Part shown: positions 1 to 64,000 of the stretch, one piece after another
Position numbering within the stretch: position 1 is the first letter of the stretch
How the letters are laid out: each line of letters starts with the position of its first letter
Source of the DNA: Blasia pusilla
Taxonomy: Eukaryota
Length of the DNA: 64,000 bases
Reading direction: 5' to 3'
Assembly (NCBI GenBank): GCA_050084515.1
Contig: CM114271.1
Location: forward strand, 47,740,001 to 47,804,000
Notes under the pieces: generated by a model
Databases searched by the model: none
The model's input: only the letters and a program-made list of their open reading frames with translations
Told to the model about the DNA's origin: nothing
Translations under genes and position numbers: made by a program

Positions 1-3000
1 TTTCGTAATCGTGGGAGGCGGTCCAACTGGGGTTGAATTCGCCGCAGAACTTTATGATCTTGTACACGAGGATTTATCAACACTGTACCCACAGCTCAAA
101 CCTCACGTTAGTGTTACGCTGATCCAATCAGGAGACCACATTTTGAATTCGTAAGCGCTAACCTCAAACAAAAAGGAAATCGCTTTCTGTCCAATGAAGT
201 CGATCTTTTTGTCGTTTTTTTTGGGAGTTCTATCAGAGTGTGTCGTATCAAATAGCATATTGCAGTGGTCTCCTTGGTTCGAAAATTCAGGGGGTGTGGA
301 GTTTAGTGGTTTATGGTCCCGGCCAATGATTAAAATAATGGCGAATTGGTTTGTACAAGATTGGCATAGGAGAAGGACTTGAGAATAGTTTGGTGTGCCC
401 AAACTGTGTGATCATATGCGAAGTAGAAAAGTTACCTACTCATCTTTAGGAGATTTTCCTTCGTCGAGTAGGAGAATAGGACTACGTGAAGTCTAGCCTT
501 GCTCAAAAATCGTCTGGCCACTTGCAATTGAAGAATCCCCTTAAGATTGTCACTGGAAAGTCTCCAACACTGACTTCAGTTTTCTGCTCTCAGATTTGAC
601 GAAAGAATCAGTGAGTATGCAGAGCAGAAATTCAGTCGAGATGGAGTGAAGGTAAAGGTGAATTGTCGTGTTATGAAGGTCAACGAGCAAGACGTGCTTG
701 TAAAGGATAAGGCATCTGGGGAAGAAGTTCATGTCCCATTCGGAATGGCTGTCTGGTCAACTGGACTTGGAACTCGGCCTCTGGTTTCCAAATTTATGGA
801 GAAGATTGGCCAGGCATGGTTGTCTTTCCTTTGATTAAAAACTCACCGTGATCTGTTCCAATTTGGTTTTTAATTACCTACTTGTGATGTGGAAGGAGGA
901 CAAAGATTTCCACATTCCTGGACTTCTTCACATGCCACCCAATTGTAAATATTGATCAGGTTTACGGGAAAGCTCATCTGATCGACGAGATTGGATTTTG
1001 GGAGAATCATGTGCGCTTGTTCGTGACAAACCACCACACGAATTTTTTGTGAGATGTTAAATAACTCAGGTCGCTGTAGGAAATGTCGGCCGAACGTCAG
1101 CCCGAAGTTTGTTAATGAGGATGTATCTGCGTCCAGGAAACTCGCGCTCGAACTAGATCTCAGCTCTGCGAGACTTCCTTTAAATCGAAGAATTGTGGAC
1201 GAGTAGTTTACAGAGGAGAGACAAGCATTCAAGCTTGACGTTGTTGGGTATCGTAATTGGTGCAGGGCAACAGGAGAGTTCTTGCCACGGACGAATGGCT
1301 GCGTGTGAAAGGGTGCTCATACGTATGGGCAATTGGTGATTGTTCCACAATCGAGCAACGGAAAATTATGGTATGTTTGGTAGAAATACCGACTCCCAAA
1401 TAAGAAATAAGCAATGAGTCAAGTTTGCATTGGGATGAACCAACATGGTGATTCAGCTTAATCTTTGAAGTGGCAGCAGAGGGTAGTCAGGATGTTACGC
1501 GGTGCATGAGAGCTTCTCTGCTATCTGGAGTCCGTCTTCTTGTTTATGGTAAAACCTGTGTGAATGCAGGAAGATATAGGCCATCTGTTTGAGTTAGCTG
1601 ACATAGACAAGTCGGGAACGTTAAGCGTCGAAGAGTTCAAGAAGACGATGGAGCTGGTTCGCGAAAGGTATCCTCAGATCGACGTCTACATGAAGCGTCA
1701 CCAATTTAGACAGACGGTGGACCTAATGAAGCAGTCCGTGGAAGCTGGCGCTCATGGGGAGGCTGGAGTGCAGATGAGTCTCGATGAGTTTAAGAAGTCG
1801 CTTGGCCAAGTCGACTCCCAGATGAAATTATTTCCAGCTACTGCCCAGGTGAGGAAACGTTTCTCATAAACATGGTAAGACCTTTTCTGAATATGGTCAC
1901 CGGTATCGCAATGGCTTCCGGGTGGTCTATCAGATGGCTTATATGTCTTCTTGTCGTGAAGTTACTAGAGGAAGTTCTCGAGTCAGTGTGTCTTTATCGG
2001 TATTCGCTAGATGTGCTGGGTACGTTTCGCTCCTCGAAAAGGGTGATAGTAATGAGTGGAAATTAGCTCCTCATTCCCAAAGAACGAACCATCCCTGATT
2101 ACTCGCCATCAGGTGGATGTCGGTACTGCTTGACACTCATGCTCGGAAGCATTTTCACTCAATACCTTTGAGAGAACTCCTTTCAAATTTTCGACAAGGG
2201 TCTTTCTGCGCATAGTGTTTGACATAAGTCTTTCAAAGTTTTTATGGCTTGTTCATTTGCTACGTAGCACGGGCAGCAGTAATTTATTTTTTTACAACAT
2301 GGTCGCGTGCTAAAACTGGGACCATGTTTTGTTAAGCTCAAAAATTTCAACTGGTTTATTCAATAATGTCTACTGTTCGTGCAATGCACGGGCAATTTGG
2401 GTACTGCTTACCTCTATGGAAAATATGGCAAACGTAACACACCGTTGAAGTCTAAACAGTTTTAGTTTTTCTGTACGGAAGTGCCGTGTCGAAGATGCTA
2501 TAACTCTGACTTCAATCGTACAAGCAAAGGTGCCGTATTCTCGAGAGACGTAGCTCTGTGCCCTGCGAGAGAGCAGTACGAGGCCCTTCGTTGCAGAGGA
2601 TTTTGAGAAAGAAATGTTCGCCACCCTAACAGGTTGGAGTGCGGTTCTTTTGTTTGGAATCAATACTAGTAGTAGTAGGATAAAGTCAGCGAAATAGTCG
2701 CCGGTGTTAAGTTTAAGGTTCTCGTGATGCTGATTCAGGTTGCAGCACAGCAAGGAGAATATTTGGCGAAGTGTTTCAACGACTTGCCTAATACATCTAA
2801 AGCTCCTGAAGGACCCCTGCGTGTTCGCGGAGAGGGTCGTCATCGTTTCCGACCATTCCAGTACGTCGACGTTTTCTTAGCTCCCGTGATCGTTTTGACT
2901 AAAATTACGCTCGATTCTCGTTGTTGCGATCTGACTGTTGTGACTCATGTGAGAGAGTGCATGGAAGTAGTCGTGGATAATACCGGAGTGTATTCCTACT

Positions 3001-3669
3001 CATACCAACTGATCGATTCCACGTACGAGTTGGCGAGTGACATTGGATTTAACTAGCTGAATGTCCTCGAAAATGTGTTCTCAGGACTCTGTAAATGTGT
3101 TGCGCATCGCCAAGCGTAATAATTGATTGTCTTACGTCAAGCGCCTTAGTTACACGAAACGTTGTTACGAATGGCATCTCTCACATATTCCAACTTTCAC
3201 AGTGAGAGAATGGCTGACTTGATCGGGCATGACAACCTTAAATGAATGCTTATGCATGATTGGTGAAATGTGTCTACACGCAGATACAGGCATTTTGGAC
3301 AGTTTGCACCTTTAGGCAGTGAGCAATGCGGAGCTGAATTACCAGGGGATTGGGTGTCTATAGGCAAAAGTACTCAGTGGCTTTGGTATTCTGTCTATGC
3401 CAGGTGAAGCGCTGACCATCTTACCTCTACTATTGAAGTGTTTTCGTGCAGCTTAGTTCCTCGAACTATTGCAGCGCTGTGGAGTCTTAAATTTCTATTG
3501 TGCTTCCATTATTGTTTTTGTTGTAGGCTGACTATGTGTTATGTCCGATCATATCTCAATGACCTTGTTTGTCCGTCACAGTAAACAAGTGAGCTGGCGA
3601 ACTAGAGCATTGGTGTGCTTCGACTGGACAAAGCGTGCTTTTTTTGGTAGAGATTCTAGCCGCATGTGA
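1..3669 (+). CDS. NDB1: External alternative (type II) NAD(P)H:ubiquinone oxidoreductase B, NDB1-type with EF-hand; 5'-truncated by the window edge. Exons <1-150, 594-813, 1266-1370, 1570-1848, 2739-2860, 3284-3403, 3582-3669
   Basis: The spliced translation is continuous: FVIVGGGPTGVEFAAEL (second Rossmann motif), LIQSGDHILN (Q typical of NDB1-type enzymes), ATDEWLRV..WAIGDC, EF-hand DIDKSGTLSVEEF, PATAQVAAQQGEYLA, YRHFGQFAPLG, WLWYSVYASKQVSWRTR..FGRDSSRM*. Introns are GT-AG except one GC-AG (814-1265). Confidence 0.95.
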
Positions 3670-5229
3670 GATCGATGTACGACTAGAGTTAGAGGCGAGA
3701 TTGAATTTCTCCAGCGGGTTTTCCAGACTTTTTCTCTAGATTTGCTTGTAAATAATCTGGTCAGACAGTAGGTCCCTTTTCTACGTTGCAAAAAAAATAG
3801 TGAAGGATCTCTAGGTGAGTGAAATACCTTTGATAACACGCTGCAGAGGTTTCTATCATGACTCGGCTTTAATTTATCTCATAGATGAAGAGAAAAATGG
3901 ACACGTTTTTATGTACAGGTTCATTGCCTTGAAGTTACTAGTGTGGGGTCCTGGGGCGTGCTAATGAATTCTCACCAATCTTCTTGAGAATAGAAGACAC
4001 CACAAGATGGTAATGAAGGAATCCAGGGTAGGACAGAGGATTGTAATACCACATTCTTTCAAAATGTGCAACATTTCAGTGGGTCTCTCTCATCGGTATG
4101 AGATTGTGGCCAGAGTTGGGTTTTGTATATACAAGTGACGATGTAAGTTGAAGTTGAGAACGAGAAACTGCTAAACATGAGATGGGAAAGGCATTGGAAT
4201 GAGAGCCGGCGCATACCATATTCATACAAATAGCAGTATACATCAATGGGTCTCAGTTTCGCGGTCATTTATTTTATTGTTCTTCGTTAGATACTTTCTC
4301 AAACCGCACGGAATAGATTTGTTTTCGTGGGATGGTAATTTTCGAAATCATCCAATTTAAGTGTACTTGCCAATTAGCAAGGACATGCAAATTTCAAATA
4401 GTATTTCGATATTTCCGAGCTAGATATATTCGTCTTGTGCGTCAGTTGTCTTATCGAACGGTCATTGGACTCTCAATGCAAGAGTGTAAATTTCATCGAG
4501 AATTGTGTCCTTGACGAGAGGACTGTGAACCCTAAACTTCAATACCACCATTGTTCGAGCCGATTGCCCAACGCCGATGTGCTTTCCTCACGCATGATCG
4601 TAAGCGGACCCTCGTCTCCGCATTGCATCAATTTCTCGAACGGCGATAGTACTTCCGTCCCACCGATAACCTGTGTTATCTCGCCCTGCAGCAACAACGA
4701 TCTTTGACCTATCAGTTAACGTAGTAATGGTCAAAAACCTTCGGGACATCCAGTGTTTTCTAAGCTTCCAAGTGTTTTCAGGGCATCGAATACATTTCCG
4801 TGGCCTCAACTGGGCCCCGAACAAATGCTTCTTCCTGGCCTCGACAAGTTGATCGTAGTGTAGTTCTTGAATCCTTCGAGGCGAAAGGAGGAGGTGGTTT
4901 GGTGCCGAACCTTCTTGAGTAAACACTTTCTTGAGCGAGGAAATTGCCGAATTACCTTGCCACACTGAAAAATCTGACTGTTTTTTTCCCGGGTATGAGT
5001 TTTTGCGATGACCATGTCGTAGCCCATTTGACTGGTTTTTATTCAACCTAAGTTTTACTAGATTAAATTTTTTCACTTTAAACGGATGAAACAGATAAAT
5101 CCCCTCGAGATATATCACTTGCAACTCCAAAAGTATTAGATCCTACTAATTTCATTAGGTCCAAATTTAAAAATATTCTATTTATTGAACTTTTGACATT
5201 GGAAATAAAATTATGCTTATTTAAGTTAC

Positions 5230-6992
5230 TGAATACGGCAGAAGGCATCACGTGCACTTCTCTCCCTGCATGTTATCTGATGATGGAAGAATAACGTAAG
5301 CTTAACATTGTGACAGGCTGGACAATCGTCCTTCGGTACAACTTCAAAAAAGGTGCGCACTCTTGGACGGGTGGAGAAAGTAATTAACATAGACGTACAT
5401 AGGACACGTGGCCAAGGAAAAAAAAGAAGGCCAATGGCCATAATGAACTGGTCAAAAGTCAAACCTGATACACGACCATAACGTGAGATGTGTCACAGAC
5501 CCTGTCCACGGACCGCGTCAAAGCCTATTTTTCCAACGAGTTCCTATCAGGGTCCGGGTAGTTTTTTGGCGAGAACCGGTACATTCCCGGTCTCTACAGA
5601 CGAGAACAATCCTGAATCCGGCCGGCTAAAGAGATACAAATACAAATGAGAACTCTGTATTCTGCCGGTTTTTGGCCGTTGATTTGCAAAGTGAATCGTG
5701 AATTCTAAATTTCTTCCCCGGTTCTCCCCGGACATTGGTTCCCATCCTGACGTCCAGTCCAGTTTGCTTGCGTATGTTTTGTACATGTACTCATCAGTTA
5801 ACTTGTTCTGCACTGGAGAACCATGCATGAAGAAAGAGGAGTGAAATATGTAGCACAGTGACATAACCACACGCCCAACAAGCTGTGTAAAACACTTTCT
5901 GGCGTAGCGAGATTCTTGTTCAAGATGTGAGGTACCGGTAGTAAGTAATTAACAAATTAGGAATGGTGAATGTTCACTGAAAACTTGTAGGAGCATTCTC
6001 ACCATCATTTTGAGAAGTGTTCACATCAAATCCCTCCTGCGAACACCGCAGATGATAAAAGTAGACTAGAGTAGATCAGTTTTGAAATGTAAGAGTTGAC
6101 CATTCTCGTAAATAAGTATTTGCTAGAATTTAAAAAGAAAACAAACAAAGGAACATACTAATCAAAACACCAACAACATACAGCGCATACAAAGAATACT
6201 CATATGAGGAGAGGTAGAAAGGACATACGCCACTAGGAGTCAACCAAAGACCAAAGTACGATCGTGCATGAAGCGAAGAAGTTGAGATGACTGCGAATTC
6301 TAATGTATTAGAGTTTCACCGGATATCCACCTTAAACGATACAAGCATCTGAAAGCAATCACGCAGACTAACGATTGCAATTACCAACACACTGAAAGAA
6401 AACAAGTCAGAGCTTACGCCCATTCCTGGACCACCATCACCTTTTGCTTGTTTGTTTTTAATGCGTCAAAGAAAACACCGAACCGAGATTTCTGATCTGG
6501 CAAGTTAGGCTGTCCAACAACGGAGGGAACGGGACTGAAGAAACCGTGGGAAGACTAATTCTAAAGTAGATACTGACGTAAAGATGCAGTCATTCAGCTG
6601 TAATTTCGACCGCGACAGGATTGAACACGTGCAGAGTGAAATGGATTTAAACATCAGGAAGTGCCGAATCCATACAAACTCACCAGAATCTTCCTCGATC
6701 TGGATTTTGAGTTTTCGAATGAATCGTGAGGCTTTTGCCCGATGTGCGGTCCTCGATTCGCTCCGTGATTGTATGTTTTTCGGTAGTTGGCAGCACCCTC
6801 ATTCTTTCCGAATCTTGATTGAGGTGAATATTGGTCAACAGCCATAAACACCAATGTGAAAAGTAGGCTGCATGTGATGAGAAGAAACAGTCCCTGATAT
6901 CTGCCAAATCGTTTACATGATCCACTTGCCTTGCCACGGTACACGCTTGTCTGTGAGTTGCCTCTATTACTGGCTATATGGGTGTTCCCCAT
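5230..6992 (-). CDS. Putative multi-exon gene of unknown function with an N-terminal hydrophobic segment; exon structure uncertain
   Basis: ATG at 6992 follows an acceptor (tgcag, ~7038). The frame MGNTHIAS..LFLLITCSLLFTLVFMAV..RKIL ends at a GTGAGT donor at 6683. Further splice-bounded segments lie near 6420-6446, 6229-6290, 5.6-5.8 kb and 5230-5361 (DCPACH..C..C). A possible 5'UTR exon ends at ~8184. No family recognised. Confidence 0.35.
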
Positions 6993-9090
6993 TACGGTAC
7001 CTACTATAGCCTGCGTGCTCTCTACTGCTCGTCAAACCTGCACGAATATGCAATATAAAGACACGATTAGCTACTAGACTGATGTAAACTCTGTCGATAT
7101 GATAGCTTCTTTGGCTAGACTAAAATCCACTTGTTCATGCTCTAGAAATACCCTACCACACACGCCACGTAAGCATGCCAATCTGTCTGACCGAGTTTTT
7201 GGATGACATTATTTTAGTTTCCTCTAACTTCCTGAGCAAAGGTGGCAATAAGTCCCAACATTCCGCATAACTTCAGAAATTGACAGCCCGACTAAAAGAG
7301 AATTTTCCCATTTCGTAAAACCAAGTCTCCAAAGGCTTATAGCTTTCAAATCAGCTACGGGAAGACGATTAATTTGAAGTAAGTTCGAGAGTGGCGCCGG
7401 GACGGAGAATCGATGCGGCAGACTACGAAACTCAATTCTGCCCGAGAAGTAACGAATAGAAAACTCTCTCGTAACACAGTCTTTCCTTTACAATGAAAAT
7501 ATGAGGAAACAGATGCCAGTCACTACTTTGCGAGCGTTTCTTGGGAAGAGAATTTCCTTGAATGAGCGCTTAGTCTTCCAAACGGGTAGAAAATGGAAAC
7601 GAAGAGAAATGTCTTGCAATCGACCAGCGTCCTACGGCCCCACCCCCGGTTAACGTCTTAAAACATCCTCCGAGTGAACCGAACACCAACGAAAGATAAT
7701 TGCCTGTACTCGACGCGTGGCTTATCTTAAAGCATGCGACACTAGGAGACTACAAATGTAAGGGGTGGGCGTCGAAGACCTCAACACTCAAACGAAAGGA
7801 ATCCACCGTCAACATCTCCATCTTACCGCGTGCAAGACATAAACTCTTTCGAACGAAAGTACGTACATCTTCAATATCTCCATCTCGTCAGCATGGCACA
7901 TCCCCCACACAATCGCGAAGTCCCTCAAAACAACAGCGACTCCTCCCACACGCGAACGGTTTCGCCGCACAAGCACCTTCCTCCTTCAGTTTCTTCTCCA
8001 AATTGCAGGCAATGACCCGAATTATTCACAATTGAAGAGACAGAAAGACGATCAAGAACACACACATCGCCTTTCAAGCACAAACTAAATTTCCCCAACA
8101 GAACGAAATCACCTCTCTCACATCCAGCGATTCCACCACAGCCACACGCACCATTACTGTCCCTCCGTCCTTCGAAATCTACCTACAGCGCCGGGATATG
8201 TACAATCGTAAACACCACGGGACGCAGCGAAGACCCTCTACTGCGGAAACGGACGGTTGGTGGATGCAAAATCGCGAATTCCCGGGGAGGGGCCGCGGGC
8301 AGCGTGAAGCGCGAGATGACGAGGACGCGCCTCGTCATCTTATGAAGAAGCGAGTGGGAAGGTGAGAAGTCAGGCGAGTGGGAGGGACGGCTTCTCAATC
8401 GGTACCAGTAACTCTAGTGGTACTCCATTATTTTTTTCTTCTCGCAAATGTGATGATACTACTTGACATAGTATCCTAGTTAGGGGCATGTCTTTTGACA
8501 CTAAATTATCTAGTGTATCAAATCGAATAAAATCTTTTTCACTACACATTAATAGGAAGGTGTCCATTTTGCAATCAAGGTGTGAAACATAACCAATTTG
8601 TAATTACAAACCTGCATCAAAGTTAGTCCCTTGTTCAAGGACTAATCAAATAGGGAGGGAGAGTGTTCATTAATGTCCCCCTTCGGCCTTTGATTTTGGC
8701 CCTCAATTCAAACATGGGTATGAACTTCAGATCGGTGTTTGACTAATTATTCATCAAAATGGCTTGGTGGGGGCTTATTACACATTATGCAACTTTTGGT
8801 TCCCAAAACAAATCTTGGAGCTTGGAATCGCATTTCGTGTCTCATGGCTAGCGTTTATTTTAAGTCTTGACTTATGTTAGGCATCTCATGGTTGTCTTGC
8901 CAATCATTCCATTTCATGACTAGTCTCGTGGTGTCTTGCCCATCTTGACTACTCGCTAGTTCCTTGGTGCTTGGCTCTAAGATCTCAAACCTTGCTTGCC
9001 TTGCCTTTGTTCTTGTGAGTAACTATGACCTAAGGCTAATCTTAGGAAAGATGCATGTCTCGCTTAGTATTAGTCTCCCACCGGTTCCGT

Positions 9091-10360
9091 TGTCGTGTCG
9101 AGAGCCTTTCTTCGAGCAAGGGCGGGCCTTCTAGCTGCGGTAGATGCGGTCGATGCAAGGTGAACTCTCTAATAAGTTCTCCTTTTTCAATACAAAATTA
9201 TGATGTACACTCTCCATTCTCTCACGACAGATATCACAAATGGAAGTGCCGAGGCGATCACTTCTTCGTAACATCGGACCCCGAAATTCCTAACTATAAA
9301 ATCCCTATAAACTATTTTACGCTTGTACACAAGGAAGATAGCACAACTAGTGTTAAACCCTACTTGAGCAGGCCTATTGACATCCATGGATCGCTATATA
9401 AGGACATACAAAGTACAATCCCATGTCCTTCCATATGTGACAATAGGAAGAATCACCGGAGTTGGAGATTGCATGACCTGGTTCATGAACGCCTTCCGAA
9501 AGTGATAAACTAAATAGCGAGTGAACCAGTGCCTATCCACAAAGAGTACCTTAAGGTAAGGATTGAGGAAAAGAAAGTCGGGCACAACTCGTGCTCCACC
9601 CCTATCCATGCTTGACAGACATTCTCTACTCTCCTCAAGAATGGGTTTTGGCGGGGTTATTCTCCCAAGAGGGGTAATCCACTCTCATTGGGAAAGTAAC
9701 AAGCCAAAACATCCGCTATTTTAGTATGACTAAACTCTTCTAGGGTGACAAACCTCTCATCCCCACACACACACACCACACTCTAGAAACATCTCGAAGA
9801 ATAGACCATGGTCAAGTTATTCTCCCAAGAGGGGTGATCCACTCTCATTGGAAGAGCAAGCAATCCCAAAGCCATACACTCAAGAGAGACACGAGAGACT
9901 CAAGATGTGGAATAGAAGGTGATGAACCCTTGAAGGTCCCTCCTCTTTATATACTCACAAGGGATCCACAAGAGTATGAAATAGAGCTTATCTTATCTTG
10001 TGTCACATGGCTTCCTCTCAAGGCTTAGCCAATCATATTTTGACACAAGTAGATTTCTTCTTATCTCTTCCAAAATATCCTCTTTTACCCACTTGATATT
10101 TTCCAAATTACTCCAACTAACCTAACCACCAACCAAGACTACTTTTGCTTTTCATTAAAGCAACTACTTTACTTTTATAAAGTCATCTTTTATTTATTAC
10201 CTCATTTTCCTAAAGTTGGGCTCGTATAAAAGAGGCACCATAAAGAGGTTTAAACATAAGAATCTCCTTTTTCTAAGCCAATTTACTTAATACTAATGAA
10301 ACTCTATCTAACACTTAATGACGAAGGAGTTTACATACTGGTTGATTTTACTATACGACA
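9091..10360 (-). mobile_element. Solo LTR of family A (same family as 44107-52605)
   Basis: Termini TGTCGTGTCG...CTATACGACA; reverse complement of the LTRs at 44107-45381 and 51331-52605; 4-bp target site duplication (TSD) CCGT at 9087-9090 and 10361-10364. Confidence 0.93.
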
Positions 10361-10622
10361 CCGTCGCCATTCCTAGTCTAGTAGCTAGCTAGTTTAGGTT
10401 TTGAATTTGGTGGATCACACCATAGTCTTTCCTACTTGGACCCACGATCATGACTCGCTTCCTAGATCCTTGCCAGCATGAACTCCATAGACTTATATAT
10501 TTGTGACGTCATGTATCTGCGATATAATATTCATTTTATAATAGAGATTTTGGGACAAAAATTTACAACTACATTCGGGGAGAATTTGCAAGTCTCAAGA
10601 GCTGCACTACAACCATAACAAA

Positions 10623-11627
10623 TGTCGTGCGCCTACTCTCCTTGAACGTCAATCTTAGTGTCACCGAAGCGTAGGCTCAGTAGGACACGCTCTCATCGCC
10701 AACCTGCACCCAAATGCACTCACGATAGTCTGGCTCTGGGTCAAGCGACCTTCCAACCCACCGAGTCCTCAACTCGGCATCTCATCAAGCTCAACCTTCC
10801 CTCATCCCTAGGTTCCCTACACGGGCAAGCCTTCCGAGACTTGGGACAAACTTTTTGGTTAGTCTAGGCACCTCAAACGGCATTTGCGCGCCTAGCGGTC
10901 CCAACTATCCAACAGACCTTGCATGAGCCCCTAACCGAGACTCAAAAATATGAGTCACAAGTTGGAATCCAATAGGGATCTCCGAAATCCCTCTATTGAA
11001 CTTGGTTTGGGTTTTGAAGCCCAACACCAAACTCACAATCCGTTCCGTGCCCTTGGGTCGCCCCACGGCACCCAAAGTGGCGTTCGAGTGCCAAGCACTC
11101 TTAGAGACCTTCCCCCTTACTAGTACTTCTAGGAAACTCCGGGGTCCCCCTACCTTTGGGAAAGACCACCCGGGCCCCTCTTTTTGGCCCTCAACCGGAC
11201 TCTTCTTACAGTTAGTTTTGGCCCATATCTCAACCTTTTCACAAGAATTTGCAAAGTTCTTCAATGCATTGGAACCGGCTTGACATAAGCTTTCCAACGC
11301 TACCTTACGTGTCCCAAACGCTTCTTGGGACTCAAAGTTATGGTCAAAAGTACAGTCAGAAACTCCCAAGCGCTGCCCGCGTCTCAAGTCCGGTTTTCAT
11401 CCCTTGGCCCCGTCTCGTCCAAGACTTGACTTCTCTCAAGTTTGAGTACCGCATTTGGTTCTGGTTTCCTGGTCACGACCATAACACACAAAACACTCAA
11501 AACGCTCACCTCGCTCGCGTCTCGCCCTCGTGTTTCCTTAACTCCCAAAGCGCAAACCATCCTAGCATGAGCTCGCTAGAGTTCGGATGTTCCGCTTGGC
11601 GCCTATTTGATTATGAGGGTTGCGACA
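10623..11627 (-). repeat. 3' LTR of family B element
   Basis: The first ~80 bp match 19499-19579. Inverted termini TGTCG/CGACA. Preceded on the minus strand by AAAGAGGGATGAG (polypurine tract). Confidence 0.8.
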
Positions 11628-12675
11628 CTCATCCCTCTTTAGAGGTTGATGCCCTCATCAACGCAAACCTTTTTAATGTCAAGTCATTGTGGGAAGCCAA
11701 CCCCTTGACATCAAATGGCGTTCAAGTAGCTAACCCGCAATTCCTCTTTTGGCTTAAGTTTTAGGTTGTCGCTTGCAACACTTAGCATCATTTAGCATCT
11801 CCTCTTCGATGAGCCTGGACCGATTCTCAACTGATCTAACCTATCAAAGGTTAGATAACTAAGGTTGCTACCTAAAACTTCTCGTGCTAATAACTTGTAA
11901 ACATCTTACCTGTTTACACGATCCACAATTCGTACTACTCTTGGGTCGTTCTTGTATTCGACTTAGGCGCGTCACTAAGTTCACTCATACAGTCACGAGT
12001 ATTGAAGATTGAGTTACAATCAAGCTCATGAGACATCTGAATTGCTACATTTGGCACTCACACCAAGTAGGGAAGTGTAATCTTGGTTAGTCAGTTAAGC
12101 ACGATTATCTTAACTAGGGTTAGTTAATCACAGTTAGTCTAACTCAAGACTATGGTTAAGGGTAGGATAAGGGTTGCTTGTACATACCCTATATAATTGA
12201 GAAGAGGAACAGCCTCCACTTATTCTCTCATTGCAAATTTTGTTCTCCATGGTGGTGTGTGTGTGTGTGAGCCATTTTCCACCAGTTATGCTTGTTTAGC
12301 AATTTTCCACAACGAGTGAGATCACCCCAAGCCCCAAGAAAGAGCGATCTGCCCCGACGACGCTAGGGCAAGCCCAAGTGCTAGTTTCCAAGCACTTGGT
12401 CTTGTTTTAGGTACTTATCCGAATACCAGCTCTCGCCTCAAATACTCCTTGTTTATCCTCTTGACTTACATCCTAAGCATACAAAGAACTATTCATTGCC
12501 ATGCCCTACCAAAGACAAATTACAAATAACACACGCATCGAATCTCCAAATTCATGCATCCTTTATTGCAACACTAGCCTGCTCTAGTTACAACGGCCTT
12601 TGGCCCAAGCTTCCTATGGCACAAGTCATGTCTCTAGCTTCTCCATGTACTAACGCATGTGCTTCCCTTGCAACC

Positions 12676-15600
12676 ATTTGAAGTCTTGCAACACCTCTTG
12701 TGCGTGTTCCAGATCTGCCTCCACAATCCAAGTCACCTCTTTCACATGTTAGCCTTTCCACTTGACCAAGTACTTGTACTTGTTGGCTCTACGCCTCGCA
12801 CGCAAGATGGTCTCCACCTCAAACTCCAGTTCTTCACTTACGATTACCGGCCGTGGTCTCAACGCCTGTCTTTGCTCAGGACGCTCATTATCCTAAAGAT
12901 ACTTCTTCAACAATAACACATGGAAAGTGGGATGTATCTTGAACTCTTTTGGCAGCTCTAGTGTTTACACATCCTCAAACTGGTTTGCCTTAATCACATA
13001 CAGTCCAACATACTTGGCAGATAGCTTCGCAGAAAACTCAGTCGGAAGAGTGAGATTCTTCACACTCAACCACACTTGTTGTCCAACTTGGAATCTCACT
13101 TGATGCCTGAGTTTTTTAGCATGCTTCACATACCTCAGTTGAGCCTTTTCAAGGTTTCTCCTTGCTCGCTCCTCTCGTTCTTGCATTTCCACTAACAAAC
13201 CTTCAGCCATCACTTGTCGGGTCGGTGTTGATGTAGTACCCTTCGAAAGGGCTAGGTCAAGAGGCCCTTTTGGCTCACGTCCATAAGCCAGGAGAAATGG
13301 TCAGTTGCATAATGTTTGGTGGAGTTGTAGTAGAACTCCGCCATACTCAACCACTTCACCCAATCTCGTTGGTCCGCGCTCACGTAATTCCTTAAGTATT
13401 GGTTCACCAGGGAGTTTACCTTTTCCGTTTGCCCATCCGTCTGCGGATGGAAGGCCGTGCTGAAACTCAGCTTGGTCTCAAACCGCCTGAACAAGTGTTT
13501 CCAAAAGGCACTGGTAAACTTTGGAGTCCGATCTGAAACAATACTCCTTGGCAATCCGTGCGCGCGCCACCAACTATCCAAGAAGAGTCGAGAAGTCATA
13601 TAGGTCATGGTTGAATCCACCGTGGGCACAAATCTCTTCAACTTACTGAACCGATCAACTATCACAAGTATAGCGTTGTATCCCTTAGATTCTGGAAGAC
13701 TCGTTATGAAGTCCATACTCACAATGTGCAAGGGCCCGTCCGAAATCGGCAAGGGCCCTTTCTTTGCATAAGAAATCCTGTTCGCCTGCCAGGTCACACA
13801 GGTCTTCACATATTGAGCAACATCTTCTTTCATGTTGAGCCAGAAGAACCTTTTAGCCGGAACAACTAGCGTGGATTTCTCCCCTTTATGTCATGCCAAG
13901 GGTCCATCATGACATTCCACTAACATCTTGGTTCGTAGTTTGCCTTCGCCCACATAGATCCTGATCTGCTTGAACCTTAGTAAACCATGTCTCAAACTTA
14001 TGTTGGCCACCTTCTTGCCCTCCTTCAACTTCCTTAGGTACTCGCTCGCCTGGGTGTCTTTCATGTATCCCTCACGAGTCCTTTCCAGATCTGTTTCCTT
14101 AGGGAACATTGCTCTCAAGACTTGTGTTGTTGATGGCATGTCCTCATCCCTGCGACTCAACGCGTCTGGAATGACATTATCCTTCCCTGACTTGTGGATC
14201 AGTTCCATATTCATCAATGCCAAGGTATCATGCCATCTTAGTTGTTTCGGTGTTACTCAATCCTGGGTCTCAGAATACTTGAGCGATACGTTATCGGTGA
14301 ACACTCGAGTCCTATGAAGTCCCAAATAGTGACGCCACTTCCTCAACCAATGGACCACCGCAAACAACTCTTTTTCATGAGTGGGCCACCTTCTCTTGGT
14401 TTTGCTGAGCTTCTTACTCTCGTAGGCTACAGGTCTTCCTTCCTGTACCAACATTCCTGCAATCGCAAAGTCACTAGCATCTGTTTGCACCTCGAACGGC
14501 TTGTCGAACTCTGGCAGCCTTAGCACTGGCTCTTGCAATAGGATCTCTTTGACTCAGTTAAACGCATCATTCACTTCTTGGGTCCAGGTCGTGTTAGCAT
14601 ACTTTGCGGTCCTATCTGTGAGAGGTCTCACAATACCCAAAAAGTTCCTCACATAGGTTCGGTAGAACTGCACCGTGCCGATCAACCTCCTCATTCCCTT
14701 CACCGTGGAAGGCGGTTTCCACTCAATGATGGCTTTCACTTTGTCCATATCTCGACTAAATCCATCTTTGCTAACCACGTGACCCAAGAACTTGATCTTG
14801 CGCAACTTGAACTCACTCTTATCCCTATTTGCATACAACTTGTTCGCCCTTAGTTTTGAAAACACCGCCCTCAAATGTCGAGCGTGCTCTTCCAGTGACT
14901 TTGAATTGATGAGTATATCATCAATATAGATGATCATGTACTCATCCGTCTCCTCATGAAAAATGGATTTCATCAATGTGATGAATGTTGAAAGTGCATT
15001 ACATAAACCGAAGGGCGTCACCACAAACTGGAACGAGCCATATCTTGTTCTACACACAGTCTTTTCCACATCTGCTTCGGCAATCCAAATCTGGTAATAT
15101 CTTGATTTCAAGTCAATCCTTCTAAAGTACTTTGCCCCTGAAAGTCTATCCAAGAGGTCTTCAATCCTCGGAAGAGGGTAATTTTTTCTCACCATAATTT
15201 TATTCAGCGCACGGTAATCCACACAGAGTCTCATCTTCCCATCCTTCTTCTTCACAAAGAGAACAGGCTGGTTCTAATGTAGCCTTTCTCTAAGAGCTCA
15301 CTTAACTGCTTTTTCAGCTCAAGCAGCTCCTCTTGATTCAATCTATATGGTGCCTTAGAAGGTGGTTGAGATCCGGGAATGACCTCTATCTTGTGATCGA
15401 CAACCTTATGCGGTGGCAACTCGTTCAGAAGCTCATTCGTCAAGACATCACCAAACTCCTTGACTACTCTCTGTAGCAGTCCTAGGATTCCCCTTGAAGC
15501 CGCAATGTGATCCCTGATTTTCTCGCTAGGGGTGTTCTCCACTAGTCTCATTAAGCAAAGGAATACATCCTCCAACTCGGTCAAACTCCTCCTTGTAATG

Positions 15601-15877
15601 GCGTTCACCAACTCCTTCCTCACAAGCATCTCGCGAACCAACCTCACTTGCAACCGTTTGCCCTTCACTAAGACGCTCAACCTTAATGGCCTTCACCTTA
15701 GTTCCACCTCATACTCATCCAAGAATGTGTTCTCCAAGACTCCGTTGATGCCATCCATCTCGCACACCGTGAAATTCTCCTTCAACTCGAATACTCCGCA
15801 TCCTATCGTCAAAGCCAGTACCAACTTGGAAGTTGGTTGAGACTTGCCTCCGGAAAAAATCCTACTCGAATGGGCTC
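12676..15877 (-). pseudogene. pol of family B: protease C-terminal half, RT, RNase H, integrase, chromodomain; stops and frameshifts
   Basis: RT: RLCVDYRALN, PFGLCNA, YIDDIL. RNase H: FEVQTDASDFAI. Integrase: SMDFITSLP, HPQTDGQTE. Chromodomain at ~12676-12840: EFEVETILRARRRANKYKYLVKWKG*HVKEVTW. Confidence 0.9.
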
Positions 15878-18071
15878 TGTCTCACCAGGTAATACATGGC
15901 CAGCATACAACCCAGGTGAAACTGTTGCTAGTTCCACCAGTTCAGTCCCATGTAAGAGCTTAGGGCCAGATCAGAAGATCAGATCTGCAAGATATACTCC
16001 TTAACTACTGTAAACCCCACCTCTTTACCTTAAGAGGCTGGGGGAACTCTCTCCACTTCAGTATCACAATCCTATCCTCACCCTACTAACCAAAACTCCT
16101 TCCTTTCTCTTGAGTGCTTTGAGTGGAGTGGCCAGTGGAACCCAACAAGCACACTCTACTTAGAATTCACAAGTCAAGGATGACCACGGCAAAGATAAGG
16201 TCCTCCAATGTGCTGCCTTGGACTAGTTGAATGTACCAAGGCATCCTCTAAAGTACACCCGACTCCTAACCGATCAGGTAGTGCAATCACCTTCTTCTTC
16301 TCCTCGTACCTTGCTGATCCTCTTTGTTCTCCTTCTTGTTCAAGTAGTAGGAGACTTAACAGATGAGCCCATGGTCTTCTACCTCTGGGGAGCTCAAGCA
16401 TGATCCTCTCTCTCTCCACTCACTAACTCTTATCACTTACCAGACTGGAAGTCCAAGTTGTCACACCTTGGAAGTAATCATGTGATTGGTGTCAAAGGCC
16501 AAGCTTAGGTGGGCGAGCAGCCAAGCTTTCCAAGCACACCTTGGTGGAGCACAATCTTGGAACCCAAGCTTGCCTCCCCTCTCTTGGTAGATCCTCTTGT
16601 CCTCTCCTTGCACTTTTGAATGATTAGTTGAATCATCTCCAAGAATCTCCCTTCATCAAGCCCTCCCCCAACTCATCACTCAATCATGCACATACTCAGA
16701 TACAAGGCAATGGTGTGAACTCATTTCACAGGGCTACCTCTTGTGTATCACAAAATCATAGAGTACATGAGAGACCTTCTTAGTCTCAGCCCCCTTCAAG
16801 CACACTACACACTACCTAGACTGGGAGCACAAAGCGTGTCTTTGGTTAGCTTGGCTCAAGAGATCGAGTGTCTACTAGCCAACATCATGTCTATGCCCGC
16901 CTTCAAGCAAACCCACCAGAGTATTTATAAGTGAAGTTGAGAGCCCTCTTCTTCCTTGAGCTTCTATGGTATTCTGGGTTCCTACCTTCCTAAAAATCTA
17001 CCTCCCCTAAGCATCTACTCCAAGGCATCTCTTGCCTGAAATTTCGACCTCATCTACTTCTGAACCTGTTCTCACTAGCATTTCCCAAGCTTGCTTCTTC
17101 TCAAGCTGGTTGAGATTCCCTTGGGTGCTCCTCACCTGATCTCACTGATCTCTCATTGCTCCTCACTGATCTCCTGATCTCTCGATGCTCCTCGGTGCTA
17201 ATTACTTCCCTTTGCTCCTTGATCTCCTTATCTCCTCGATCATTACTTCCCTGCTTGCTCCTCATGATCTCACTGATCTCTCCTGATCTTGCTGCTCTCC
17301 TGATCTCCTCATTTGCTCTCTGATCTCGATCTCCTCACCTGATAATTACTTCCCTGTTGCTCTCACTGATCTCACCTGATCTCCTCGGCTGATAATTACT
17401 TCCCCTGCTGCTCCTCACCTGATCTCACCTGATCTCTCTTTGCTCCTCACTTGATCTCACTGATCTCCTCATTTGCTCCTCACCGATCTCACCTAATCTC
17501 ACCTGATCTCCTCGGTGATAATTACTTCCCCCTGCTTTGCTCCTCACCGATAAGGCCTAAATCGAATGTGTAGCTTTCCGAAACTTTTGGGGTCGACTAT
17601 CATACATCAGCACCATGTCCCCCTCCTTCACTGGATCATGTTGTATTCGGTTATCAAACCTCATCTTCCTTTGGTCTTTGAACGGCCTTGGTCTTCTCTA
17701 ATCTTTGCCTTTCTCTCCTCCTCTAGGGCATCAATCATATCCAGCTTGCTATCTTTGCCACCTTCAGGTTGGAAGTGCCCTTCTAGAGTATGATGGGTCT
17801 TCAACTCCAACTCTACTACCGGGAGAGGGTTACGCCCATACACCAAGAAGTAGGGACTTTTCCTGTGGTGCTCTCTTCACCGTGAGTTGTAAGCATGGAT
17901 AGTGAAGCTAATTTCTGTCCCAACTCGATATGTGAGTGCCACTATCTTGGTCCGAATGGCACCAATGATCCTATTTAAATTGCAGATTGTTGTTCTAGCT
18001 CCTTCTACTCACCTAACTAGAGTCCCAAAAGTATCTAACACACATGGGAGCCACTCATGAAGGGGCGCACA
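15878..18071. mobile_element. 2.2-kb TG...CA insertion (solo LTR or non-autonomous LTR element, family C) inside the family B protease
   Basis: Starts TGTCTC and ends GCACA. 5-bp TSD GGCTC at 15873-15877 and 18072-18076. The protease reads through when the insertion is removed. No coding capacity recognised. Confidence 0.85.
17130..17550. repeat. Degenerate tandem array of CTCACCTGATCT / TTACTTCCC units within the family C insertion
   Basis: Repeated ctcacctgatct, tgctcctcac and aattacttccc motifs are directly visible. Confidence 0.8.
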
Positions 18072-19390
18072 GGCTCGTCTGCCTTAGAGGTTCACACACC
18101 CAACTCCTTCACGATTCTCGGGCTTAGGAAGGAGTGCCAAGCACCTGTATCCACGAGCAACATCACATCGCGATCACCAATTTTGGATCTTAGGTACACC
18201 AAGTTGGGCATCCTCTTGGTGACTTGAAGGGAGGTCTCCAAACCTCCCGCCGACAAGTGCTTAGCAGCTAATGCAATCATACTCCCATTACTAACCTTCG
18301 GTTTGGAGCATCCTTTCGCCATGTGCCTAGGTTCACCATAGTTTTAGCATACCACCTTACCGTTTCCTAACTTCGGATGCTCTGCTCCCTTCGGCTTAGC
18401 AAGGCGTTCTTGTCGCTTTGCTGCTGGGTTGAGAGACTCTCCTTGGTCCCGCTCAACCCCACTCTAGACCCTCTTTGGTGCCCCTTTGTTTTTCAAACTT
18501 TTGGAAAAAGTTTTTGTCTCAAAGGGCTTCGTTGTTTGGACCTCATCGTCCCCAATCCGCTCCGCCAGCCTCAAAAGCCCCACGCAGGTGTTTGGCAACT
18601 CCGACATTCTATACAGGGCCTTCTCTGCACTCGATTTGAGTCCACCAATGAAGATCGCTATCTGTGATGCCTCATCCATCTTAGGAATGGAGTTCAACTT
18701 TGCGTTGAACTCCCTCACATAAGTGCTTAAGGGCCCCGTCTGCCGTAGTCGCACGAGCTCTACTCTATCGCGAATCTCTTGGTACTCCTTGGTGAATCGG
18801 TCATCAATCAGCGTCTTGAACTCCTCCCTACTCAGAGCTAAACCGCCGGCCAGATATTCTTCCCGTTGCCCTGTCCACCACTGTAGCGCATGATCCTTTA
18901 GAAAGGTGACTGCCACTGCCACTGCCACCTTATCCTGTTCTGCTGCCCTGTGCGCCTTGAAGTAATATTCCATCTCCGTAAGGAAATCTTTCACCTTGCG
19001 AGCGCGCCCCACTCCGGTGAATGGCATGGGCAGGTTTGTCTTGCAAAGCTTTTTGCCATAACTCGAAGCTCTGTGCACCTCAATTTCTGCAATCCGCTTG
19101 TTTTGCATGAGGACTTGTTCCGTCATCATTTTCATATAATCCAACATCTGGGCATAGAAGGCCGATTCACTTGAGTTTGGGGCCATTGGCTCCGCAAGAG
19201 TATCTACATTTGGGACACCCTCATGTTTGACATTCGGTATCTCGGGAGTTGGCGTTTCCTCCACCGGCTCCCGATCCGGCATCGATTCGTCCTGTAGTTC
19301 ACGTCGCTTGGCTCGGCATTTCCGTGGTTCATCTCCCTCAGTTGCCATCTTCAAGCCGCCACACTCGGATCTCCTCCTCATTTCTTGCAT
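18072..19390 (-). pseudogene. gag and N-terminal protease of family B
   Basis: The 308-aa ORF 18464-19390 has retrotransposon gag motifs (FLKDHALQWW, LRQTGPLSTYVREF). A degenerate CCHC knuckle lies at ~18310-18355. The protease motif LLVDTGAWHSF is in ORF 18092-18322. Confidence 0.88.
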
Positions 19391-19484
19391 CCCTCCTCGA
19401 GCGTCCGGATCTCGCTGCTACCTCGGATTTTCCCCAAGCATCCGGTTACTCCCACAACCCCAAGTTCTTGCTCACCAAGGATTA

Positions 19485-19496
19485 GCTCTAATACCA
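19485..19496 (-). promoter_or_regulatory. Primer binding site (tRNA-iMet type) of family B
   Basis: The minus strand reads TGGTATTAGAGC two bases after the LTR end, one mismatch from canonical TGGTATCAGAGC. Confidence 0.85.
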
Positions 19497-19578
19497 CATG
19501 TCGTGCGCCTACTCTCCTTGAACGTCAATCTTAGTGTTACGGAAGCGTACGTTCAGTAGAACACGCTCTCATCGCCAA

Positions 19579-21430
19579 CGGGGGCTGGTATTCTGGCAGG
19601 AGAGAGTAAGAGAGGAGAGGAAGAGAGGAAGAGAGAGAGTCTCTCTTCAAGAAAAAGGGCCAAATCCGCCTCCTCTTTCAAAACTTTTTGACATATTTGA
19701 AATTTTTTTTGCTTTCAAATTCATGAAATCTTTAGGAGAGAGTAGGTAGTGGTCCACATTTGGCCCTGAAAAAACCTCCTTTTTCCTGGGGGCGAAAAAA
19801 AAATAGACATCATAAGACCACTACAAACATTTTTCCATCACTCTCCATGTGAGCCTAAGTTTCTTAACATTACCTGTCTCGGTCTACAAAAAGCAGTGCC
19901 CATGGGTATTTTTGTTGGAGGACCACCCAGGTGCCAACCTCTCTTTTTGCAGGGATTTTTGCCTGCATCATGACCTCCCCTGAATTGCCCCATAACCAAC
20001 TTTCTGCTGGTTATGAATGGTGTCTGCTCAAGACCAACTTTGTGAAATGTGAACACATGAGAGGATAATTGAACCAAAAGATTGTTAGCTGTTTGGAGTA
20101 AAGAGGAACTGATGTCCCTTCATTCAGATCCGAAGGCTGAGAAACTGAGAAGTTGCACTCCTCCCAACCCGTAAGAAAGCTTACCATAAGAAAGGATAGA
20201 TTTTTAGAAGTGATTTTCTTCCACCCTTCACCCACGACGATCTAATAGGTTGGGAATCCGAAATGGCAATCCGATAGGTAGTAGGAATCCTGCACATCTT
20301 AGACAAGAAAAGAAGCCTACAAGTGGTTGACGAATGTAGGGGGACGAGCCAAACGTTAAGAAGCCCGCCACAATGCATCAGAAGTTGGTCTCACAGGGAA
20401 AGAGTCCGATCACTCAAGGAGTCAACCTGTCGGAATCCGACAGCTTGCCTGGAAATGGTTAAAAAGTTGCAGTGGGCAAAAAGCAAAAAGTTGCAACCCG
20501 TCGGAATCATACGGGTTGCAAAATTGTAATTTTGAGTAGCTAAAAGAACACAATCCACAAGTCCAACAAAATATTCCAGCAAACTTTTACAAACACCATT
20601 ACGGGTTGAAAAAATCTCGTTCTTTATTACCTCCGAAGGAACCTCGGAAATGTACATTTGACCTAGTCTATGATTTCTTCAGCCTCGTCATCTACAAATT
20701 TACTCCTAACTCTCCTCGGTGAAAGTACAAAAGGAATGTCCTCGGATACAAGTGGCTCCTCTGGCCGATTGTAGACGGGGATCGAAAATGTTGGCGAATT
20801 CGAGAGCCTTGGCCCTCCCCTAGGTATGCCATAACGGTCCCATGTAACCTAATTGGAGTCCCACCGCCTTCCTCGGCAGTATACCTTGTACGCTCTACAA
20901 TGTGACACCCACCCAGTATCAATATGTGCTCCGTCCTTGGTAATACCATGATGGCAATCGCAGAGGTAGTAGGAATCCAACACGTCTAAGAGAAGAAAAG
21001 AAGCCTACGCCTGCCTTTACGAGTTGAGGGGAAGGTGCCAAGGGAAGAAGCCCGCCAGACTGCCTCTTAAGTTGGACCAACAGGGAAAGAGTCCGATCAG
21101 GCAACCTGTCGGAATCCGACAGGTTGCCTGGAAGTGGTAAAAAGGTGCTGTCGTCAAAAAGTGAAAAGTTGCAAGCAGGAGAAATCCGACGGGTTGCAAA
21201 ATAGAAGTCCGCGGAGTACATAGACGATCACATTCGAAAAGACATAAAAAATGTTCAGCAAACTTTTATAAGCATCACCATCGTTCGAAAAAATCTTCTC
21301 CTTTATATCATCCGAAAAAAGCTCGGAATTGTAAATTTGATCTATTCTATGAAATCTTTTGCTTCATCATCAAAAAACTCCCTACTCCAAACGCTGCAGT
21401 CAAGCAAGGTCGTTGAGTTCTTTGAACTCA
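19579..21430 (+). repeat. Left inverted arm (terminal repeat plus subterminal modules)
   Basis: Reverse-complement match to blocks in ~36700-38928. A ~400-bp module is internally duplicated (about 20270-20700 and 20950-21380). Confidence 0.8.
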
Positions 21431-22858
21431 CTCGTCATTGTCCGAGAGCTCTTGCAAAATTACTTTCGGACTTGCCCTCCCGATTTTCGGAATCGTTGGA
21501 AGTGACGATGGAGTCACTACCAATGGTGGGTCTGGAACCGGAGCTCTCCACTTCGGTGGAGAGTTGTACGCCCCAACGAGCCTTCGTCAGACGCGCTTTG
21601 CCTCCTTGCAAAGGTCAAACAGTTCCTGCCTTCCCTCGAGGCAGAGAATGTTCCTGCCACTCTGCCAGGCGCCTTTGATACTTGCCCCTGAAAGTCCCAC
21701 TAAGTTGAACACCAAGTCACCCGGCCTTGAGCAGAGTTCGATGAGCGTTTGCATCAAGGCAAGCAATTTTTCCCTTCCTCCCAGAAGTGGAGTATTGTCT
21801 TGCATGTAAATTCCCGGGGGGGAATTGTACAAACTATCTAAGTTGTACCCATCTGTAAAGAAGTACGTTGGAAACAATGTCAGCAACTAAAGAAGTCGGC
21901 TTGACCCTAGAGAACTTTTTCAATTACTAACTTTGGATCAACCCGTCGGGCTCTCCGTTGTTTTTGTCCATGAGCAACCCGTCGGAAGGCAACGGGTTGC
22001 TGGCCTAGAGCAGCCCATGCTCGGCTGAGAGCAACCCGTTGCTATCAGACGGGTTGCAGCTTTCCGGAAACACAGGGAAAAACCAAAAGCAACTGCAACC
22101 TGTCGGGTTCCGACGGGTTGCAGGTACACCACGGTTTTCCCTGTGTATCTGGGAAAGATGCAACACGTCGGAAACCGATGGGTTGCTCTCAGCCGAGCAT
22201 GGGCTGCTCTAAGCCAACAACCCCTCGCCTTCTGACGGGTTGCTCACGGACAAAAACAAGGGAGATATACTATCTGAAATTAACACTCATTGAGCCTTAT
22301 TCGAATCTGACTCATCACGGATCGGAGTGGGTACTCGTTTTTTATTATCCATGATTGCGCCATCCTCCACTTTAGCGACCTCTTGACGCATTGGAGGTTG
22401 AAGAGCTCGTCCTCGCTCCCTACCAAGAAGCAGCCCCTGTCACTCAGATAGGCGTCTGCAAAGGAGAACAATAGCGCGATTTGGTCATAAGAGAGCGGCA
22501 CATTCCACTCAAGTACCCCGTCCAACGGATTCTCGCCCCACAGTCGCAACCCCGAGGGCAGATCAGCCATCAAGAGATCCACCGCAACCTCTTCGACCAC
22601 TCCATTCACCGTCCAGGTAGCGTGCCCGTTTCGTTGGAGCTTCCGTCCCAGCGTTGTCAATTTATCGATGGCTGGTGTCGACGCTTGAGAACTGAAGCTT
22701 TTCAGCTCATCCAGTAAAGGAGTGAACTGAAGGAGGATGCTTGTCCGGGTCGTTGTTTGTCTGTGTCTTCCCAAGGATGATGGACTGTATTCTCCTTGGG
22801 ACAACCCTGGCACCTCTCGCTTCAGCTTCTCCCGAGTCTGCGGACGGCTTGTCGGGGA
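21428..22858 (-). pseudogene. Inverted partial duplicate of the 3' exons of the methyltransferase-like gene
   Basis: ORFs 22280-23032 and 21587-21886 match + strand 31526-33011 (VAVDLLMADLPSG..EWNVPL; LIELCSRPGDLVFNLVGLSGASIKGAWQSGRNILCLE). Confidence 0.85.
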
Positions 22859-23283
22859 GGTGCGGTAAGAGGAGAGGAAGAGAGGAAGAGAGGAGAGAGG
22901 AGAGAGGAAGAGAGGAGAGAGGAGAGAGGAAACTAGGGTCAACCGAAATAGATACTTTTTTTTAAAGAGAGTTTCTGTTGGGTTGAAGAGAGGAAAATTT
23001 TTGTTTGAAATTTTTTGCACTTTTTTGTTCATATATTAAGGAGTCCCACAAATTTTTTTTTCCTCTTCTATATTTTGGCAACCCCTCTGAGTCCGACGAG
23101 TTGCAAATTGCACAAAATTTAGAAAACTGAAAAATCAGTGGAATCATAAGTGTGGAACCAATCACTTTTTCCATCCAAGGTCTGGAAAAAATCTGTCATT
23201 TGCCCGGGGCTGAATAGAGTTCAAGCTCAAAGTGAAGGTTGAGAAAAAAATAAAAGTACAATCTAAAACCTCATTTTGCATCC

Positions 23284-26200
23284 TCAAAATGGTTTGTTTA
23301 AAATACTTCGAACTTCTTTGAGGGACAGAATTGGTTGGTGGATTCCTACTCCTACCTCCGACTCTCTTAAAACTACCAGCAACACATAGTACATGTGCTT
23401 ACAAGGTAAATACCTTTTGCCACTTGTCTCTATTTGGACAAAGTCATCACATGAACATATGGGAAAGCAATAGATATGCATCACATACACCCTTGTGACA
23501 CTTGAATTTACAATGTTGTTCTTGACCCAATACATCCTTCCTATTCCATTGCCACTCAAGACATCTTTCGTGGCGATGATCTCCATTTTTGCCTCCCGAG
23601 CTGCTACAATTCGCTTTGCTCTCTCCACCGTTGGCCTGCACATTCTGTTTCTCTTCACCCCATTTCTAGACTCAAACAGAAATAATGGATTGAGATCATC
23701 CACCTTCTCCGGGTACATGTTGACATCAATCTTGGGTTGAATATGAAATGCGAAGGTCTCTGTAATGCGAACATGCTCCGAACTTCCCCCGTCTCACGAG
23801 TCTGAAACCGGCACTTGTAAGATTGTCCACCGTCTTGAGTGCGATTCGTACTCGGCGATGGGCCAAATCATGGGGGTATTCGGGAGCTCCAATGGCAGCG
23901 GATAAGACTTCGAAAGCGTAAGATTCATTTGGGCAGAAGAAGTACTTCAATTGATCCCGGTCCTCGTGAAACGATCAAAGGTTTTGAGTCCCCAAAACCC
24001 AGGCAGAGGTCGCCCGATCCTTATGCGATTCTTATTTAGGAAAGTGCCGCATGCTCTCCTAATGCCATCGAGATCTCGCCTGCAGTGGGTCCACGTCTGG
24101 GTTGCTCGAGATATATGCCACCGTTTTAGGTTGCAATCCACCTCCATTACCGAATCCCATATTGTTGAACCATCCCGGTGACGAGGATGTTGCGAACTTC
24201 CAAAGAATCGAGGGCTTTTGAAATAAAACATTCACTGATTTTGGAGAAGTAACTCCATCACGGATTTGGGACGGGTCAGGGTCCCGAATACCAGGCGGTG
24301 TAATTTCCTCATCCAAATCAATCACCGGATTTGTTCTCGATCTTGCCTCTTCACCGCTGAAGTCAAGATACTTATCTGGTTTCCACGAGTCTCGTTCGAT
24401 TTGCTCTACCACCATCTGTATGGGACGTCTTGAAACCCACCCACAAATATCCCCACCTATGTGTACGTCTTGCTCGAGTGGAGTTTCAGCTACGCACCGG
24501 TTGAAGGCTTCGACATACAATTTTTCATCACCAGATCTCACAGCCGCCTTGACATAGAGCTCGTAGATCGACGGCCCTTTTCCTTTTGTTATGCCTTTTG
24601 TGAGAAAGATATGGGATCTTTGCAGATGTAGCATTGCTCTTGCCTGGTCTTGTTGGCATGCCTCCACAAGTGAAATTCGTTGGCATGCTTGTGACGACCT
24701 CCAAGAGGAATGAACACTTTCTGCTCCACTTATGTTGGGGCAGAGGGTATTTTCATGAACGTTCAATCCCTGCAACGACGGCAATGTTAGAAGGGAACAA
24801 AAATAACTTAGGAGTCAAAGAAATAAGCGACCTGTCGGAACCAGACGGGTTGCAGGCTCGAGGCATCCCATGAACGACTCTGCGACCTGTCGGGTCCCGA
24901 CGTGTTGTAACCTTAAACCCACCTACTGCAACCCGTCGGAACCCGACGGGTTGCAAGGCCGAGGCATCCCATGAACGACTCTGTGACCCGTTGGGTCCCG
25001 ACGGGTTGCACACTCGGGTTGCACCAAACATCTGGATGCAACTCGTCGGTTTCCGTCGTGTTGCACACTCGGGCAACCCGTCGCATCCGATAGCTTGCTT
25101 GGTTTCTTGGGTTTGAAATCCATATAATTACCACGCTTCTCATCCTGAGCTACAACTTTACAAACAATTTTCAGCGTGAGCTTGACAAGACAAAATAGTG
25201 AACTCACCTGCCGCATGAAGTTTCCCCATTGTCTCATAAGTACAGTCCACCAACTCAACCAAGAGCACAACTCTTTGTACTTCCCCTCAATCGCATGCTT
25301 CCTCCACCACCCATGAAGTTCTTCCTGGCATTCCATGGCCTGCTTCAAGGTTTTGTTGTCCTTGCAGCGTTGGAGTAGAGTGACATGCTCTGTCCTCTTA
25401 TTCTCCTTGATGCAAGATTTGGTGTACCGGGTCACAAACTGTTGCTAATGGAAAGCATCCGACCTTTCCCTCTCCGGTTGAACCTCTCCATCCCAGAACA
25501 GTTCCCGGATAGCAATCCACCTAGGTTGTGCATTGTCCGCCATGAACCCATAAATTTCTGGAGGTGGCCTTTTGTTTTCCTTCACCACCTCCAATAAGAG
25601 TAACCAGCACATCTTCAAACTGCCAACGTCTTCTGCCTTTACTTCATAGAAAAATATAGTTTTGAGTCCCTTCTCCACATGGTCATAAACGTGAGCACCC
25701 ATCGTCAACCATCCGTTCAGCACTCTGTAGCAAATATCAAAGCTTACCCAGCTCCCGTAAAGATCTTCCCCTTCCCTCATTCGATCTATAAGATTGAGGC
25801 CACTCGACGGACCTATGGTTGACATTTTGAAGACATAGGCCCTGGATCCCTCGCCTCCTTGGCCCATGAACTGCCATCTCTGAATGAATGGAAATCTGGA
25901 GTTGGCCTTGATTCTGGCGATGGCATCCATTTCAGTCGTCTTTCCATCCAGAACTCGTATCTAACGCAACAAATTCCGGAAGCATTCAGGATCAGCGAGA
26001 AATGCGAGATTTTCCCAGAGTTGTTTCTCCTCAACCGCCGTGATCTCGCCCTGTCCAGGGATTCCAAGCAATTGTTCACAAATTTGTGATGCCGTTGTGA
26101 GGTTGATCACTCCGGGCTTTGAACCCGGAGAGTTTCTGTAGACCTCGGCTACTTTCTTCGCCACATCCTCCTTGATGTGTCTTTGAATTGCATCGGTCAC

Positions 26201-27327
26201 AGGATGAGTGTGGGAGCCAACATGAATCGCCACCTTGTATACTACGGCGTGGAGCCCAAGTCGTGGACAATGAAAAATATGTATGCAGGACACGCTCCAA
26301 CGCAGATGGGCGATGCCTGACAATGAGGACATCGATGGCCTCCTGGCGGTATGGTGGCACCGACCTCATATGGAGTTTCTGCATTCTTGGGAGGGAATTG
26401 CGACGTATTGACTCGCCCGTTGCACTCTAGATACGGGCATGCTGGACTTCTACACTCCAAGGCTCCCACGCATTGGCGGCGGGAGACAATCAGGACCATC
26501 TGGAATTGAAGCACTGGTCCGTTGAAGCGCACCATCGATGACAATCGACTTTTCGTCCATACCCTTCGGCATCCTCCATCCTTCTTTTGAGCAGAGCGGC
26601 AAGTGGAGGCAACTCAAAAATGCAATTACCATCGATCGCGTGGCGGCAAATCGACAAGAATGTGCTTGAACATTTTCAAGGGCGAGACGAAAGCAAACTA
26701 TTGCCGATACTCGCAAGAGAGAACGAGTAGGCGGACAGAGGGCCGATTGGTGCGGACAGATCCACCGAGGTTGATAACATCCAAATCTCTTCGGGAAAAA
26801 CAACATTGTTACGAGCCTGCGAAGTTGGAGTCGGCCGGATCTGCAGAGCTTGGAGTTGCAAACGAGAGCTCGGAGCACTAGGAAATTCTAGACCGTCTAC
26901 TTGGGAAACAGACAAATTCGGGCGGGCCATAAACTTTGTATTGACCATTTGGTAGAGGTAGGAGATTCCATACTTTACGATGCGAGGTCTTTGGCTGGAC
27001 CGTCTCACCTATTATGTCTTCCGTGCCGTCCACCTAACATCTTTGGATACAAAGATGGTTCCAATTGAAGAAGAAATCGAAGCAGACATAAAATTTTCAT
27101 CCCTTTGCTATGAAAGACTCACGAGCTTGGGGTCGAATGATTTTACGATTGAGGAAGGGCCATGATGATAGCGCCACAAGTGAGCTTAACATAATTATCC
27201 ATTCCAAGAAGATTCCAACGGGAGGAGACTGAGAATGAGAATATTTAATTTATAATGAATAGGAAACAGATACTCCTGACAGATTTTTACTGACAAGATG
27301 AATTCGGTGGGTGACATTGTCTGACAT
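23284..27327 (-). pseudogene. Mutator-like (MULE) DDE transposase with a Cys/His-rich GCM-like N-terminal domain and a C-terminal SWIM zinc finger; spliced, with frameshifts
   Basis: CVGALECRSPAC..CPHC..C.A..HVGSHTHP; WVSFDICY..YGFMADNA..AIRELF..AFH; WLSWW; NISGAESVHSSW; SWIM CSCDDF..PCKHMYYVL. An intron at 24770-25207 has GTGAGT/TGCAG boundaries. Probable start ATG at ~27327. Confidence 0.78.
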
Positions 27328-27409
27328 AATGGATCCAATTCTGTAACACATTCAATTCTGTTGCAATATGTTACCGGATTTGGGAAGTAGAGGGTTGTGC
27401 ATCACACTT

Positions 27410-28130
27410 GGAACCCGTCGGAGTCCTGGTAACTCAAAAATTACCCGAAGCTAACCGAAGCCTGCAACCCGTCGGCATCGGACGGGTTGCACACTTTTGC
27501 TAAACATTGTCGAAGCGAGCAACCCGTCGCTCTCTGACAAGTTGCTCGGATACCGATCCTTCTTGCCCGAAGATGCCGGAGGCGTGCAAACCGTCTGTTC
27601 TCGACGAGTTCCGCGGGTGCCTCGCCTTTTAGCCCAAAGACGGCGAGGCGTGCAACCCGTCGCCCTCCAACGGGTTGAGCAAGGGCCTCGCCTTGTGGTG
27701 CAGCCAGCCAGACTCCAACGACTTGCACGGGAAGCCCTCGTTCTTAACCCTTGATGAGGGAAGCGTGCAACCCAACGGTCTCCGACGGATTGCCCAAGAT
27801 ACGTCCCGTTCCCGTCCCAAACACGGCGGAGGCGCGCAACATGTCGGTCTCCGACGGGTTGCGCGGGTACCTCGCGTTGTTTTCCGAAGACGACGGAGGC
27901 GCTCAACTCGTCGGTCTCCGACGGGTTGCTCGCGCACGTGGCAACTTACCCAGGATGGCGGAGGCGCCCAACATGTCGGTCTCCGACGGGTTGCGCGGGT
28001 ACCTCGCGTTCTTTTCCGAAGACGACGGAGGCGCTCAACCAGTCGGTCTCCGACGGGTTGCTCGCGCACGTGGCGACGTACCCAGGATGGCGGAGCCGCG
28101 CAACCTGTCGGATTCCGACGGGTTGCCATT
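27410..28130. repeat. Array of ~27-bp palindromes (GCAACCCGTCGGANTCCGACGGGTTGC) at ~55-70 bp spacing, including a 132-bp tandem unit (starts 27825, 27957, 28089)
   Basis: Directly visible. It lies between the divergent starts of the transposase and the cargo gene. Confidence 0.9.
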
Positions 28131-28214
28131 TTTCACGTCCGGACTTCCGTAACATCCGGCACGTCGCCGTCGAAAGGACGACGGGACCCAACGGTCGCCC
28201 AACGGCTAGAAAAG

Positions 28215-28222
28215 TATAAATA
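28215..28222 (+). promoter_or_regulatory. Putative TATA box of the cargo gene
   Basis: TATAAATA just downstream of the palindrome array, followed by a pyrimidine-rich leader and an ATG at 28497. Confidence 0.5.
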
Positions 28223-28496
28223 GGGCAAAAATCGCTCATTTCCGGTTTCTCATTTCGCGATCTTCATTCCTCACTCCTCACTCTCCCGCGCAGCAGCTGA
28301 TCAGATACGAAGGGGCATTTCACACGGCGACACATCGCAAGTCAATAGGAGGGAACGAGAGCAAGACGGTTCGACCGAGCGATAGCGGGACGATTCGAGC
28401 TAACCATCAAGGCGATTCGAGCTCCCATCTCAACATCAGCAAGGCAACTGATCAAGGGATTCGTCGTGGACATAGGTGGAGGCATTTCCGGAAAAA

Positions 28497-31400
28497 ATGA
28501 CGAGGAAAAAACCACAAGCCAACAAGTCTGGGAGCTTCACTCCGAAGTCCATTAGGACTCCTGCGTCAGCTTCTCCTGGGCCTCGTTCGGCGAATGAAAT
28601 TAGGCAGCAGGAAAGCAAGGAGCGGGAAAGGGAAGCGGAGATGCACAACCAAGTGCTTCTTGCGAGACGTGTTCAAGAGGCGCTAGATAAACAGAATGCA
28701 GAGGCCGAGACGTCGCAGCCTTGAAGAAAAGGATCGCCGACGAAAAGAGAGAAAAGAAGCGTCTGGACGCGTTGGTGAGGAGGGCAGAATTGGCTAAAGC
28801 GAGGAGGGAAAAAGCGATAGCCATTGAAGATATCCCAGCCCGTCCAACCGCAAGTGTTGAGATGCGGGAAATGTCCCCCACGAAGTCCGGGGACACAATC
28901 AACATAGTGGAAACGCCAGAAGTTGAAATCGATGACGACGAGGTCATGAGGACCGCCAGCGTGGAGATGGTGGACATGGCCGAAGAAGCCGGAGAGCGGT
29001 CATTCTCGACTCCAAGCCCGGTGGAGGACATCGACCTCTATTGGATCGACGAGTTCCCAGTCGATTTGCCAGCCTCTGTCTCAGACAAGTTAGCTGGTCA
29101 AGAAACCGACCCCATTTTCGAGCGGGTAAGAGAGGTTCTGGGTTTTTTTAATTATGTGAATTGCAATTATTTGGGATTTCAGTGTAGCTTATTCCTCTTG
29201 TCCCGATTTTGATAGGTGGTAAAGCAGATGGCACTCATGGAGGGCCACAACGCCCCGAGGATTCCACTCTGCCGATTGCGGACAATGGAATACGTCCGCA
29301 AAATTCAGTCCGACGAGGACATCGCGAAGCTAAAACAATCGGGCGGCGGATAAAGATCCATCCTCGTCGACAACTTTCCTCCCTTCTATGTTCAGCCTTA
29401 CGACGAGCATGGAACCCAAGCTCTGGTTACCGAGGAGGACTTGGAAAAGCTCGACACATTCTGGAGGATGCGAGACCAGGACTTCAGAAGGCAAGTTGAG
29501 GGCACGGAATTCAGCTGGATGAGGAATCTGCATTTCTTCATCTGGGATGGAAATCACATGTTCATGGCGTGGACCAAGTTTGCGGAGGAGCGGCCCAACT
29601 CATTGGAGGCACATTTCTACGTGAAGGGAGTGGTCCACCCATACCCTCGATCACATGGCAACGGTGGAGATGGCAATGCATGCCATGAACACGTGAGTAT
29701 CTTTAACACTTTTGCAACTCGTCGGACTCGATGAGTTGCTCGATTGATGAATGGGTTAGGTTTGGTTTTGCCGAAAGCAACTCGTCGGACTCCGACGGGT
29801 TGTTGGACTGCACGCTTTTTCGGATGTTTTTTTAAGATTGCAACTCGTCGGACTCCGACGACTTGTTTGATTGAACATAGATTTAACTTGTTTTTGGCCC
29901 AAAGCAAACCGTCGGACTCCGACGGTTTGCTTACCAGGCATTAGCAAATCTGAATGCAATCCGTCGGACTCTGACGGGTTGCATCATTTAGCTCGTTGCT
30001 AGAATCCGACCTTGAGCTGTGACGACCCGTCAGAGTCCGACGGGTTGCAGGAACCCATGTAATTTCTGACGGGTTGAGTTTGGATGTGCAGGATTGTATT
30101 GGAGGGAATGTCACCCACCACCTGGATCGGGGCTGCGATCGGGTGAGGAAGGTGCTTACGACACACCCGGGAGAGTCTGAGGGGTTCTTGGCGATGCCTC
30201 GTCAATCAGATGCTTGCAAAGGGTGCTCAGATTAAGAAGAAAACTTGGCCAAACAAGTTTATTTCTCAAGATGCAGCCGTAACCATCCTTTGCTGGTCGA
30301 AGATACAGGCCGCGAAGAAAAGCGCAACATTGGAGCTAGAGCGGAGGGAGAAGGTATCGTGTCTCGGCGCCAAATTCATCAAGCCGCTATATCTCTACAA
30401 CAACGAAATACACGGCGAGCAAGATGCAGCGATACATCAGCATTCTCAACCCCGAATTTGGTCCGAGTTCTACAAGGAGCCGAAGGCGATTATCAGCGCC
30501 CGTGAAGAGGGATGAAGATCCGCATGGTCGGATTGGGAGAAAGTGTCGCTGGATCGCGTGCATCGGTTTGCGTTGTCCGGGATAAGCGAGTTGGGGAGGA
30601 TATGACTGATGAAAATCAGTCTCGAGGGCTCGAGGCAGAAGAGGGCGCACACCATCCTCGGGTGTGTCCGATCCGATGATCTCGCATTGGCTACGCGAAT
30701 GGTCGTTCGGGGCGCGTTGCGGGTAATCGGAAGTCCGTCTTTGGGCGGTGCAAGCGAGCTCGAAGATTAGAGCCCATTCGCCGAAGCAAACCTTGAAAGT
30801 TACGGAGATTTCGAGGTTTGGCTCGACGACATCGGGACAAGCCAACCAAAAACCAGGATTCAAGACCATGTTCAAGGTTTGCGTCCTCCTCAAAGCAGAG
30901 CTTTGACGAAGAAGTAGAGGGGAACAAGCGGGATCAAGCGAAGAAGAAGCGAGATCTGAGAGTAGACGGCGGTCTGTTTGACTAAAAGCTGCCCAATGGA
31001 TGGTCTTGGTACCTCGTCCGATGTAAAAACGCAGTGCGTGGGGAAAATTACCGGTAGCCTTGAAATTGTGGGCTTCGCCGCCGGATGCAGAGACATTCTC
31101 CATGTACGACGTGGAGATGGGGCAGCACATGTCCGATTGGGAGGTGGAGAATTGCCCCATTTGGCTCGACTTCAACGACCTTGAAGACATCACGGATCAG
31201 GACTTACGAGTGCTTCATGATGCAGTGGCCTCAGGACAAGACGACATCCCCAATTTCGCCCAGCCTGAAGACTTCTTCGGAGGAGATGTAGAAGAGCAGG
31301 CCCACGAGACAGCTGCGTTGGCTTCCAAGGTCCGCACAGCCAAAGACAAATCCACAGCGGGACTCAAAGGCAAGGCGAGGGGAGGGAAAAATTCATAGGC

Positions 31401-33011
31401 CAAGTCTTCCCAAAGAGAGGCTGAAGATTCAAGGCCAGAGGCGGAATCGTCCAGACGAGCGGGGAGAGAGGGTCGGACCAGGTCCTCGGCAAAATAAACG
31501 CCACCAGAATCTGAGGTCATAGAAACCCCGACAAGCCGTCCCCAGGCTAGGGAGAAGCGGAAGCGAGAGGTGCCCGGGGTTGTCTCAAGGAGAATACAGC
31601 CCATCATCCTTGGGAAGACACAGACAAACAACGATCCGGACAAGCGTCCTCCTTCAGTTCACTCCTTTACTAGATGAGCTGAAGAGCTTCAATTCTCAAG
31701 CATCGACACCAGCCATCGAAAAATTGACAACGCTGGGACAGAAGCTCCAACGAAACGGGCACGCTGCGTGGACGGTGAATGGAGTGGTCGAAGAGGTTGC
31801 GGTGGATCTCTTGAGGTACCTGAGTGGAATGTGCCGCTCACTTATGACCAGATTGCACTTTTGTTCTCCTTTGCAGACGCCTATCTGAGTGACAAGGGCT
31901 GCTTCTTGGTGTTGACTGGAGGGAGCGAGGACGAGCTCTTCAACCTCTTGTGCGTCAAGAGGTCGCTAAAGTGGAGGACGGCACAATCGTGGATCATCAA
32001 AAACGAGTACCCACTCCGATCCGCGACGAGTCAGATTCGGGTAAGGCTCAATTCTTGTACTATAATTTCAATTATATTTTAATGATGTGTATAATGAGAG
32101 TCAATCTGGGTTTTTTTTGTCCGTGAGCAACCCGTCGGAAGGCGACGGGTTGTTGGCTTAGAGCAGCCCATGCTCGGCTAAGAGCAACCCGTCGGTTTCC
32201 AATGGGTTGCATCTTTCCCACATACAGGGAAAACATGCTCGCCTGATAGCGACGGGTTGCTCTCAGGCGAGCATGGGCTGCTCTAGGCCAGCAACCCGTC
32301 GCCTTCCGACGGGTTGCATCCAAAAACCAAAATCAACTGGGAAAACCCAAAAGCAACTGCAACCCGTCGGGTTCCGACCGGATGGTCCGAGACAAAACAA
32401 CCCGTCGGACTCCGACAGGTTCATCCAAAGTCAGTTATTGAAAATGTTTTCAAGGCGACTTCTTTAGTTTCTGACATTGTTTCCAACGTGTTGATTTAGA
32501 GATGGACCACTCCTACTTCTCTTTGCCCGTTCGCCCGAGCACAATTTCCAGGTGTTCAAGATCCAGGATCCTGTGGATCCATGCTCGATGGGTGCGGCTT
32601 AGATAGTTTGTACAATTCCCCGGAATTTACATGCAAGACAAGATACCCCCTTGGGAGGGGAGGAAGGAAAAGTCGCCGACCACGATACAAACGCTCATCG
32701 AGCTCTGCTCAAGGCCGGGTGACTTGGTGTTGGACTTAGTGGGACTTTCAAGGGCAAGTATCAAAGGCGCCTGGCAGAGTGGCAGGAACATTCTCTGCCT
32801 CGAGGGAAGGCAAGAACTGTTTGACCTTTGCAAGGAGGCAAAGGCAGAATACGAAAGGCTCGTTGGGGCGTACAACTCTCCACCGAAGCCGAGAGCTCCG
32901 GTTCTAGAGCCACCCTTGGTAGTGACTCCATCGTCACTTCCAACAATTCCCAAAATCGGGAGGGCAAGGCCGAAAGTGATTTTGCAAGAGCTCTCGGACG
33001 ATGACGAGTGA
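28497..33011 (+). pseudogene. Spliced cargo gene: charged N-terminus, ParB/Srx-like domain, C-terminal beta-class N4-cytosine/N6-adenine DNA methyltransferase-like domain; disrupted
   Basis: RIPLCRLRTMEYVR..FFIWDGNH (29546-29557, DGNHR-like). Motif IV-like VDLLMADLPSG is intact only in the inverted copy and deleted at ~31813 here. Also LFSFADAYLSDKGCFLV and EKSPTTIQTLIELCSRPGDLVLDLVGLS..GAWQSGRNILCLE (motif X-I-II-like). Introns at 29126-29215, ~29693-30091 and ~32041-32498. Confidence 0.65.
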
Positions 33012-33799
33012 GTTCAAAGAACTTAACGACCCAGCTTGACTGCAGCGTTTGGAGTAGGGAGTTTTTTGATAATGAGGCAAAAGATTTCATAGAATAGATC
33101 AAATGTACAGTTCCGAGCTTTTTTCGGATGACATAAAGCAGAAGATTTTGTCGATCGATGGTGGTGCTTGTAAATGTTTGCTGATCATTTTTTGTCTTTT
33201 CGAATGTGATTGTCTATGTACTCCACGGACTTCTACTTTGCAACCCGTCGGATTTCTCCTGCTTGCAACTTTCACTTTATGACCATTGCAACCCGTCGGA
33301 TTTCTCCTCCTTGCAACTTTTCGCTTTTTGAATTTAAACCATACAAGGACATACTACATCCCAAGTGAGACTAGGTTTGAGTAACCCTAGTAGGGCAGAT
33401 GCTCACAATTTCAAGTTGTGACAAAAGGAGCATGAAAGAGCTCATATCCTAGGTAGAAAAAGACTTTGATGCCCTTTTCGAGAGTCTAAGGGTGGAGCTA
33501 CTATATCTATCTTGAGAATGGAGGAGAATTTGAGAAGATATGGATGGTCCCATCTTTGTCGGGTACCAAAATCCAGAGATGGATGGGACTCGTCGAATGA
33601 TGAGTGGCTCGCTCACGAGCAAGCCATCAAGCGGGAGCAAGGGGAGAAAATGATGCAAATAGCCTTGCATGGTGTTCAACTTCAGCAAGAAAGTGTAAAC
33701 CGGGATTTCCAAGACTTAGATGTTGGCCTTGATATCCATCAGATGCTAGATTAAATTTTCCAGCAATATGACATACTTCATGAAGTTGAAGATGGGGAT

Positions 33800-36570
33800 G
33801 ACGATGCAGATGGGATAGAGCCTGCCAATGAGGAATGCAAAGAGGGAAGTGGAAACAAGGGACCAGAGTACGATGAGCTAGCGGACAAATGCAAGCCATT
33901 ATTTCCCGTTGCTAAAACTTCAGTACTTGCTTTTGTGATGTTGATGTTTAATATCCAAACCACCCATAGCATCCCAAATGTTGCTCTAAACGAGATCTTG
34001 AAAGCTTTGGGCAAGATTGTTCTTCCCACAATAAACATGGTTCCCCCAAGCTATTATGCTGCCAGTAAACTAATCGGTAAGTTGGGGATGGGTTACAATT
34101 CCATCCACGCATGCCCTAGTGGATGTGTCCTCTTTCAGGGAGACTTAATGGCTGTAGATAATTGCCCAATGTGTGGTAAGTCTAGGTTCAAGCAAATGGG
34201 AAGGTCATTGGTGCCCTCTAAAGTTCCTTTCAACATTTCCTTGTTATCCCTAGGCTGAACCGGATGTTTAGATGTAAGACCTTGTCTGAATTATTAACTT
34301 GGGCACGAGATAACAAGAGCAAGGATGGATTGGTGAGGCAAATTGCTGATAGCAAGGCGTGGAAGCATATGGACAATGGTGTAAGCCCTTTTTTTGACAA
34401 ATCAAGCTCATGGTCAACCTGTCCAGTGCTATTGTTAAACTACAATCTGCCTCCTTGGCTGCAAACCAAGAAAATTTTCATGATGTTCGCTCTAATTATA
34501 CCCAGGAAGAAGAGTGTCAATGCCCAAAACATTGACATATTTTTACTTCCTTTAGTAGAAGAGTTCCAAGAGTTGTGGAAAGAAGTCCAATTTCAAGATG
34601 TTAGGAAGTTATAAGGCTATTGGAATTTCACTTTTAGGGCAAGTCTCATCTGGACCATAAATGATTGTCGTGCATATGGAACCATAGTTGGACAAAGTCA
34701 TGGGGAAAAGCTTGGGTGTGCCATATGTGGACCAAGTGTTGATTCTAATTTTTCAAAATCGTGTGGAAAGCCCATATATGGTTTTCATCAGAGTTACCTT
34801 CCGATGAGTCACCAATGGAGGAGTCGTAGATTTGGTGCATATTTCAATGGGAATGCAGAGCTTAGAGGCCCCGTGCCTAGATTGACGGCCCAAGACATTC
34901 TATTATGGGCTAATGAGAAAAAATAGTATGACGAGAGTGGGGGTCACGAAGACGGGCAAGATGATCCTTACAAGAGGACCCGAGTTTAAAGGAGGAGCAT
35001 TCTATTTGGTCTCCCCTACTAGGAAGTATCCATCCTATGTGTATGAACTAGTAATTTGTTGTGGTACTGATTCTTTCTAAAATTGGTGTGTTTTGTGTGA
35101 GGGTATTTTTACTTCCTTAATACATTTTCAGCATCTTCTTATATGGCATACATAAGATGTCACGCATGTGGAGAAGAATATAGCTGAAAATTTGGTGAAG
35201 ACCTTATGGGGAGTTAAAGATACGATCAAAGTCAGGAAAGACATGGAGGCTCGCGGTATAAGGTCCCATTTGTGGTTGCAACCACATCCCAGTAGAGCGC
35301 AAGGACTATTGAAACCTCTTGCTGATTATTGTCTCACTGCCCATGAGTTAAATATCTTCATATCCAGTACAACAGCTGAAAGTGCCATCTGGTTATTGCA
35401 AGGAATTACGCAAGCATGTTGTAGCTCGCAAGTTAGGAAACATGAAGTCACATGACTACCATGTTTTCATTCACCAAATTCTACCTTATTGCGTCCGTGG
35501 TCTCTTGAAGGACCCTGTGAGGATGACAATCTTGAGATTATCTCAGATTTTGCAAATAGTGTGTTTGAAAGTTTATGATCCAGCCACCTTTGAAAAACTT
35601 CGTGAAGATACAACCTTGACACTATGTCTTTTAGAAATGGATTTCCCACCATCTTTTTTGATGTGATGACATATCTCCGAATTCGTTTTGTCGAGGAGTT
35701 AGACATTTGTGGACAAGTGGCTTGTCATTGGATGTATCCAATAGAGAGATATATGGTATACATGAAGAAGTAGGTGCGATCAAAAGCCCGTCTCGAAGGT
35801 TGTATGGCTGAGGGGTATGTAAGGGATGAGGCAATAGGCTTTGTAACAGAGTGCATGAAATGCTTTGAAGACATCAAGACCCGACTGTGGGATGATGGTG
35901 AGGAAGATGGTGTTGCCGGTGAAGATCTTGAGGGTGTAGGAACTCCTATTCGACTATCCAAGGAGCTTATCAAATTCGCACATCATTTTGTGTTACACAA
36001 CACTGAGTCCATGGTTGTATGGCATAGATGAAGTACTTCTGTTCTTTTTTATTTGATGTGTAGACATGGTGAATGTATTCCATTTTGAAAAATTTTGTAT
36101 TCAAATCACCATTAAAGATGTCTAATGTCCTTGCAACTGTTGTTGGAAAGGAAGTACGAGTCTGAAAATACAAGCTTACCTTTTGAGGATTGGATTCATC
36201 TTGCTGTTATCCAAGATGCCATAACCCATAATAGAGAATTTGATCCTCAAGTCCTATCCTTATCAATTCCTCCTAATGCCAAATCTCTTTCTTATAAGAG
36301 TATGAAAGCTTAGGGAATCCACTATAGGGTAGAAGGAGTAAATGGCTCCAATGAGTTTACAACCTACGATAGTGGTATAGGGGTTGTCTTTCTTGATGAG
36401 AAGTCTCCTCTTCAGAACTCTACATACTCTTATGTTGGGATGTTAGTGGACATATTGTCCCTTGATTATGGTATGGTAGATCAACCGATTGCTTTGATGA
36501 GAGAGAGGTGGGTAAAGGCAGATTGGAACTCACGACATGCTTCCATGAAGATAGCCAAAGAGGGATTCTT
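33800..36570 (+). pseudogene. CACTA/En-Spm (TnpD-like) transposase fragment, decayed
   Basis: IHACPSGCVLF..CPMCGKSRF; STCPVLLLNYNLPPW; IDIFLLPLVEEFQELW; IDVTHVEKNIAENL; MKSHDYHVF; WMYPIERY..RSKARLEGCMAEGY. Confidence 0.9.
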
Positions 36571-36571
36571 A

Positions 36572-38928
36572 CTCTCCTCCGAAGCCGACAGCTCCGATTC
36601 CAGACCCACCATTGGTAGTGACACCATCGTCACTTCCCACGATTCCAAAAATCGGGAGGGCAAGGCCGATAGTAATTCTGGAAGAGCTCTCGACCGATGA
36701 CGAGTGAGTTCAAAGAACTCAAGGAGCCAGCTTGATTGCAGCATTTTGGAGTAGGGATTTATTTGATGACGAGGCAGAAGAATTCATAGAATAGATCAAA
36801 TGTACAGTTCCGAGCTTCCTTCAGATGTAATAAAGGACAAGATTTTTTTGAACGATGATTGTGTTTGTAAAATTTTGTTGAATATATTTTTTGGTCTTGT
36901 CGATTGTGATCGTCCGTGTACTCCGATATTTTGTATTGTAACCGGTCGGATTGCCACGGGTTGCAACTTTTCACTTTTTGACCACTGCACCTTTTTAACC
37001 ACTTCCAAGCAACCTATCGGATTCCGACAGGTTGGCTGCGTGAGTGATCGGACTCTTTCCCTGTAAGTCCAACTTTACAGGCATTTTGGCGGGCTTCTTC
37101 ACTTTGGCACCTTCCCCTAGTTTCGTCAAACAAGTCTTAGGCTTCCTCTCTTATCTAAGACGTGTTGGATTCCTACTACCTGGCTGAGGACATGATGGTG
37201 TCTCCAAGGACGGAGCATATATTGATAGTGGATAGGTGTCACCTTGTAGAGTATACAAGATTTACTGCCGAGGAAGGGGTGGAATCTTGTACAATCAGGT
37301 TACATGGGACCGTTATGGTGTACCTAGGGGGGGGCCAAGGCTCTCGAATTCACCAACATTTTCAATCCCCGTCTACAATCGGCCAGAGGAGCCACTTGTA
37401 TCCCAGGACATTCCTTTTGTATATGAACCTAGGAGAGTTAGGAGTAAATTTGTAGATGACGAGGCTGAAGAAATCATAGACTAGATCAAATGTACATTTC
37501 TGAGCTTCCTTCGGATGTAATAAAGGACAAGATTTTTTCAAACAATAATGGTGTTTGTAAAATTTTGCTGAATATTTTTTTTGGACTTGTCGATTGTGTT
37601 CGTCTAGCTACTCACAATGTTTATTTTCCAACCCGTCTGATTCTGACGGGTTGCAAATTTTCACTTTTCTCATAGGGAGAAAGTCTGATCACTCAAGCAG
37701 CCAACTTGTCGGAATCCGATAGCTTGCCTAGAAATGGTTAAAAAGTTGCAGTGGTAACTTCTGAGGCATTGTGGCGGACTTCTTCACTTTTAGCTCGTTT
37801 CCCTAGTATCGTCAAACCAGTCGTAGGCTTATTTTCTTCTCTAACACGTGCTCGATTCCTACTACTTGTCACATTTCCATTTCGGATTCCCAACTAGTTG
37901 GATCTTTGTGGGTGCAGGGTGGAATGGAATCACTTCTCAAAAATTTTCCTTTGTTATGGTGAGCTTGCTTGCAAGAGGTGCAAGCCATCTGATTTCGACG
38001 GGTTGCAAGAGTTGCAACCTATAAAATTCCGACGGATTGCGAGGGGTGTAGCTTCTCGGTTTCTCAGATTTAGGATTTGAATGAAGGGACATCAGTTCCT
38101 CTTTATTCCAGACAGCTAACAATCTTTTGGTTCAGTTATCATCCCGTGTGTTCACATTTCACAAAGTTGGTCTTGAGCAAACATCATTCATTATGGGGCA
38201 ATTCAGGGAAGGCCATGATGCAAGCAAAAATCCCTACAAAAAGAGAGGTTGGCATCGTACCCGATGCGCATCCGGGTGAGGTCTCATGACACATTAACAC
38301 TTCAGAGACACTTGGGAATGGGGGAAGCTCAACAATTTTCATTTTGGTCATGTGTTGCCAATGGTTTTCCATAATGTATAATGAGTATTGATGCCTTTTG
38401 CAATAAGAGTCAACAATCATTTACAGGCATTCCCTTGTGCCTTTCTTTTGCAAGAAGAGATGTCAATCCATAATGTCAATCAAATATTCCGAGAAGTTAA
38501 ACCTTGAAAAGCACCGCAATCTGTTGAGGCCATTGTTAGAGTCTTTATTTGAACCTTTCATTGAGATGAGATTGCTACTTCTGGTCAAATTATTTGCCAA
38601 TGGTCCTCCAACAAAAATACCCACAGGCACAACTCATGAGATCGAGACAGGCAATGTGAAGAAACTTAGGCTCACATGGAGAGTGATGGAAATTTTTTTG
38701 TAGTGGTCTTATGATGTCTACTTGTTTTTCACCCCCTGGAAAAAGGAGGTTTCTTTAGGCCCGAATGTGGACCACTACCTACTCTCTTCTAAAGATTTCA
38801 TGAATTTGAAAGCAAACAAAAATTTCAAATATGTCAAAAAGTTTTGAAGAGAGGAGGCGGATTTGGCCCTTTTTTTTAAGAGAGACTCTCCTCTCTTCCT
38901 CTCTCTTGCCGAGAATACCAGCCCCCCG
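36572..38928 (-). repeat. Right inverted arm of the composite DNA transposon
   Basis: Reverse-complement homology to 19579-21560. The part from 36572 to ~36990 is also a direct repeat of ~32876-33330. Confidence 0.78.
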
Positions 38929-41900
38929 CTTGCTTGCCCTTGCAACGACCCATATCATCAGTAGTGGATCAAAGGGTAATATTTACTCTCGATCTCTATT
39001 CTGGTTTTTGGTTTTGGTTGCATTTCCAAGCTAATGTTGAAAGGTTTGTTGTGCATACTCATTTTCCATAGTTCTTATTGATCATATGAAGTGCATTGCC
39101 TCTCAAATTGTGGACATTGGAAGGGACTCCGTCAGATGCCACCTTGCAAATACAACCATATCCTCAGTCACCTTGGTCACAAAATCATATGCCATGGTGG
39201 TTTCCAATGATGATGCAAGCACCAATGTCATTTGGTAATCAATTCCAACAACAATGGCCTAGCTACCACCGGGCAAACTTCTCACCATGGCCCCCCTTCT
39301 TGGGTAAGGATTCAGTTATGTGATTCAAAACAATTGTTGTCATGTTTAGATCTGTATCATGAGACCATCCTGAACAAATGAGATTATATTATATTGTGCT
39401 TGACAGGGAGGAGGGCCATTCCCACCACCACCTCCACATCCACCACCTTGTTCCTCCGAGGTTGAAGATGACCAACTATATTGCAGTAGCTCACAATCAT
39501 GCGCAACACCAAGCCCAACAAAAAATGTGTCTTCTCGACAAGGTGCAAGTGTAGGTATGCATCATTGGTTATGTGACTGTGTTTAAGTTTCAGGTTTGAT
39601 AACATTCTAGTTTGATGATAATGTTTAGAACTGAGTATGGGTTCCCTAACACACAAAGATGAATTTGAAATAATTCTTTTAGGAGAAAGGAAGAGTAGGT
39701 CCAAGCGTGACCTATGGAAGCGTGATGTGTCAATCCGCAAAGAGTAGAATCTGAAGCCTAGATGCAAATTACTACCGAGTGGCCATCCAAAAACCAAGGT
39801 TCTAGGCTATGAGCCTTGGTTGAATGAATTGAAGGTACGGGTGATGAGGTACCTCGATCTGTCATGCGTTGAGATTAGTAAGACAAACTCAATGAGCATG
39901 GCAGTCATATCGTGCGTATACACATTGCTATACAATATACATCGCTGGTCACATCCACACCACACAACACCGATTTTCCCCACACATAGGTAGATCCACA
40001 CATGTACAGAAATCAACTCATACATATACATGGAGATCACACAACCGCCCCCCTAGCTAGCAGTTGGATCCCCCTAACTCCAGATAGAAAATATCACATC
40101 TCCTTCACATGACCTACTACCCTATACACATCTCAAACACATTCATTGTCTCGTGGGAACTACATCAAGAGGGGGGGTCAGATATGACATATGCCACCAT
40201 AGAACAACCATCACATACCAATATGGTAGCTGCATCCCCTCGCATATCTGCACAAGATACACCTCAATCCTTGAGGTACCACTGCCAAGCTTGGATCCAC
40301 TATCCCATCCACGATTGGAAGATGACATAGCGCACAATTGCGCACATTATCCTTCCAAACCATACCATCCTGTCCCTCCAACATGAGGACTCCGGTCGAT
40401 AATACCTCGTGCACACGTAGGATCGTGCGCCTCGTAGTGACACCTGCTATAAATACCCATAATCTCCAAGATTAAACCTCCTAATCCCTAGACGATAACC
40501 TCCTCCATGAATTTTCGCGTACCTCAATTTATCTCTATGCTGAGGAATAGCTAAGTTCTCAAAGGCCATAGGCGTAACTCTACAAAAAATCTCCACCCTC
40601 TAAGAACATGCTTGTACCCACACATCTTGATCATCAAGATCTAATACCTCCGCCATATCACATCGAATAGCTGTAGGTAAATCGGGCTCTCTCCCAAAGA
40701 GCAAAAAGTACGGTGAAAATGACACCAAGGATGCATATCAACTAAAGCTATAACCCATAGCCAACCATGACAACTATAGGTCCCACTCCCTCAACTGTCC
40801 TCGCTGCAAGCCATACTTGTGCAATCCTCTCTTCATCGTCTGTACTACTCTCTCCGCCAACCCCTCCGCCTCAGGATGATCTCTGGATGTGGTGCGGTGA
40901 TCTATCAACGCCTGATCAGACAAGGCCTGAAATTCTCCCCTGAACTTGGTACCCTGGTCAGTCAACACCTCCACCGGTGCACCAAAGTGACTAAGCACAT
41001 GAGCTAGAAACGCATAAGCTGTTCCCTCGCTGCCTTGTGTGGTAGTGCCACCAACTCTATCCACTTGGAGAAATGCTCCACCATGACCAACACGTACTTG
41101 TGATGACGCCCCATCAATGGCAAAAGTCCCGCAAAGTCTAAACTCCATCGATACCCTAAGCCCATAATCGGCAAAGGATGTAACTACGGAGCGGGAGCAT
41201 TGAAGGATGTTCGCACTCTGTCACATACCATACATCTGGCCACAAAGTGTTGTACCCTAGTATGCATGCCGCGCCACCAATACTAAAGCTGGAGTAAGTT
41301 GTAAGTATTCCAAAATGCCCAAACTCCTCATGGGCATGTCACACTTCACATGCTCGCTGGGAAGGATGAGGTACCACTCGTATCCTACCATCTCCCCATA
41401 CCCGCAAAATATGAGTCCCCTCCCACCTGAACCTCTCGGCTCTCTGTAGGATCCAACCCCGGTCCCTAGCACTCATTGTGCTCACTATGACGCCAGTGCG
41501 CAAGAACTCCACAACCTCCATGTCATCATGGATATCACGATCACCTGTCGCCTCCTCACTGACCTTCAGATCCAAAGACTCATCATCCAACCCCACCAGT
41601 GGAGTCATCATCTGTGGTTGACCTACCATAGTCAACCAACAAAGATAGGTAGATGCATGCCAACCGGGCTCCATCTCCTCATTACTCTCTCCGTGCCATA
41701 GAGCTCCTGTGTCGTCTCTTTGACTCGGACATGGGTTATGACTCAACCCATCCGCATCCTGGTTCACCCAACCTAGCCTGTGAACCACCTCAAACTCATA
41801 CTCCTGTAGTAATAGAGCCCACCTAGAGCAAGCTTTCCCGTAAGCTTGTCGGACTCCATCAACCACCTCAACGGCTGATGATAAGTGTGAAAGGGTTGCC

Positions 41901-43269
41901 AAATAAATAGCACCTCAAATGTGCCACGAGCCCACACTGCAGCCAAGCACTCTCCCTTGTAGAAGTTGTACTTTGCCTATGCAATGTTAATTGATTGGCT
42001 TGCGTAAGCCACAACAAAATCCCTCTCCTCGTCATCCCTCTGAGTCAGCACTGCTCCTAGAGCCAACATGCTCCAATCCGTATGTAACGGGAATGGGTGA
42101 CCCCTAACCAATCTCTGTAAAATGGGTGAGGACGTCAACCCGTCCTTGAGCTCCTAAAATGCTTGCTCTTGATCATCTCCCCACAACCAAACCTGATGAA
42201 GTCTCGTCAACAAGATCAAAGACTTTGCGATCGCACTAAAACCCTTGACATACCGTCAATAGAAGTTCACGAGTCCCAGAAACGCTCGGACTTGACTCAC
42301 ATCTGTAGGGCATGGAATCTGCGCAATAGCCTCCACCTTTGTTTGGTGAACACCTAACCCACTCGGGTATATGGTGTGTCCCAAGTACTCAATCTGCTCC
42401 TAAAAGAATCTGCACTTTCCTGGATGTAACTTCAGTCCATGTAACTACAATCGCCGAAATATCTCCTCCAAGTGTTGCTCATGCTCCTCAATTGAGGGTT
42501 GTGTACAATGTTATAATGTTACGATGATAAGAATATTATCTATGTAACATCGTAAAAAATCCAAGCTAGCCAAAATCCTATCCATCACTCTTTGAAACTC
42601 CGCATGCGCGTTCCTCAACCCAAATGGTAAGAACCGCCACTGATACAAGCAATCTCTCCCAAACCAATCTATCCCCCAAAATGTTGTCTTCTCCCTGTCC
42701 TCCAACCTGATAAGAAGCAGATGATAGCCAACACGAAGATCTAAAGTACCGAAGATCTTTGCATGCCCTACCGCATCAAAGATCTCCTCAAGAGTAGGCA
42801 TGGCGTACCAATCTAACCTCGTCTGTCGGTTGATAGGACAATAATCTCCACACATCCGCCTATCCATCCAATTGCCATACATATCCTTCTTCGTCGGCAT
42901 GATTGTGGCGGATGCATACTCCCCATGTGACAACTCCACAAGTCTTGCCTCCAACAAGTCGTGACTCCTGCTTTGAATCAAGGCTCGCTCCATATGAGAA
43001 TACTTGTAGGGTCAACGAAAGATTGGAGTATCACTAGCCAACTCAATCCGTATTTCGGGACCCTTCAGCATACCCAAGTCTCTCATACTAAAGGCAAAAC
43101 AACTGACATGCCCTCTCAAAAACCTATGGACTCGCCGTGACTCTCCTCCTGTCAACTTAAGACCTATCACAAGCTCCCAAGTCTCACTCGGAGAGGACGT
43201 AACCTCTGACTTTGGTTGGTATGTAGCAACCCTAGCCACCTCCGCAACAACCACTCCACTCTGACGTCC

Positions 43270-43690
43270 AACACCATGTACGCCAAAGAACATGTTTGAC
43301 TCTCTTGCAAGTGTCGTACTACTCGCAGCATCTCCCAAAACATCCCTGACCTCGGATCTTGCAATCCAAACCCTTGTCCAAGTGATGAATGACCCTGACA
43401 TGGCCATCTAGCAATCACTAAATGAATGGTGCCAACTCTATCCAGATCCTACGCCCCCACCAAAGAGATGTCGGACGGGTTGTGTATGCTGATATCCCCA
43501 TACTGTAGATATCGATAACAACTCAGGATACCTCTGAACCAATCTTGCCATGTGACATATTGATACTCACTGCGGGGTCTCATCTCTCTCCACATAAAGA
43601 AATTGATGCACCTGTATGCTGCTGCACAACTGCAGCCAATCCTATGCAAATCCCTCCGAAAAGATCTAACACCCTAACACCCTCCTCTGG
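43270..43690 (-). pseudogene. C5 cytosine methyltransferase domain remnant (motifs I-V) in pol of family D copy 1
   Basis: GVRVLDLFGGICIGLAAV; FLYVERDE; IHLVIARWPCQGHSSLGQGFGLQDPRSGMFWEM. Motifs VI-X are lost relative to copy 2. Confidence 0.85.
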
Positions 43691-44106
43691 ACACTACCAC
43701 ACAATGGGTGTGGTATCCACTGGGGTCAACGTCTCCACTCTAGGAGCCCGATCGCCACCTGACTCTCGCTACTCCGGGATAAAGGCATGACTCCACGCCT
43801 GCCTCACGAGGTCGTCGGCACTCCTCTATAGTTCTCGAGTCGTACCCCACAATGGTGAAGAGGTCTCGCCAACATGGGAAAAGACACCCGCCATGGCCTG
43901 TCTCTTGGTGGGACTATCCACTACTGGGACATCCTCTGCAAGTGCGTTCCTCTCCAACAACTCTCTTGGCCAGCTAACACTACCTGTGAAAGCTGCCAAC
44001 GTGGTCACTAACTCGTCTCCTGATCGACCATCTTGTCCCGCAAACTGCACGGGTAATTGACTCATTCGCCCATCACCTGAACGCCATCCCTGGCGATAAG
44101 CAACGG

Positions 44107-45381
44107 TGTCGTATAGTAAAATCAACCAGTGTGTAAACTCCTTCGTCATTAAATGTTAGATAGAGTTTCATTAGTATTAAGTAAATTGGCTTAGAAAAAG
44201 GAGATTCTTATGTTTAAACCTCTTTATGGTGCCTCTTTTAACAACGGCCCAACTTTAGGAAAAGAAGTAATAAATAAAAGATGACTTTATAAAAGTAAAG
44301 TAGTTGCTTTAATGAAAAGCAAAAGTAGTCTTGGTTGGTGGCTAGGTTAGTTGGGGTAATTTGGAAAATATCATGTGGGTAAAAGAGGATATTTTGGAAG
44401 AGATAAGAGGAAATCTACTTATGTCAAAATGTGATTGGCTAAGCCTTGGGAGGAAGCCATGTGGCACAAGATAAGATAAGCTCTATTTCGTACTCTTGTG
44501 GATCCCCTTGTGAGTATATAAAGAGGAGGGACCTTCAAGGGTTCATCACCTTCTATTCCACATCTTGAGTCTCTCGTGTCTCTCTTGAGTGTATGGCTTT
44601 GGGATTGCTTGCTCTTCCAATGAGAGTGGATCACCCCTCTTGGGAGAGTAACTTGACTATGGTCTATTCTTTGAGAGATTTCTAGAGTGTGGTGTGTGTG
44701 TGTGTGGGGATGAGAGGTTTTTCACCGTAGAGGAGTTTGGTCATACTAAAATAGCGGAAGTTTTGACTTGTTACTTCCCCAATGAGAGTGGATTACCCCT
44801 CTTGGGAGAATAAGTCCGCCAAAACCCATTCTTGAGGAGAGTAGAGAATGTGTGTCAAGCATGGATAGGGGTGGAGCACGAGTTGTGCCGACTTTCCTTT
44901 CCTCAATCCTTACCATGTCAAGGTACTCTTTGTAGATAACCTTTGGTTCACTCACTATTTAGTTTATCACTTTGGGGAGGCGTTCATGAACCAGGTCATG
45001 CAATCTCCAACTCCGGTGATTCTTCCTATCGTCATATATGGAAGGACATGGGATTGTACTTTGTATGTCCTTATGTAGCGATCCATGGATGTCAATAGGC
45101 CTGGTCAAGTAGGGTTTCACACTAGTTGTGCTATCTTCCTCGTGTACAAACGTAAAATAGTTTATAGGATTTTATAGTTAGGAATTTTGGGGTCCGATGT
45201 TACGAAGAAGTGATCGCCTCGGCACTTCCATTTGTGATACACAATCGTGAGAGAATGGAGAGTGTACATCATAATTTTGTATTGAAAAAGGAGAACTTAT
45301 TAGAGAGTTCACCTTGCATCGAGCATCTACTGCTAAACTAGAAGGCCCGCCCTTGCTCGAAGAAAGATTCTCGACACGACA
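44107..45381 (+). repeat. 5' LTR of family A element
   Basis: TGTCGTATAG...GACACGACA, near-identical to 51331-52605. Confidence 0.95.
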
Positions 45382-45384
45382 AAA

Positions 45385-45400
45385 TGGTGCTTCCAGAGAG
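45385..45400 (+). promoter_or_regulatory. Primer binding site (non-Met; possibly tRNA-Thr)
   Basis: TGGTGCTTCCAGAGAG three bases after the LTR end. The tRNA identity is from recall of tRNA-Thr acceptor stems and has not been verified. Confidence 0.6.
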
Positions 45401-45445
45401 CTCTTTGAGGCGGTAGTTTGTGTTTGCAAGTTGAGTCTTATCAAG

Positions 45446-48400
45446 ATGACTACTTTTGGGAGGACTTCATCAAAGGGAATTGAGGGGGCTGAGGATCTTC
45501 TCCGAACTTTGACAACATTGTTGAGCCAACAAGGAGGAGTTCACATCGGAGAGCAAAGATTAACAAGGGCTCTCAAGCGATTGTGAAGAAGTTGGGAGAT
45601 TTGATGGCGGGAACATCACCAAGTATGTTCAACGAGCTAGTGCGTCTATGAGATGGAGGTAAATCGGCGTCATCCCGAAGGTGATATGGTGTCAAGTTTT
45701 GAGTTAGGTTGTAATACCGAGATCCGTAGTCAAGTAAAGAAGTTGAGAGCAGAAAATCCAACCTCATGGAAGGATCGATGCACATGATTCTTTGAAAGAG
45801 AATTCTTCGATGATGATGTGGATCGGGTGACTAAGAGGAGTTTTCTAGAATGGATAGACCAACGTCCAGGAAGGGAATGACTCCAAATGAGTTGTTGCGT
45901 GAGTTTGAGAAGCGGTTTTTCAGCTTTCTCCCGAAAGGGCAACTCTAGACTTGAGGAAAACCAAGTTATTCCTTGAGGCCAGATGAGAATTTGGAGGACA
46001 AGCTTTTCATAATGTTGGCGGACAAGAATGAAGAAGGAGGTGTCACACTAATTGGAAGAAAGTGGAAGAAGCTGTTGCTATCCTCACAAAGCAAAGTCGA
46101 AGTAGAGGTAGAACCACCAGTATTCAAGTCGGAGGTACCAATTTCAAATCCATTGCCTAAGCCCATGCCGAAAGAAAGCTTGAAGATTCTACCATTGATG
46201 AGTTGGTGAAAGGTTTGAGAGAGTTGAGAGTAGAAATGGTGAGCTTAAACTTGATAGGAATCCTAGTGTTGGTGCTCCTTCAACAAGTAAGAACTTTGTG
46301 AGAAGATGTATATGGTGTGATAGTGTTGAGCATCAACGTCGAGAATGTGAGGAATTTTCAGAAGCTCTTAGAAATGGAATAGTAAACTTCAAAGATGGGA
46401 AGATTCATTCACAGAGACTGGTATGCCGTTGAATACCAACTTTGGTAGAGGAGGTATGAAAGGATTAGTGAGAAGTCAAGTAGGAGTTGCCACTCGACAT
46501 TAGATTTCGACACCTTTGTAGTAAAAATTGAAGCGCCTATTGTATCTCAGTAGCTAAAAGTGAATCATAAGAATTTCCTCAAGAAGTTATGATACTGAAG
46601 AAGGGGCGAGACTATCCGTCATCCGATTTGGATGGGATGATCCAGTGGAAGTCTGGGTGTGTTAAAGCATACCTAGCACAAGAGAAACATGTGAGTTGGC
46701 AAGATGCTAGTGTGGAGGAGAAGAGAGACGCAGCGACAATGATGGTGTTGATCTTTGAGGAAGCTACAAGAAGAGCAAGGATCTTAAGAAGAAAAGGACA
46801 ACCGGAGGCGAATAAAACCATCAAGAGAAGAAGGACCTTCCACATTTGAATCTGTGAGGGATTCTCATGTCAAAGAAGCAGGACAAAGGAGAAGAATTGA
46901 GGTCTCCTCGAAGACCAAGGGTAAGACTCCTACATACAAGTCGATCTGACGATATCGAGACAAGCACCTAATTTAAAGGAGATTCTTGAGGAGAGGATTT
47001 TGGATGCGAAAATAGAGTTTTCTTTGAGGGAAGTCTTGGGCATAGCCAAACGTGACTTTCATGAGTTGATCATAGATGTGATTAAAAGGAAGAGGCAGAT
47101 GACTGCAGATATGGTGATGGTGAGAGCTTTGGATACTAACATCACAGAAGAAGAAGATGAAGAGCTTTGCCAAGTGTTTGGACAAAAGCTTGACTTACGA
47201 GGAAAAGAGGCGAGAGTAGGAGAAGCCTTGACAGAACAAGGTGAAGAAAGGCATAATGGTGGCCACTATTTCGATCATATTGGCGCGTGCAACGACGGAG
47301 GCTAGAGTTCGACTTGGCTCTCTTCAAGAGTCAGTTCTGCTCGTTGATCATGGTTCGGAGATCAACATCATGTCGCGAAGTGTGTACGACAAAGGGATGT
47401 GGCCAATTGATACAGGGCATGGATGGGTACTACGAGCGGCTAACAACCAAAAAGGTGAACTCTATGGTGCTTGTCCATCCGTCAAAACTCGTATCGGAGA
47501 TGTGTTGATTGAGCAAAATTTCTTTGTTTTAAGAATGGAGCTGCTTATCTTGTGATTCTTGGGCAACCTTACATCACAGAATCTAGAATGGAGACCAAAG
47601 TCATGGATGATGGGTCTCATTATGCCCGTATTAGAAGTCAGGATGGAACAAGATCGGTTCAATTCCTTCTTGCATTGAGTAGGTCATGAAAGGAATAGAG
47701 AGAAGTTGAGAGATGGTCCTATGAAGGTAGAGAAAGAGTTTTCGGATTTTTAGTTAGCACTCCTATAGAGCGGGAATATGGGGGTGCAGAGAAAAGAAAG
47801 AGTCTTCCGCTAGTAGAGGGGGAAGAATCATATATGTTTAGGTATGGGTTTTCTCAATGTTTTTCTTCGTGGTCTAGTAGATTCCAAATGATGAAAGAAA
47901 TGAATGAAAAGAAAAGACGTTTTATAAAAAAAAGGAGGGTTTGTTAAAATGTGAGGGTGTTCTATTAGATGAAGAGTTCATTAGTGGGATGTATGAAGAA
48001 GAGGGTTTTGGAGATAGTCTTGAAGAGGTGTTTACCCAGATGAACACCGATTCGCTGGATAGAAGTGTGATTGCAATTCACTCGCGTGAGTTGCAAGAAG
48101 AGATATCAAGGTTCATGGAAGGAGAAAATGAATATGAATCTACGGAGAAGGAAGCGGATGGGCACGGGTTTGAGTTTGATTTAACATCCCATGGAGGCAC
48201 AAGTGCACACAAAATACAAGACAAAGTGGCCCGGAAGGTGAAACCAATGGCTACTCAACTACCTAGAAGGATTGTGGGAGACAAGTAGAACGTGCATCAA
48301 TGGAGCCAAGTCTGCGGGATGTCAAGAAGATAGGACACAAGTTCACAGAAGAGACGCTAGATCGTCTGCAAATCGGAGGGGGTGAGTTTCTCACAGAAAT

Positions 48401-51230
48401 TGAAAGAAAATGCTTTCGGGAGATGTTAAGGAGACATGGTAAGGCTTTCTCTTTTACTACACAAGAAATTGGTTGTGTAGACACGAATGTGGTGGCACCG
48501 ATGGTAATTTTCACAGTTCCACATGTGCCTTGGGATTTGAAACCCATACCAGTACCACGAGCTATGATTCCCAAGCTGATTGAGTTATTGAAGGAGAAGA
48601 TGCAGATGGGTATCTTAGAGCCATCTATGGGGCCTTACTCGAGTCGATGGTTCACTGTGCCGAAGAAATCAAGAGCTCTCCGGTTCATTCAAGATATGCA
48701 ACGGAAAATAAGGTAACCATTCAAAATATGGGAGCAGGGCCTAGAATAGATGAAGTCGCAGAAGCTTTTGCAGCCCGTGCTATCTATTCTATAGGAGATT
48801 TGCACTCGGGATATGATCAATTTCAATTAGCTACAAAGAGTAGAGATATTACCACTATACGCACTCCACTTGGGCTTGTAAGAATGTGCACATTACCTCA
48901 AGGAGCAACAAATTCTGTCGCTCACATGCAGAGTGCAATGAATAAGATCTTGAGAGAGTTCATTCCTGAGAAAACCATTCCTTTTGTAGATGATATCCTA
49001 TAAAGGGTGTGCAATAGAAGATAGGTTTGAGAGGGTTGTGAAAGATGGCTGTAGAAAGTTTGTGTCTGATCATATTCGAGATGTGGATATGATCCTAACA
49101 AGACTAGAAGAGGTCAATCTTACTCTTTCTGGAGAAAAAGTGTAGCTTTGGGGTTCCTCAGATCGTGGTAGTGGGTCATCTTTGTGGAGAGTTTGGCTGA
49201 AAACCAAATCCAGCAAAAGTTGATATCATTGGGAGGATACGAGAATGCGAAAACGTCACCGAAGTGAGAAGGTTTTTAGGAGCTTGTGTGTTCTATCAAG
49301 TGTGGATTCCTCATTTGGGCCACATATCTGATCCTTTGTATGAGTTGTTGAGAAAGAAGAAGAAGTTCACTTGGGAGAAGAAGCAAAGAGCAGCAATGAT
49401 GCAGTTGAAGGAGGCATTGAAGTCGCCACCAGTTCTACGACAAATGAGCTACGAATGCGGATGACCTATTATCATCACAGTGGACACTAGCCCTATTGCT
49501 ATCGGATGGGCAGTTGGGTAGGATGACGCGGAAGGAAGAAGATTTGCGACAAGGTTTGGAGCTCGTACACTTACGGAACGACAGAGGAGGTACCCTCAAG
49601 TAAAGAGGGAGCTTTGGGGAGTTGTAACTGCAATGAAAGCTGAGAAGGAGTATCTTATGGGAGCCTATGTATTGCTTGAGGTTGATTGTCTACCTTTGTT
49701 AGGTATGATTGCGATTTGTACGACTCCAGATATAGCCATGCTACGTTGGATAGCCTACATTAGGTCCTTGAATCCACAATTGAAGCATATAGCTGGGAAA
49801 GAGAACTCAATAGCTGACATGTCTAGAGCTAGATTTAGTCAAGAAGAAGATATGGAGGCAACTGAGATAGATGAGGATGATGCACATGTGTGGCAAGTGT
49901 TATCTCAAGAACGAGGTGGCATAGAGGATGTTCTAGCCTTCAAAGAGGATTTGTATGAGGGCAGGTTAAAAGAAATTGGGCGCTATTTAAGCACTCTGCA
50001 AAGAGATGGAGGGTGGACAGAAAAGTTCTTCAAGGAGATTCGGCACAAGGCGTATGGCTATCTACTACAAGATGGATATCTTTGGAAAAGGCCAAAGAGG
50101 AAAGATGGAATGCCCTTGAGGGTGGTGGATGACAATGGGACAAAAATGGAAGTGCTCAAAGAATTCCACAATTCTTTATGGGCAGGTCACAGAGGTACTT
50201 GGGCAACTTTCACCAAGATAAAAGAGAGGTATTGGTGGAAAGGCCTATATAAGGATGTTGAGAGATATGTTGGGTCGTGTGTTGAATGTCAGTTTCAATA
50301 AAAAATCAGAGTGAGAGATGGACTTAAACCCACGTATCCTTTGTCTATTCATCATCAATGGGTTATAGATCTAGTTGCTATGCCACTAGGTCTTTGGGGA
50401 ATGCGTTACCTGGTCCTAGCACGAGAAGAGTTGTCCAACTTTGTAGAAGGGAGGGCTTTACGGGCTAAAACAACAGAGCCTATATGTCGTTTTATTCTAG
50501 AGGATATTGTTGCTAGATATGGGAGTGTCGGGAGAATCCGTGCAGATAGAGGTGAGTTGAATGCGGAGGAAGCACGAGAGTTCTTCAGGAGATATGGAGT
50601 CGATTGAGATTAACAACCTCCATGAACAGGAGGCAAACGGCAAGAGCGAAGGGGACATCCGCCAATCATTCAAGCATTGGTAAAGGCGTGTGGAGATCGT
50701 TATGATGATTGGCCTAGATTACTTCCATTTGCTTTATGGGCAGATAGAACCACTCACAGCACCGTTATAGGGTTCATGCCTCTGAGTTGACAGTCAAAAG
50801 CCGATAATGCCAAAGCAGAAGGAGATATACCCACTTTGATGGGTTTGTCGTGGGACGACGGGCTCAATAGGAAGAGCTCCTACAACTTCAAAAAAATGCA
50901 CTAGAGAGCGGGAAGAGGATATTGCGAAGCGTTAGTCGAGAATGAAGGAAGCAAGGTTGAAAAATAAGGAGCGCATCGACAAAACTCGCCGGCTTCGGAA
51001 GGAGCCGATAAGAGAAGGAGATTGGGTCTTGGTGCACGACAAGCGACCTTGACAACCAAAGATAGTACACCAAGAAGTTTGCAAGTCGTTGGTTTGGTCC
51101 ATATGTTATAGTCTTTGCTTTTGACAATGCCACTTACAAACTACGTGAACTAGATGGCACAATTCTCAAGCGCCCATTGCGGGGAAAAAGGGTCAAGATT
51201 TTCCGTGAGCGTGAAGGATTTCTTGATTTC
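45446..51230 (+). pseudogene. gag-protease and pol (RT, RNase H, integrase) of family A, with many 1-nt frameshifts
   Basis: Zn knuckle CIWCDSVEHQRREC; protease LLVDHGSEINIM; RT DLHSGYDQF, LPQGATNSVAHMQ, FVDDI; RNase H TVDTSPIAIG; integrase H..GH..C..C, WVIDLVAMP, IRADRGE. Confidence 0.9.
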
Positions 51231-51330
51231 GATTGAATGTGTCTACAGGCACAATATAAGTAAGTCTATAGCAAGAAGTCTTGATGTTTTTGGAGATCTG
51301 GGAGGATGTGCAGGGTTTGGAGGGGGTGAA

Positions 51331-52605
51331 TGTCGTATAGTAAAATCAACCAGTGTGTAAACTCCTTCGTCATTAAATGTTAGATAGAGTTTCATTAGTA
51401 TTAAGTAAATTGGCTTAGAAAAAGGAGATTCTTATGTTTAAACCTCTTTATGGTGCCTCTTTTATGCGGGCCCAACTTTAGGAAAAAGAGGTAATAAATA
51501 AAAGATGACTTTATAAAAGTAAAGTAGTTGCTTTAATGAAAAGCAAAAGTAGTCTTGGTTGGTGGCTAGGTTAGTTGGGGTAATTTGGAAAATATCATGT
51601 GGGTAAAAGAGGATATTTTGGAAGAGATAAGAGGAAATCTACTTGTGTCAAAATGTGATTGGCTAAGCCTTGGGAGGAAGCCATGTGGCACAAGATAAGA
51701 TAAGCTCTATTTCGTACTCTTGTGGATCCCTTGTGAGTATATAAAGAGGAGGGACCTTCAAGGGTTCATCACCTTCTATTCCACATCTTGAGTCTCTCGT
51801 GTCTCTCTTGAGTGTATGGCTTTGGGATTGCTTGCTCTTCCAATGAGAGTGGATCACCCCTCTTGGGAGAGTAACTTGACTATGGTCTATTCTTTGAGAG
51901 ATTTCTAGAGTGTGGTGTGTGTGTGTGTGGGGATGAGAGGTTTTTCACCGTAGAGGAGTTTGGTCATACTAAAATAGCGGAAGTTTTGACTTGTTACTTC
52001 CCCAATGAGAGTGGATTACCCCTCTTGGGAGAATAAGTCCGCCAAAACCCATTCTTGAGGAGAGTAGAGAATGTGTGTCAAGCATGGATAGGGGTGGAGC
52101 ACGAGTTGTGCCCGACTTTCCTTTCCTCAATCCTTACCATGTCAAGGTACTCTTTGTAGATAGGCACTGGTTCACTCACTATTTAGTTTATCACTTTGGG
52201 GAGGCGTTCATGAACCAGGTCATGCAATCTCCAACTCCGGTGATTCTTCCTATCGTCATATATGGAAGGACATGGGATTGTACTTTGTATGTCCTTATGT
52301 AGCGATCCATGGATGTCAATAGGCCTGGTCAAGTAGGGTTTCACACTAGTTGTGCTATCTTCCTCGTGTACAAACGTAAAATAGTTTATAGGGATTTTAT
52401 AGTTAGGAATTTTGGGGTCCGATGTTACGAAGAAGTGATCGCCTCGGCACTTCCATTTGTGATACCTGTCGTGAGAGAATGGAGAGTGTACATCATAATT
52501 TTGTATTGAAAAAGGAGAACTTATTAGAGAGTTCACCTTGCATCGACCGCATCTACCGTAGCTAGAAGGCCCGCCCTTGCTCGAAGAAAGATTCTCGACA
52601 CGACA
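51331..52605 (+). repeat. 3' LTR of family A element
   Basis: Direct repeat of 44107-45381, preceded by a polypurine tract. Confidence 0.95.
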
Positions 52606-54202
52606 ACGGTCTACTCCTAGAAGTCAAGGATAAATCCTTGGGGATATAACACTATACTCCCCACCAACACATTATACGACTCACCTGGTTTCGTATTCGC
52701 ATATGTGCGCACCATAGCACTATCCGTCGCATGCTTTGGCTGAACTCTGACAATTATCTCTTATCGAGTCATATACTACGTGGGTGACACACCCCCAATT
52801 GAGGTCTGTATGTGGAAGGGACAAGGCTCAATGTCGGCCTTCCGTAACCCCAACACTAAATTCGCCGCCTTCCCTAACATCAAGGGTTGCTCTCTCGAAT
52901 CAAGTAGGATGCACTACGAGTGGTATATTGTCCCCGTCGGACTAACCAAGTGAAATACTCTAGCTCTGTTATCCAATAACACTACTCCAGGTGTCACCAC
53001 AGCTGGCATATCTACCAACTTCACCGGGTAGTTGAGATTGACCCGCCAGAGAGGATCGATGGGTGGCAAGCCAGGGTTCCATAATCATTCACATTATCGG
53101 AGGCACTACACACACCATCGATGGTGCCTCGACGACCATCGGTGAATCCCATACTAGCAAGATCCTCATCCCGGTCAGGGTAAGAGGTAGAAGTTGGAGC
53201 CACACTAGCTGCTCGCGGCTGCGTGCCTTCCCTGAGCTGCATCATTGTCATGGCAGCAATCCTTTGCTCCAACTGATCGATGCGTGAGAGAAGTGCCAGC
53301 TCTGGTGCTCCTACTCCATCTCCTCTTGTTGGTGGTGGTCCTCTACCACCACGTCCACGAACAACTCCTCGACCTCCTCCAAGACGACCGCCCCGAGGCC
53401 CTCAACCTACCTCTGGACATGTCTCTTGTCATGTCTTTTAGGATAGATGAGTGAGATCTAGTAGAGCACCTTCATGAGTAGTGGAGGACATGCTTTGTAG
53501 GTAGAGGATGACCTGCTGCGGCCCCGGGAAACCTTAGAGAGCAGGTTTCCCCTTCGTTTCGGCTCATTTGGAACCATATTTAAGAACTTACTATTTTAGG
53601 TCAGTACCATTTTGAGTATATGATCAACTTTCTATTTTTGGTAAGTGGTCCTTGACCTCCTACATGAGGTCAAGAGCCAAGGAGGTGACTTTGGAGCATA
53701 GGTTACCATGGAGAGAGCTTGGGAGAGGGGAAGGGTATACGTCAAGGAGAGAGAGCTTGAGAGCTCATTCTCTCTTTGACGGCATGAGGCGGCAGAGTTA
53801 TGGTCTTACTCGCCTTATGTGTGTAATCCAAGCCTCACATTAGGAGAGTAGGTTTGGTTTGACATTGAGAGAGACATGTGAGAGTGCACACATTTGAGAG
53901 CTATGGTGTTGAGAGAGATTGGATCTTCATTTACAAAGAGAGAATGAGTGAGTGAGAGAGCTTCATGGGGGAGCTCGCTGGTTGCTTGATGTTTGGTGCA
54001 GGTTTGAGGGACAGTGTTCCCCGCTTCATGGCTCATGGGAGTGCTCACCGAAGCAAGAGCCGTGCAAGTTTGCTGTTTTGCTTTGCTGATTTTTTGTACG
54101 GGAGAGTGGCACGTGGAAGCACTGCCCAATTTTTTATAGGAATTGAGTATGGGGGCGGATTGCTCCATGCCGGTGCTCTCGAGAGCATCATGTAGCTTGC
54201 TG

Positions 54203-54489
54203 ATTTGTGTTCGCATAGGTTTTACATTTTTGTTGGGAGAAATCAATGCGGAAGCGCTGCACAATTTTGTGTAGGAGAAAGAGACATTGGGCTTTACGAC
54301 AGTTTAGGCATTGTCATAGATCATGGAATATTTGATCTAAAAATTTAAAAATATTTTGAATCAAATATTCCAGTAAAAAATGACAATGACTGTCGTAAAG
54401 CCCAATGTCTCTTTCTCCTACACAAAATTGTGCAGCGCTTCCGCATTGATTTCTCCCAACAAAAATGTAAAACCTATGCGAACACAAAT
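54203..54489. repeat. ~290-bp fold-back: ~100-bp perfect inverted arms (54203-54303 / 54389-54489) plus inner short stems
   Basis: ATTTGTGTTCGCATAGG...TTTACGACAGT is the reverse complement of ACTGTCGTAAA...CCTATGCGAACACAAAT. Inner pairs CATTGTCAT/ATGACAATG and TGGAATATTTGA/TCAAATATTCCA. Confidence 0.92.
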
Positions 54490-57416
54490 TTTAGGGTTAA
54501 AATGTTCAAACCCTTTACCAGCCGCCGTGCCCGCGGCAGCCGTCGCCATCATAGTCACTGTCAATGGTCCACCATCAACGGTCAACCATCACTATCAACG
54601 GTCCACGGTCGGCGCCACCGCCGCCTACCGCTGCTTAGAGCGGCGTTCGGCCGTTATCCACCCTTGGTTGCCATTGCCGCCATTACGGAGTGGAGGGTCT
54701 TCCACAACGACCATTGATTCTCTGACTTGCACTGCCGCCACCACGTACTTTGTTTTGGCCGCCACCAACATCGCAGTTTTTTCATCAACCAATGATGGCA
54801 AGTGACCTCGGGTTATGGTGTTTGAGTTCTTATTTTATGCTGCTATGTTGTGATTGGTAGCCGCTGGACGACGATTGAGTATTGTGCCGTGATGCCCGTA
54901 GCCGCAACGCACCGCCGATTGCCGCGTCGTGCCGCTCATGGCTGCACTGCATTGTCTCGATTGCGGAGCCGCTCCTTGAATTGCTGATTGAGGAGGGTAT
55001 CCCGCCAAGTGCCGCACCCCATTCTTGGGTGCCGTGTCGTTTGTAGCCGTTCCCTCGTGCCAATGCCGCATCGTACCGTTGAGCTTGCACCGCACATCGA
55101 GGAGGTTTGAGCAGCGTTAGTACAAGAGGAGTACGACTTACTGATCGGAGGAGTTATCTTCATGACCCAAGTTGGGGTCAAGATTTGCAGTTGCCGAGGA
55201 GCGACATCGACATTATTGTCAGGTTACCCACTCTAGTCTCTTACCCTACACGTGTGAGGGATTTCCGGGTATGGGGAAGTTATTTGGGATATTGGGTTTT
55301 GTGCTAATGCTACGAGCATCGATGATGTATGGGTTTAGGGGACATAGATGTGTATGGGATGTCCACAGTTGAGGAGGGTTTGTCGATGAGACGATAGATC
55401 AGCTGATTTGCCTCATCACACTGCTTGTTGCCGCACAACACACATCTCAGTGAGAGAGTGCAGATTGAGTTCCGCATGTTTATTTTGAGTCATTGAGGGA
55501 TTACTTTCGAGATTGAGAGTGATCGTGTGAGAGGGGCACAAGGGCCATTACGGCGTCCTTTCAAGATTTTGAGAGGCGAGGTAGTGGACATGAGAGTAGC
55601 TCATGAGGGTTTACCCAGAGTGGTGCGAGGTTTTGAGGATCTCCATGTGAGAGACCACCTTGATCTCCTTCCGTGTCATCTTTAGACGAGGGGGAATGTG
55701 TAGAGGAGTGTGTTAGGGATCCACCGTACACATTGAGTGGCCCTACGAGTTGGGCGTATGAGATGGAGGACCGGGGTAGAGGACCGCATAGGTTTTCGGG
55801 TGTTGTAGGCACCATAGAGCTACACAACTTCATTGCCGAGTTTAGGAGTTGGTGTGACTCATAGCGGGCTAGAAACTCTAGAGAGTTCAACACGTTTATA
55901 ACATGGAACAATATGTTTTAGCATTTAGAGGGGGCGCCCATGGACGATTACCATGAGTTCTCCCACAGACATGCCCAAAAGATTTAGGCATAGTGACTCT
56001 ACTATGACGCACACTATGTGTCATGGACGGAGCCGTTCCCAGATGAGGAGGAGGAGTCAAGAGAGGCTTCTTCCTCTTCCACTAGTGATATTTTAGGAGG
56101 GGTCACTCGCACTACAGCAGTGGCATCGTCTAGTCGGGTTCATCCTAAGTTCAACCCCGTCGTTGAGTTCTTCGCTGAGTTGAGGGCGAGCTACCACGGA
56201 TTACGGAAGGAGAAGTTACGGAGCATCCACGACTTCCAGAGGCGCCCGGGTGAGAGTTTGCGTGAGGCTTACACTCACTTGCGCCGGTTGATCAACGTCA
56301 CTCAAGGGGTGATAGAGGCTCAGGCTATCAAGTCATGGTAGACGATGCTAGACCGGACCCTGCGGACACGAGTGCAGGAGGGATGCTTCGTATGAACACC
56401 TCCCCTACGTTGAGAGATGTTCTTAGGACCACCAAGAACATTGAGCGCAACATGGCGGAGGAGAGCGTAGCCACCATGGGTTCGGAGCGAGAGCAGTCAC
56501 GATTGTTTGCACCACCAGTGCAGCAACGTGGACTCCAAGATATGTCGACTGTGGCACCACAAGCTCAAGGAGGATATCGGAAGACCATGCCGCAGAGACC
56601 CGCGCCTTCATATGCGGCTCAGCAATAGCTGCCTACGATTACTTGTTGGTCATGTGGTGGGGCCCATCATCAGCGCGATTGCACTCATCAGGGTTATGGA
56701 CATGTGCCTCAACATGGCGGAGGAGATGGTGTTGTACCAAAAGGTTATCAGTGTGACAATTGTCAGAGGTATGATCACACATGGACTAGGTGTTTCAGTT
56801 TATATCCTAAGTTACATCCGGATGGAGGGCCAGAGAGAGCACCAGAGTAAGAAGTCGGTCTCGTGGGCTAGAGATCGTGCACCAGGTGGTCCCGTTGGGG
56901 GATGAGGAGCTGGAGTTTCCCGACAAGGTCATGGAGCTGCCCATGAAGGAGGTAAAGTCCCACCACCTAGACGCATCAAAGGAGACACCGAGCGTGAGGC
57001 TGGGATGGCTGCTCAGATACACCAACTACAGGAGCAGATTGCCGCTATGGCATTGAGGTAACTCCATGTCGGATCCGTGGTATGGACATCATATGGAGCA
57101 GCCAGAGATATGGAGGATCCTGGTTGGATGTGTGGGATTGACTAGATGGAGGTCGTCGTAGTTATGACGCGTGAAGCAGCCGTAGAGTTGGATTCACAGC
57201 GAGGGAAGCCAGAAAACATACTAGGCTTCCTCTGTCTTTCACGTTGTCCAATGCGATGAGGACCCCATCGATGGGTCCTGATCATAGTTCTTGGAGAGTT
57301 GATGATGTTGTTGGAGTGCAGGCATGGAGGGAAATGGGAGAAGCGAGTGTGACGACTCCTATTGCTGATGCTCATGAGGGGCATGTGTCGAGCATGTTGT
57401 TGGGGGCGGCCACCGT

Positions 57417-58696
57417 TGTCGTGTCGAGAGTCTTTCTTCGAGTAAGGGCAGGCCTTCTAGCTGCGATAGACGCGGTCGATGCAAGATAAACTCTTTGAGA
57501 AGATCTCCTTTTTCAATATAAAATTATTATGTATATTCTCCATTCTCTCACGACATGTATCACAAATGGAAGTGCCGAGGCGATCACTTCTTCGTAACAT
57601 CGGACCCTGAAATTCCTAACTATAAAATCCCTATAAACTATTTTATGCTTATATACGAGGAAGATAGCACAACTAGTATTAAACCCTACTTGAGGAGGCC
57701 TATTGACGTCCATGAATTGCTATATAAGAACATACAAAGTACAAACCCATGTCCTTCCATATGTGATGATAGGAAGGATCACCCGAGTTGGAGATTGAAT
57801 AACCTGGTTCTTGAACGCCTCCCCAAAGTGATAAGCTAAATAGCGAGTGAACCAGTACCTATCTACAAAGAGTATCTTGACATGATATGGATTAAGGAAA
57901 GGAAATTCGGGCACAACTCGTGCTCCACCCCTATCCATGTTTGACAGACATTCTCTACTCTCCTCAAGAACGGGTTTTGGTGTAGTTATTCTCCCAAGAA
58001 GGGTAATCCACTCTCATTGGAGAAGTAACAAGCCAAAATATTCACTATTTTAGTATGACTAAACTTCTCTAAGATGACAAACCTCTCATCTCCACACACA
58101 CACACATCACACTCTAAAAACCTCTCAAAGAATAGACCATGGTCAAGTTACTCTCCCAAGAGGGGTGACGCACTCTCATTGGAAGAGCAAGCAATCCCAA
58201 AGTCATACACTTAAGAGTGACACAAAGACTCAAGATATGGAATAGAAGGTGATGAACCCTTGAAGGTCCCTCCTCTTTATATATTCACAAGAGACCCACA
58301 AGAGTACGAAATAGAGCTAATCTTATCTTATGCCACACGGCTTCCTCTCAAGGCTTAGCCAATCACATTTTGAAACAATTAGATTTCTTCTTATCTCTTC
58401 CAAAATATCCTCTTTTACCCACTTGATATTTTCCAAATTACCCCAACTAACTTAGCCACCAACCTAGCCTACTTTCGCTTTTCATTAAAACACCAACCTC
58501 ACTACTTTACTTTGATAAAGTCATCTTTTATTTATTACCTCTTTTCTAAAGTTGGGCCCGCATAAAAGAGGCACCATAAAGAGGTTTAAACATGGAAATT
58601 TCCTTTTTCTAAGCTAATTTACTTAATACCAATAAAACTCTATCTAAGACTTAACAAGGAAGGAGTTTACACACTGGCTGATTTTACTATACGACA
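57417..58696 (-). mobile_element. Solo LTR of family A nested in family D copy 2
   Basis: TGTCGTGTCG...CTATACGACA, homologous to 9091-10360. Flanks are CCGT (57413-57416) and TCGT (58697-58700), a TSD with one C>T change. Confidence 0.92.
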
Positions 58697-59759
58697 TCGT
58701 TTTGTATTGCGCTTCTTTATTTTTTGCTTCCGATGTTATGACGTTGGGAGGTATGCCCGCCGAGGTTTTCCGGCTAGCTGCTAGGCTATGTGAGAGTGGA
58801 GTTGGAGTTCCTGCATCACGTTCAGAGGTGATTGCAAAGGAGGTGATAGACCTGCCCTTGGAGCTGATGCTTTGGCCGTCCATGTTAGATTCATGGCACG
58901 ATGCAGCTGTTAGGATGGCAAAGATGCCCACTAGATCCACGATAGAGCGTGCCATGGCTTCTCGTGGTATTGTGTTGTTGCATAAACAAGGAGAGGTCTT
59001 CCAATTGGTGAGTCCCGGAGGTAGAGCTTTTAGTCCGCAACACGCCTTGTTGGATTCAGGAGCGCAATCCTTGATGTTGGGGAAAGCATCATTCAGAGGA
59101 TTGGGCTTCACTAGAGCCGATGTGGAGCGTTGTCCATTCCGGATACAAACATCCTTAGGTGGAGCAAGTACCACACAATATATCACCCGACAGGAGGTCA
59201 TGGTGAGGATTTGCATGGGACATCCTATAGATGAGTCCGTGGTGCGAGCCAAGGCGATAGTGACTGATGTAGAGTCCTACGATGTCTTGGTTGGTGGAGC
59301 ACTGTTATATCCGATGGGGTTTTTCGTCGATTACTAGGAGGAGTCAACGTCCTACAAACTAGGATGGCACTCAGGTGATGGGCGCTTTAGCTCATTACTC
59401 GTTCGATTCACAGGTGCAGTGATCGAGCGGCGGCCAGGAGAGATGGCGACCTTAGCAACATTTAGCAGTGCCATCACTTGGCCTAGTGATTTGATTGAGG
59501 GACATGTCCATGCAGAGGATACTCCCGTTCCTATAATTTCTATGGAGAGGAGTGTCATGGTAGCTGCATCAGTCTATGGAGGAGAGGTGCCGCTTTGGGG
59601 TTCGACCAAGTAGCTTCAACGCTTAGCCACTGAGCATGTGCAGACCGCGCGGAGCGAGACGTTTGCACTAGAGTGTGATGGGTTGTAGAAACCCCATGTA
59701 TGCAGGAGTGCTGCTATGACCCCTTTGGACACCACCCCGATTGTGTGGTGCATCCCGGA

Positions 59760-60720
59760 AGAGGGTATTTGGGTGTTGGATCTCTTTGGAGGGATTAGCA
59801 TTGGGTTAGCTCTTGTTTTGCACGCTAGAGTGTGCGTGCAGAAGTACCTGTATGTGGAGATTGATGATGTTACCAGGCGCGCTTCACTTCACTATATGGC
59901 ACAGTTACGCCTCTGTTTTCTTGACTTGTTGTCTACGTTCGCCACTCAGGCTTACCAGAGTTCCCTACCGAGGGACATTTCATTGTTGGGGGCGTAGGAC
60001 TTGGAGCGGGTAGGGACCATAGACTTGGTCATTGCAGGTTGCCGTGTCATGGCCAATCGAGTGTTGGACGAGGTAGAGGGTTAGCTAACACTCAGTCCAG
60101 GTTGTTTTGGGAGATGATGTGGATCTTGCAACATTTACACGAGAATCAGCCTCGTTCTCCAACATACATTTTGGAGAATGTGCCAATTTTGGGTGATTCG
60201 AGGTCCCGCGTGGTGATGAGTGCACATCAGGTGCACGCATGGATTGGCCCGACAGTGTTCTTAGATGTGACGAGTGTAGGTTCTAGAGCACACCGCCCGC
60301 GTCTTTGGTAGACCAACTTGGTACCACATGAGGTGTTGCGGAGGGCTTATGCAAGAGTGGAGTGTCCCTCCGATTTGTTGGTGGATTCTATATTAGATCC
60401 GGGCCGTCGATCATAGGCAGTGAGGCTAGATGATCAATCGCCGTTGATTGTGGTCAACAAGAATGGCAGGCTTTCTCACATTGGTGAGTTTTCCCGCTTC
60501 CTATGCATTTAAGGAGGCCGAACCTGGCTTGGTTTGGGATGACCAAGTATAGAGGTTGGTGCAGCCCAACGCCGATGAGCGAGAGCGAGAGATGGAATTC
60601 CCCATGGAAGTGACGGCAGTATCGTCACCATTAGAGGCATCAAGATGTCATGTCTTGGGTCAGGTGATGGACCTGAAGTGCTTGATATGGATTTTCAGCT
60701 TAGGAGTAGCTGAGCAGCGT
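59760..60720 (+). pseudogene. DNMT3-like C5 cytosine DNA methyltransferase domain within pol
   Basis: Motif I VLDLFGGISIG; II YVEID; IV IDLVIAG[W]PCHGQS (1-nt deletion at ~60040); VI YILENV; VIII GSRAHRPRLW*TNL; IX-X EREREMEFP..T..RCHVLGQVMD. The motifs are in canonical order. Confidence 0.9.
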
Positions 60721-63700
60721 TGTTTGAGGATGCGACAGATCATAATTTTGCGTTGGTAAGCCCCATGCCTACGAAGACGGTTGAGGCAGTGGCTAGGGGC
60801 GAGACCCGAGGATATCGACATACCAAGGTGATCGAGAGAGACACCCTTGGACTTCTTGGGATTTTTTGCAAGTTTGCTAGGAGATGATAGCCACAACATC
60901 GAGGGTGGTTCCGAGTACTACACGTGGAGATGAGAGTTCTATTATCCGAGACGGGGTTGCACCATAGCAACCACCGACATCCGCGCCAGAGAGTCCTATT
61001 GTAGTCACGATGGAAACTTGGGAGCTAGATATGGGCCCTAAGTTAAAAGGAGGAGAGTGGCGTCAGTTCCTTAGGAGTTATAGGAGCTATTTTGGATTTA
61101 GTATGCATGATTTAGGTACGCTCAAGGGTCAAGGGATCCACATTGAGTTGTCGAGTGACACACCGATCTTCCGACAACCCTACAGGTATAGTGACATGGA
61201 GAGGGCTTTGATTCAAAGTAGGAGCCAGGACTTGGTTGGAGCAGGACTAGTGGAGATATCGTATGGAGAGTATGCATTTGCCTCTGTCATGCCTGCCAAG
61301 AAGGATGTGCATGGCAACTGGATGGATAGGCGGATGTGTGGAGATTACCGACCTATCAATTAGCAAACAAACTCTAATAGGTATGCCCACCCCTGAGGAG
61401 ATCTTTGATGCGATTGGGCATGCAAAGGTCTTCAATTCATTGGATTTGCGAGTCGAATACCATCAGCTACCTATCAGATTGGAGGACAGGAAGAAGATGG
61501 CATTTTGGGGCATTGATCCTCATGGGAAGGATTGTTTGCACCAGTGGCGGTTCTTACCAGTCGTGTTAAAGAAAGCCCCGATTGAGTTTTAGAGGGTCAT
61601 GGACGGGATCTTGGTAGGTTTGGATTTTACTAGGTGTTATATTGATGACATCGCAGTCTTTAGCGCCACGATTAAGGAGCATGAGCGACATCTAGAGGAG
61701 GTATTTCGACGATTGTAGTTACATGGGCTGAAGCTACATCTAGGCAAGTGCAAGTTCTTCTATGACCAGATTGAGTACTTGGGTCATACGATATACCCAG
61801 GGGACCTTGGTGTGCAACAGACAAAGTTAGAGGCTATTTCAAGCATTCCACACCTTACACATGTGAGTCAAGTTCGTGCATTCATGGGATTGGCGAACTT
61901 CTATCGATGGTACGTCAAGCGTTTCACTTTGATTGCGAAGCCGCTAACCTTGCTGACCAAAGTGGATCAGGAGTGGCATTGACGGGATGAGCAGGAGAGA
62001 GCATTTGAGATGCTCAAAGATAGATTGATGTCTATGCCCATATGGAGGAGACCGATCAGGGGGCATCCTTTCTAGCTGCATACGGATTGGAGCATGTTGG
62101 GGCTTGGAGCCATGCTCACCCAGCATGACGATGATGGTAGAGAGTTTGTGGTGGCTTATGCTAGTCGCTCGAACAACGCTACAGAGGTGAAGTATAGCTC
62201 GTATGAGGATGAGTGCTTGGCTACAGTGTGGGTTGTCGCACATTTCAGATGTTATCTATTCGGAAATCCCTTTACCATCATTACTGATCATCAGCCACTT
62301 AAGTGGTTGATGGAGTTGACAAGCAAACAGGGAAGCTTGCGAGGTGGGTTCTTTTGTTGTAGGAGTATGACTTCCAAGGTGGTGCATAGACCTGGGACGC
62401 TCAACCAAGATGCAGATGGTTTGATTCGTAACCCATGCCCGAGTCAACGAGATGCGATTGGAGCTTGTTGGCATGGTGAGAGTGATGAGGAGTTGGTGCC
62501 AAGATGGTATGCGTGAGCCTATTTCGGTTTGTTGGCTATGGAGAGCCAGATTTCTGAGACTTCGATGGCAAGGTCTGATGGTGAGTCCTTAGATCCAGAG
62601 GCCGGTGAGGAGACGACAGGTGGTTGAGACATTCACGACGATGGAGTGGTCTTGGAGTACCTGCATACTGGCAGCGTCGCGAGCACATTGGGTGCTAGAG
62701 AGTGGGATCGGATCCTATAGCAAGCCAGACAGTTCCGGTGGGAGGGCACATATGTGTTGCGAGTGTGGGAGGATGGTAGAGTGCGTGTAGTGCCTCATCC
62801 TTCACAGAGAGCACATTTGGTGCATCATGCCCACGAGGAGTTGGGTCATTTTGGAGTGAAGCAAACGTACAACTTGCTCCACATTCAGTATTGGTGGCGA
62901 GGCATGTAGAGTGACATTCAGCAATTTGTTGCCAGATGCATGGTGTATGATCGAGTCCGAGAATCGTTCAATGCTCTGACTCTATAGTTGCAGCCACTTC
63001 CGATCATGGGTTCACGTTATAGATGGAGTTTGGATTTTACAAGACCTTTGCCTTTGACGGAGCGCCATAGTTGCTATGTGTTGGTGATGGTCGAGCACTT
63101 CTCGAAGTGGATAGAGTTGGTTGCATTGCCTGACAAAGCGAGTGAGGGAGTAGCGTATGCCTTCCTAGATTGAGTGTTGAGTCATTATGGACCACCAATT
63201 GAGGTGTAGACAGACCAGGGTACAGAGTTCCGCGAGGAGTTTTAGGCCTTGTGTGATCAAACAGTGATTGACCACCGCACTACTTCGCGAGATCATCCTA
63301 AGGCGGATGGACTAGCGGAGCGGGTTGTGCACACGATAAAGGAGGACTATGCAAGTATGGCTTGTAGAGAGGTCACTTAGGAGATTGGGACCTTCAGTTG
63401 CCGTGGTTGGCGATGGGATACAGATTGAGAAGGCACGCATCCTTAGCGTCTTTCTCACCGTACTTGTTGCTTTATGGCCAAGACCCAGATTTACCTACGG
63501 CTATTCCTTGAGATGTTGGTGAGGTGTTGAACCTTCATGAGCCTGATGTATGGATGCGAGCATTTTCTCAGAGGGCTGAGTTATTTTGGAGAGTGATGCC
63601 CATGGCGTTTGAGAACTTGGCGATTAAGCAACATTGGGATACGTTGAGGTATGCGACTATTCGAGCCGGTGATTATCGACCTACTATCCGGAGATTTCAT

Positions 63701-63928
63701 CAAGGAGACTATGTCTACTAGCAGTAGACGGCACCCATGACATTGGATGTGACTGCAGGGCGCACCATCTTGAGAGTGCGTGAGGTTTTGCCATCCAGTG
63801 TTCTCTTATTGGAGGGACGCGATGGTATGGTTTGGAAGGACCATGTGCGTAACTCTGCGCCACGTCATCTTCCGAACATTAACGGTATAGTTGATCCAAG
63901 CTTAGCAATAGTTCCTGCACGCTTGCGG

Positions 63929-64000
63929 TGTATGTTGTGCGGTTCCGCCCGTGGTGCACTCACTATGCTAGTCTGTGATGGGTGTTCGAGAGGATGGCAT
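63929..64000 (+). other. PHD finger (N-terminal half) at the integrase C-terminus
   Basis: CMLCGSARGALTMLVCDGCSRGWH. The remainder is visible in copy 1 (WHMSYLTPPLDVVP..W*.C..C at ~40125-40200). Confidence 0.85.

What the first reader, a model, noticed from the sequence alone, without database searches (positions are those of the whole stretch)
9087..58700. All three family A LTR insertions duplicate the same 4-bp target, ACGG, in the same orientation
Seen: the solo LTR 9091-10360 has CCGT/CCGT, the full element 44107-52605 has ACGG/ACGG, and the solo LTR 57417-58696 has CCGT/TCGT. Read in element sense, all three are ACGG, in unrelated wider flanks (gcgACGGaac, gcaACGGtct, aaaACGGtgg). With uniform base frequencies, two further matches to the first 4-mer would occur about 1 in 65,000 times. 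Known: most plant LTR elements make 5-bp TSDs with little sequence preference (family C here has 5 bp). Inference: a sequence-specific, non-palindromic, CpG/CCG-containing target, possibly sensitive to methylation.
Basis: seen in the sequence. Interest (0 to 1): 0.72.

Follow-up and report, generated by a model that had tools for sequence, protein, structure and literature searches.

The report
Retrotransposon that inserts at CpG four-mers
A Ty3/gypsy retrotransposon family in this window really does insert at a preferred four-base site centred on CG, but it uses the site in both orientations, and this preference has already been reported for a similar moss lineage.

Summary
Three family A insertions (solo LTR 9091-10360, full element 44107-52605, solo LTR 57417-58696) carry 4-bp duplications that read ACGG in element sense. 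One copy has decayed to ACGA. ACGG is not part of the element, because the internal LTR junctions read otherwise. Three identical oriented 4-mers are expected about 2e-5 of the time.

Raw reads from two whole-genome runs of the same species label, laid on solo LTR 1, show the preference is family-wide, over roughly 200 LTR copies. At the element's 3' end, 109/104 reads continue with ACGG, 133/159 with ACG plus another base (consensus ACGT), and 145/151 start with a non-A base and have the consensus CCGT, the reverse complement of ACGG. Sequence beyond the four bases is diverse.

The target is therefore a degenerate palindrome, about M-C-G-K, used in both orientations. It is not an oriented, non-palindromic site.

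The element is a compact Ty3/gypsy without a chromodomain. Its nearest named relatives are in a liverwort. Neumann et al. 2019 already report an NCGN insertion preference for the moss non-chromovirus lineage Phygy. I read this as a new member of a known kind, with a sharper motif. Phygy membership by phylogeny and any link to methylation remain untested.

The parts
9091..10360 (-). Solo LTR 1 of family A (1270 bp)
   Evidence: It is 96.0% identical to the 3' LTR of the full element.
9087..9090 (-). TSD copy at the element's 3' side of solo LTR 1 (CCGT on +, ACGG in element sense)
10361..10364 (-). TSD copy at the element's 5' side of solo LTR 1 (CCGT on +, ACGG in element sense)
44103..44106 (+). 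Left TSD copy of the full element (ACGG)
44107..45381 (+). 5' LTR of the full element (1275 bp, TG...CA)
   Evidence: It is 97.3% identical to the 3' LTR (1242 matches, 31 mismatches, 4 gap columns).
45385..45395 (+). Primer-binding-site-like stretch beginning TGG, three A's after the LTR end
   Evidence: The same junction sequence appears as a loose-end consensus in 4 contigs of run X5 at place 9090 (agreement 0.98). The tRNA was not identified.
45683..51233 (+). Degenerate gag-pol, broken by stops and frameshifts. RT is at 48584-49000, RNase H and the integrase zinc domain at 49522-50298, the integrase core at 50302-50604, and the integrase C-terminal module at 51066-51233. There is no chromodomain.
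   Evidence: Pfam hits. ORF list. No further domains at E<=0.05. Colinear tblastn matches to P0006 and to the 1981-aa Riccia sorocarpa protein P0037 over 45683-51218.
51319..51330 (+). Polypurine tract abutting the 3' LTR
   Evidence: Its reverse complement dominates positions 5-30 of the loose-end consensus at place 10360.
51331..52605 (+). 3' LTR of the full element
52606..52609 (+). Right TSD copy of the full element (ACGG)
57417..58696 (-). Solo LTR 2 of family A (1280 bp, the oldest copy)
   Evidence: It is 88-91% identical to the other three copies.
57413..57416 (-). TSD copy at the element's 3' side of solo LTR 2 (CCGT on +, ACGG in element sense)
58697..58700 (-). TSD copy at the element's 5' side of solo LTR 2 (TCGT on +, ACGA in element sense). 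It differs from its partner by one C-to-T change in a CCG context.

Best explanation
Family A is a compact Ty3/gypsy LTR retrotransposon without a chromodomain. Its integrase cuts the target with a 4-bp stagger and strongly prefers a four-base site with CpG at its centre, approximately M-C-G-K (ACGG, ACGT, CCGT and probably CCGG).

This motif is its own reverse complement, as expected from a two-fold symmetric integrase-DNA complex, and the element enters in either orientation. The three ACGG sites in the window are three draws of the commonest variant.

Shown: the 4-bp duplications, the exclusion of ACGG from the element, the family-wide enrichment of ACG- and CCGT-type flanks, and the diversity of the wider flanks. 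Inferred: that the integrase itself reads the site, through a sharp bend at the central pyrimidine-purine step plus symmetric base contacts at positions 1 and 4, by analogy with retroviral intasomes that make 4-bp duplications. Also inferred: that the family belongs to, or is sister to, the Phygy lineage.
For: The window sites are established.

Genome-wide reads: raw reads X23 and X24 were laid on window 8941-10510 at 90% likeness or more. 7179 and 7612 reads were laid, of which 2244 and 2421 lay only partly on the stretch. Summed depth is about 410-1050 over the LTR and about 2-5 in the right flank bins 10372-10477, so there are on the order of 200 LTR copies (my estimate).

Loose ends at the element's 3' end:
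- Place 9087, all four TSD letters matched: 109 and 104 reads.
- Place 9088, ACG matched and the fourth letter different, with consensus A on the + strand (ACGT in element sense): 133 and 159 reads.
- Place 9091, first flank letter different: 145 and 151 reads. In both runs the + strand consensus ends in ACGG, which is CCGT in element sense.

Agreement over the 30 loose letters is only 0.32-0.37, so the wider flanks are diverse. With the window's base frequencies, random flanks predict a ratio (9087+9088)/9091 of about 0.02. The observed ratios are 1.67 and 1.74, roughly 85-fold higher.

At the element's 5' end (place 10360, 230 and 277 reads) the consensus begins ACGA or TCGA and then follows the reverse complement of the polypurine tract. 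C and G at letters 2-3 therefore outnumber the polypurine-tract reads. In run X5, 7 contigs at the same place give a consensus that begins ACGA.

Element type: the domain order is RT, RNase H, integrase. No chromodomain was found in any ORF of the element at E<=0.05. 0 of the 120 listed relatives carry PF00385. gag-pol fills 45683-51218 of the internal region 45382-51330.

[quoted passage not shown] 4-bp TSDs of plant elements have GC-rich central dinucleotides (PMC6911290, passages). Retroviruses enrich flexible YR steps at the centre of the site, more so the shorter the duplication (PMC4422553, abstract).
Against: The genome-wide evidence is at the level of classes and consensus letters. One search listed 24 loose-end rows and left 768 unshown, so the classes at places 9089, 9090 and 10361-10364 are unseen. 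The joint frequency of CCGT inside the 9091 class is not known; from the agreement value I estimate about 70% per letter.

A moderate orientation bias, with ACGG commoner than CCGT, therefore cannot be excluded. All three window copies have the same orientation of the site.

No individual further insertion could be read. No reference Phygy sequence was available, so lineage membership rests on shared features and on elimination. That the integrase reads the DNA directly is an analogy, not a test.
Confidence: 0.8

Rival explanations
1. Oriented, non-palindromic target recognition: the element recognises ACGG asymmetrically and always enters in one orientation relative to it.
For: 3 of 3 window insertions read ACGG in element sense. 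ACGG is the largest single fully resolved class at the 3' end (109 and 104 reads, plus unlisted classes that match further by chance).
Against: The 9091 class (145 and 151 reads) has the consensus CCGT in both runs. Decay of ACGG would not produce that, since it would need an A-to-C transversion at letter 1. ACGT-type flanks are as common as ACGG (133 and 159 reads). Known integrase-DNA complexes are two-fold symmetric and give palindromic preferences (PMC4422553 abstract; PMC5408687 passages).
Confidence: 0.08
2. The shared ACGG comes from copying of a few insertion loci, by segmental duplication or because the LTR sits at one fixed place inside another high-copy repeat. On this reading there is no target choice.
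For: The window is packed with other repeats. The left flank of solo LTR 1 has depth of about 16-25, which is low-copy rather than single-copy.
Against: Flanks beyond the four bases are unrelated among the three window copies. The loose-end consensus outside the TSD reaches only 0.32-0.37 agreement and differs between X23 and X24. A truly shared sequence, the polypurine tract, lifts agreement to 0.50-0.54, and internal indel variants reach 0.92-0.95.
Confidence: 0.03
3. ACGG is the end of the element itself, or three sites agree by chance.
For: Only three sites are in the window. The LTR end ...ACGACA partly resembles ACG.
Against: The internal junctions lack ACGG. The primer-binding-site and polypurine-tract junctions recur genome-wide as separate loose-end classes. 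The chance estimate is 2.2e-5. Enrichment in reads is about 85-fold.
Confidence: 0.01
4. The CpG-centred preference is indirect. The element is tethered to, or excluded from, methylated CpG-rich chromatin, and the motif reflects where it can land rather than what the integrase reads.
For: The site contains CG and CCG, both methylatable in plants. Differences among copies are dominated by C>T and G>A (115 of the 205 listed places in X23). One TSD copy decayed by C-to-T in a CCG context. PMC6911290 reports Phygy elements nested in Tcn1 elements in the moss (passage).
Against: Chromatin tethering gives regional bias, not a base-exact position of CG at letters 2-3 of the duplication. The base-exact register seen points to the active-site complex. 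No chromodomain or other reader domain was found. The rival could still act in addition to direct reading.
Confidence: 0.08

Closest known systems
Phygy lineage of non-chromovirus Ty3/gypsy elements, defined in Physcomitrella patens (Neumann et al. 2019, PMC6317226; passages and section 9 read)
   Same: Both are Ty3/gypsy without a chromodomain. Both are short, with the polyprotein filling nearly the whole internal region. Both show a four-letter insertion preference with central CG (NCGN). The host appears to be a bryophyte-like plant.
   Different: Phygy was defined as specific to P. patens, whereas the nearest named relatives here are in the liverwort Riccia sorocarpa (59-66% identity over 259 aa). 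The motif here is narrower (M at letter 1, K at letter 4). Phylogenetic placement was not tested. The paper's table of TSD sequences (Additional file 1) could not be opened.
Plant LTR retrotransposons with 4-bp TSDs (Jedlicka et al. 2019, PMC6911290; passages read)
   Same: The logos of 61 nested and 1661 non-nested 4-bp TSDs show GC-rich central dinucleotides and a palindromic character.
   Different: That logo pools families and species and is described as flanked by AT-rich letters. Here the outer letters are A/C and G/T for one family.
Drosophila errantiviruses and their two-ORF derivatives, in the gypsy, ZAM and Idefix groups (Nefedova and Kim 2017, PMC5408687; passages read)
   Same: They show sequence-specific integration into short palindromic or imperfectly palindromic targets (TATA, CGCG, ATAT), read as the duplication itself.
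   Different: They are insect elements of a different Ty3/gypsy branch. No env-like ORF is present here. That review calls sequence-specific integration exclusive to errantiviruses, and the Phygy-type case contradicts this.
Retroviral intasomes with a 4-bp stagger, PFV and MLV (Serrao et al. 2015, PMC4422553; abstract read)
   Same: The mechanism is the likely shared feature: a symmetric complex, a flexible pyrimidine-purine step at the centre of the site, enrichment stronger for short duplications, and base contacts by integrase residues that set the outer letters.
   Different: Retroviral preferences are weak, whereas here the central step is nearly fixed as CG. No structure or assay exists for this integrase.

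Membership tests
Ty3/gypsy LTR retrotransposon | Two LTRs ending TG...CA, a polypurine tract before the 3' LTR, and a TGG-starting primer site after the 5' LTR | tested here: met
   The priming tRNA was not identified.
Ty3/gypsy LTR retrotransposon | pol domain order RT, RNase H, integrase | tested here: met
   RVT_1 at 48584-49000, RT_RNaseH and Integrase_H2C2 at 49522-50298, rve at 50302-50604
Non-chromovirus branch of plant Ty3/gypsy | No chromodomain after the integrase | tested here: met
   No Chromo hit in any ORF of the element at E<=0.05, nor in the intact relatives P0006, P0020 and P0037. 0 of the 120 listed relatives carry PF00385. A different gypsy element in the window does have chromodomain-bearing relatives.
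Phygy lineage | RT, RNase H and integrase domains cluster with the P. patens Phygy elements in a phylogeny | not testable with these tools
   No labelled Phygy (REXdb) sequence could be obtained.
Phygy lineage | Insertion preference for NCGN | tested here: met
   3 of 3 window insertions and the read classes ACGG, ACGN and CCGT
Phygy lineage | Short element whose polyprotein spans nearly the whole internal part, with no extra ORF | tested here: met
   Colinear match to a 1981-aa relative over 45683-51218 of the internal region 45382-51330
Phygy lineage | No second (archaeal-type) RNase H, the domain that marks the Tat clade | tested here: inconclusive
   Pfam found only one RNase H region in the element and in its relatives. 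No dedicated aRH model was run.
Phygy lineage | Host is Physcomitrella patens, as the lineage was defined in 2019 | tested here: inconclusive
   The host was not identified. The nearest named relatives of two unrelated TE lineages in the window are from Riccia sorocarpa at about 66%. No listed hit exceeded 70% identity. Later papers report Phygy-classified domains in a liverwort (PMC12885004, passages).
Errantivirus-type sequence-specific integration | Membership in the insect errantivirus clade, with an env ORF or derivation from such elements | tested here: not met
   There is no room for a third ORF, and the relatives are plant sequences. It works like them but is not one of them.

The most novel reading that the evidence does not exclude
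The CpG-centred site could be read in a methylation-dependent way, so that the element steers itself into, or away from, methylated heterochromatin at single-base resolution. Alternatively, there could be a real orientation bias of ACGG over CCGT, which would mean asymmetric target reading by an LTR-element integrase. Neither is excluded: the read classes do not resolve the joint frequency of CCGT, and no methylation data were examined.
Probability: 0.15. Interest if true: 0.65.

Novelty: new member of a known kind. Interest (0 to 1): 0.33.

Why it matters
Strong sequence-specific integration is rare among LTR retrotransposons. A 2017 review calls it exclusive to insect errantiviruses (PMC5408687), and for plants I found it stated for a lineage in only one sentence, about Phygy (PMC6317226).

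This window adds a second, apparently non-Physcomitrella family of about 200 copies with the same habit and a sharper motif (M-C-G-K). It also shows the preference can be measured from raw reads alone.

Practical points follow. Annotation pipelines that demand 5-bp TSDs will miss or mis-trim such families. The fixed CpG inside each duplication gives a built-in marker of deamination. The integrase would be a natural subject for studying how a symmetric complex reaches near-fixed base choice. It does not open a new class of mechanism.

Tried and rejected
- Whole genome: none is held for this window, so no copy-by-copy logo could be built.
- Metagenome contigs: two scans, one with each LTR terminus, gave 0 matches each.
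- Viral contigs, with relative P0006: 3 pattern matches, none confirmed.
- Prokaryote genome contigs, with alignment A2: 22 pattern matches and 3 confirmed loci (L001-L003). All are short contigs of coding sequence without LTR ends, so they yielded no TSDs.
- Earlier findings of this scan: nothing by sequence, place or words.
- Protein Atlas: only generic RNase H/integrase clusters from mixed animal and plant taxa, with no help on lineage.
- A 5-bp reading of the duplications: rejected.
- Relatedness of the other gypsy elements in the window to family A: rejected. They are 24-32% identical to P0006, against 36-78% for family A.
- DUF4100, found in the gag region of Riccia relatives: not detected in family A's degraded gag at E<=0.05, although that region aligns at 33%.
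Full report
**Observation.** An alignment of the four LTR copies with 30 bp of flank on each side shows that similarity begins exactly at TGTCGT and ends exactly at ACGACA.

In element sense the flanks are:
- ACGG/ACGG for solo LTR 1 (9091-10360, minus strand);
- ACGG/ACGG for the full element (44107-52605, plus strand);
- ACGA/ACGG for solo LTR 2 (57417-58696, minus strand).

The single mismatch is a C-to-T change in a CCG context on the plus strand. A 5-bp duplication does not fit any of the three. Inside the full element, the 5' LTR is followed by AAATGGTG... and the 3' LTR is preceded by ...GGGGGTGAA, so ACGG is host sequence and not an element end. The wider flanks share nothing convincing. 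With the window's own 4-mer frequencies, the chance of three identical oriented 4-mers is 2.2e-5, and ACGG is rarer than average at 0.0023.

**What the element is.**
- The internal region carries RVT_1, RT_RNaseH plus Integrase_H2C2, and rve, in that order. This is the Ty3/gypsy order.
- The reading frame is broken many times, although the two LTRs are 97.3% identical.
- A 1981-aa protein of the liverwort Riccia sorocarpa aligns colinearly from 45683 to 51218, which is nearly all of the internal region 45382-51330. There is no room for an extra ORF.
- No chromodomain was found in any ORF of the element or in three intact relatives at E<=0.05, and 0 of the 120 listed relatives carry PF00385.
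- The best listed relatives are unnamed metagenome proteins at 65-70% identity and Riccia sorocarpa proteins at up to 66%.
- A second, unrelated gypsy element at 12.9-19.4 kb is a chromovirus, and its best named relative by identity (66%) is also from Riccia sorocarpa.
- The other gypsy elements in the window are only 24-32% identical to the family A relative P0006, so family A is the only member of its lineage here.

I infer that the host is a bryophyte-like plant but did not identify it.

**Genome-wide test.** No genome is held for this window. I therefore used public runs with the same species label as the best holders of the LTR and laid two raw-read whole-genome runs (X23, X24) and two contig sets (X1, X5) on solo LTR 1 with 150-bp flanks, accepting reads at 90% likeness or more. 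7179 and 7612 reads were laid. Summed depth is about 410-1050 along the LTR and about 2-5 in the right flank, so the family has on the order of 200 LTR copies (my estimate).

Reads from other copies fit the LTR and then run on into their own flanks. Where they stop fitting tells how many flank letters they share with this locus. At the element's 3' end the listed classes are:

| Place where reads stop fitting | Meaning | Reads (X23 / X24) |
|---|---|---|
| 9087 | all of ACGG shared | 109 / 104 |
| 9088 | ACG shared, fourth letter different; consensus gives ACGT | 133 / 159 |
| 9091 | first flank letter already different | 145 / 151 |

In both runs the consensus of the 9091 class ends, on the plus strand, in ACGG. 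In element sense that is CCGT. Agreement over the 30 loose letters is 0.32-0.37, and the two runs give different consensus sequences beyond those four letters, so the flanks are many different places.

With random flanks of the window's composition, the ratio (9087+9088)/9091 would be about 0.02. It is 1.67 and 1.74.

At the element's 5' end, the class at place 10360 (230 and 277 reads) has a consensus that begins ACGA or TCGA and then follows the reverse complement of the polypurine tract. Letters 2-3 are C and G rather than the T and C of the tract, so CG-bearing flanks outnumber 3' LTR junction reads there. From the agreement values of 0.50 and 0.54, I estimate that a third or so of that class are tract reads. 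Seven contigs of X5 at the same place also give a consensus beginning ACGA.

Limits: 24 loose-end rows were listed and 768 were not. The classes at 9089, 9090 and 10361-10364 are therefore unseen in the raw-read runs, and only consensus letters are known within a class, not joint frequencies.

**Reading.** The site is not oriented and not non-palindromic. ACGG, its reverse complement CCGT and the perfect palindrome ACGT all occur at comparable levels, and together they fit M-C-G-K, a motif that is its own reverse complement. Decay of an oriented ACGG would not produce a C at letter 1.

If ACGG makes up about a third of insertions (my estimate from the classes), two further ACGG after the first have a chance of about one in nine. 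The unanimity in the window is therefore a mildly lucky draw from a strongly skewed distribution. A moderate excess of ACGG over CCGT cannot be excluded with these data.

**Mechanism.**
- Shown: a 4-bp stagger and a base-exact register of CG at letters 2-3.
- Inferred: a two-fold symmetric integrase-DNA complex bends the target at the central pyrimidine-purine step and contacts letters 1 and 4 symmetrically. Retroviruses show exactly this pattern, though weakly, and the central YR enrichment is stronger the shorter the duplication (PMC4422553, abstract).
- Less likely, or additional: tethering to methylated chromatin. Such tethering would not by itself fix the register.
- Consistent with cytosine methylation of the copies, though it says nothing about target choice: C>T and G>A make up 115 of the 205 listed kinds of change in X23.

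**Comparison with print.**
- Neumann et al. 2019 state that TSD length is characteristic of most lineages (4 or 5 bp). [quoted passage not shown] They describe Phygy as a Physcomitrella-specific non-chromovirus clade of short elements whose polyprotein spans nearly the entire internal part (PMC6317226; passages; section 9).
- Jedlicka et al. 2019 report that 4-bp TSDs have GC-rich central dinucleotides with a palindromic character, and that Phygy nested in Tcn1 was the commonest repeated nesting pair in the moss (PMC6911290, passages).
- Phygy-classified domains are reported in a liverwort (PMC12885004, passages).
- Drosophila errantivirus groups target the palindromes TATA, CGCG or ATAT (PMC5408687, passages).

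Family A meets every Phygy feature I could test: no chromodomain, compact structure and the NCGN preference. The defining test, phylogenetic placement, could not be run, and the host does not look like Physcomitrella.

**Verdict.** This is a new member of a known kind. What is added is a sharper motif, evidence that both orientations are used, and a probable second host group.

**What led nowhere.**
- Two metagenome scans with the LTR termini gave 0 matches.
- A viral-contig scan gave no confirmed relative.
- The prokaryote-genome scan gave 3 short loci without LTR ends.
- Earlier findings of this scan held nothing.
- The protein Atlas gave only generic clusters.
- The supplementary TSD table of PMC6317226, which could refine the comparison at letters 1 and 4, was closed.

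Noticed in passing
window 44107-45381 compared with 51331-52605, 9091-10360 and 57417-58696: The 5' LTR of the full element differs from its 3' LTR mostly in four or five short patches of several adjacent bases (alignment A1 columns about 165-171, 871-876, 1174-1179 and 1257-1270). In these patches the 3' LTR agrees with both solo LTRs. This looks like local patchy change or assembly error rather than point mutation, and it inflates the apparent LTR divergence.
   Followed up: no
window 45382-51330: The gag-pol of the full element is broken by many stops and frame changes, with at least six frame switches in pol, although its LTRs are 97.3% identical. The copy was probably defective when it inserted, or the region carries sequence errors.
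   Followed up: partly
window 20340-22810 and 31574-37668: Several nested long inverted repeats (78-95% complementary) enclose a region with a Transposase_21 (tnp2, CACTA-type) ORF at 34222-34611. Many long ORFs without Pfam hits lie on the minus strand at 22283-31658. This is probably a large CACTA-like DNA transposon.
   Followed up: no
window 12968-19417 (minus strand): A different Ty3/gypsy element with gag, RT and integrase. Many of its relatives carry chromodomains, and its best named relative by identity is again from Riccia sorocarpa (66%).
   Followed up: partly
window 41007-43407 (minus) and 61085-63338 (plus): Two diverged copies (73-75% nucleotide identity) of a further gypsy family in inverted orientation. 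They bracket the full family A element and solo LTR 2.
   Followed up: no
window 59925-60308 (plus strand): An ORF with a borderline hit to the C-5 cytosine DNA methylase family (E 1.2e-4, 22.0 bits, exactly at the curated cut-off).
   Followed up: no
window 9025 to 10427: One contig of run X5, from another study of the same species label, joins 9025 to 10427 and skips 1401 bases including solo LTR 1. The letters between are unknown. It could be an allele or paralogue without the LTR, but the joint does not sit at the TSD, so it is not a clean empty site.
   Followed up: no
window 9552-9555: About 100-120 reads per run stop fitting here, with a consistent consensus (agreement 0.92-0.95). Solo LTR 1 lacks three bases that the other three window copies carry (A1 columns 848-850), so most genomic copies probably carry them too.
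   Followed up: partly

Follow-up and report, generated by a model that had tools for sequence, protein, structure and literature searches.

The 64-kb stretch of Blasia pusilla DNA that was analysed (the window) contains a transposon-like structure of 19.3 kb at 19580..38926, bounded by identical inverted 15-nt termini, GGGGGCTGGTATTCT. A search of the window for this terminus returned only two exact matches, at 19580 (+) and 38926 (-), and these enclose two divergent genes: a transposase gene on the - strand, running from 26613 to 23284, and an accessory gene on the + strand, running from 28497 to 33011. The sequence-only reading had placed the accessory gene in a DNA transposon; the inverted termini and arms and the adjoining DDE/SWIM transposase gene bear this out.

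Architecture of the element

The left arm (19580..22857, - strand) is an inverted copy of the right arm and holds the 3′ half of the accessory gene (copy A); the gene on the + strand is copy B. The inverted arms are 3.2 kb long. They align in inverted orientation at 31526-32234 vs 22857-22134 (81% identity), 32587-33283 vs 21853-21153 (90%), 36571-37970 vs 21564-20173 (82%) and 38601-38904 vs 19925-19622 (91%). An insertion of ~3.3 kb in the right arm (33284..36570) lies outside the gene and is flanked by a duplication of ~420 nt, in which 32875-33290 matches 36571-36989. The left end of the element adjoins a Ty3-type retrotransposon.

The transposase gene survives as ORF remnants (23284..26613, - strand) with a Cys/His cluster, a DDE-like core and a C-terminal SWIM-like CxC..CxH motif. 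The ORF at 25445-25960 showed 50% identity to P0011 and P0012, proteins of 678 and 660 aa, and residues 182-659 of P0011 covered 26586-25154 in tblastn. Judged by eye alone, the Cys/His cluster and the D..D..E spacing resemble those of MULEs, and on such motif patterns only, the Mutator-like label of the sequence-only reading is plausible. The Pfam MULE domain gave no match in any window ORF or in the two relatives of 678 and 660 aa. On the transposase ORFs, the SWIM profile reached 14.8 bits (E 0.021), short of its cut-off of 19.6, and the flanks beside the 19580/38926 termini showed no target-site duplication.

In one DNA run (X1), summed contig depth was ~10x greater over the transposase region than over the accessory-gene region (about 4,300-19,000): most transposase bins had depths of about 26,000-117,000, although the bin at 24735-25081 fell to ~4,300. 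The gene may thus be missing from many copies of the family, or the two parts may represent different families. RNA reads over the two genes on opposite strands were mostly 90-95% alike, and are therefore assigned to other copies.

A 25-bp palindrome, CAACCCGTCGG-N3-CCGACGGGTTG, was present in 37 copies, 37/37 inside 20423-38039 and none elsewhere in the 64-kb window. Its half-sites showed the same confinement (61/62 inside 20423-38039; 0.56 expected), and full palindromes numbered 0 in each of 5 shuffles of the sequence. The densest array (27411..28126), with ~10 copies in a 67/132-nt tandem unit, occupies the intergenic promoter region between the divergent genes. Clusters of five copies were found in the intron after exon 2 of the accessory gene (29778..30047; copies 52-66 nt apart), in the last intron of copy B (32128..32422; copy A counterpart 21975-22242) and in a non-coding gap of the transposase gene (24828..25063). 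Palindrome clusters occur in the non-coding parts of both genes, and they occur in the arms as well.

The two copies of the accessory gene

Exon 1 of copy B (28497..29125, +) encodes a charged, Lys/Arg/Glu-rich N-terminal region that matched zero Pfam families; its frame changes near 28700, and its donor, at 29126, is GTAAGA. Exon 2 (29216..29692, +), preceded by an AG acceptor and followed by the donor GTGAGT at 29693, encodes the proposed ParB-like region (RIPLCRL..., WDGNH; WDGNH at 29542-29556, +) and is interrupted by an in-frame TAA at 29351. The middle exons (30147..31398, +), placed by ORFs and tblastn, contain several in-frame stops (30500-30800), and 31048-31341 (NCPIWLDF) is shared with P0005 of Riccia sorocarpa (tblastn E 2.6e-5). 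The motif-IV-equivalent exon (31526..32040, +; donor GTAAGG at 32041) contains FADAYLSDKG at 31870-31899 (+). Its DLPS stretch is missing because a 52-nt deletion near 31815 removed the ADLPSGLRLWGENPLDG codons. The last exon, with the stop codon (32607..33011, +), is equivalent to the SAM-binding half of N6_N4_Mtase and contains EK..TIQTLIELCSRPGDLVLDLVGLS.ASIKGAWQSGRNILCLE at 32667-32804 (+) and the loop LVGLSRAS.

In copy A, the motif-IV-equivalent exon (22301..22768, -) has VDLLMADLPSG intact, with VDLLMADLPSG...EWN at about 22582-22500 (-); its donor at 22300 is mutated from GTAAGG to ATAAGG. The last exon (21587..21833, -), equivalent to motifs X/I-III, reads LVGLSGAS; it carries 4 inserted nt close to its start and is cut short by a premature stop. 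The 5′ half of the gene is absent. Every string quoted in the sequence-only reading was present in the sequence; its LSGAS version belongs to the inverted copy (21587-21886), and the + copy has LSRAS.

The reading frame was kept across the exon 1/exon 2 junction and across the junction of the motif-IV exon with the last exon. Joints in RNA reads confirmed zero introns. Both copies of the accessory gene in the window are pseudogenes, and therefore no product is expected from this locus itself.

The methylase-like region and the WDGNH exon

The last exon matched DNA methyltransferase families of PHROGs, with E 1.3e-5 and 4.8e-5 for copy A and E 3.7e-4 and 6.3e-4 for copy B. Pfam N6_N4_Mtase (PF01555), the family expected from the sequence-only reading, was recovered with this exon at profile positions 165-220 of 221 (E 0.022, and 0.041 for copy A); however, its scores of 15.2 and 14.3 bits were under the gathering cut-off of 26.7. 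The NCBIfam match was PRK13699 DNA methyltransferase (E 0.01), and the best PDB match was M.RsrI residues 226-272 (E 0.04). Comparison with phages by tblastn gave 136 records (best E 1e-3); the 25 listed comprised 18 methylases/methyltransferases, 5 unannotated records and 2 hypothetical proteins. Among Atlas language-model look-alikes, 29/30 feature matches were PF01555 clusters, with a top score of 0.95.

By itself, the motif-IV exon matched nothing in Pfam, NCBIfam or PDB. With this exon as query, exhaustive phmmer against 1.84 billion proteins returned two matches only, both Riccia hypothetical proteins, and no algal protein. The copy A exon matched Riccia P0004 and P0005 with tblastn E 1e-16 and 2e-14, and identity between the window and Riccia was 31-34%. 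When the family (window plus two Riccia sequences) was aligned with four phage methylases by hhalign, VDLLMADLPSG fell on SVDxIITDPPY and ...RGCFLV on ...GACVYFF (E 0.052). A profile of eight phage methylases aligned DLP to DpPY in 3/3 family members, upstream of the motif-I exon; motif I itself was seen in this window alone, because the Riccia gene models end before it. With this profile, Riccia fluitans scored 5.8 bits (E 5e-4) and R. sorocarpa 2.8 bits (E 4e-3), each with 0/300 shuffles as high, and the - copy of the window was borderline at 0.7 bits (15/300 shuffles as high; P about 0.05). The eight methylases were picked for similarity to the last exon; its scores of 35-39 bits are therefore biased, and those of the N-terminal half alone are unbiased. 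A single-sequence AlphaFold2 model of the copy A read-through was unusable (mean pLDDT 34.5). Judged by sequence similarity, the C-terminal part of the accessory protein is a homologue of the beta-class N6A/N4C methyltransferases, in which motif IV precedes motif I. This agrees with the original assignment, and the last-exon match clearly exceeds what chance would give.

In place of the catalytic (D/N/S)PP(Y/F/W) motif, window copy A has DLPS, R. fluitans has DLPK and R. sorocarpa has DLPT, and DLP[S/K/T] followed by ..LW..N....V..WN is invariant in 3/3 family members. Because DLP[S/K/T] is kept in all three, the non-canonical motif is conserved and not a product of decay. The SAM loop of copy A reads D/N-L-V-G-L-S-G-A-S (LSRAS in copy B) vs D-P-F-x-G-S-G-T-T, and in the profile alignment its first glycine position is aligned to Leu in the window. 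Given DLP[S/K/T] and the replaced glycine, the domain most likely does not methylate bases; it is probably not a working amino-methyltransferase. The suspicion that degenerate motifs mark an altered or dead enzyme is favoured by the conservation of DLP in both Riccia homologues.

The assignment of the WDGNH exon to a ParB-like domain fared less well. The ParB/sulfiredoxin fold has as its signature a DG.HR-type motif following a beta-alpha-beta unit. In WDGNHM, Arg is absent after the His, and the upstream sequence reads RIPLCRL...IAKLKQS...ILVDNFPPFYV. The exon matched 0 families in Pfam (E up to 10), NCBIfam and PHROGs, with the ParB-clan PF02195 match absent; tblastn against phages gave 1 record, with E 7; and a single-sequence AlphaFold2 fold of the region was unusable (mean pLDDT 38.1). 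The sole hint came from Atlas language-model look-alikes, of which 3/30 lay in clusters with ParB_N in 11% of members, 5/30 had DUF3723, and 1 had DUF6551 at 0.89. A ParB/sulfiredoxin-like DNA-binding domain in the N-terminal WDGNH region is possible but unproven.

Interpretation and relation to known systems

We interpret the locus, with a probability of roughly 0.6, as a decayed large plant DNA transposon carrying an accessory gene with a dead, methylase-derived domain, in which the palindromes may serve as a 'self' mark. The closest relatives of the element are in liverworts, and its accessory gene, divergent from the DDE/SWIM transposase, would encode a C-terminal domain descended from bacterial/phage beta-class N6_N4_Mtase enzymes. 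This former methylase domain has most likely become a DNA- or SAM-binding module. In the likeliest mechanism, the palindromes would be recognised by the N-terminal domain of the accessory protein, or by the transposase. Such recognition could mark or shield the element as 'self', by analogy with the role proposed for algal ParB-like accessory proteins.

Alternatively, the palindromes might have no connection with the accessory protein and be either subterminal repeats that the transposase binds or nested insertions of a MITE-like kind; we consider this possible, with the odds somewhat against it. Plant DNA transposons commonly have subterminal repeats in arrays to which transposon proteins bind, and clusters occur here in the arms too. 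The unproven status of the ParB-like assignment points the same way. However, the palindromes are packed most densely between the two genes and not at the ends, and in the published description of red-algal elements inverted-repeat arrays lie specifically beside the ParB-like gene (bioRxiv 10.1101/2025.02.11.637652).

A more far-reaching form of the self-mark interpretation is doubtful at present. It holds that a transposon of the land-plant lineage has partition-like self-recognition: a ParB-like domain would act on 37 parS-like palindromes together with a methylase pseudoenzyme conserved since before the Riccia split, and would mark, bridge or shield the element from host silencing. If this is true, bacterial ParB/parS logic would be a recurrent tool of eukaryotic transposons, independently recruited from algae to bryophytes.

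It is unlikely that the transposase comes from one element and the methylase-like gene from another that is merely nested in it or next to it, the gene being a passenger fragment or a separate repeat. The ~10-fold gap in X1 depth, the unseen target-site duplication and the restriction of the left arm to the 3′ half of the gene would fit such an origin. Against it, the palindrome recurs in both arms, between the genes and within the non-coding gaps of each, with 37/37 copies within the structure, and the 15-nt terminus has only two matches, one on either side of the gene pair. The divergent gene pair also fits the layout described for Ectocarpus (PMC12477816).

We regard as improbable that the domain is an active, non-canonical N6A/N4C methyltransferase by which intact copies, targeted by the N-terminal region, write 6mA/4mC on the element. 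In all three members, (D/N/S)PP(Y/F/W) is without its aromatic residue and its second proline, the SAM loop has another residue for its first glycine, and both local copies are broken. On the other side, the motif order and the PGD..LD..G.SG...A...GR...E core are retained, and conservation at 31-34% identity between the window and Riccia implies that some function has been under selection; the published description predicts that the algal counterparts write 4mC or 6mA (PMC12477816). A chance match of short motifs is hardly credible: single Pfam, PDB and NCBIfam E-values are 0.01-0.04 and under curated cut-offs, but PHROGs gave E 1.3e-5, four profile/sequence libraries agree on the family and the profile region, the motif-IV alignment is independent in the Riccia proteins, and 29/30 Atlas matches were PF01555 clusters.

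DNA-transposon accessory genes that could both bind and modify their own DNA are rare and were noticed only recently, in brown, red and green algae. Since such genes with ParB-like and N4C/N6A-methylase domains are already published for transposons of these algae (PMC12477816; bioRxiv 10.1101/2025.02.11.637652), the window gene is another of a known kind. Our preferred reading, a decayed transposon with a dead methylase-derived domain, adds a plant relative whose sole detectable homologues are in liverworts. The conserved replacement of the catalytic motif suggests that the methylase fold serves a role other than methylation, and the 25-bp palindrome arrays are a candidate DNA target.

The window gene shares with beta-class N6_N4_Mtase enzymes (M.RsrI, phage methylases near terminase/ParB loci) the order IV...X/I, the PGD.VLD..G.SG....A...GR...E core and the EK(P)..L...LI helix. 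It differs in DLPS for DPPY, VGLSG for F.GSG, introns, a long N-terminal extension and a sub-cut-off Pfam match. MpDN4MT1a/b of Marchantia, also a liverwort, and bdelloid N4CMT are likewise eukaryotic genes of prokaryotic N4/N6 methylase ancestry. However, DN4MT1 is described as a host gene with sperm expression and a canonical TSPPY, whereas the window family has DLP[S/K/T] and lies on a transposon. The link to these 4mC writers drawn in the sequence-only reading, and with it a tempting connection to the origin of DN4MT1, was removed as unsupported, phmmer having given the two Riccia proteins alone. DIRS1 also carries a transposon-borne methyltransferase-fold domain, judged inactive in the published account from substitutions of catalytic and substrate-binding residues; unlike the window gene, it belongs to the PCIF1-like group 2 clade and lies in a retrotransposon polyprotein (PMC4738411).

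Red-algal Plavaka/Zisupton/Mutator elements, as published, carry PAG2 (N6A methylase + SET) and PAG3 (ParB-like + 2OG oxygenase), with tandem inverted-repeat arrays beside the ParB-like gene, and most copies are degenerate and weakly expressed (bioRxiv 10.1101/2025.02.11.637652). The window element resembles them as a giant DNA transposon with ParB-like and DNA-methylase-like accessory functions and repeat arrays. There, the functions reside in separate proteins with other partner domains; here, no SET or oxygenase domain was detected in the accessory gene, and both domains would share one protein. The Ectocarpus element Sola1-1_Ec32 is a DNA transposon of ~20 kb with an accessory gene opposite in strand to the transposase, encoding a 1104-aa protein with ParB-like DNA-binding and N4C/N6A DNA methyltransferase domains (PMC12477816). 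Compared by published description alone, the window gene differs in its DLP[S/K/T] catalytic motif, in a DDE/SWIM, Mutator-like transposase vs Sola1, and in having a plant host vs a brown alga. Like its Ectocarpus counterpart, it lies inside a large DNA transposon, is divergent from the transposase, and has a prokaryote-type, beta-class-like methylase domain after a proposed ParB-like domain.

Structure and decay of the accessory gene

Both copies of the accessory gene, a methylase-like gene carried in a 19.3-kb transposon-like element (19580-38926), are pseudogenes. In copy B (28497-33011, forward strand) the frame changes near 28700, in-frame stops occur at 29351 (TAA) and again within 30500-30800, and a 52-nt deletion has taken out the ADLPSG...DG codons. 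Copy A (22857-21587, reverse strand) comprises the 3′ half only; its donor is mutated to ATAAGG, its last exon carries a 4-nt insertion at the start, and it too has an early stop. LSRAS in copy B occupies the position of LSGAS in copy A. All motif strings quoted in the sequence-only reading were found in the window: WDGNH at 29542-29556, VDLLMADLPSG...EWN at ~22582-22500 in the inverted copy, FADAYLSDKG at 31870-31899, and the EK..TIQTLIELCSRPGDLVLDLVGLS.ASIKGAWQSGRNILCLE block at 32667-32804. Canonical splice signals preserve the frame at two junctions of copy B, one from a GTAAGA donor at 29126 to an acceptor preceding 29216 and one from a GTAAGG donor at 32041 to an acceptor preceding 32607. 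No splice joint was present in the RNA reads mapped to the window.

Methylase ancestry of the last two exons

Every library tried returned DNA methyltransferase families for the last exon, and each match fell on their C-terminal SAM-binding region. In PHROGs, E values for phrog_6952 and phrog_3008 were 1.3e-5 and 4.8e-5 with copy A and 3.7e-4 and 6.3e-4 with copy B. Pfam N6_N4_Mtase was matched over positions 165-220 (of 221) with E values of 0.022 and 0.041, under the gathering score, NCBIfam gave PRK13699 (E 0.01), and the top PDB match was the beta-class enzyme M.RsrI (residues 226-272, E 0.04). A tblastn search of 50,697 phage records matched 136 (best E 1e-3); among the 25 matches listed, 18 were annotated as methylases, 5 had no annotation and 2 were hypothetical. 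In the protein atlas, 29 of 30 feature matches were PF01555 clusters, with a top score of 0.95.

The preceding exon, which carries the motif-IV equivalent (DLPS in copy A), gave no match on its own in Pfam, NCBIfam or PDB, and nothing in a word-indexed search among longer proteins. A profile of the family, built from the window sequence and two Riccia homologues, gave only a chance match in PDB (E 1.3), and none of the 241 metagenomic pattern matches to the family alignment was confirmed. The homologues came from phmmer, run exhaustively over 1.84 billion representatives, which returned six proteins at E <= 0.001; judged by eye, four were repeat proteins, and the other two, a Riccia fluitans hypothetical protein of 305 aa and a Riccia sorocarpa one of 488 aa, were true homologues. 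Both also matched two further window exons in the right order. Residues invariant in the three-way alignment were D-L-P-[S/K/T], LW, N, V..WN, D.GC and W.I.N..P.R.

When this alignment was compared by hhalign with four phage methylases, VDLLMADLPSG fell on SVDxIITDPPY (E 0.052). A profile of eight phage methylases aligned DLP to DpPY in all three family members; because the eight were picked for similarity to the last exon, the profile is unbiased for the N-terminal half only. Scores were 5.8 bits for R. fluitans (E 5e-4) and 2.8 bits for R. sorocarpa (E 4e-3), neither reached by any of 300 shuffles, and -0.7 bits for the window sequence (E 0.05), reached by 15 of 300. An AlphaFold2 single-sequence model of copy A, read through with X at the stops, was too poor for reading a fold (pLDDT 34.5), and a predicted complex of the two methylase-half exons with SAM scored 0.02 against a mark of 0.34, which bears neither way.

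On these sequence comparisons, the last two exons code for a putative domain derived from a beta-class methylase, with motif IV before motif I; the methylase ancestry proposed earlier is well supported. Compared with the catalytic tetrapeptide, the conserved DLP[S/K/T] has neither the second proline nor the aromatic residue, and a leucine is aligned at the first glycine of the SAM loop; loss or change of methylase activity is therefore likely. The earlier suggestion that degenerate motifs might mark an altered or dead enzyme agrees with this view of the motifs.

The second exon of copy B (29216-29692), which contains WDGNH, had been read as a ParB-like domain. It fits the general pattern of ParB N-terminal domains (RIPL..L, an I..L..S helix, P..V, then DGNH); profile and phage searches gave no statistical support. 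No family was matched in Pfam (E up to 10), NCBIfam or PHROGs, phage records yielded a single match (E 7), the word-indexed search among longer proteins yielded nothing, and a ParB_N family was found in none of the five phage records in which it was sought. The AlphaFold2 single-sequence model was unusable (pLDDT 38.1). The atlas look-alikes amount to no more than a lead: the top match was an unnamed Ascomycota cluster (0.96), 5 of 30 matches lay in clusters partly with DUF3723, one was DUF6551 (0.89), and 3 of 30 lay in clusters with ParB_N in 11% of members. A ParB-like identity is plausible, at about even odds. A 44-nt part of this exon (29266-29309) was the sole stretch covered by 28-48 RNA reads in each of three runs; these reads had consistent loose ends on both sides and a first-mate orientation opposite to that seen over the remainder of the gene. 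Some well-expressed transcript from another part of the genome seems to contain a diverged piece of the exon.

The element and its palindrome arrays

The window is eukaryotic and transposon-rich, and the region is flanked by Ty3-type gag, RT and integrase ORFs. The terminal sequence GGGGGCTGGTATTCT had only two exact matches, inverted, at 19580 and 38926. The left arm (19580-22857, 3.2 kb) is an inverted copy of the right arm (31526-38926), 81-91% identical. The right arm contains a 3.3-kb insertion (33284-36570) flanked by a direct duplication of ~420 nt (32875-33290 = 36571-36989, 82%), which may be a fragment of another DNA transposon; its ORF at 33755-34258, unmatched in Pfam, has paired CxxC motifs. 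Microsatellite-like AG-rich tracts (AGAGGAG units) were seen where the left arm ends inwardly (22868-22931) and just inside the left terminus (19601-19639).

Between the arms lie transposase ORFs (26613-23284, reverse strand) with a Cys/His cluster, a weak SWIM match and a DDE-like core 50% identical to two proteins of 660-678 aa; the start of the accessory gene is 1.2-1.9 kb from them, on the other strand. The sequence-only reading had placed the gene in a Mutator-like element. The transposon setting is supported. The Pfam MULE domain was not found in the window ORFs or their relatives, nor a target-site duplication at the element termini, so the "Mutator-like" label is an informed guess only. 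Ty3-type LTR retrotransposon genes on the reverse strand (13252-19417; gag 18464-19417, RT 14554-15273, integrase 13252-13890) end ~160 nt from the left terminus and may explain the missing duplication.

The 11-nt half-site CAACCCGTCGG (at most one mismatch) occurred 62 times against 0.56 expected, with 61 of the 62 occurrences within 20423-38039. The full 25-bp palindrome, defined as two inverted half-sites separated by 3 nt with no more than 4 mismatches in 22, occurred 37 times, always inside the element, and in none of five shuffles. Arrays of about five to ten units, spaced mostly 38-71 nt apart, are found in both arms, in the interval separating the two genes and in non-coding gaps of each gene. 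The palindromes tie transposase, accessory gene and arms together. A caveat to a one-family view of the two genes comes from the DNA contig run, where the transposase region had roughly ten times the summed depth of the accessory gene.

Three RNA runs of the labelled organism mapped 204-308 reads each to the window. Only 1-2 reads per run were at least 99% alike and most were 90-95% alike; they were therefore transcribed from other family copies. Read orientation was opposite over transposase and accessory gene, as expected of divergent sense transcripts. Opposite-strand RNA joints occurred at palindrome clusters (28098-28125 and 29766-29945), the largest number being the 33 reads of run X20 at 29766/29841; they fit transcripts that fold into hairpins, or template switching, at the 25-bp palindromes.

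Elsewhere in the window, a ~1.3-kb repeat is present in four copies in both orientations (9087-10367, 44100-45173, 51331-52610 and 57412-58700; 88-100% identity). Because the 44.1- and 51.3-kb copies, 7.2 kb apart, enclose a Ty3-type RNase H/integrase ORF (49522-50301), these repeats are probably LTRs of another retrotransposon family. Long inverted repeats at 40250-43104 and 61085-63940, ~18-23 kb apart and only 73-75% identical, may represent ancient members of one more repeat family.

Comparison with known transposon accessory genes

Transposon accessory genes of this kind have been published before; the present one is a pseudogenised member. In the 21.5-kb Sola1 family of Ectocarpus, transposase and accessory gene lie on opposite strands, and the accessory product combines a ParB-like domain with a methylase whose predicted mark is 4mC or 6mA (PMC12477816). 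For Bostrychia, a preprint reports PAG2, an N6A methylase with SET, and PAG3, a ParB-like protein with an oxygenase; tandem inverted-repeat arrays sit next to PAG3, and homologues occur in Chondrus Mutator elements (bioRxiv 10.1101/2025.02.11.637652). Iyer et al. describe chlorophyte enzymes of the Dam type fused to ParB-HTH, and DIRS1 elements whose methylase domains are inactive (PMC4738411). The proposed link to the 4mC writer DN4MT1 was unsupported: MpDN4MT1a/b are host genes with TSPPY. A limited literature search returned no land-plant case of such an accessory gene, which does not prove absence. Two points are added here: a conserved, probably non-catalytic motif and, in the palindromes, a candidate DNA target.

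Follow-up and report, generated by a model that had tools for sequence, protein, structure and literature searches.

Two decayed copies of a Gypsy-type element

The window analysed here is a stretch of 64,000 nucleotides from Blasia pusilla (GenBank assembly GCA_050084515.1, contig CM114271.1, positions 47,740,001 to 47,804,000, forward strand). It contains two copies of a retroelement that, judged by its predicted protein domains, is an LTR element of the Ty3/gypsy order with gag, protease (PR), a Dnmt3-like DNA methyltransferase (DNMT), RT, RNase H (RH), integrase (IN) and a PHD finger. The following features were mapped, with positions counted from the first letter of the window and the means of identification in brackets:

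40128-40261, minus strand: whole PHD finger of copy 1, with two frameshifts, one TGA and a Tyr at ligand 6 (translation, profile match)
40262-44110, minus strand: DNMT, RT, RNase H and integrase of copy 1, decayed (blastn, Pfam, tblastn)
44102-52610, plus strand: element X, a younger Gypsy element lying antisense inside copy 1, between protease and DNMT (blastn, tblastn)
52620-53033, minus strand: protease of copy 1, on the far side of nested element X (tblastn with P0191)
55763-56817, plus strand: gag-like region of copy 2, decayed, with 8 stops (tblastn with P0191 residues 1-380)
57412-58701, minus strand: solo LTR of the element X family, inside copy 2 between gag and protease (blastn)
58900-59334, plus strand: aspartic protease region of copy 2, with an LLDSGAQ motif (ORF; P0191 mapping)
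59689-60750, plus strand: Dnmt3-like cytosine-5 methyltransferase of copy 2, decayed, upstream of RT (PF00145; tblastn with P0191 and P0204)
60977-62513, plus strand: RT and RNase H of copy 2, decayed (PF17917/PF17919; tblastn with P0158)
62721-63344, plus strand: H2C2 zinc-binding region and catalytic core of the copy 2 integrase, decayed (PF17921, PF00665; tblastn)
63338-63928, plus strand: C-terminal region of the copy 2 integrase (an SH3-like barrel in relatives) and linker, with 4 in-frame stops (tblastn with P0158 residues 846-1068)
63929-64000, plus strand: N-terminal half of the copy 2 PHD finger, ligands C1-C4 and H5 (translation, Pfam)

Pfam matches on stop-to-stop pieces fell in the order C-5 DNA methylase, RT (in copy 1 only), RNase H, integrase zinc-binding domain and integrase core; RVT_1 was not detected in copy 2 by the Pfam scan at E<=0.01. 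The Pfam fragments and colinear tblastn alignments gave the Ty3/gypsy pol order of PR, RT, RNase H and IN, the last with an H2C2 motif and a DDE core. By blastn, positions 59717-63987 of copy 2 align with 43728-40202 of copy 1 (minus strand) at about 72% DNA identity, and the copy 2 protease is 45.5% identical over 145 aa to that of copy 1 at 53033-52620. Three intact related proteins were colinear with copy 2 in tblastn alignments: P0191 (gag-PR-DNMT, 1280 aa) at 55763-60750, P0158 (RT-RH-IN-PHD, 1099 aa) at 60977-64000, and P0204 from the DNMT through the finger. The profile of the family matched the C-terminal stretch of the copy 2 integrase at 63512-63718 and 63728-64000.

Both copies are old, dead, methylation-worn relics. 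Between RT and the PHD finger, 19 stops over three frame segments were counted in copy 2 and 16 over six in copy 1, and the copy 2 integrase is frameshifted near 63340, where the tblastn alignment passes from frame 3 to frame 2. A CpG observed/expected ratio of 0.61-0.69 and a TpG/CpA excess of 1.27-1.32 in the two copies fit long-term cytosine methylation. Since both copies are dead, nothing functions at this locus now; the window itself is ordinary, a stretch rich in transposons in which the two dead copies are nested and depleted of CpG. A sensitive blastn comparison of 38000-40200 with 52611-57411 gave no pair of repeats that flanks either copy; the 3' end of copy 2 lies beyond the window.

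A 1.29-kb repeat beside both copies was considered as the 5' LTR of the DNMT element and rejected; it is the LTR of the younger nested element X. The two LTRs of element X, at 44102-45382 and 51331-52610, are 1.28 kb long, share 98% identity and are bounded by TG..CA; the element also has a polypurine tract. The insertion point lies between P0191 residues 769 and 772, with residues 628-769 mapping at 52620-53033 and residues 772-952 at 44110-43550. In copy 2, the solo LTR at 57412-58701, about 90% identical to both element X LTRs, falls in the break of the P0191 alignment from residue 380 to residue 564. The repeat is not assigned to the DNMT element because of these features of element X and because the solo LTR does not occupy the corresponding site in copy 2. 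The window's two other Gypsy elements gave no Chromo match.

The PHD finger behind the integrase

Positions 63929-64000 of the plus strand translate to CMLCGSARGALTMLVCDGCSRGWH, that is, C-x2-C-x11-C-x2-C-x4-H, and the window ends after ligand 5 of 8. The first-pass annotation had reported this pattern downstream of the copy 2 integrase, and translation confirmed it: the open frame at 63728-64000, 91 codons long, starts with 67 residues from the C-terminal region of the integrase and continues into the half-finger. A relaxed form of the pattern, C-x2-C-x7-20-C-x2-C-x4-5-H, matched the six-frame translation of the window a single time, at this half-finger; shuffling gave a mean of 0.01 matches, with one match in 1 of 100 block-wise shuffles. 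The fragment alone scored 15.9 bits against PF00628 (E 0.013, profile positions 1-24 of 47), under the gathering cut-off of 24 bits because only half a domain is present. A PF00628 search had been proposed as a check on the annotation; it fell short on the window fragment and succeeded on the relatives, among them P0007 (74% identical), which scored 35.9 bits. We are nearly certain that this stretch encodes the N-terminal half of a canonical C4HC3 PHD finger (PF00628) and that the finger is the last domain of the retroelement polyprotein.

Copy 1 preserves the whole finger on the minus strand, from a first Cys codon at 40261-40259 to a last at 40130-40128, with the pol stop TAG at 40124-40122, one codon past the last Cys. 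It is read in three frames: A, ...RCILCRYARG; B, AATILVCDGCS; and C, WWHMSYLTPPLDVVPTRQ followed by a stop, MCLRCV and a second stop. Seven of the 8 ligands are kept. The profile of the relatives matched the pieces colinearly, at profile positions 57-124, 120-137 and 139-154, the last two being weak individually (E 0.14 and 0.17). The continuation of the motif that had been described for copy 1 therefore holds in substance and needs correction in detail: it is spread over the three frames, the reported Trp is a TGA stop at the position of the relatives' conserved Trp, two before ligand 7, and at the sixth ligand a Tyr codon (TAT) replaces Cys.

An HMMER search of the full library, with the 91-aa frame of the window as query, returned 584 proteins at E<=1e-3, 141 of them at E<=1e-10, and most of the 150 listed alignments reach query residue 91, inside the finger. 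PF00628 exceeded its cut-off in all 32 HMMER relatives scanned, always after rve where an integrase was present. It was likewise found in all 9 ORFs with an integrase among the 14 scanned from 21 metagenome loci (the remaining 5 were gag-type or without a match), in five of six further relatives, the exception being P0213 with its garbled C-terminus, and in both long relatives, P0228 and P0170. The metagenome loci were found with P0003 and represent the RT-RH-DNMT-IN-PHD subclade only, at 38-55% identity; close relatives were not returned by this search. The full C4HC3 pattern was present in 92 of the 171 fetched proteins and in 136 of 257 in an enlarged set; many of the fetched proteins that lack it are short pieces. 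Of the 92 family fingers analysed, 91 have Trp at the second position ahead of C7; in copy 2 this position falls past the window end.

The longest of these proteins place the whole series of domains in one frame. P0204 (1516 aa) carries DNMT at 82-140, then RT, RH, IN and PHD at 1470-1513, and P0228 (2811 aa) carries DNMT at 1380-1481, then RT, RH, IN and PHD at 2765-2808; both ORFs end 3 residues past the finger and have the domain order of the window's element. An ORF end 1-15 residues after the finger was seen in 54/136 proteins, the closest relatives, as in copy 1. In live relatives the finger lies about 20-25 residues past the SH3-like C-terminal barrel of the integrase. In chlorophyte-type relatives, no Pfam family was found in the tails downstream of the finger.

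These intact relatives bear on several claims of the first-pass annotation at once. A PHD finger as the last domain after integrase is upheld by their PF00628 matches and eight ligands. Two observations had been named as grounds for abandoning it, a finger out of frame with integrase and an absence of the remaining Cys ligands; neither applies to intact relatives, which have the finger in the integrase frame with its eight ligands complete. The further claim that a reader-type and a writer domain share one polyprotein is substantiated by P0204 and P0228, which run from DNMT through PHD without a change of frame. The in-frame fusion of the finger to integrase, the conservation of its ligands and its co-occurrence with DNMT in one ORF are thus established at the level of sequence.

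A Cys/His pattern could also arise by chance in decayed DNA, or belong to a neighbouring host exon outside the retroelement, and both the sub-threshold Pfam score of the window fragment and a copy 1 finger readable only over three frames would fit such an origin. Against it stand the one pattern match in the window where 0.01 was expected, the presence of the finger at the same site in two copies that are 72% identical, and its position in frame after integrase in hundreds of relatives. The intact single-ORF relatives refute a chance or host-exon origin, to which we assign practically no probability.

The methyltransferase, the type of finger and its candidate roles

That the element carries a DNMT, as had been annotated, is borne out by PF00145 matches in both copies (22 bits for copy 2, equal to the cut-off) and by the closest intact DNMT, which is most like DNMT3A/3B. 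Identity to the window's DNMT fragment is 52-57% for the nearest intact relatives of this domain. For one of them, P0172 (55%), the best PDB matches were DNMT3A/3B catalytic domains at E 1.7e-7, and the best bacterial enzyme reached 0.036. The window's DNMT is also homologous to that of more distant relatives, including P0059. On the IN-PHD backbone the DNMT module has two sites. In the window's element, as in P0204 and P0228, it precedes RT, whereas P0059, P0098, P0213 and the metagenome loci have it between RNase H and integrase; these two positions on one backbone document domain shuffling within a single lineage. In the window's subclade more than 1200 residues, with RT, RH and IN among them, separate DNMT from PHD, and protease processing may part the two. 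No second PHD/ADD or PWWP was found in Pfam scans of the DNMT-bearing ORFs.

The family motif of the finger is C-x2-C-x(7-14)-[ML]-L-L-C-D-x-C-x2-G-[WYF]-H-x2-C-L-x-P-P-L-x2-V-P-x-G-x-W-x-C-P-x-C. The best PDB sequence matches of the family profile were CHD4, KMT2C/D, KDM5/Lid, PHF12, ATXR5, WSTF, DPF3, KAT6A, BAZ2A/B, PHF21A, UHRF1 and AIRE. With the fingers of BAZ2A/B, KDM5 PHD1, CHD4, ATXR5, UHRF1, PHF21A and AIRE the retroelement finger shares the C4HC3 spacing and the pattern xLLCDxCxxG[WYF]HxxCLxPPLxxVPxGxWxCPxC; it differs from host PHD fingers of the BAZ2A/B and KDM5 type in being fused to an integrase and in the basic C2-C3 loop of its subclade. An AF2 model of relative P0002 (mean pLDDT 64.4, moderate; 82-88 in the finger) shows an SH3-like beta-barrel, a disordered linker and then the PHD finger. 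The predicted finger superposes on those of DPF2/3, UHRF1, ATXR5, BAZ2A/B and BHC80 with an rmsd of 0.6-1.5 A over 47-53 residues, and identity in these structural alignments is 27-52%. The PHD fold was thus recovered in the model of P0002, as distinct from the window's own sequence.

Readers of H3K4me3 have a cage Trp two residues ahead of the zinc-binding His. At this position Gly was found in 88 of 92 family fingers, Ala in 3, Leu in 1 and an aromatic residue in none; copy 2 also has Gly there. Among the structural matches, BAZ2A, UHRF1, ORC1b and ATXR5 were deposited with unmodified H3 tails, going by the titles of the entries. The complexes with unmodified H3 and the Gly at the cage-Trp position favour an H3 N-terminus that is not trimethylated at K4 as the likeliest ligand of the finger. 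In H3K4me0 readers, acidic residues of the C2-C3 loop hold H3R2 and K4. The net charge of this loop runs from -5 to +3 across the family and is acidic in 61/92 fingers; the window's finger has +1 and its closest relatives have +1 to +3, these relatives all falling among the 22/92 positive loops. The ligand is accordingly less certain for the window's subclade, because its loop is basic, against the acidic loop of the H3K4me0 readers. Some of the top sequence matches (KMT2C/D and DPF fingers) have other ligands, and similarity therefore does not fix specificity.

The same evidence bears on a finger that reads H3K4me3 and directs insertions to active promoters. Some PHD fingers do read this mark, and the UHRF1 structural match was also crystallised with an H3K4me3 peptide. 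Fingers of the ING, BPTF, TAF3 and PHF8 type are H3K4me3 readers, and no such entry is among the 60 best PDB matches; with Gly in 88/92 fingers and an aromatic residue in none at the cage position, H3K4me3 reading is judged very improbable. Hardly better placed is a purely structural role, in which the zinc module would stabilise the C-terminus of the integrase or help it to multimerise and would have no chromatin ligand. A loop charge that varies so widely over the family fits such a module, but the finger is close in sequence and fold to histone-tail-binding fingers (27-52% identity, rmsd of about 1 A), the strand before C3 is conserved and Met 133 is invariant in A1. We regard it as quite unlikely.

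The reading that we prefer is that the finger would tether the integrase, as part of the intasome, to nucleosomes through a histone tail. Tethering of this kind would steer integration toward chromatin outside promoters, much as the chromodomain is presumed to guide chromoviruses, and the DNMT would work independently of it, writing 5mC for the element. On the analogies set out above, tethering of integrase to chromatin has roughly an even chance of being correct. The explanation as a whole, with the identity of the element and the tethering role taken together, is held with somewhat greater, though still moderate, confidence. If the finger does guide the integrase, it would provide a second, independent route to chromatin-guided integration, with a PHD finger for the chromodomain, in an element that also encodes a de novo-type cytosine methyltransferase. 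Public intact relatives make histone binding and target-site choice directly testable.

The finger might instead serve the DNMT, directing or licensing methylation in an ADD-like manner at H3K4-unmethylated chromatin, or recruit a non-histone host factor, with no part in integration targeting. The captured DNMT is Dnmt3-like, and the DNMT-bearing ORFs have no second PHD/ADD or PWWP by Pfam. In the chlorophyte-type subclade the DNMT directly precedes IN-PHD, so that a DNMT-IN-PHD protein is conceivable, and the basic loop of the window's subclade is compatible with other ligands. In the window's subclade, however, the distance of more than 1200 residues speaks against such a partnership; the finger stays beside the integrase whatever the position of the DNMT, and P0003, P0065 and P0207 have the finger and no DNMT by Pfam. 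Because DNMT and PHD lie far apart, ADD-like coupling of reader and writer is the weaker alternative to integrase tethering, and a finger that serves the DNMT or a host factor is considered unlikely.

A more speculative proposal combines both functions. Green-lineage Gypsy elements of this type could constitute a self-contained epigenetic kit, in which a captured Dnmt3-type writer would have lost its ADD and PWWP readers, and an integrase-fused PHD finger would both pick H3K4-unmethylated chromatin for integration and take the place of the ADD in licensing the writer. Such an element would land in silent regions and methylate its own DNA or the DNA around it, and chlorophyte members would add to the kit a further barrel and a tail with a class-I methyltransferase fold. 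We consider the combined proposal doubtful.

Known systems, host range and transcription

Chromoviruses, for example MAGGY, carry a chromodomain at the integrase C-terminus that is presumed to target integration, for which Gao et al. 2008 is cited in the literature. The window's element resembles them in having a histone-reader-type domain past the integrase C-terminal barrel, at the end of pol, and differs in that this domain is a zinc-binding PHD finger and not a chromodomain. No Chromo match was found by Pfam in the window fragments or in any relative scanned. With a PHD finger at the chromodomain position and no Chromo domain, the element is not a chromovirus by domain content. The suggestion that the finger stands in place of a chromodomain is sound only as an analogy of position.

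In Klebsormidium nitens, KnitGypsy-Dnmt3 has an intronless Dnmt3-type DNMT inside a Gypsy polyprotein (de Mendoza et al. 2018, PMC5890265, accessible portions). Both are streptophyte Gypsy elements with a Dnmt3-type DNMT in the polyprotein, and in the window's element, whose host is moss-like by its relatives, the DNMT comes before RT. A PHD finger goes unmentioned in the text and three supplements of PMC5890265, Fig. 4c and the main supplement aside. The known range of Dnmt3-bearing Gypsy elements is here extended from the charophyte Klebsormidium to bryophyte-type genomes.

PHD fingers have been described in LTR elements of Chlamydomonas. In the partial sources available, REM1 is reported to have one as an accessory domain (Perez-Alegre 2005), Gypsy-7a_cRei has one between RNase H and integrase with no DNMT in the figure legend (Craig et al. 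2022, PMC9940879), and PMC8557442 describes the PHD finger as "a common accessory domain" among the transposons of Chlamydomonas. As far as these sources go, the likeness is that they are green-lineage elements, and the IN-PHD module of the window has chlorophyte relatives; in Gypsy-7a_cRei the finger is ahead of the integrase and no DNMT is given, whereas in the window it follows the integrase and is accompanied by a DNMT.

In the EpiLTRs of Cymbomonas and Euglena, a chromodomain is found together with an adenine methyltransferase and with a DNMT that was placed as sister of the DNMT4 clade (bioRxiv 10.64898/2026.05.21.726589, consulted in part). They share with the window's element the pairing of a histone reader and DNA methyltransferase(s) in a single LTR element, and differ, on the same portion of the preprint, in having a chromodomain and a DNMT4-sister DNMT where the window has a PHD finger and a Dnmt3-like DNMT. 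A PHD finger is not mentioned in the scientific text of the preprint as accessed. Grau-Bove et al. (bioRxiv 10.1101/2021.11.30.470311) report that, across eukaryotes, PHD and Chromo domains often co-occur with the RT and integrase domains of retrotransposons; the available part of this survey names cnidarian PYGO-like PHD fusions and does not name a green-lineage IN-PHD-DNMT family. A DNA transposon with a Gypsy-integrase-like protein and a C-terminal PHD finger is described in the accessible part of PMC2836005. A Gypsy element with both PHD and Dnmt3 domains was not found in the literature searched, the REM1 paper and the KnitGypsy-Dnmt3 figure and main supplement aside, nor in the accessible parts of PMC11982613 and PMC6338049. 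Within the covered portions of these sources, each component has thus been published before, namely PHD fingers in retrotransposons, Gypsy elements with Dnmt3, and LTR elements that pair a reader with a writer; the combination of PHD with Dnmt3 is the one that the searched texts do not describe.

The closest named relatives of the window's element come from Sphagnum mosses and the liverwort Marchantia. Proteins from Sphagnum jensenii and S. troendelagicum are among the closest intact DNMT relatives, and IN-PHD relatives include a Marchantia polymorpha protein and the complete ORF P0205 from a Coleochaete scutata transcriptome. Haematococcus lacustris and Tetrabaena socialis, both chlorophytes, have more distant IN-PHD members. 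Going by these assignments of the matching proteins, the element of the window most likely fits a moss-like host, and the IN-PHD lineage is spread over green plants and algae.

In an index of sequencing runs, the best-matching DNA runs share 0.20-0.25 of the sampled words with the queried sequence, and no RNA run is listed as a match. When DNA reads from the best-matching species label were placed on copy 2, 922 of 1225 fitted only partly, with a likeness of 95-99%. Three RNA-seq runs with the same species label gave 51, 61 and 54 reads on copy 2, also at 95-99% likeness, of which 39, 51 and 44, respectively, fitted only partly. The partial fit and the 95-99% likeness of the reads therefore point to related copies as the source of the signal, which suggests that these, and not copy 2 itself, are transcribed at a low level. 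The first mate of the RNA reads on copy 2 lay mostly on the minus strand.

Dnmt3-like module, integrase barrel and tail

The relative proteins of the DNMT element fall into two subclades in which the Dnmt3-like module occupies different positions. It precedes RT in P0228 and P0204, and lies between RNase H and integrase in P0059, P0098 and P0213 and in the metagenome loci L002-L015. The modules of these two sets are homologous over about 340 amino acids (28-32% identity, E values of 5e-31 to 1e-37). The RT-RH and IN-PHD blocks are colinear between both subclades at about 40% identity. The shifted module is a domain permutation inside one lineage.

The integrase barrel and the PHD finger that follows it were considered together in the AF2 model of P0002. 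This pair matched Tudor-PHD cassettes at Foldseek ranks 1-10 (E values of 1e-5 to 6e-4). The two-domain arrangement is like that of the PHF1/MTF2 and UHRF1 Tudor-PHD cassettes, but the rmsd is about 11 Å; the likeness is one of domain order and not of superposition.

Members of the chlorophyte-type subclade (P0101, P0029, P0044, P0128 and P0140, which form alignment A2, and the ORFs of L002-L015) carry a tail of about 300 amino acids C-terminal to the finger; the window's subclade is without it. A Pfam scan of this tail matched no family. An AF2 model that includes the tail (mean pLDDT 71.8) shows it folded into two parts, a small beta-barrel and an alpha/beta domain, the second of which aligned to class-I SAM methyltransferases, namely METTL5, KsgA/Erm, M.TaqI and type I HsdM, with Z scores of 8-9 over 125-150 residues, a middling score. 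By eye, the DPWxG and SPWF blocks of the tail resemble methyltransferase motifs I and IV.

RNA reads over the finger of copy 2

The half-finger of copy 2 is covered by RNA reads from three runs, in which G>A at both 63981 and 63988 was observed in 9/12, 11/13 and 7/9 reads. These changes were nearly absent from DNA reads with the same species label (at most 2/159). The RNA reads also differ from the window immediately upstream. The simplest reading is that the transcribed copy is one particular paralogue with an intact-looking finger region.

Other elements and repeats in the window

44102-52610, plus strand: Gypsy element younger than the DNMT element, with RT, RNase H and integrase
9087-10367: solo LTR of the family of this Gypsy element
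57412-58701: second solo LTR of that family
13271-15273, minus strand: third element of Gypsy type, distinct from the others, encoding well-preserved RT (109 bits), RNase H and integrase
54203-54489: near-perfect palindrome, 287 bp, 90% self-complementary

The 1.28-kb LTR pair of the younger Gypsy element shares 98% identity and has the termini TGTCG...CGACA; its polypurine tract is GGAGGGGG. The two solo LTRs are about 90-96% identical to these LTRs. This Gypsy element and the solo LTR at 57412-58701 are both inserted in the DNMT element, antisense to it. ACGG-like tetramers flank all four LTR copies (4/4); these could be target-site duplications, reflect a target preference or belong to the LTR itself. 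Neither a chromodomain nor a PHD finger was found in the third element.

A large inverted-repeat set (19622-22857 versus 31526-38904, 72-90% identity) encloses about 9 kb of DNA (about 22.9-31.5 kb), in which G+C is higher (0.50-0.53) and CpG is little depleted (o/e 0.93). The two copies of the DNMT element are arranged head-to-head, with the palindrome in the gap that separates them.
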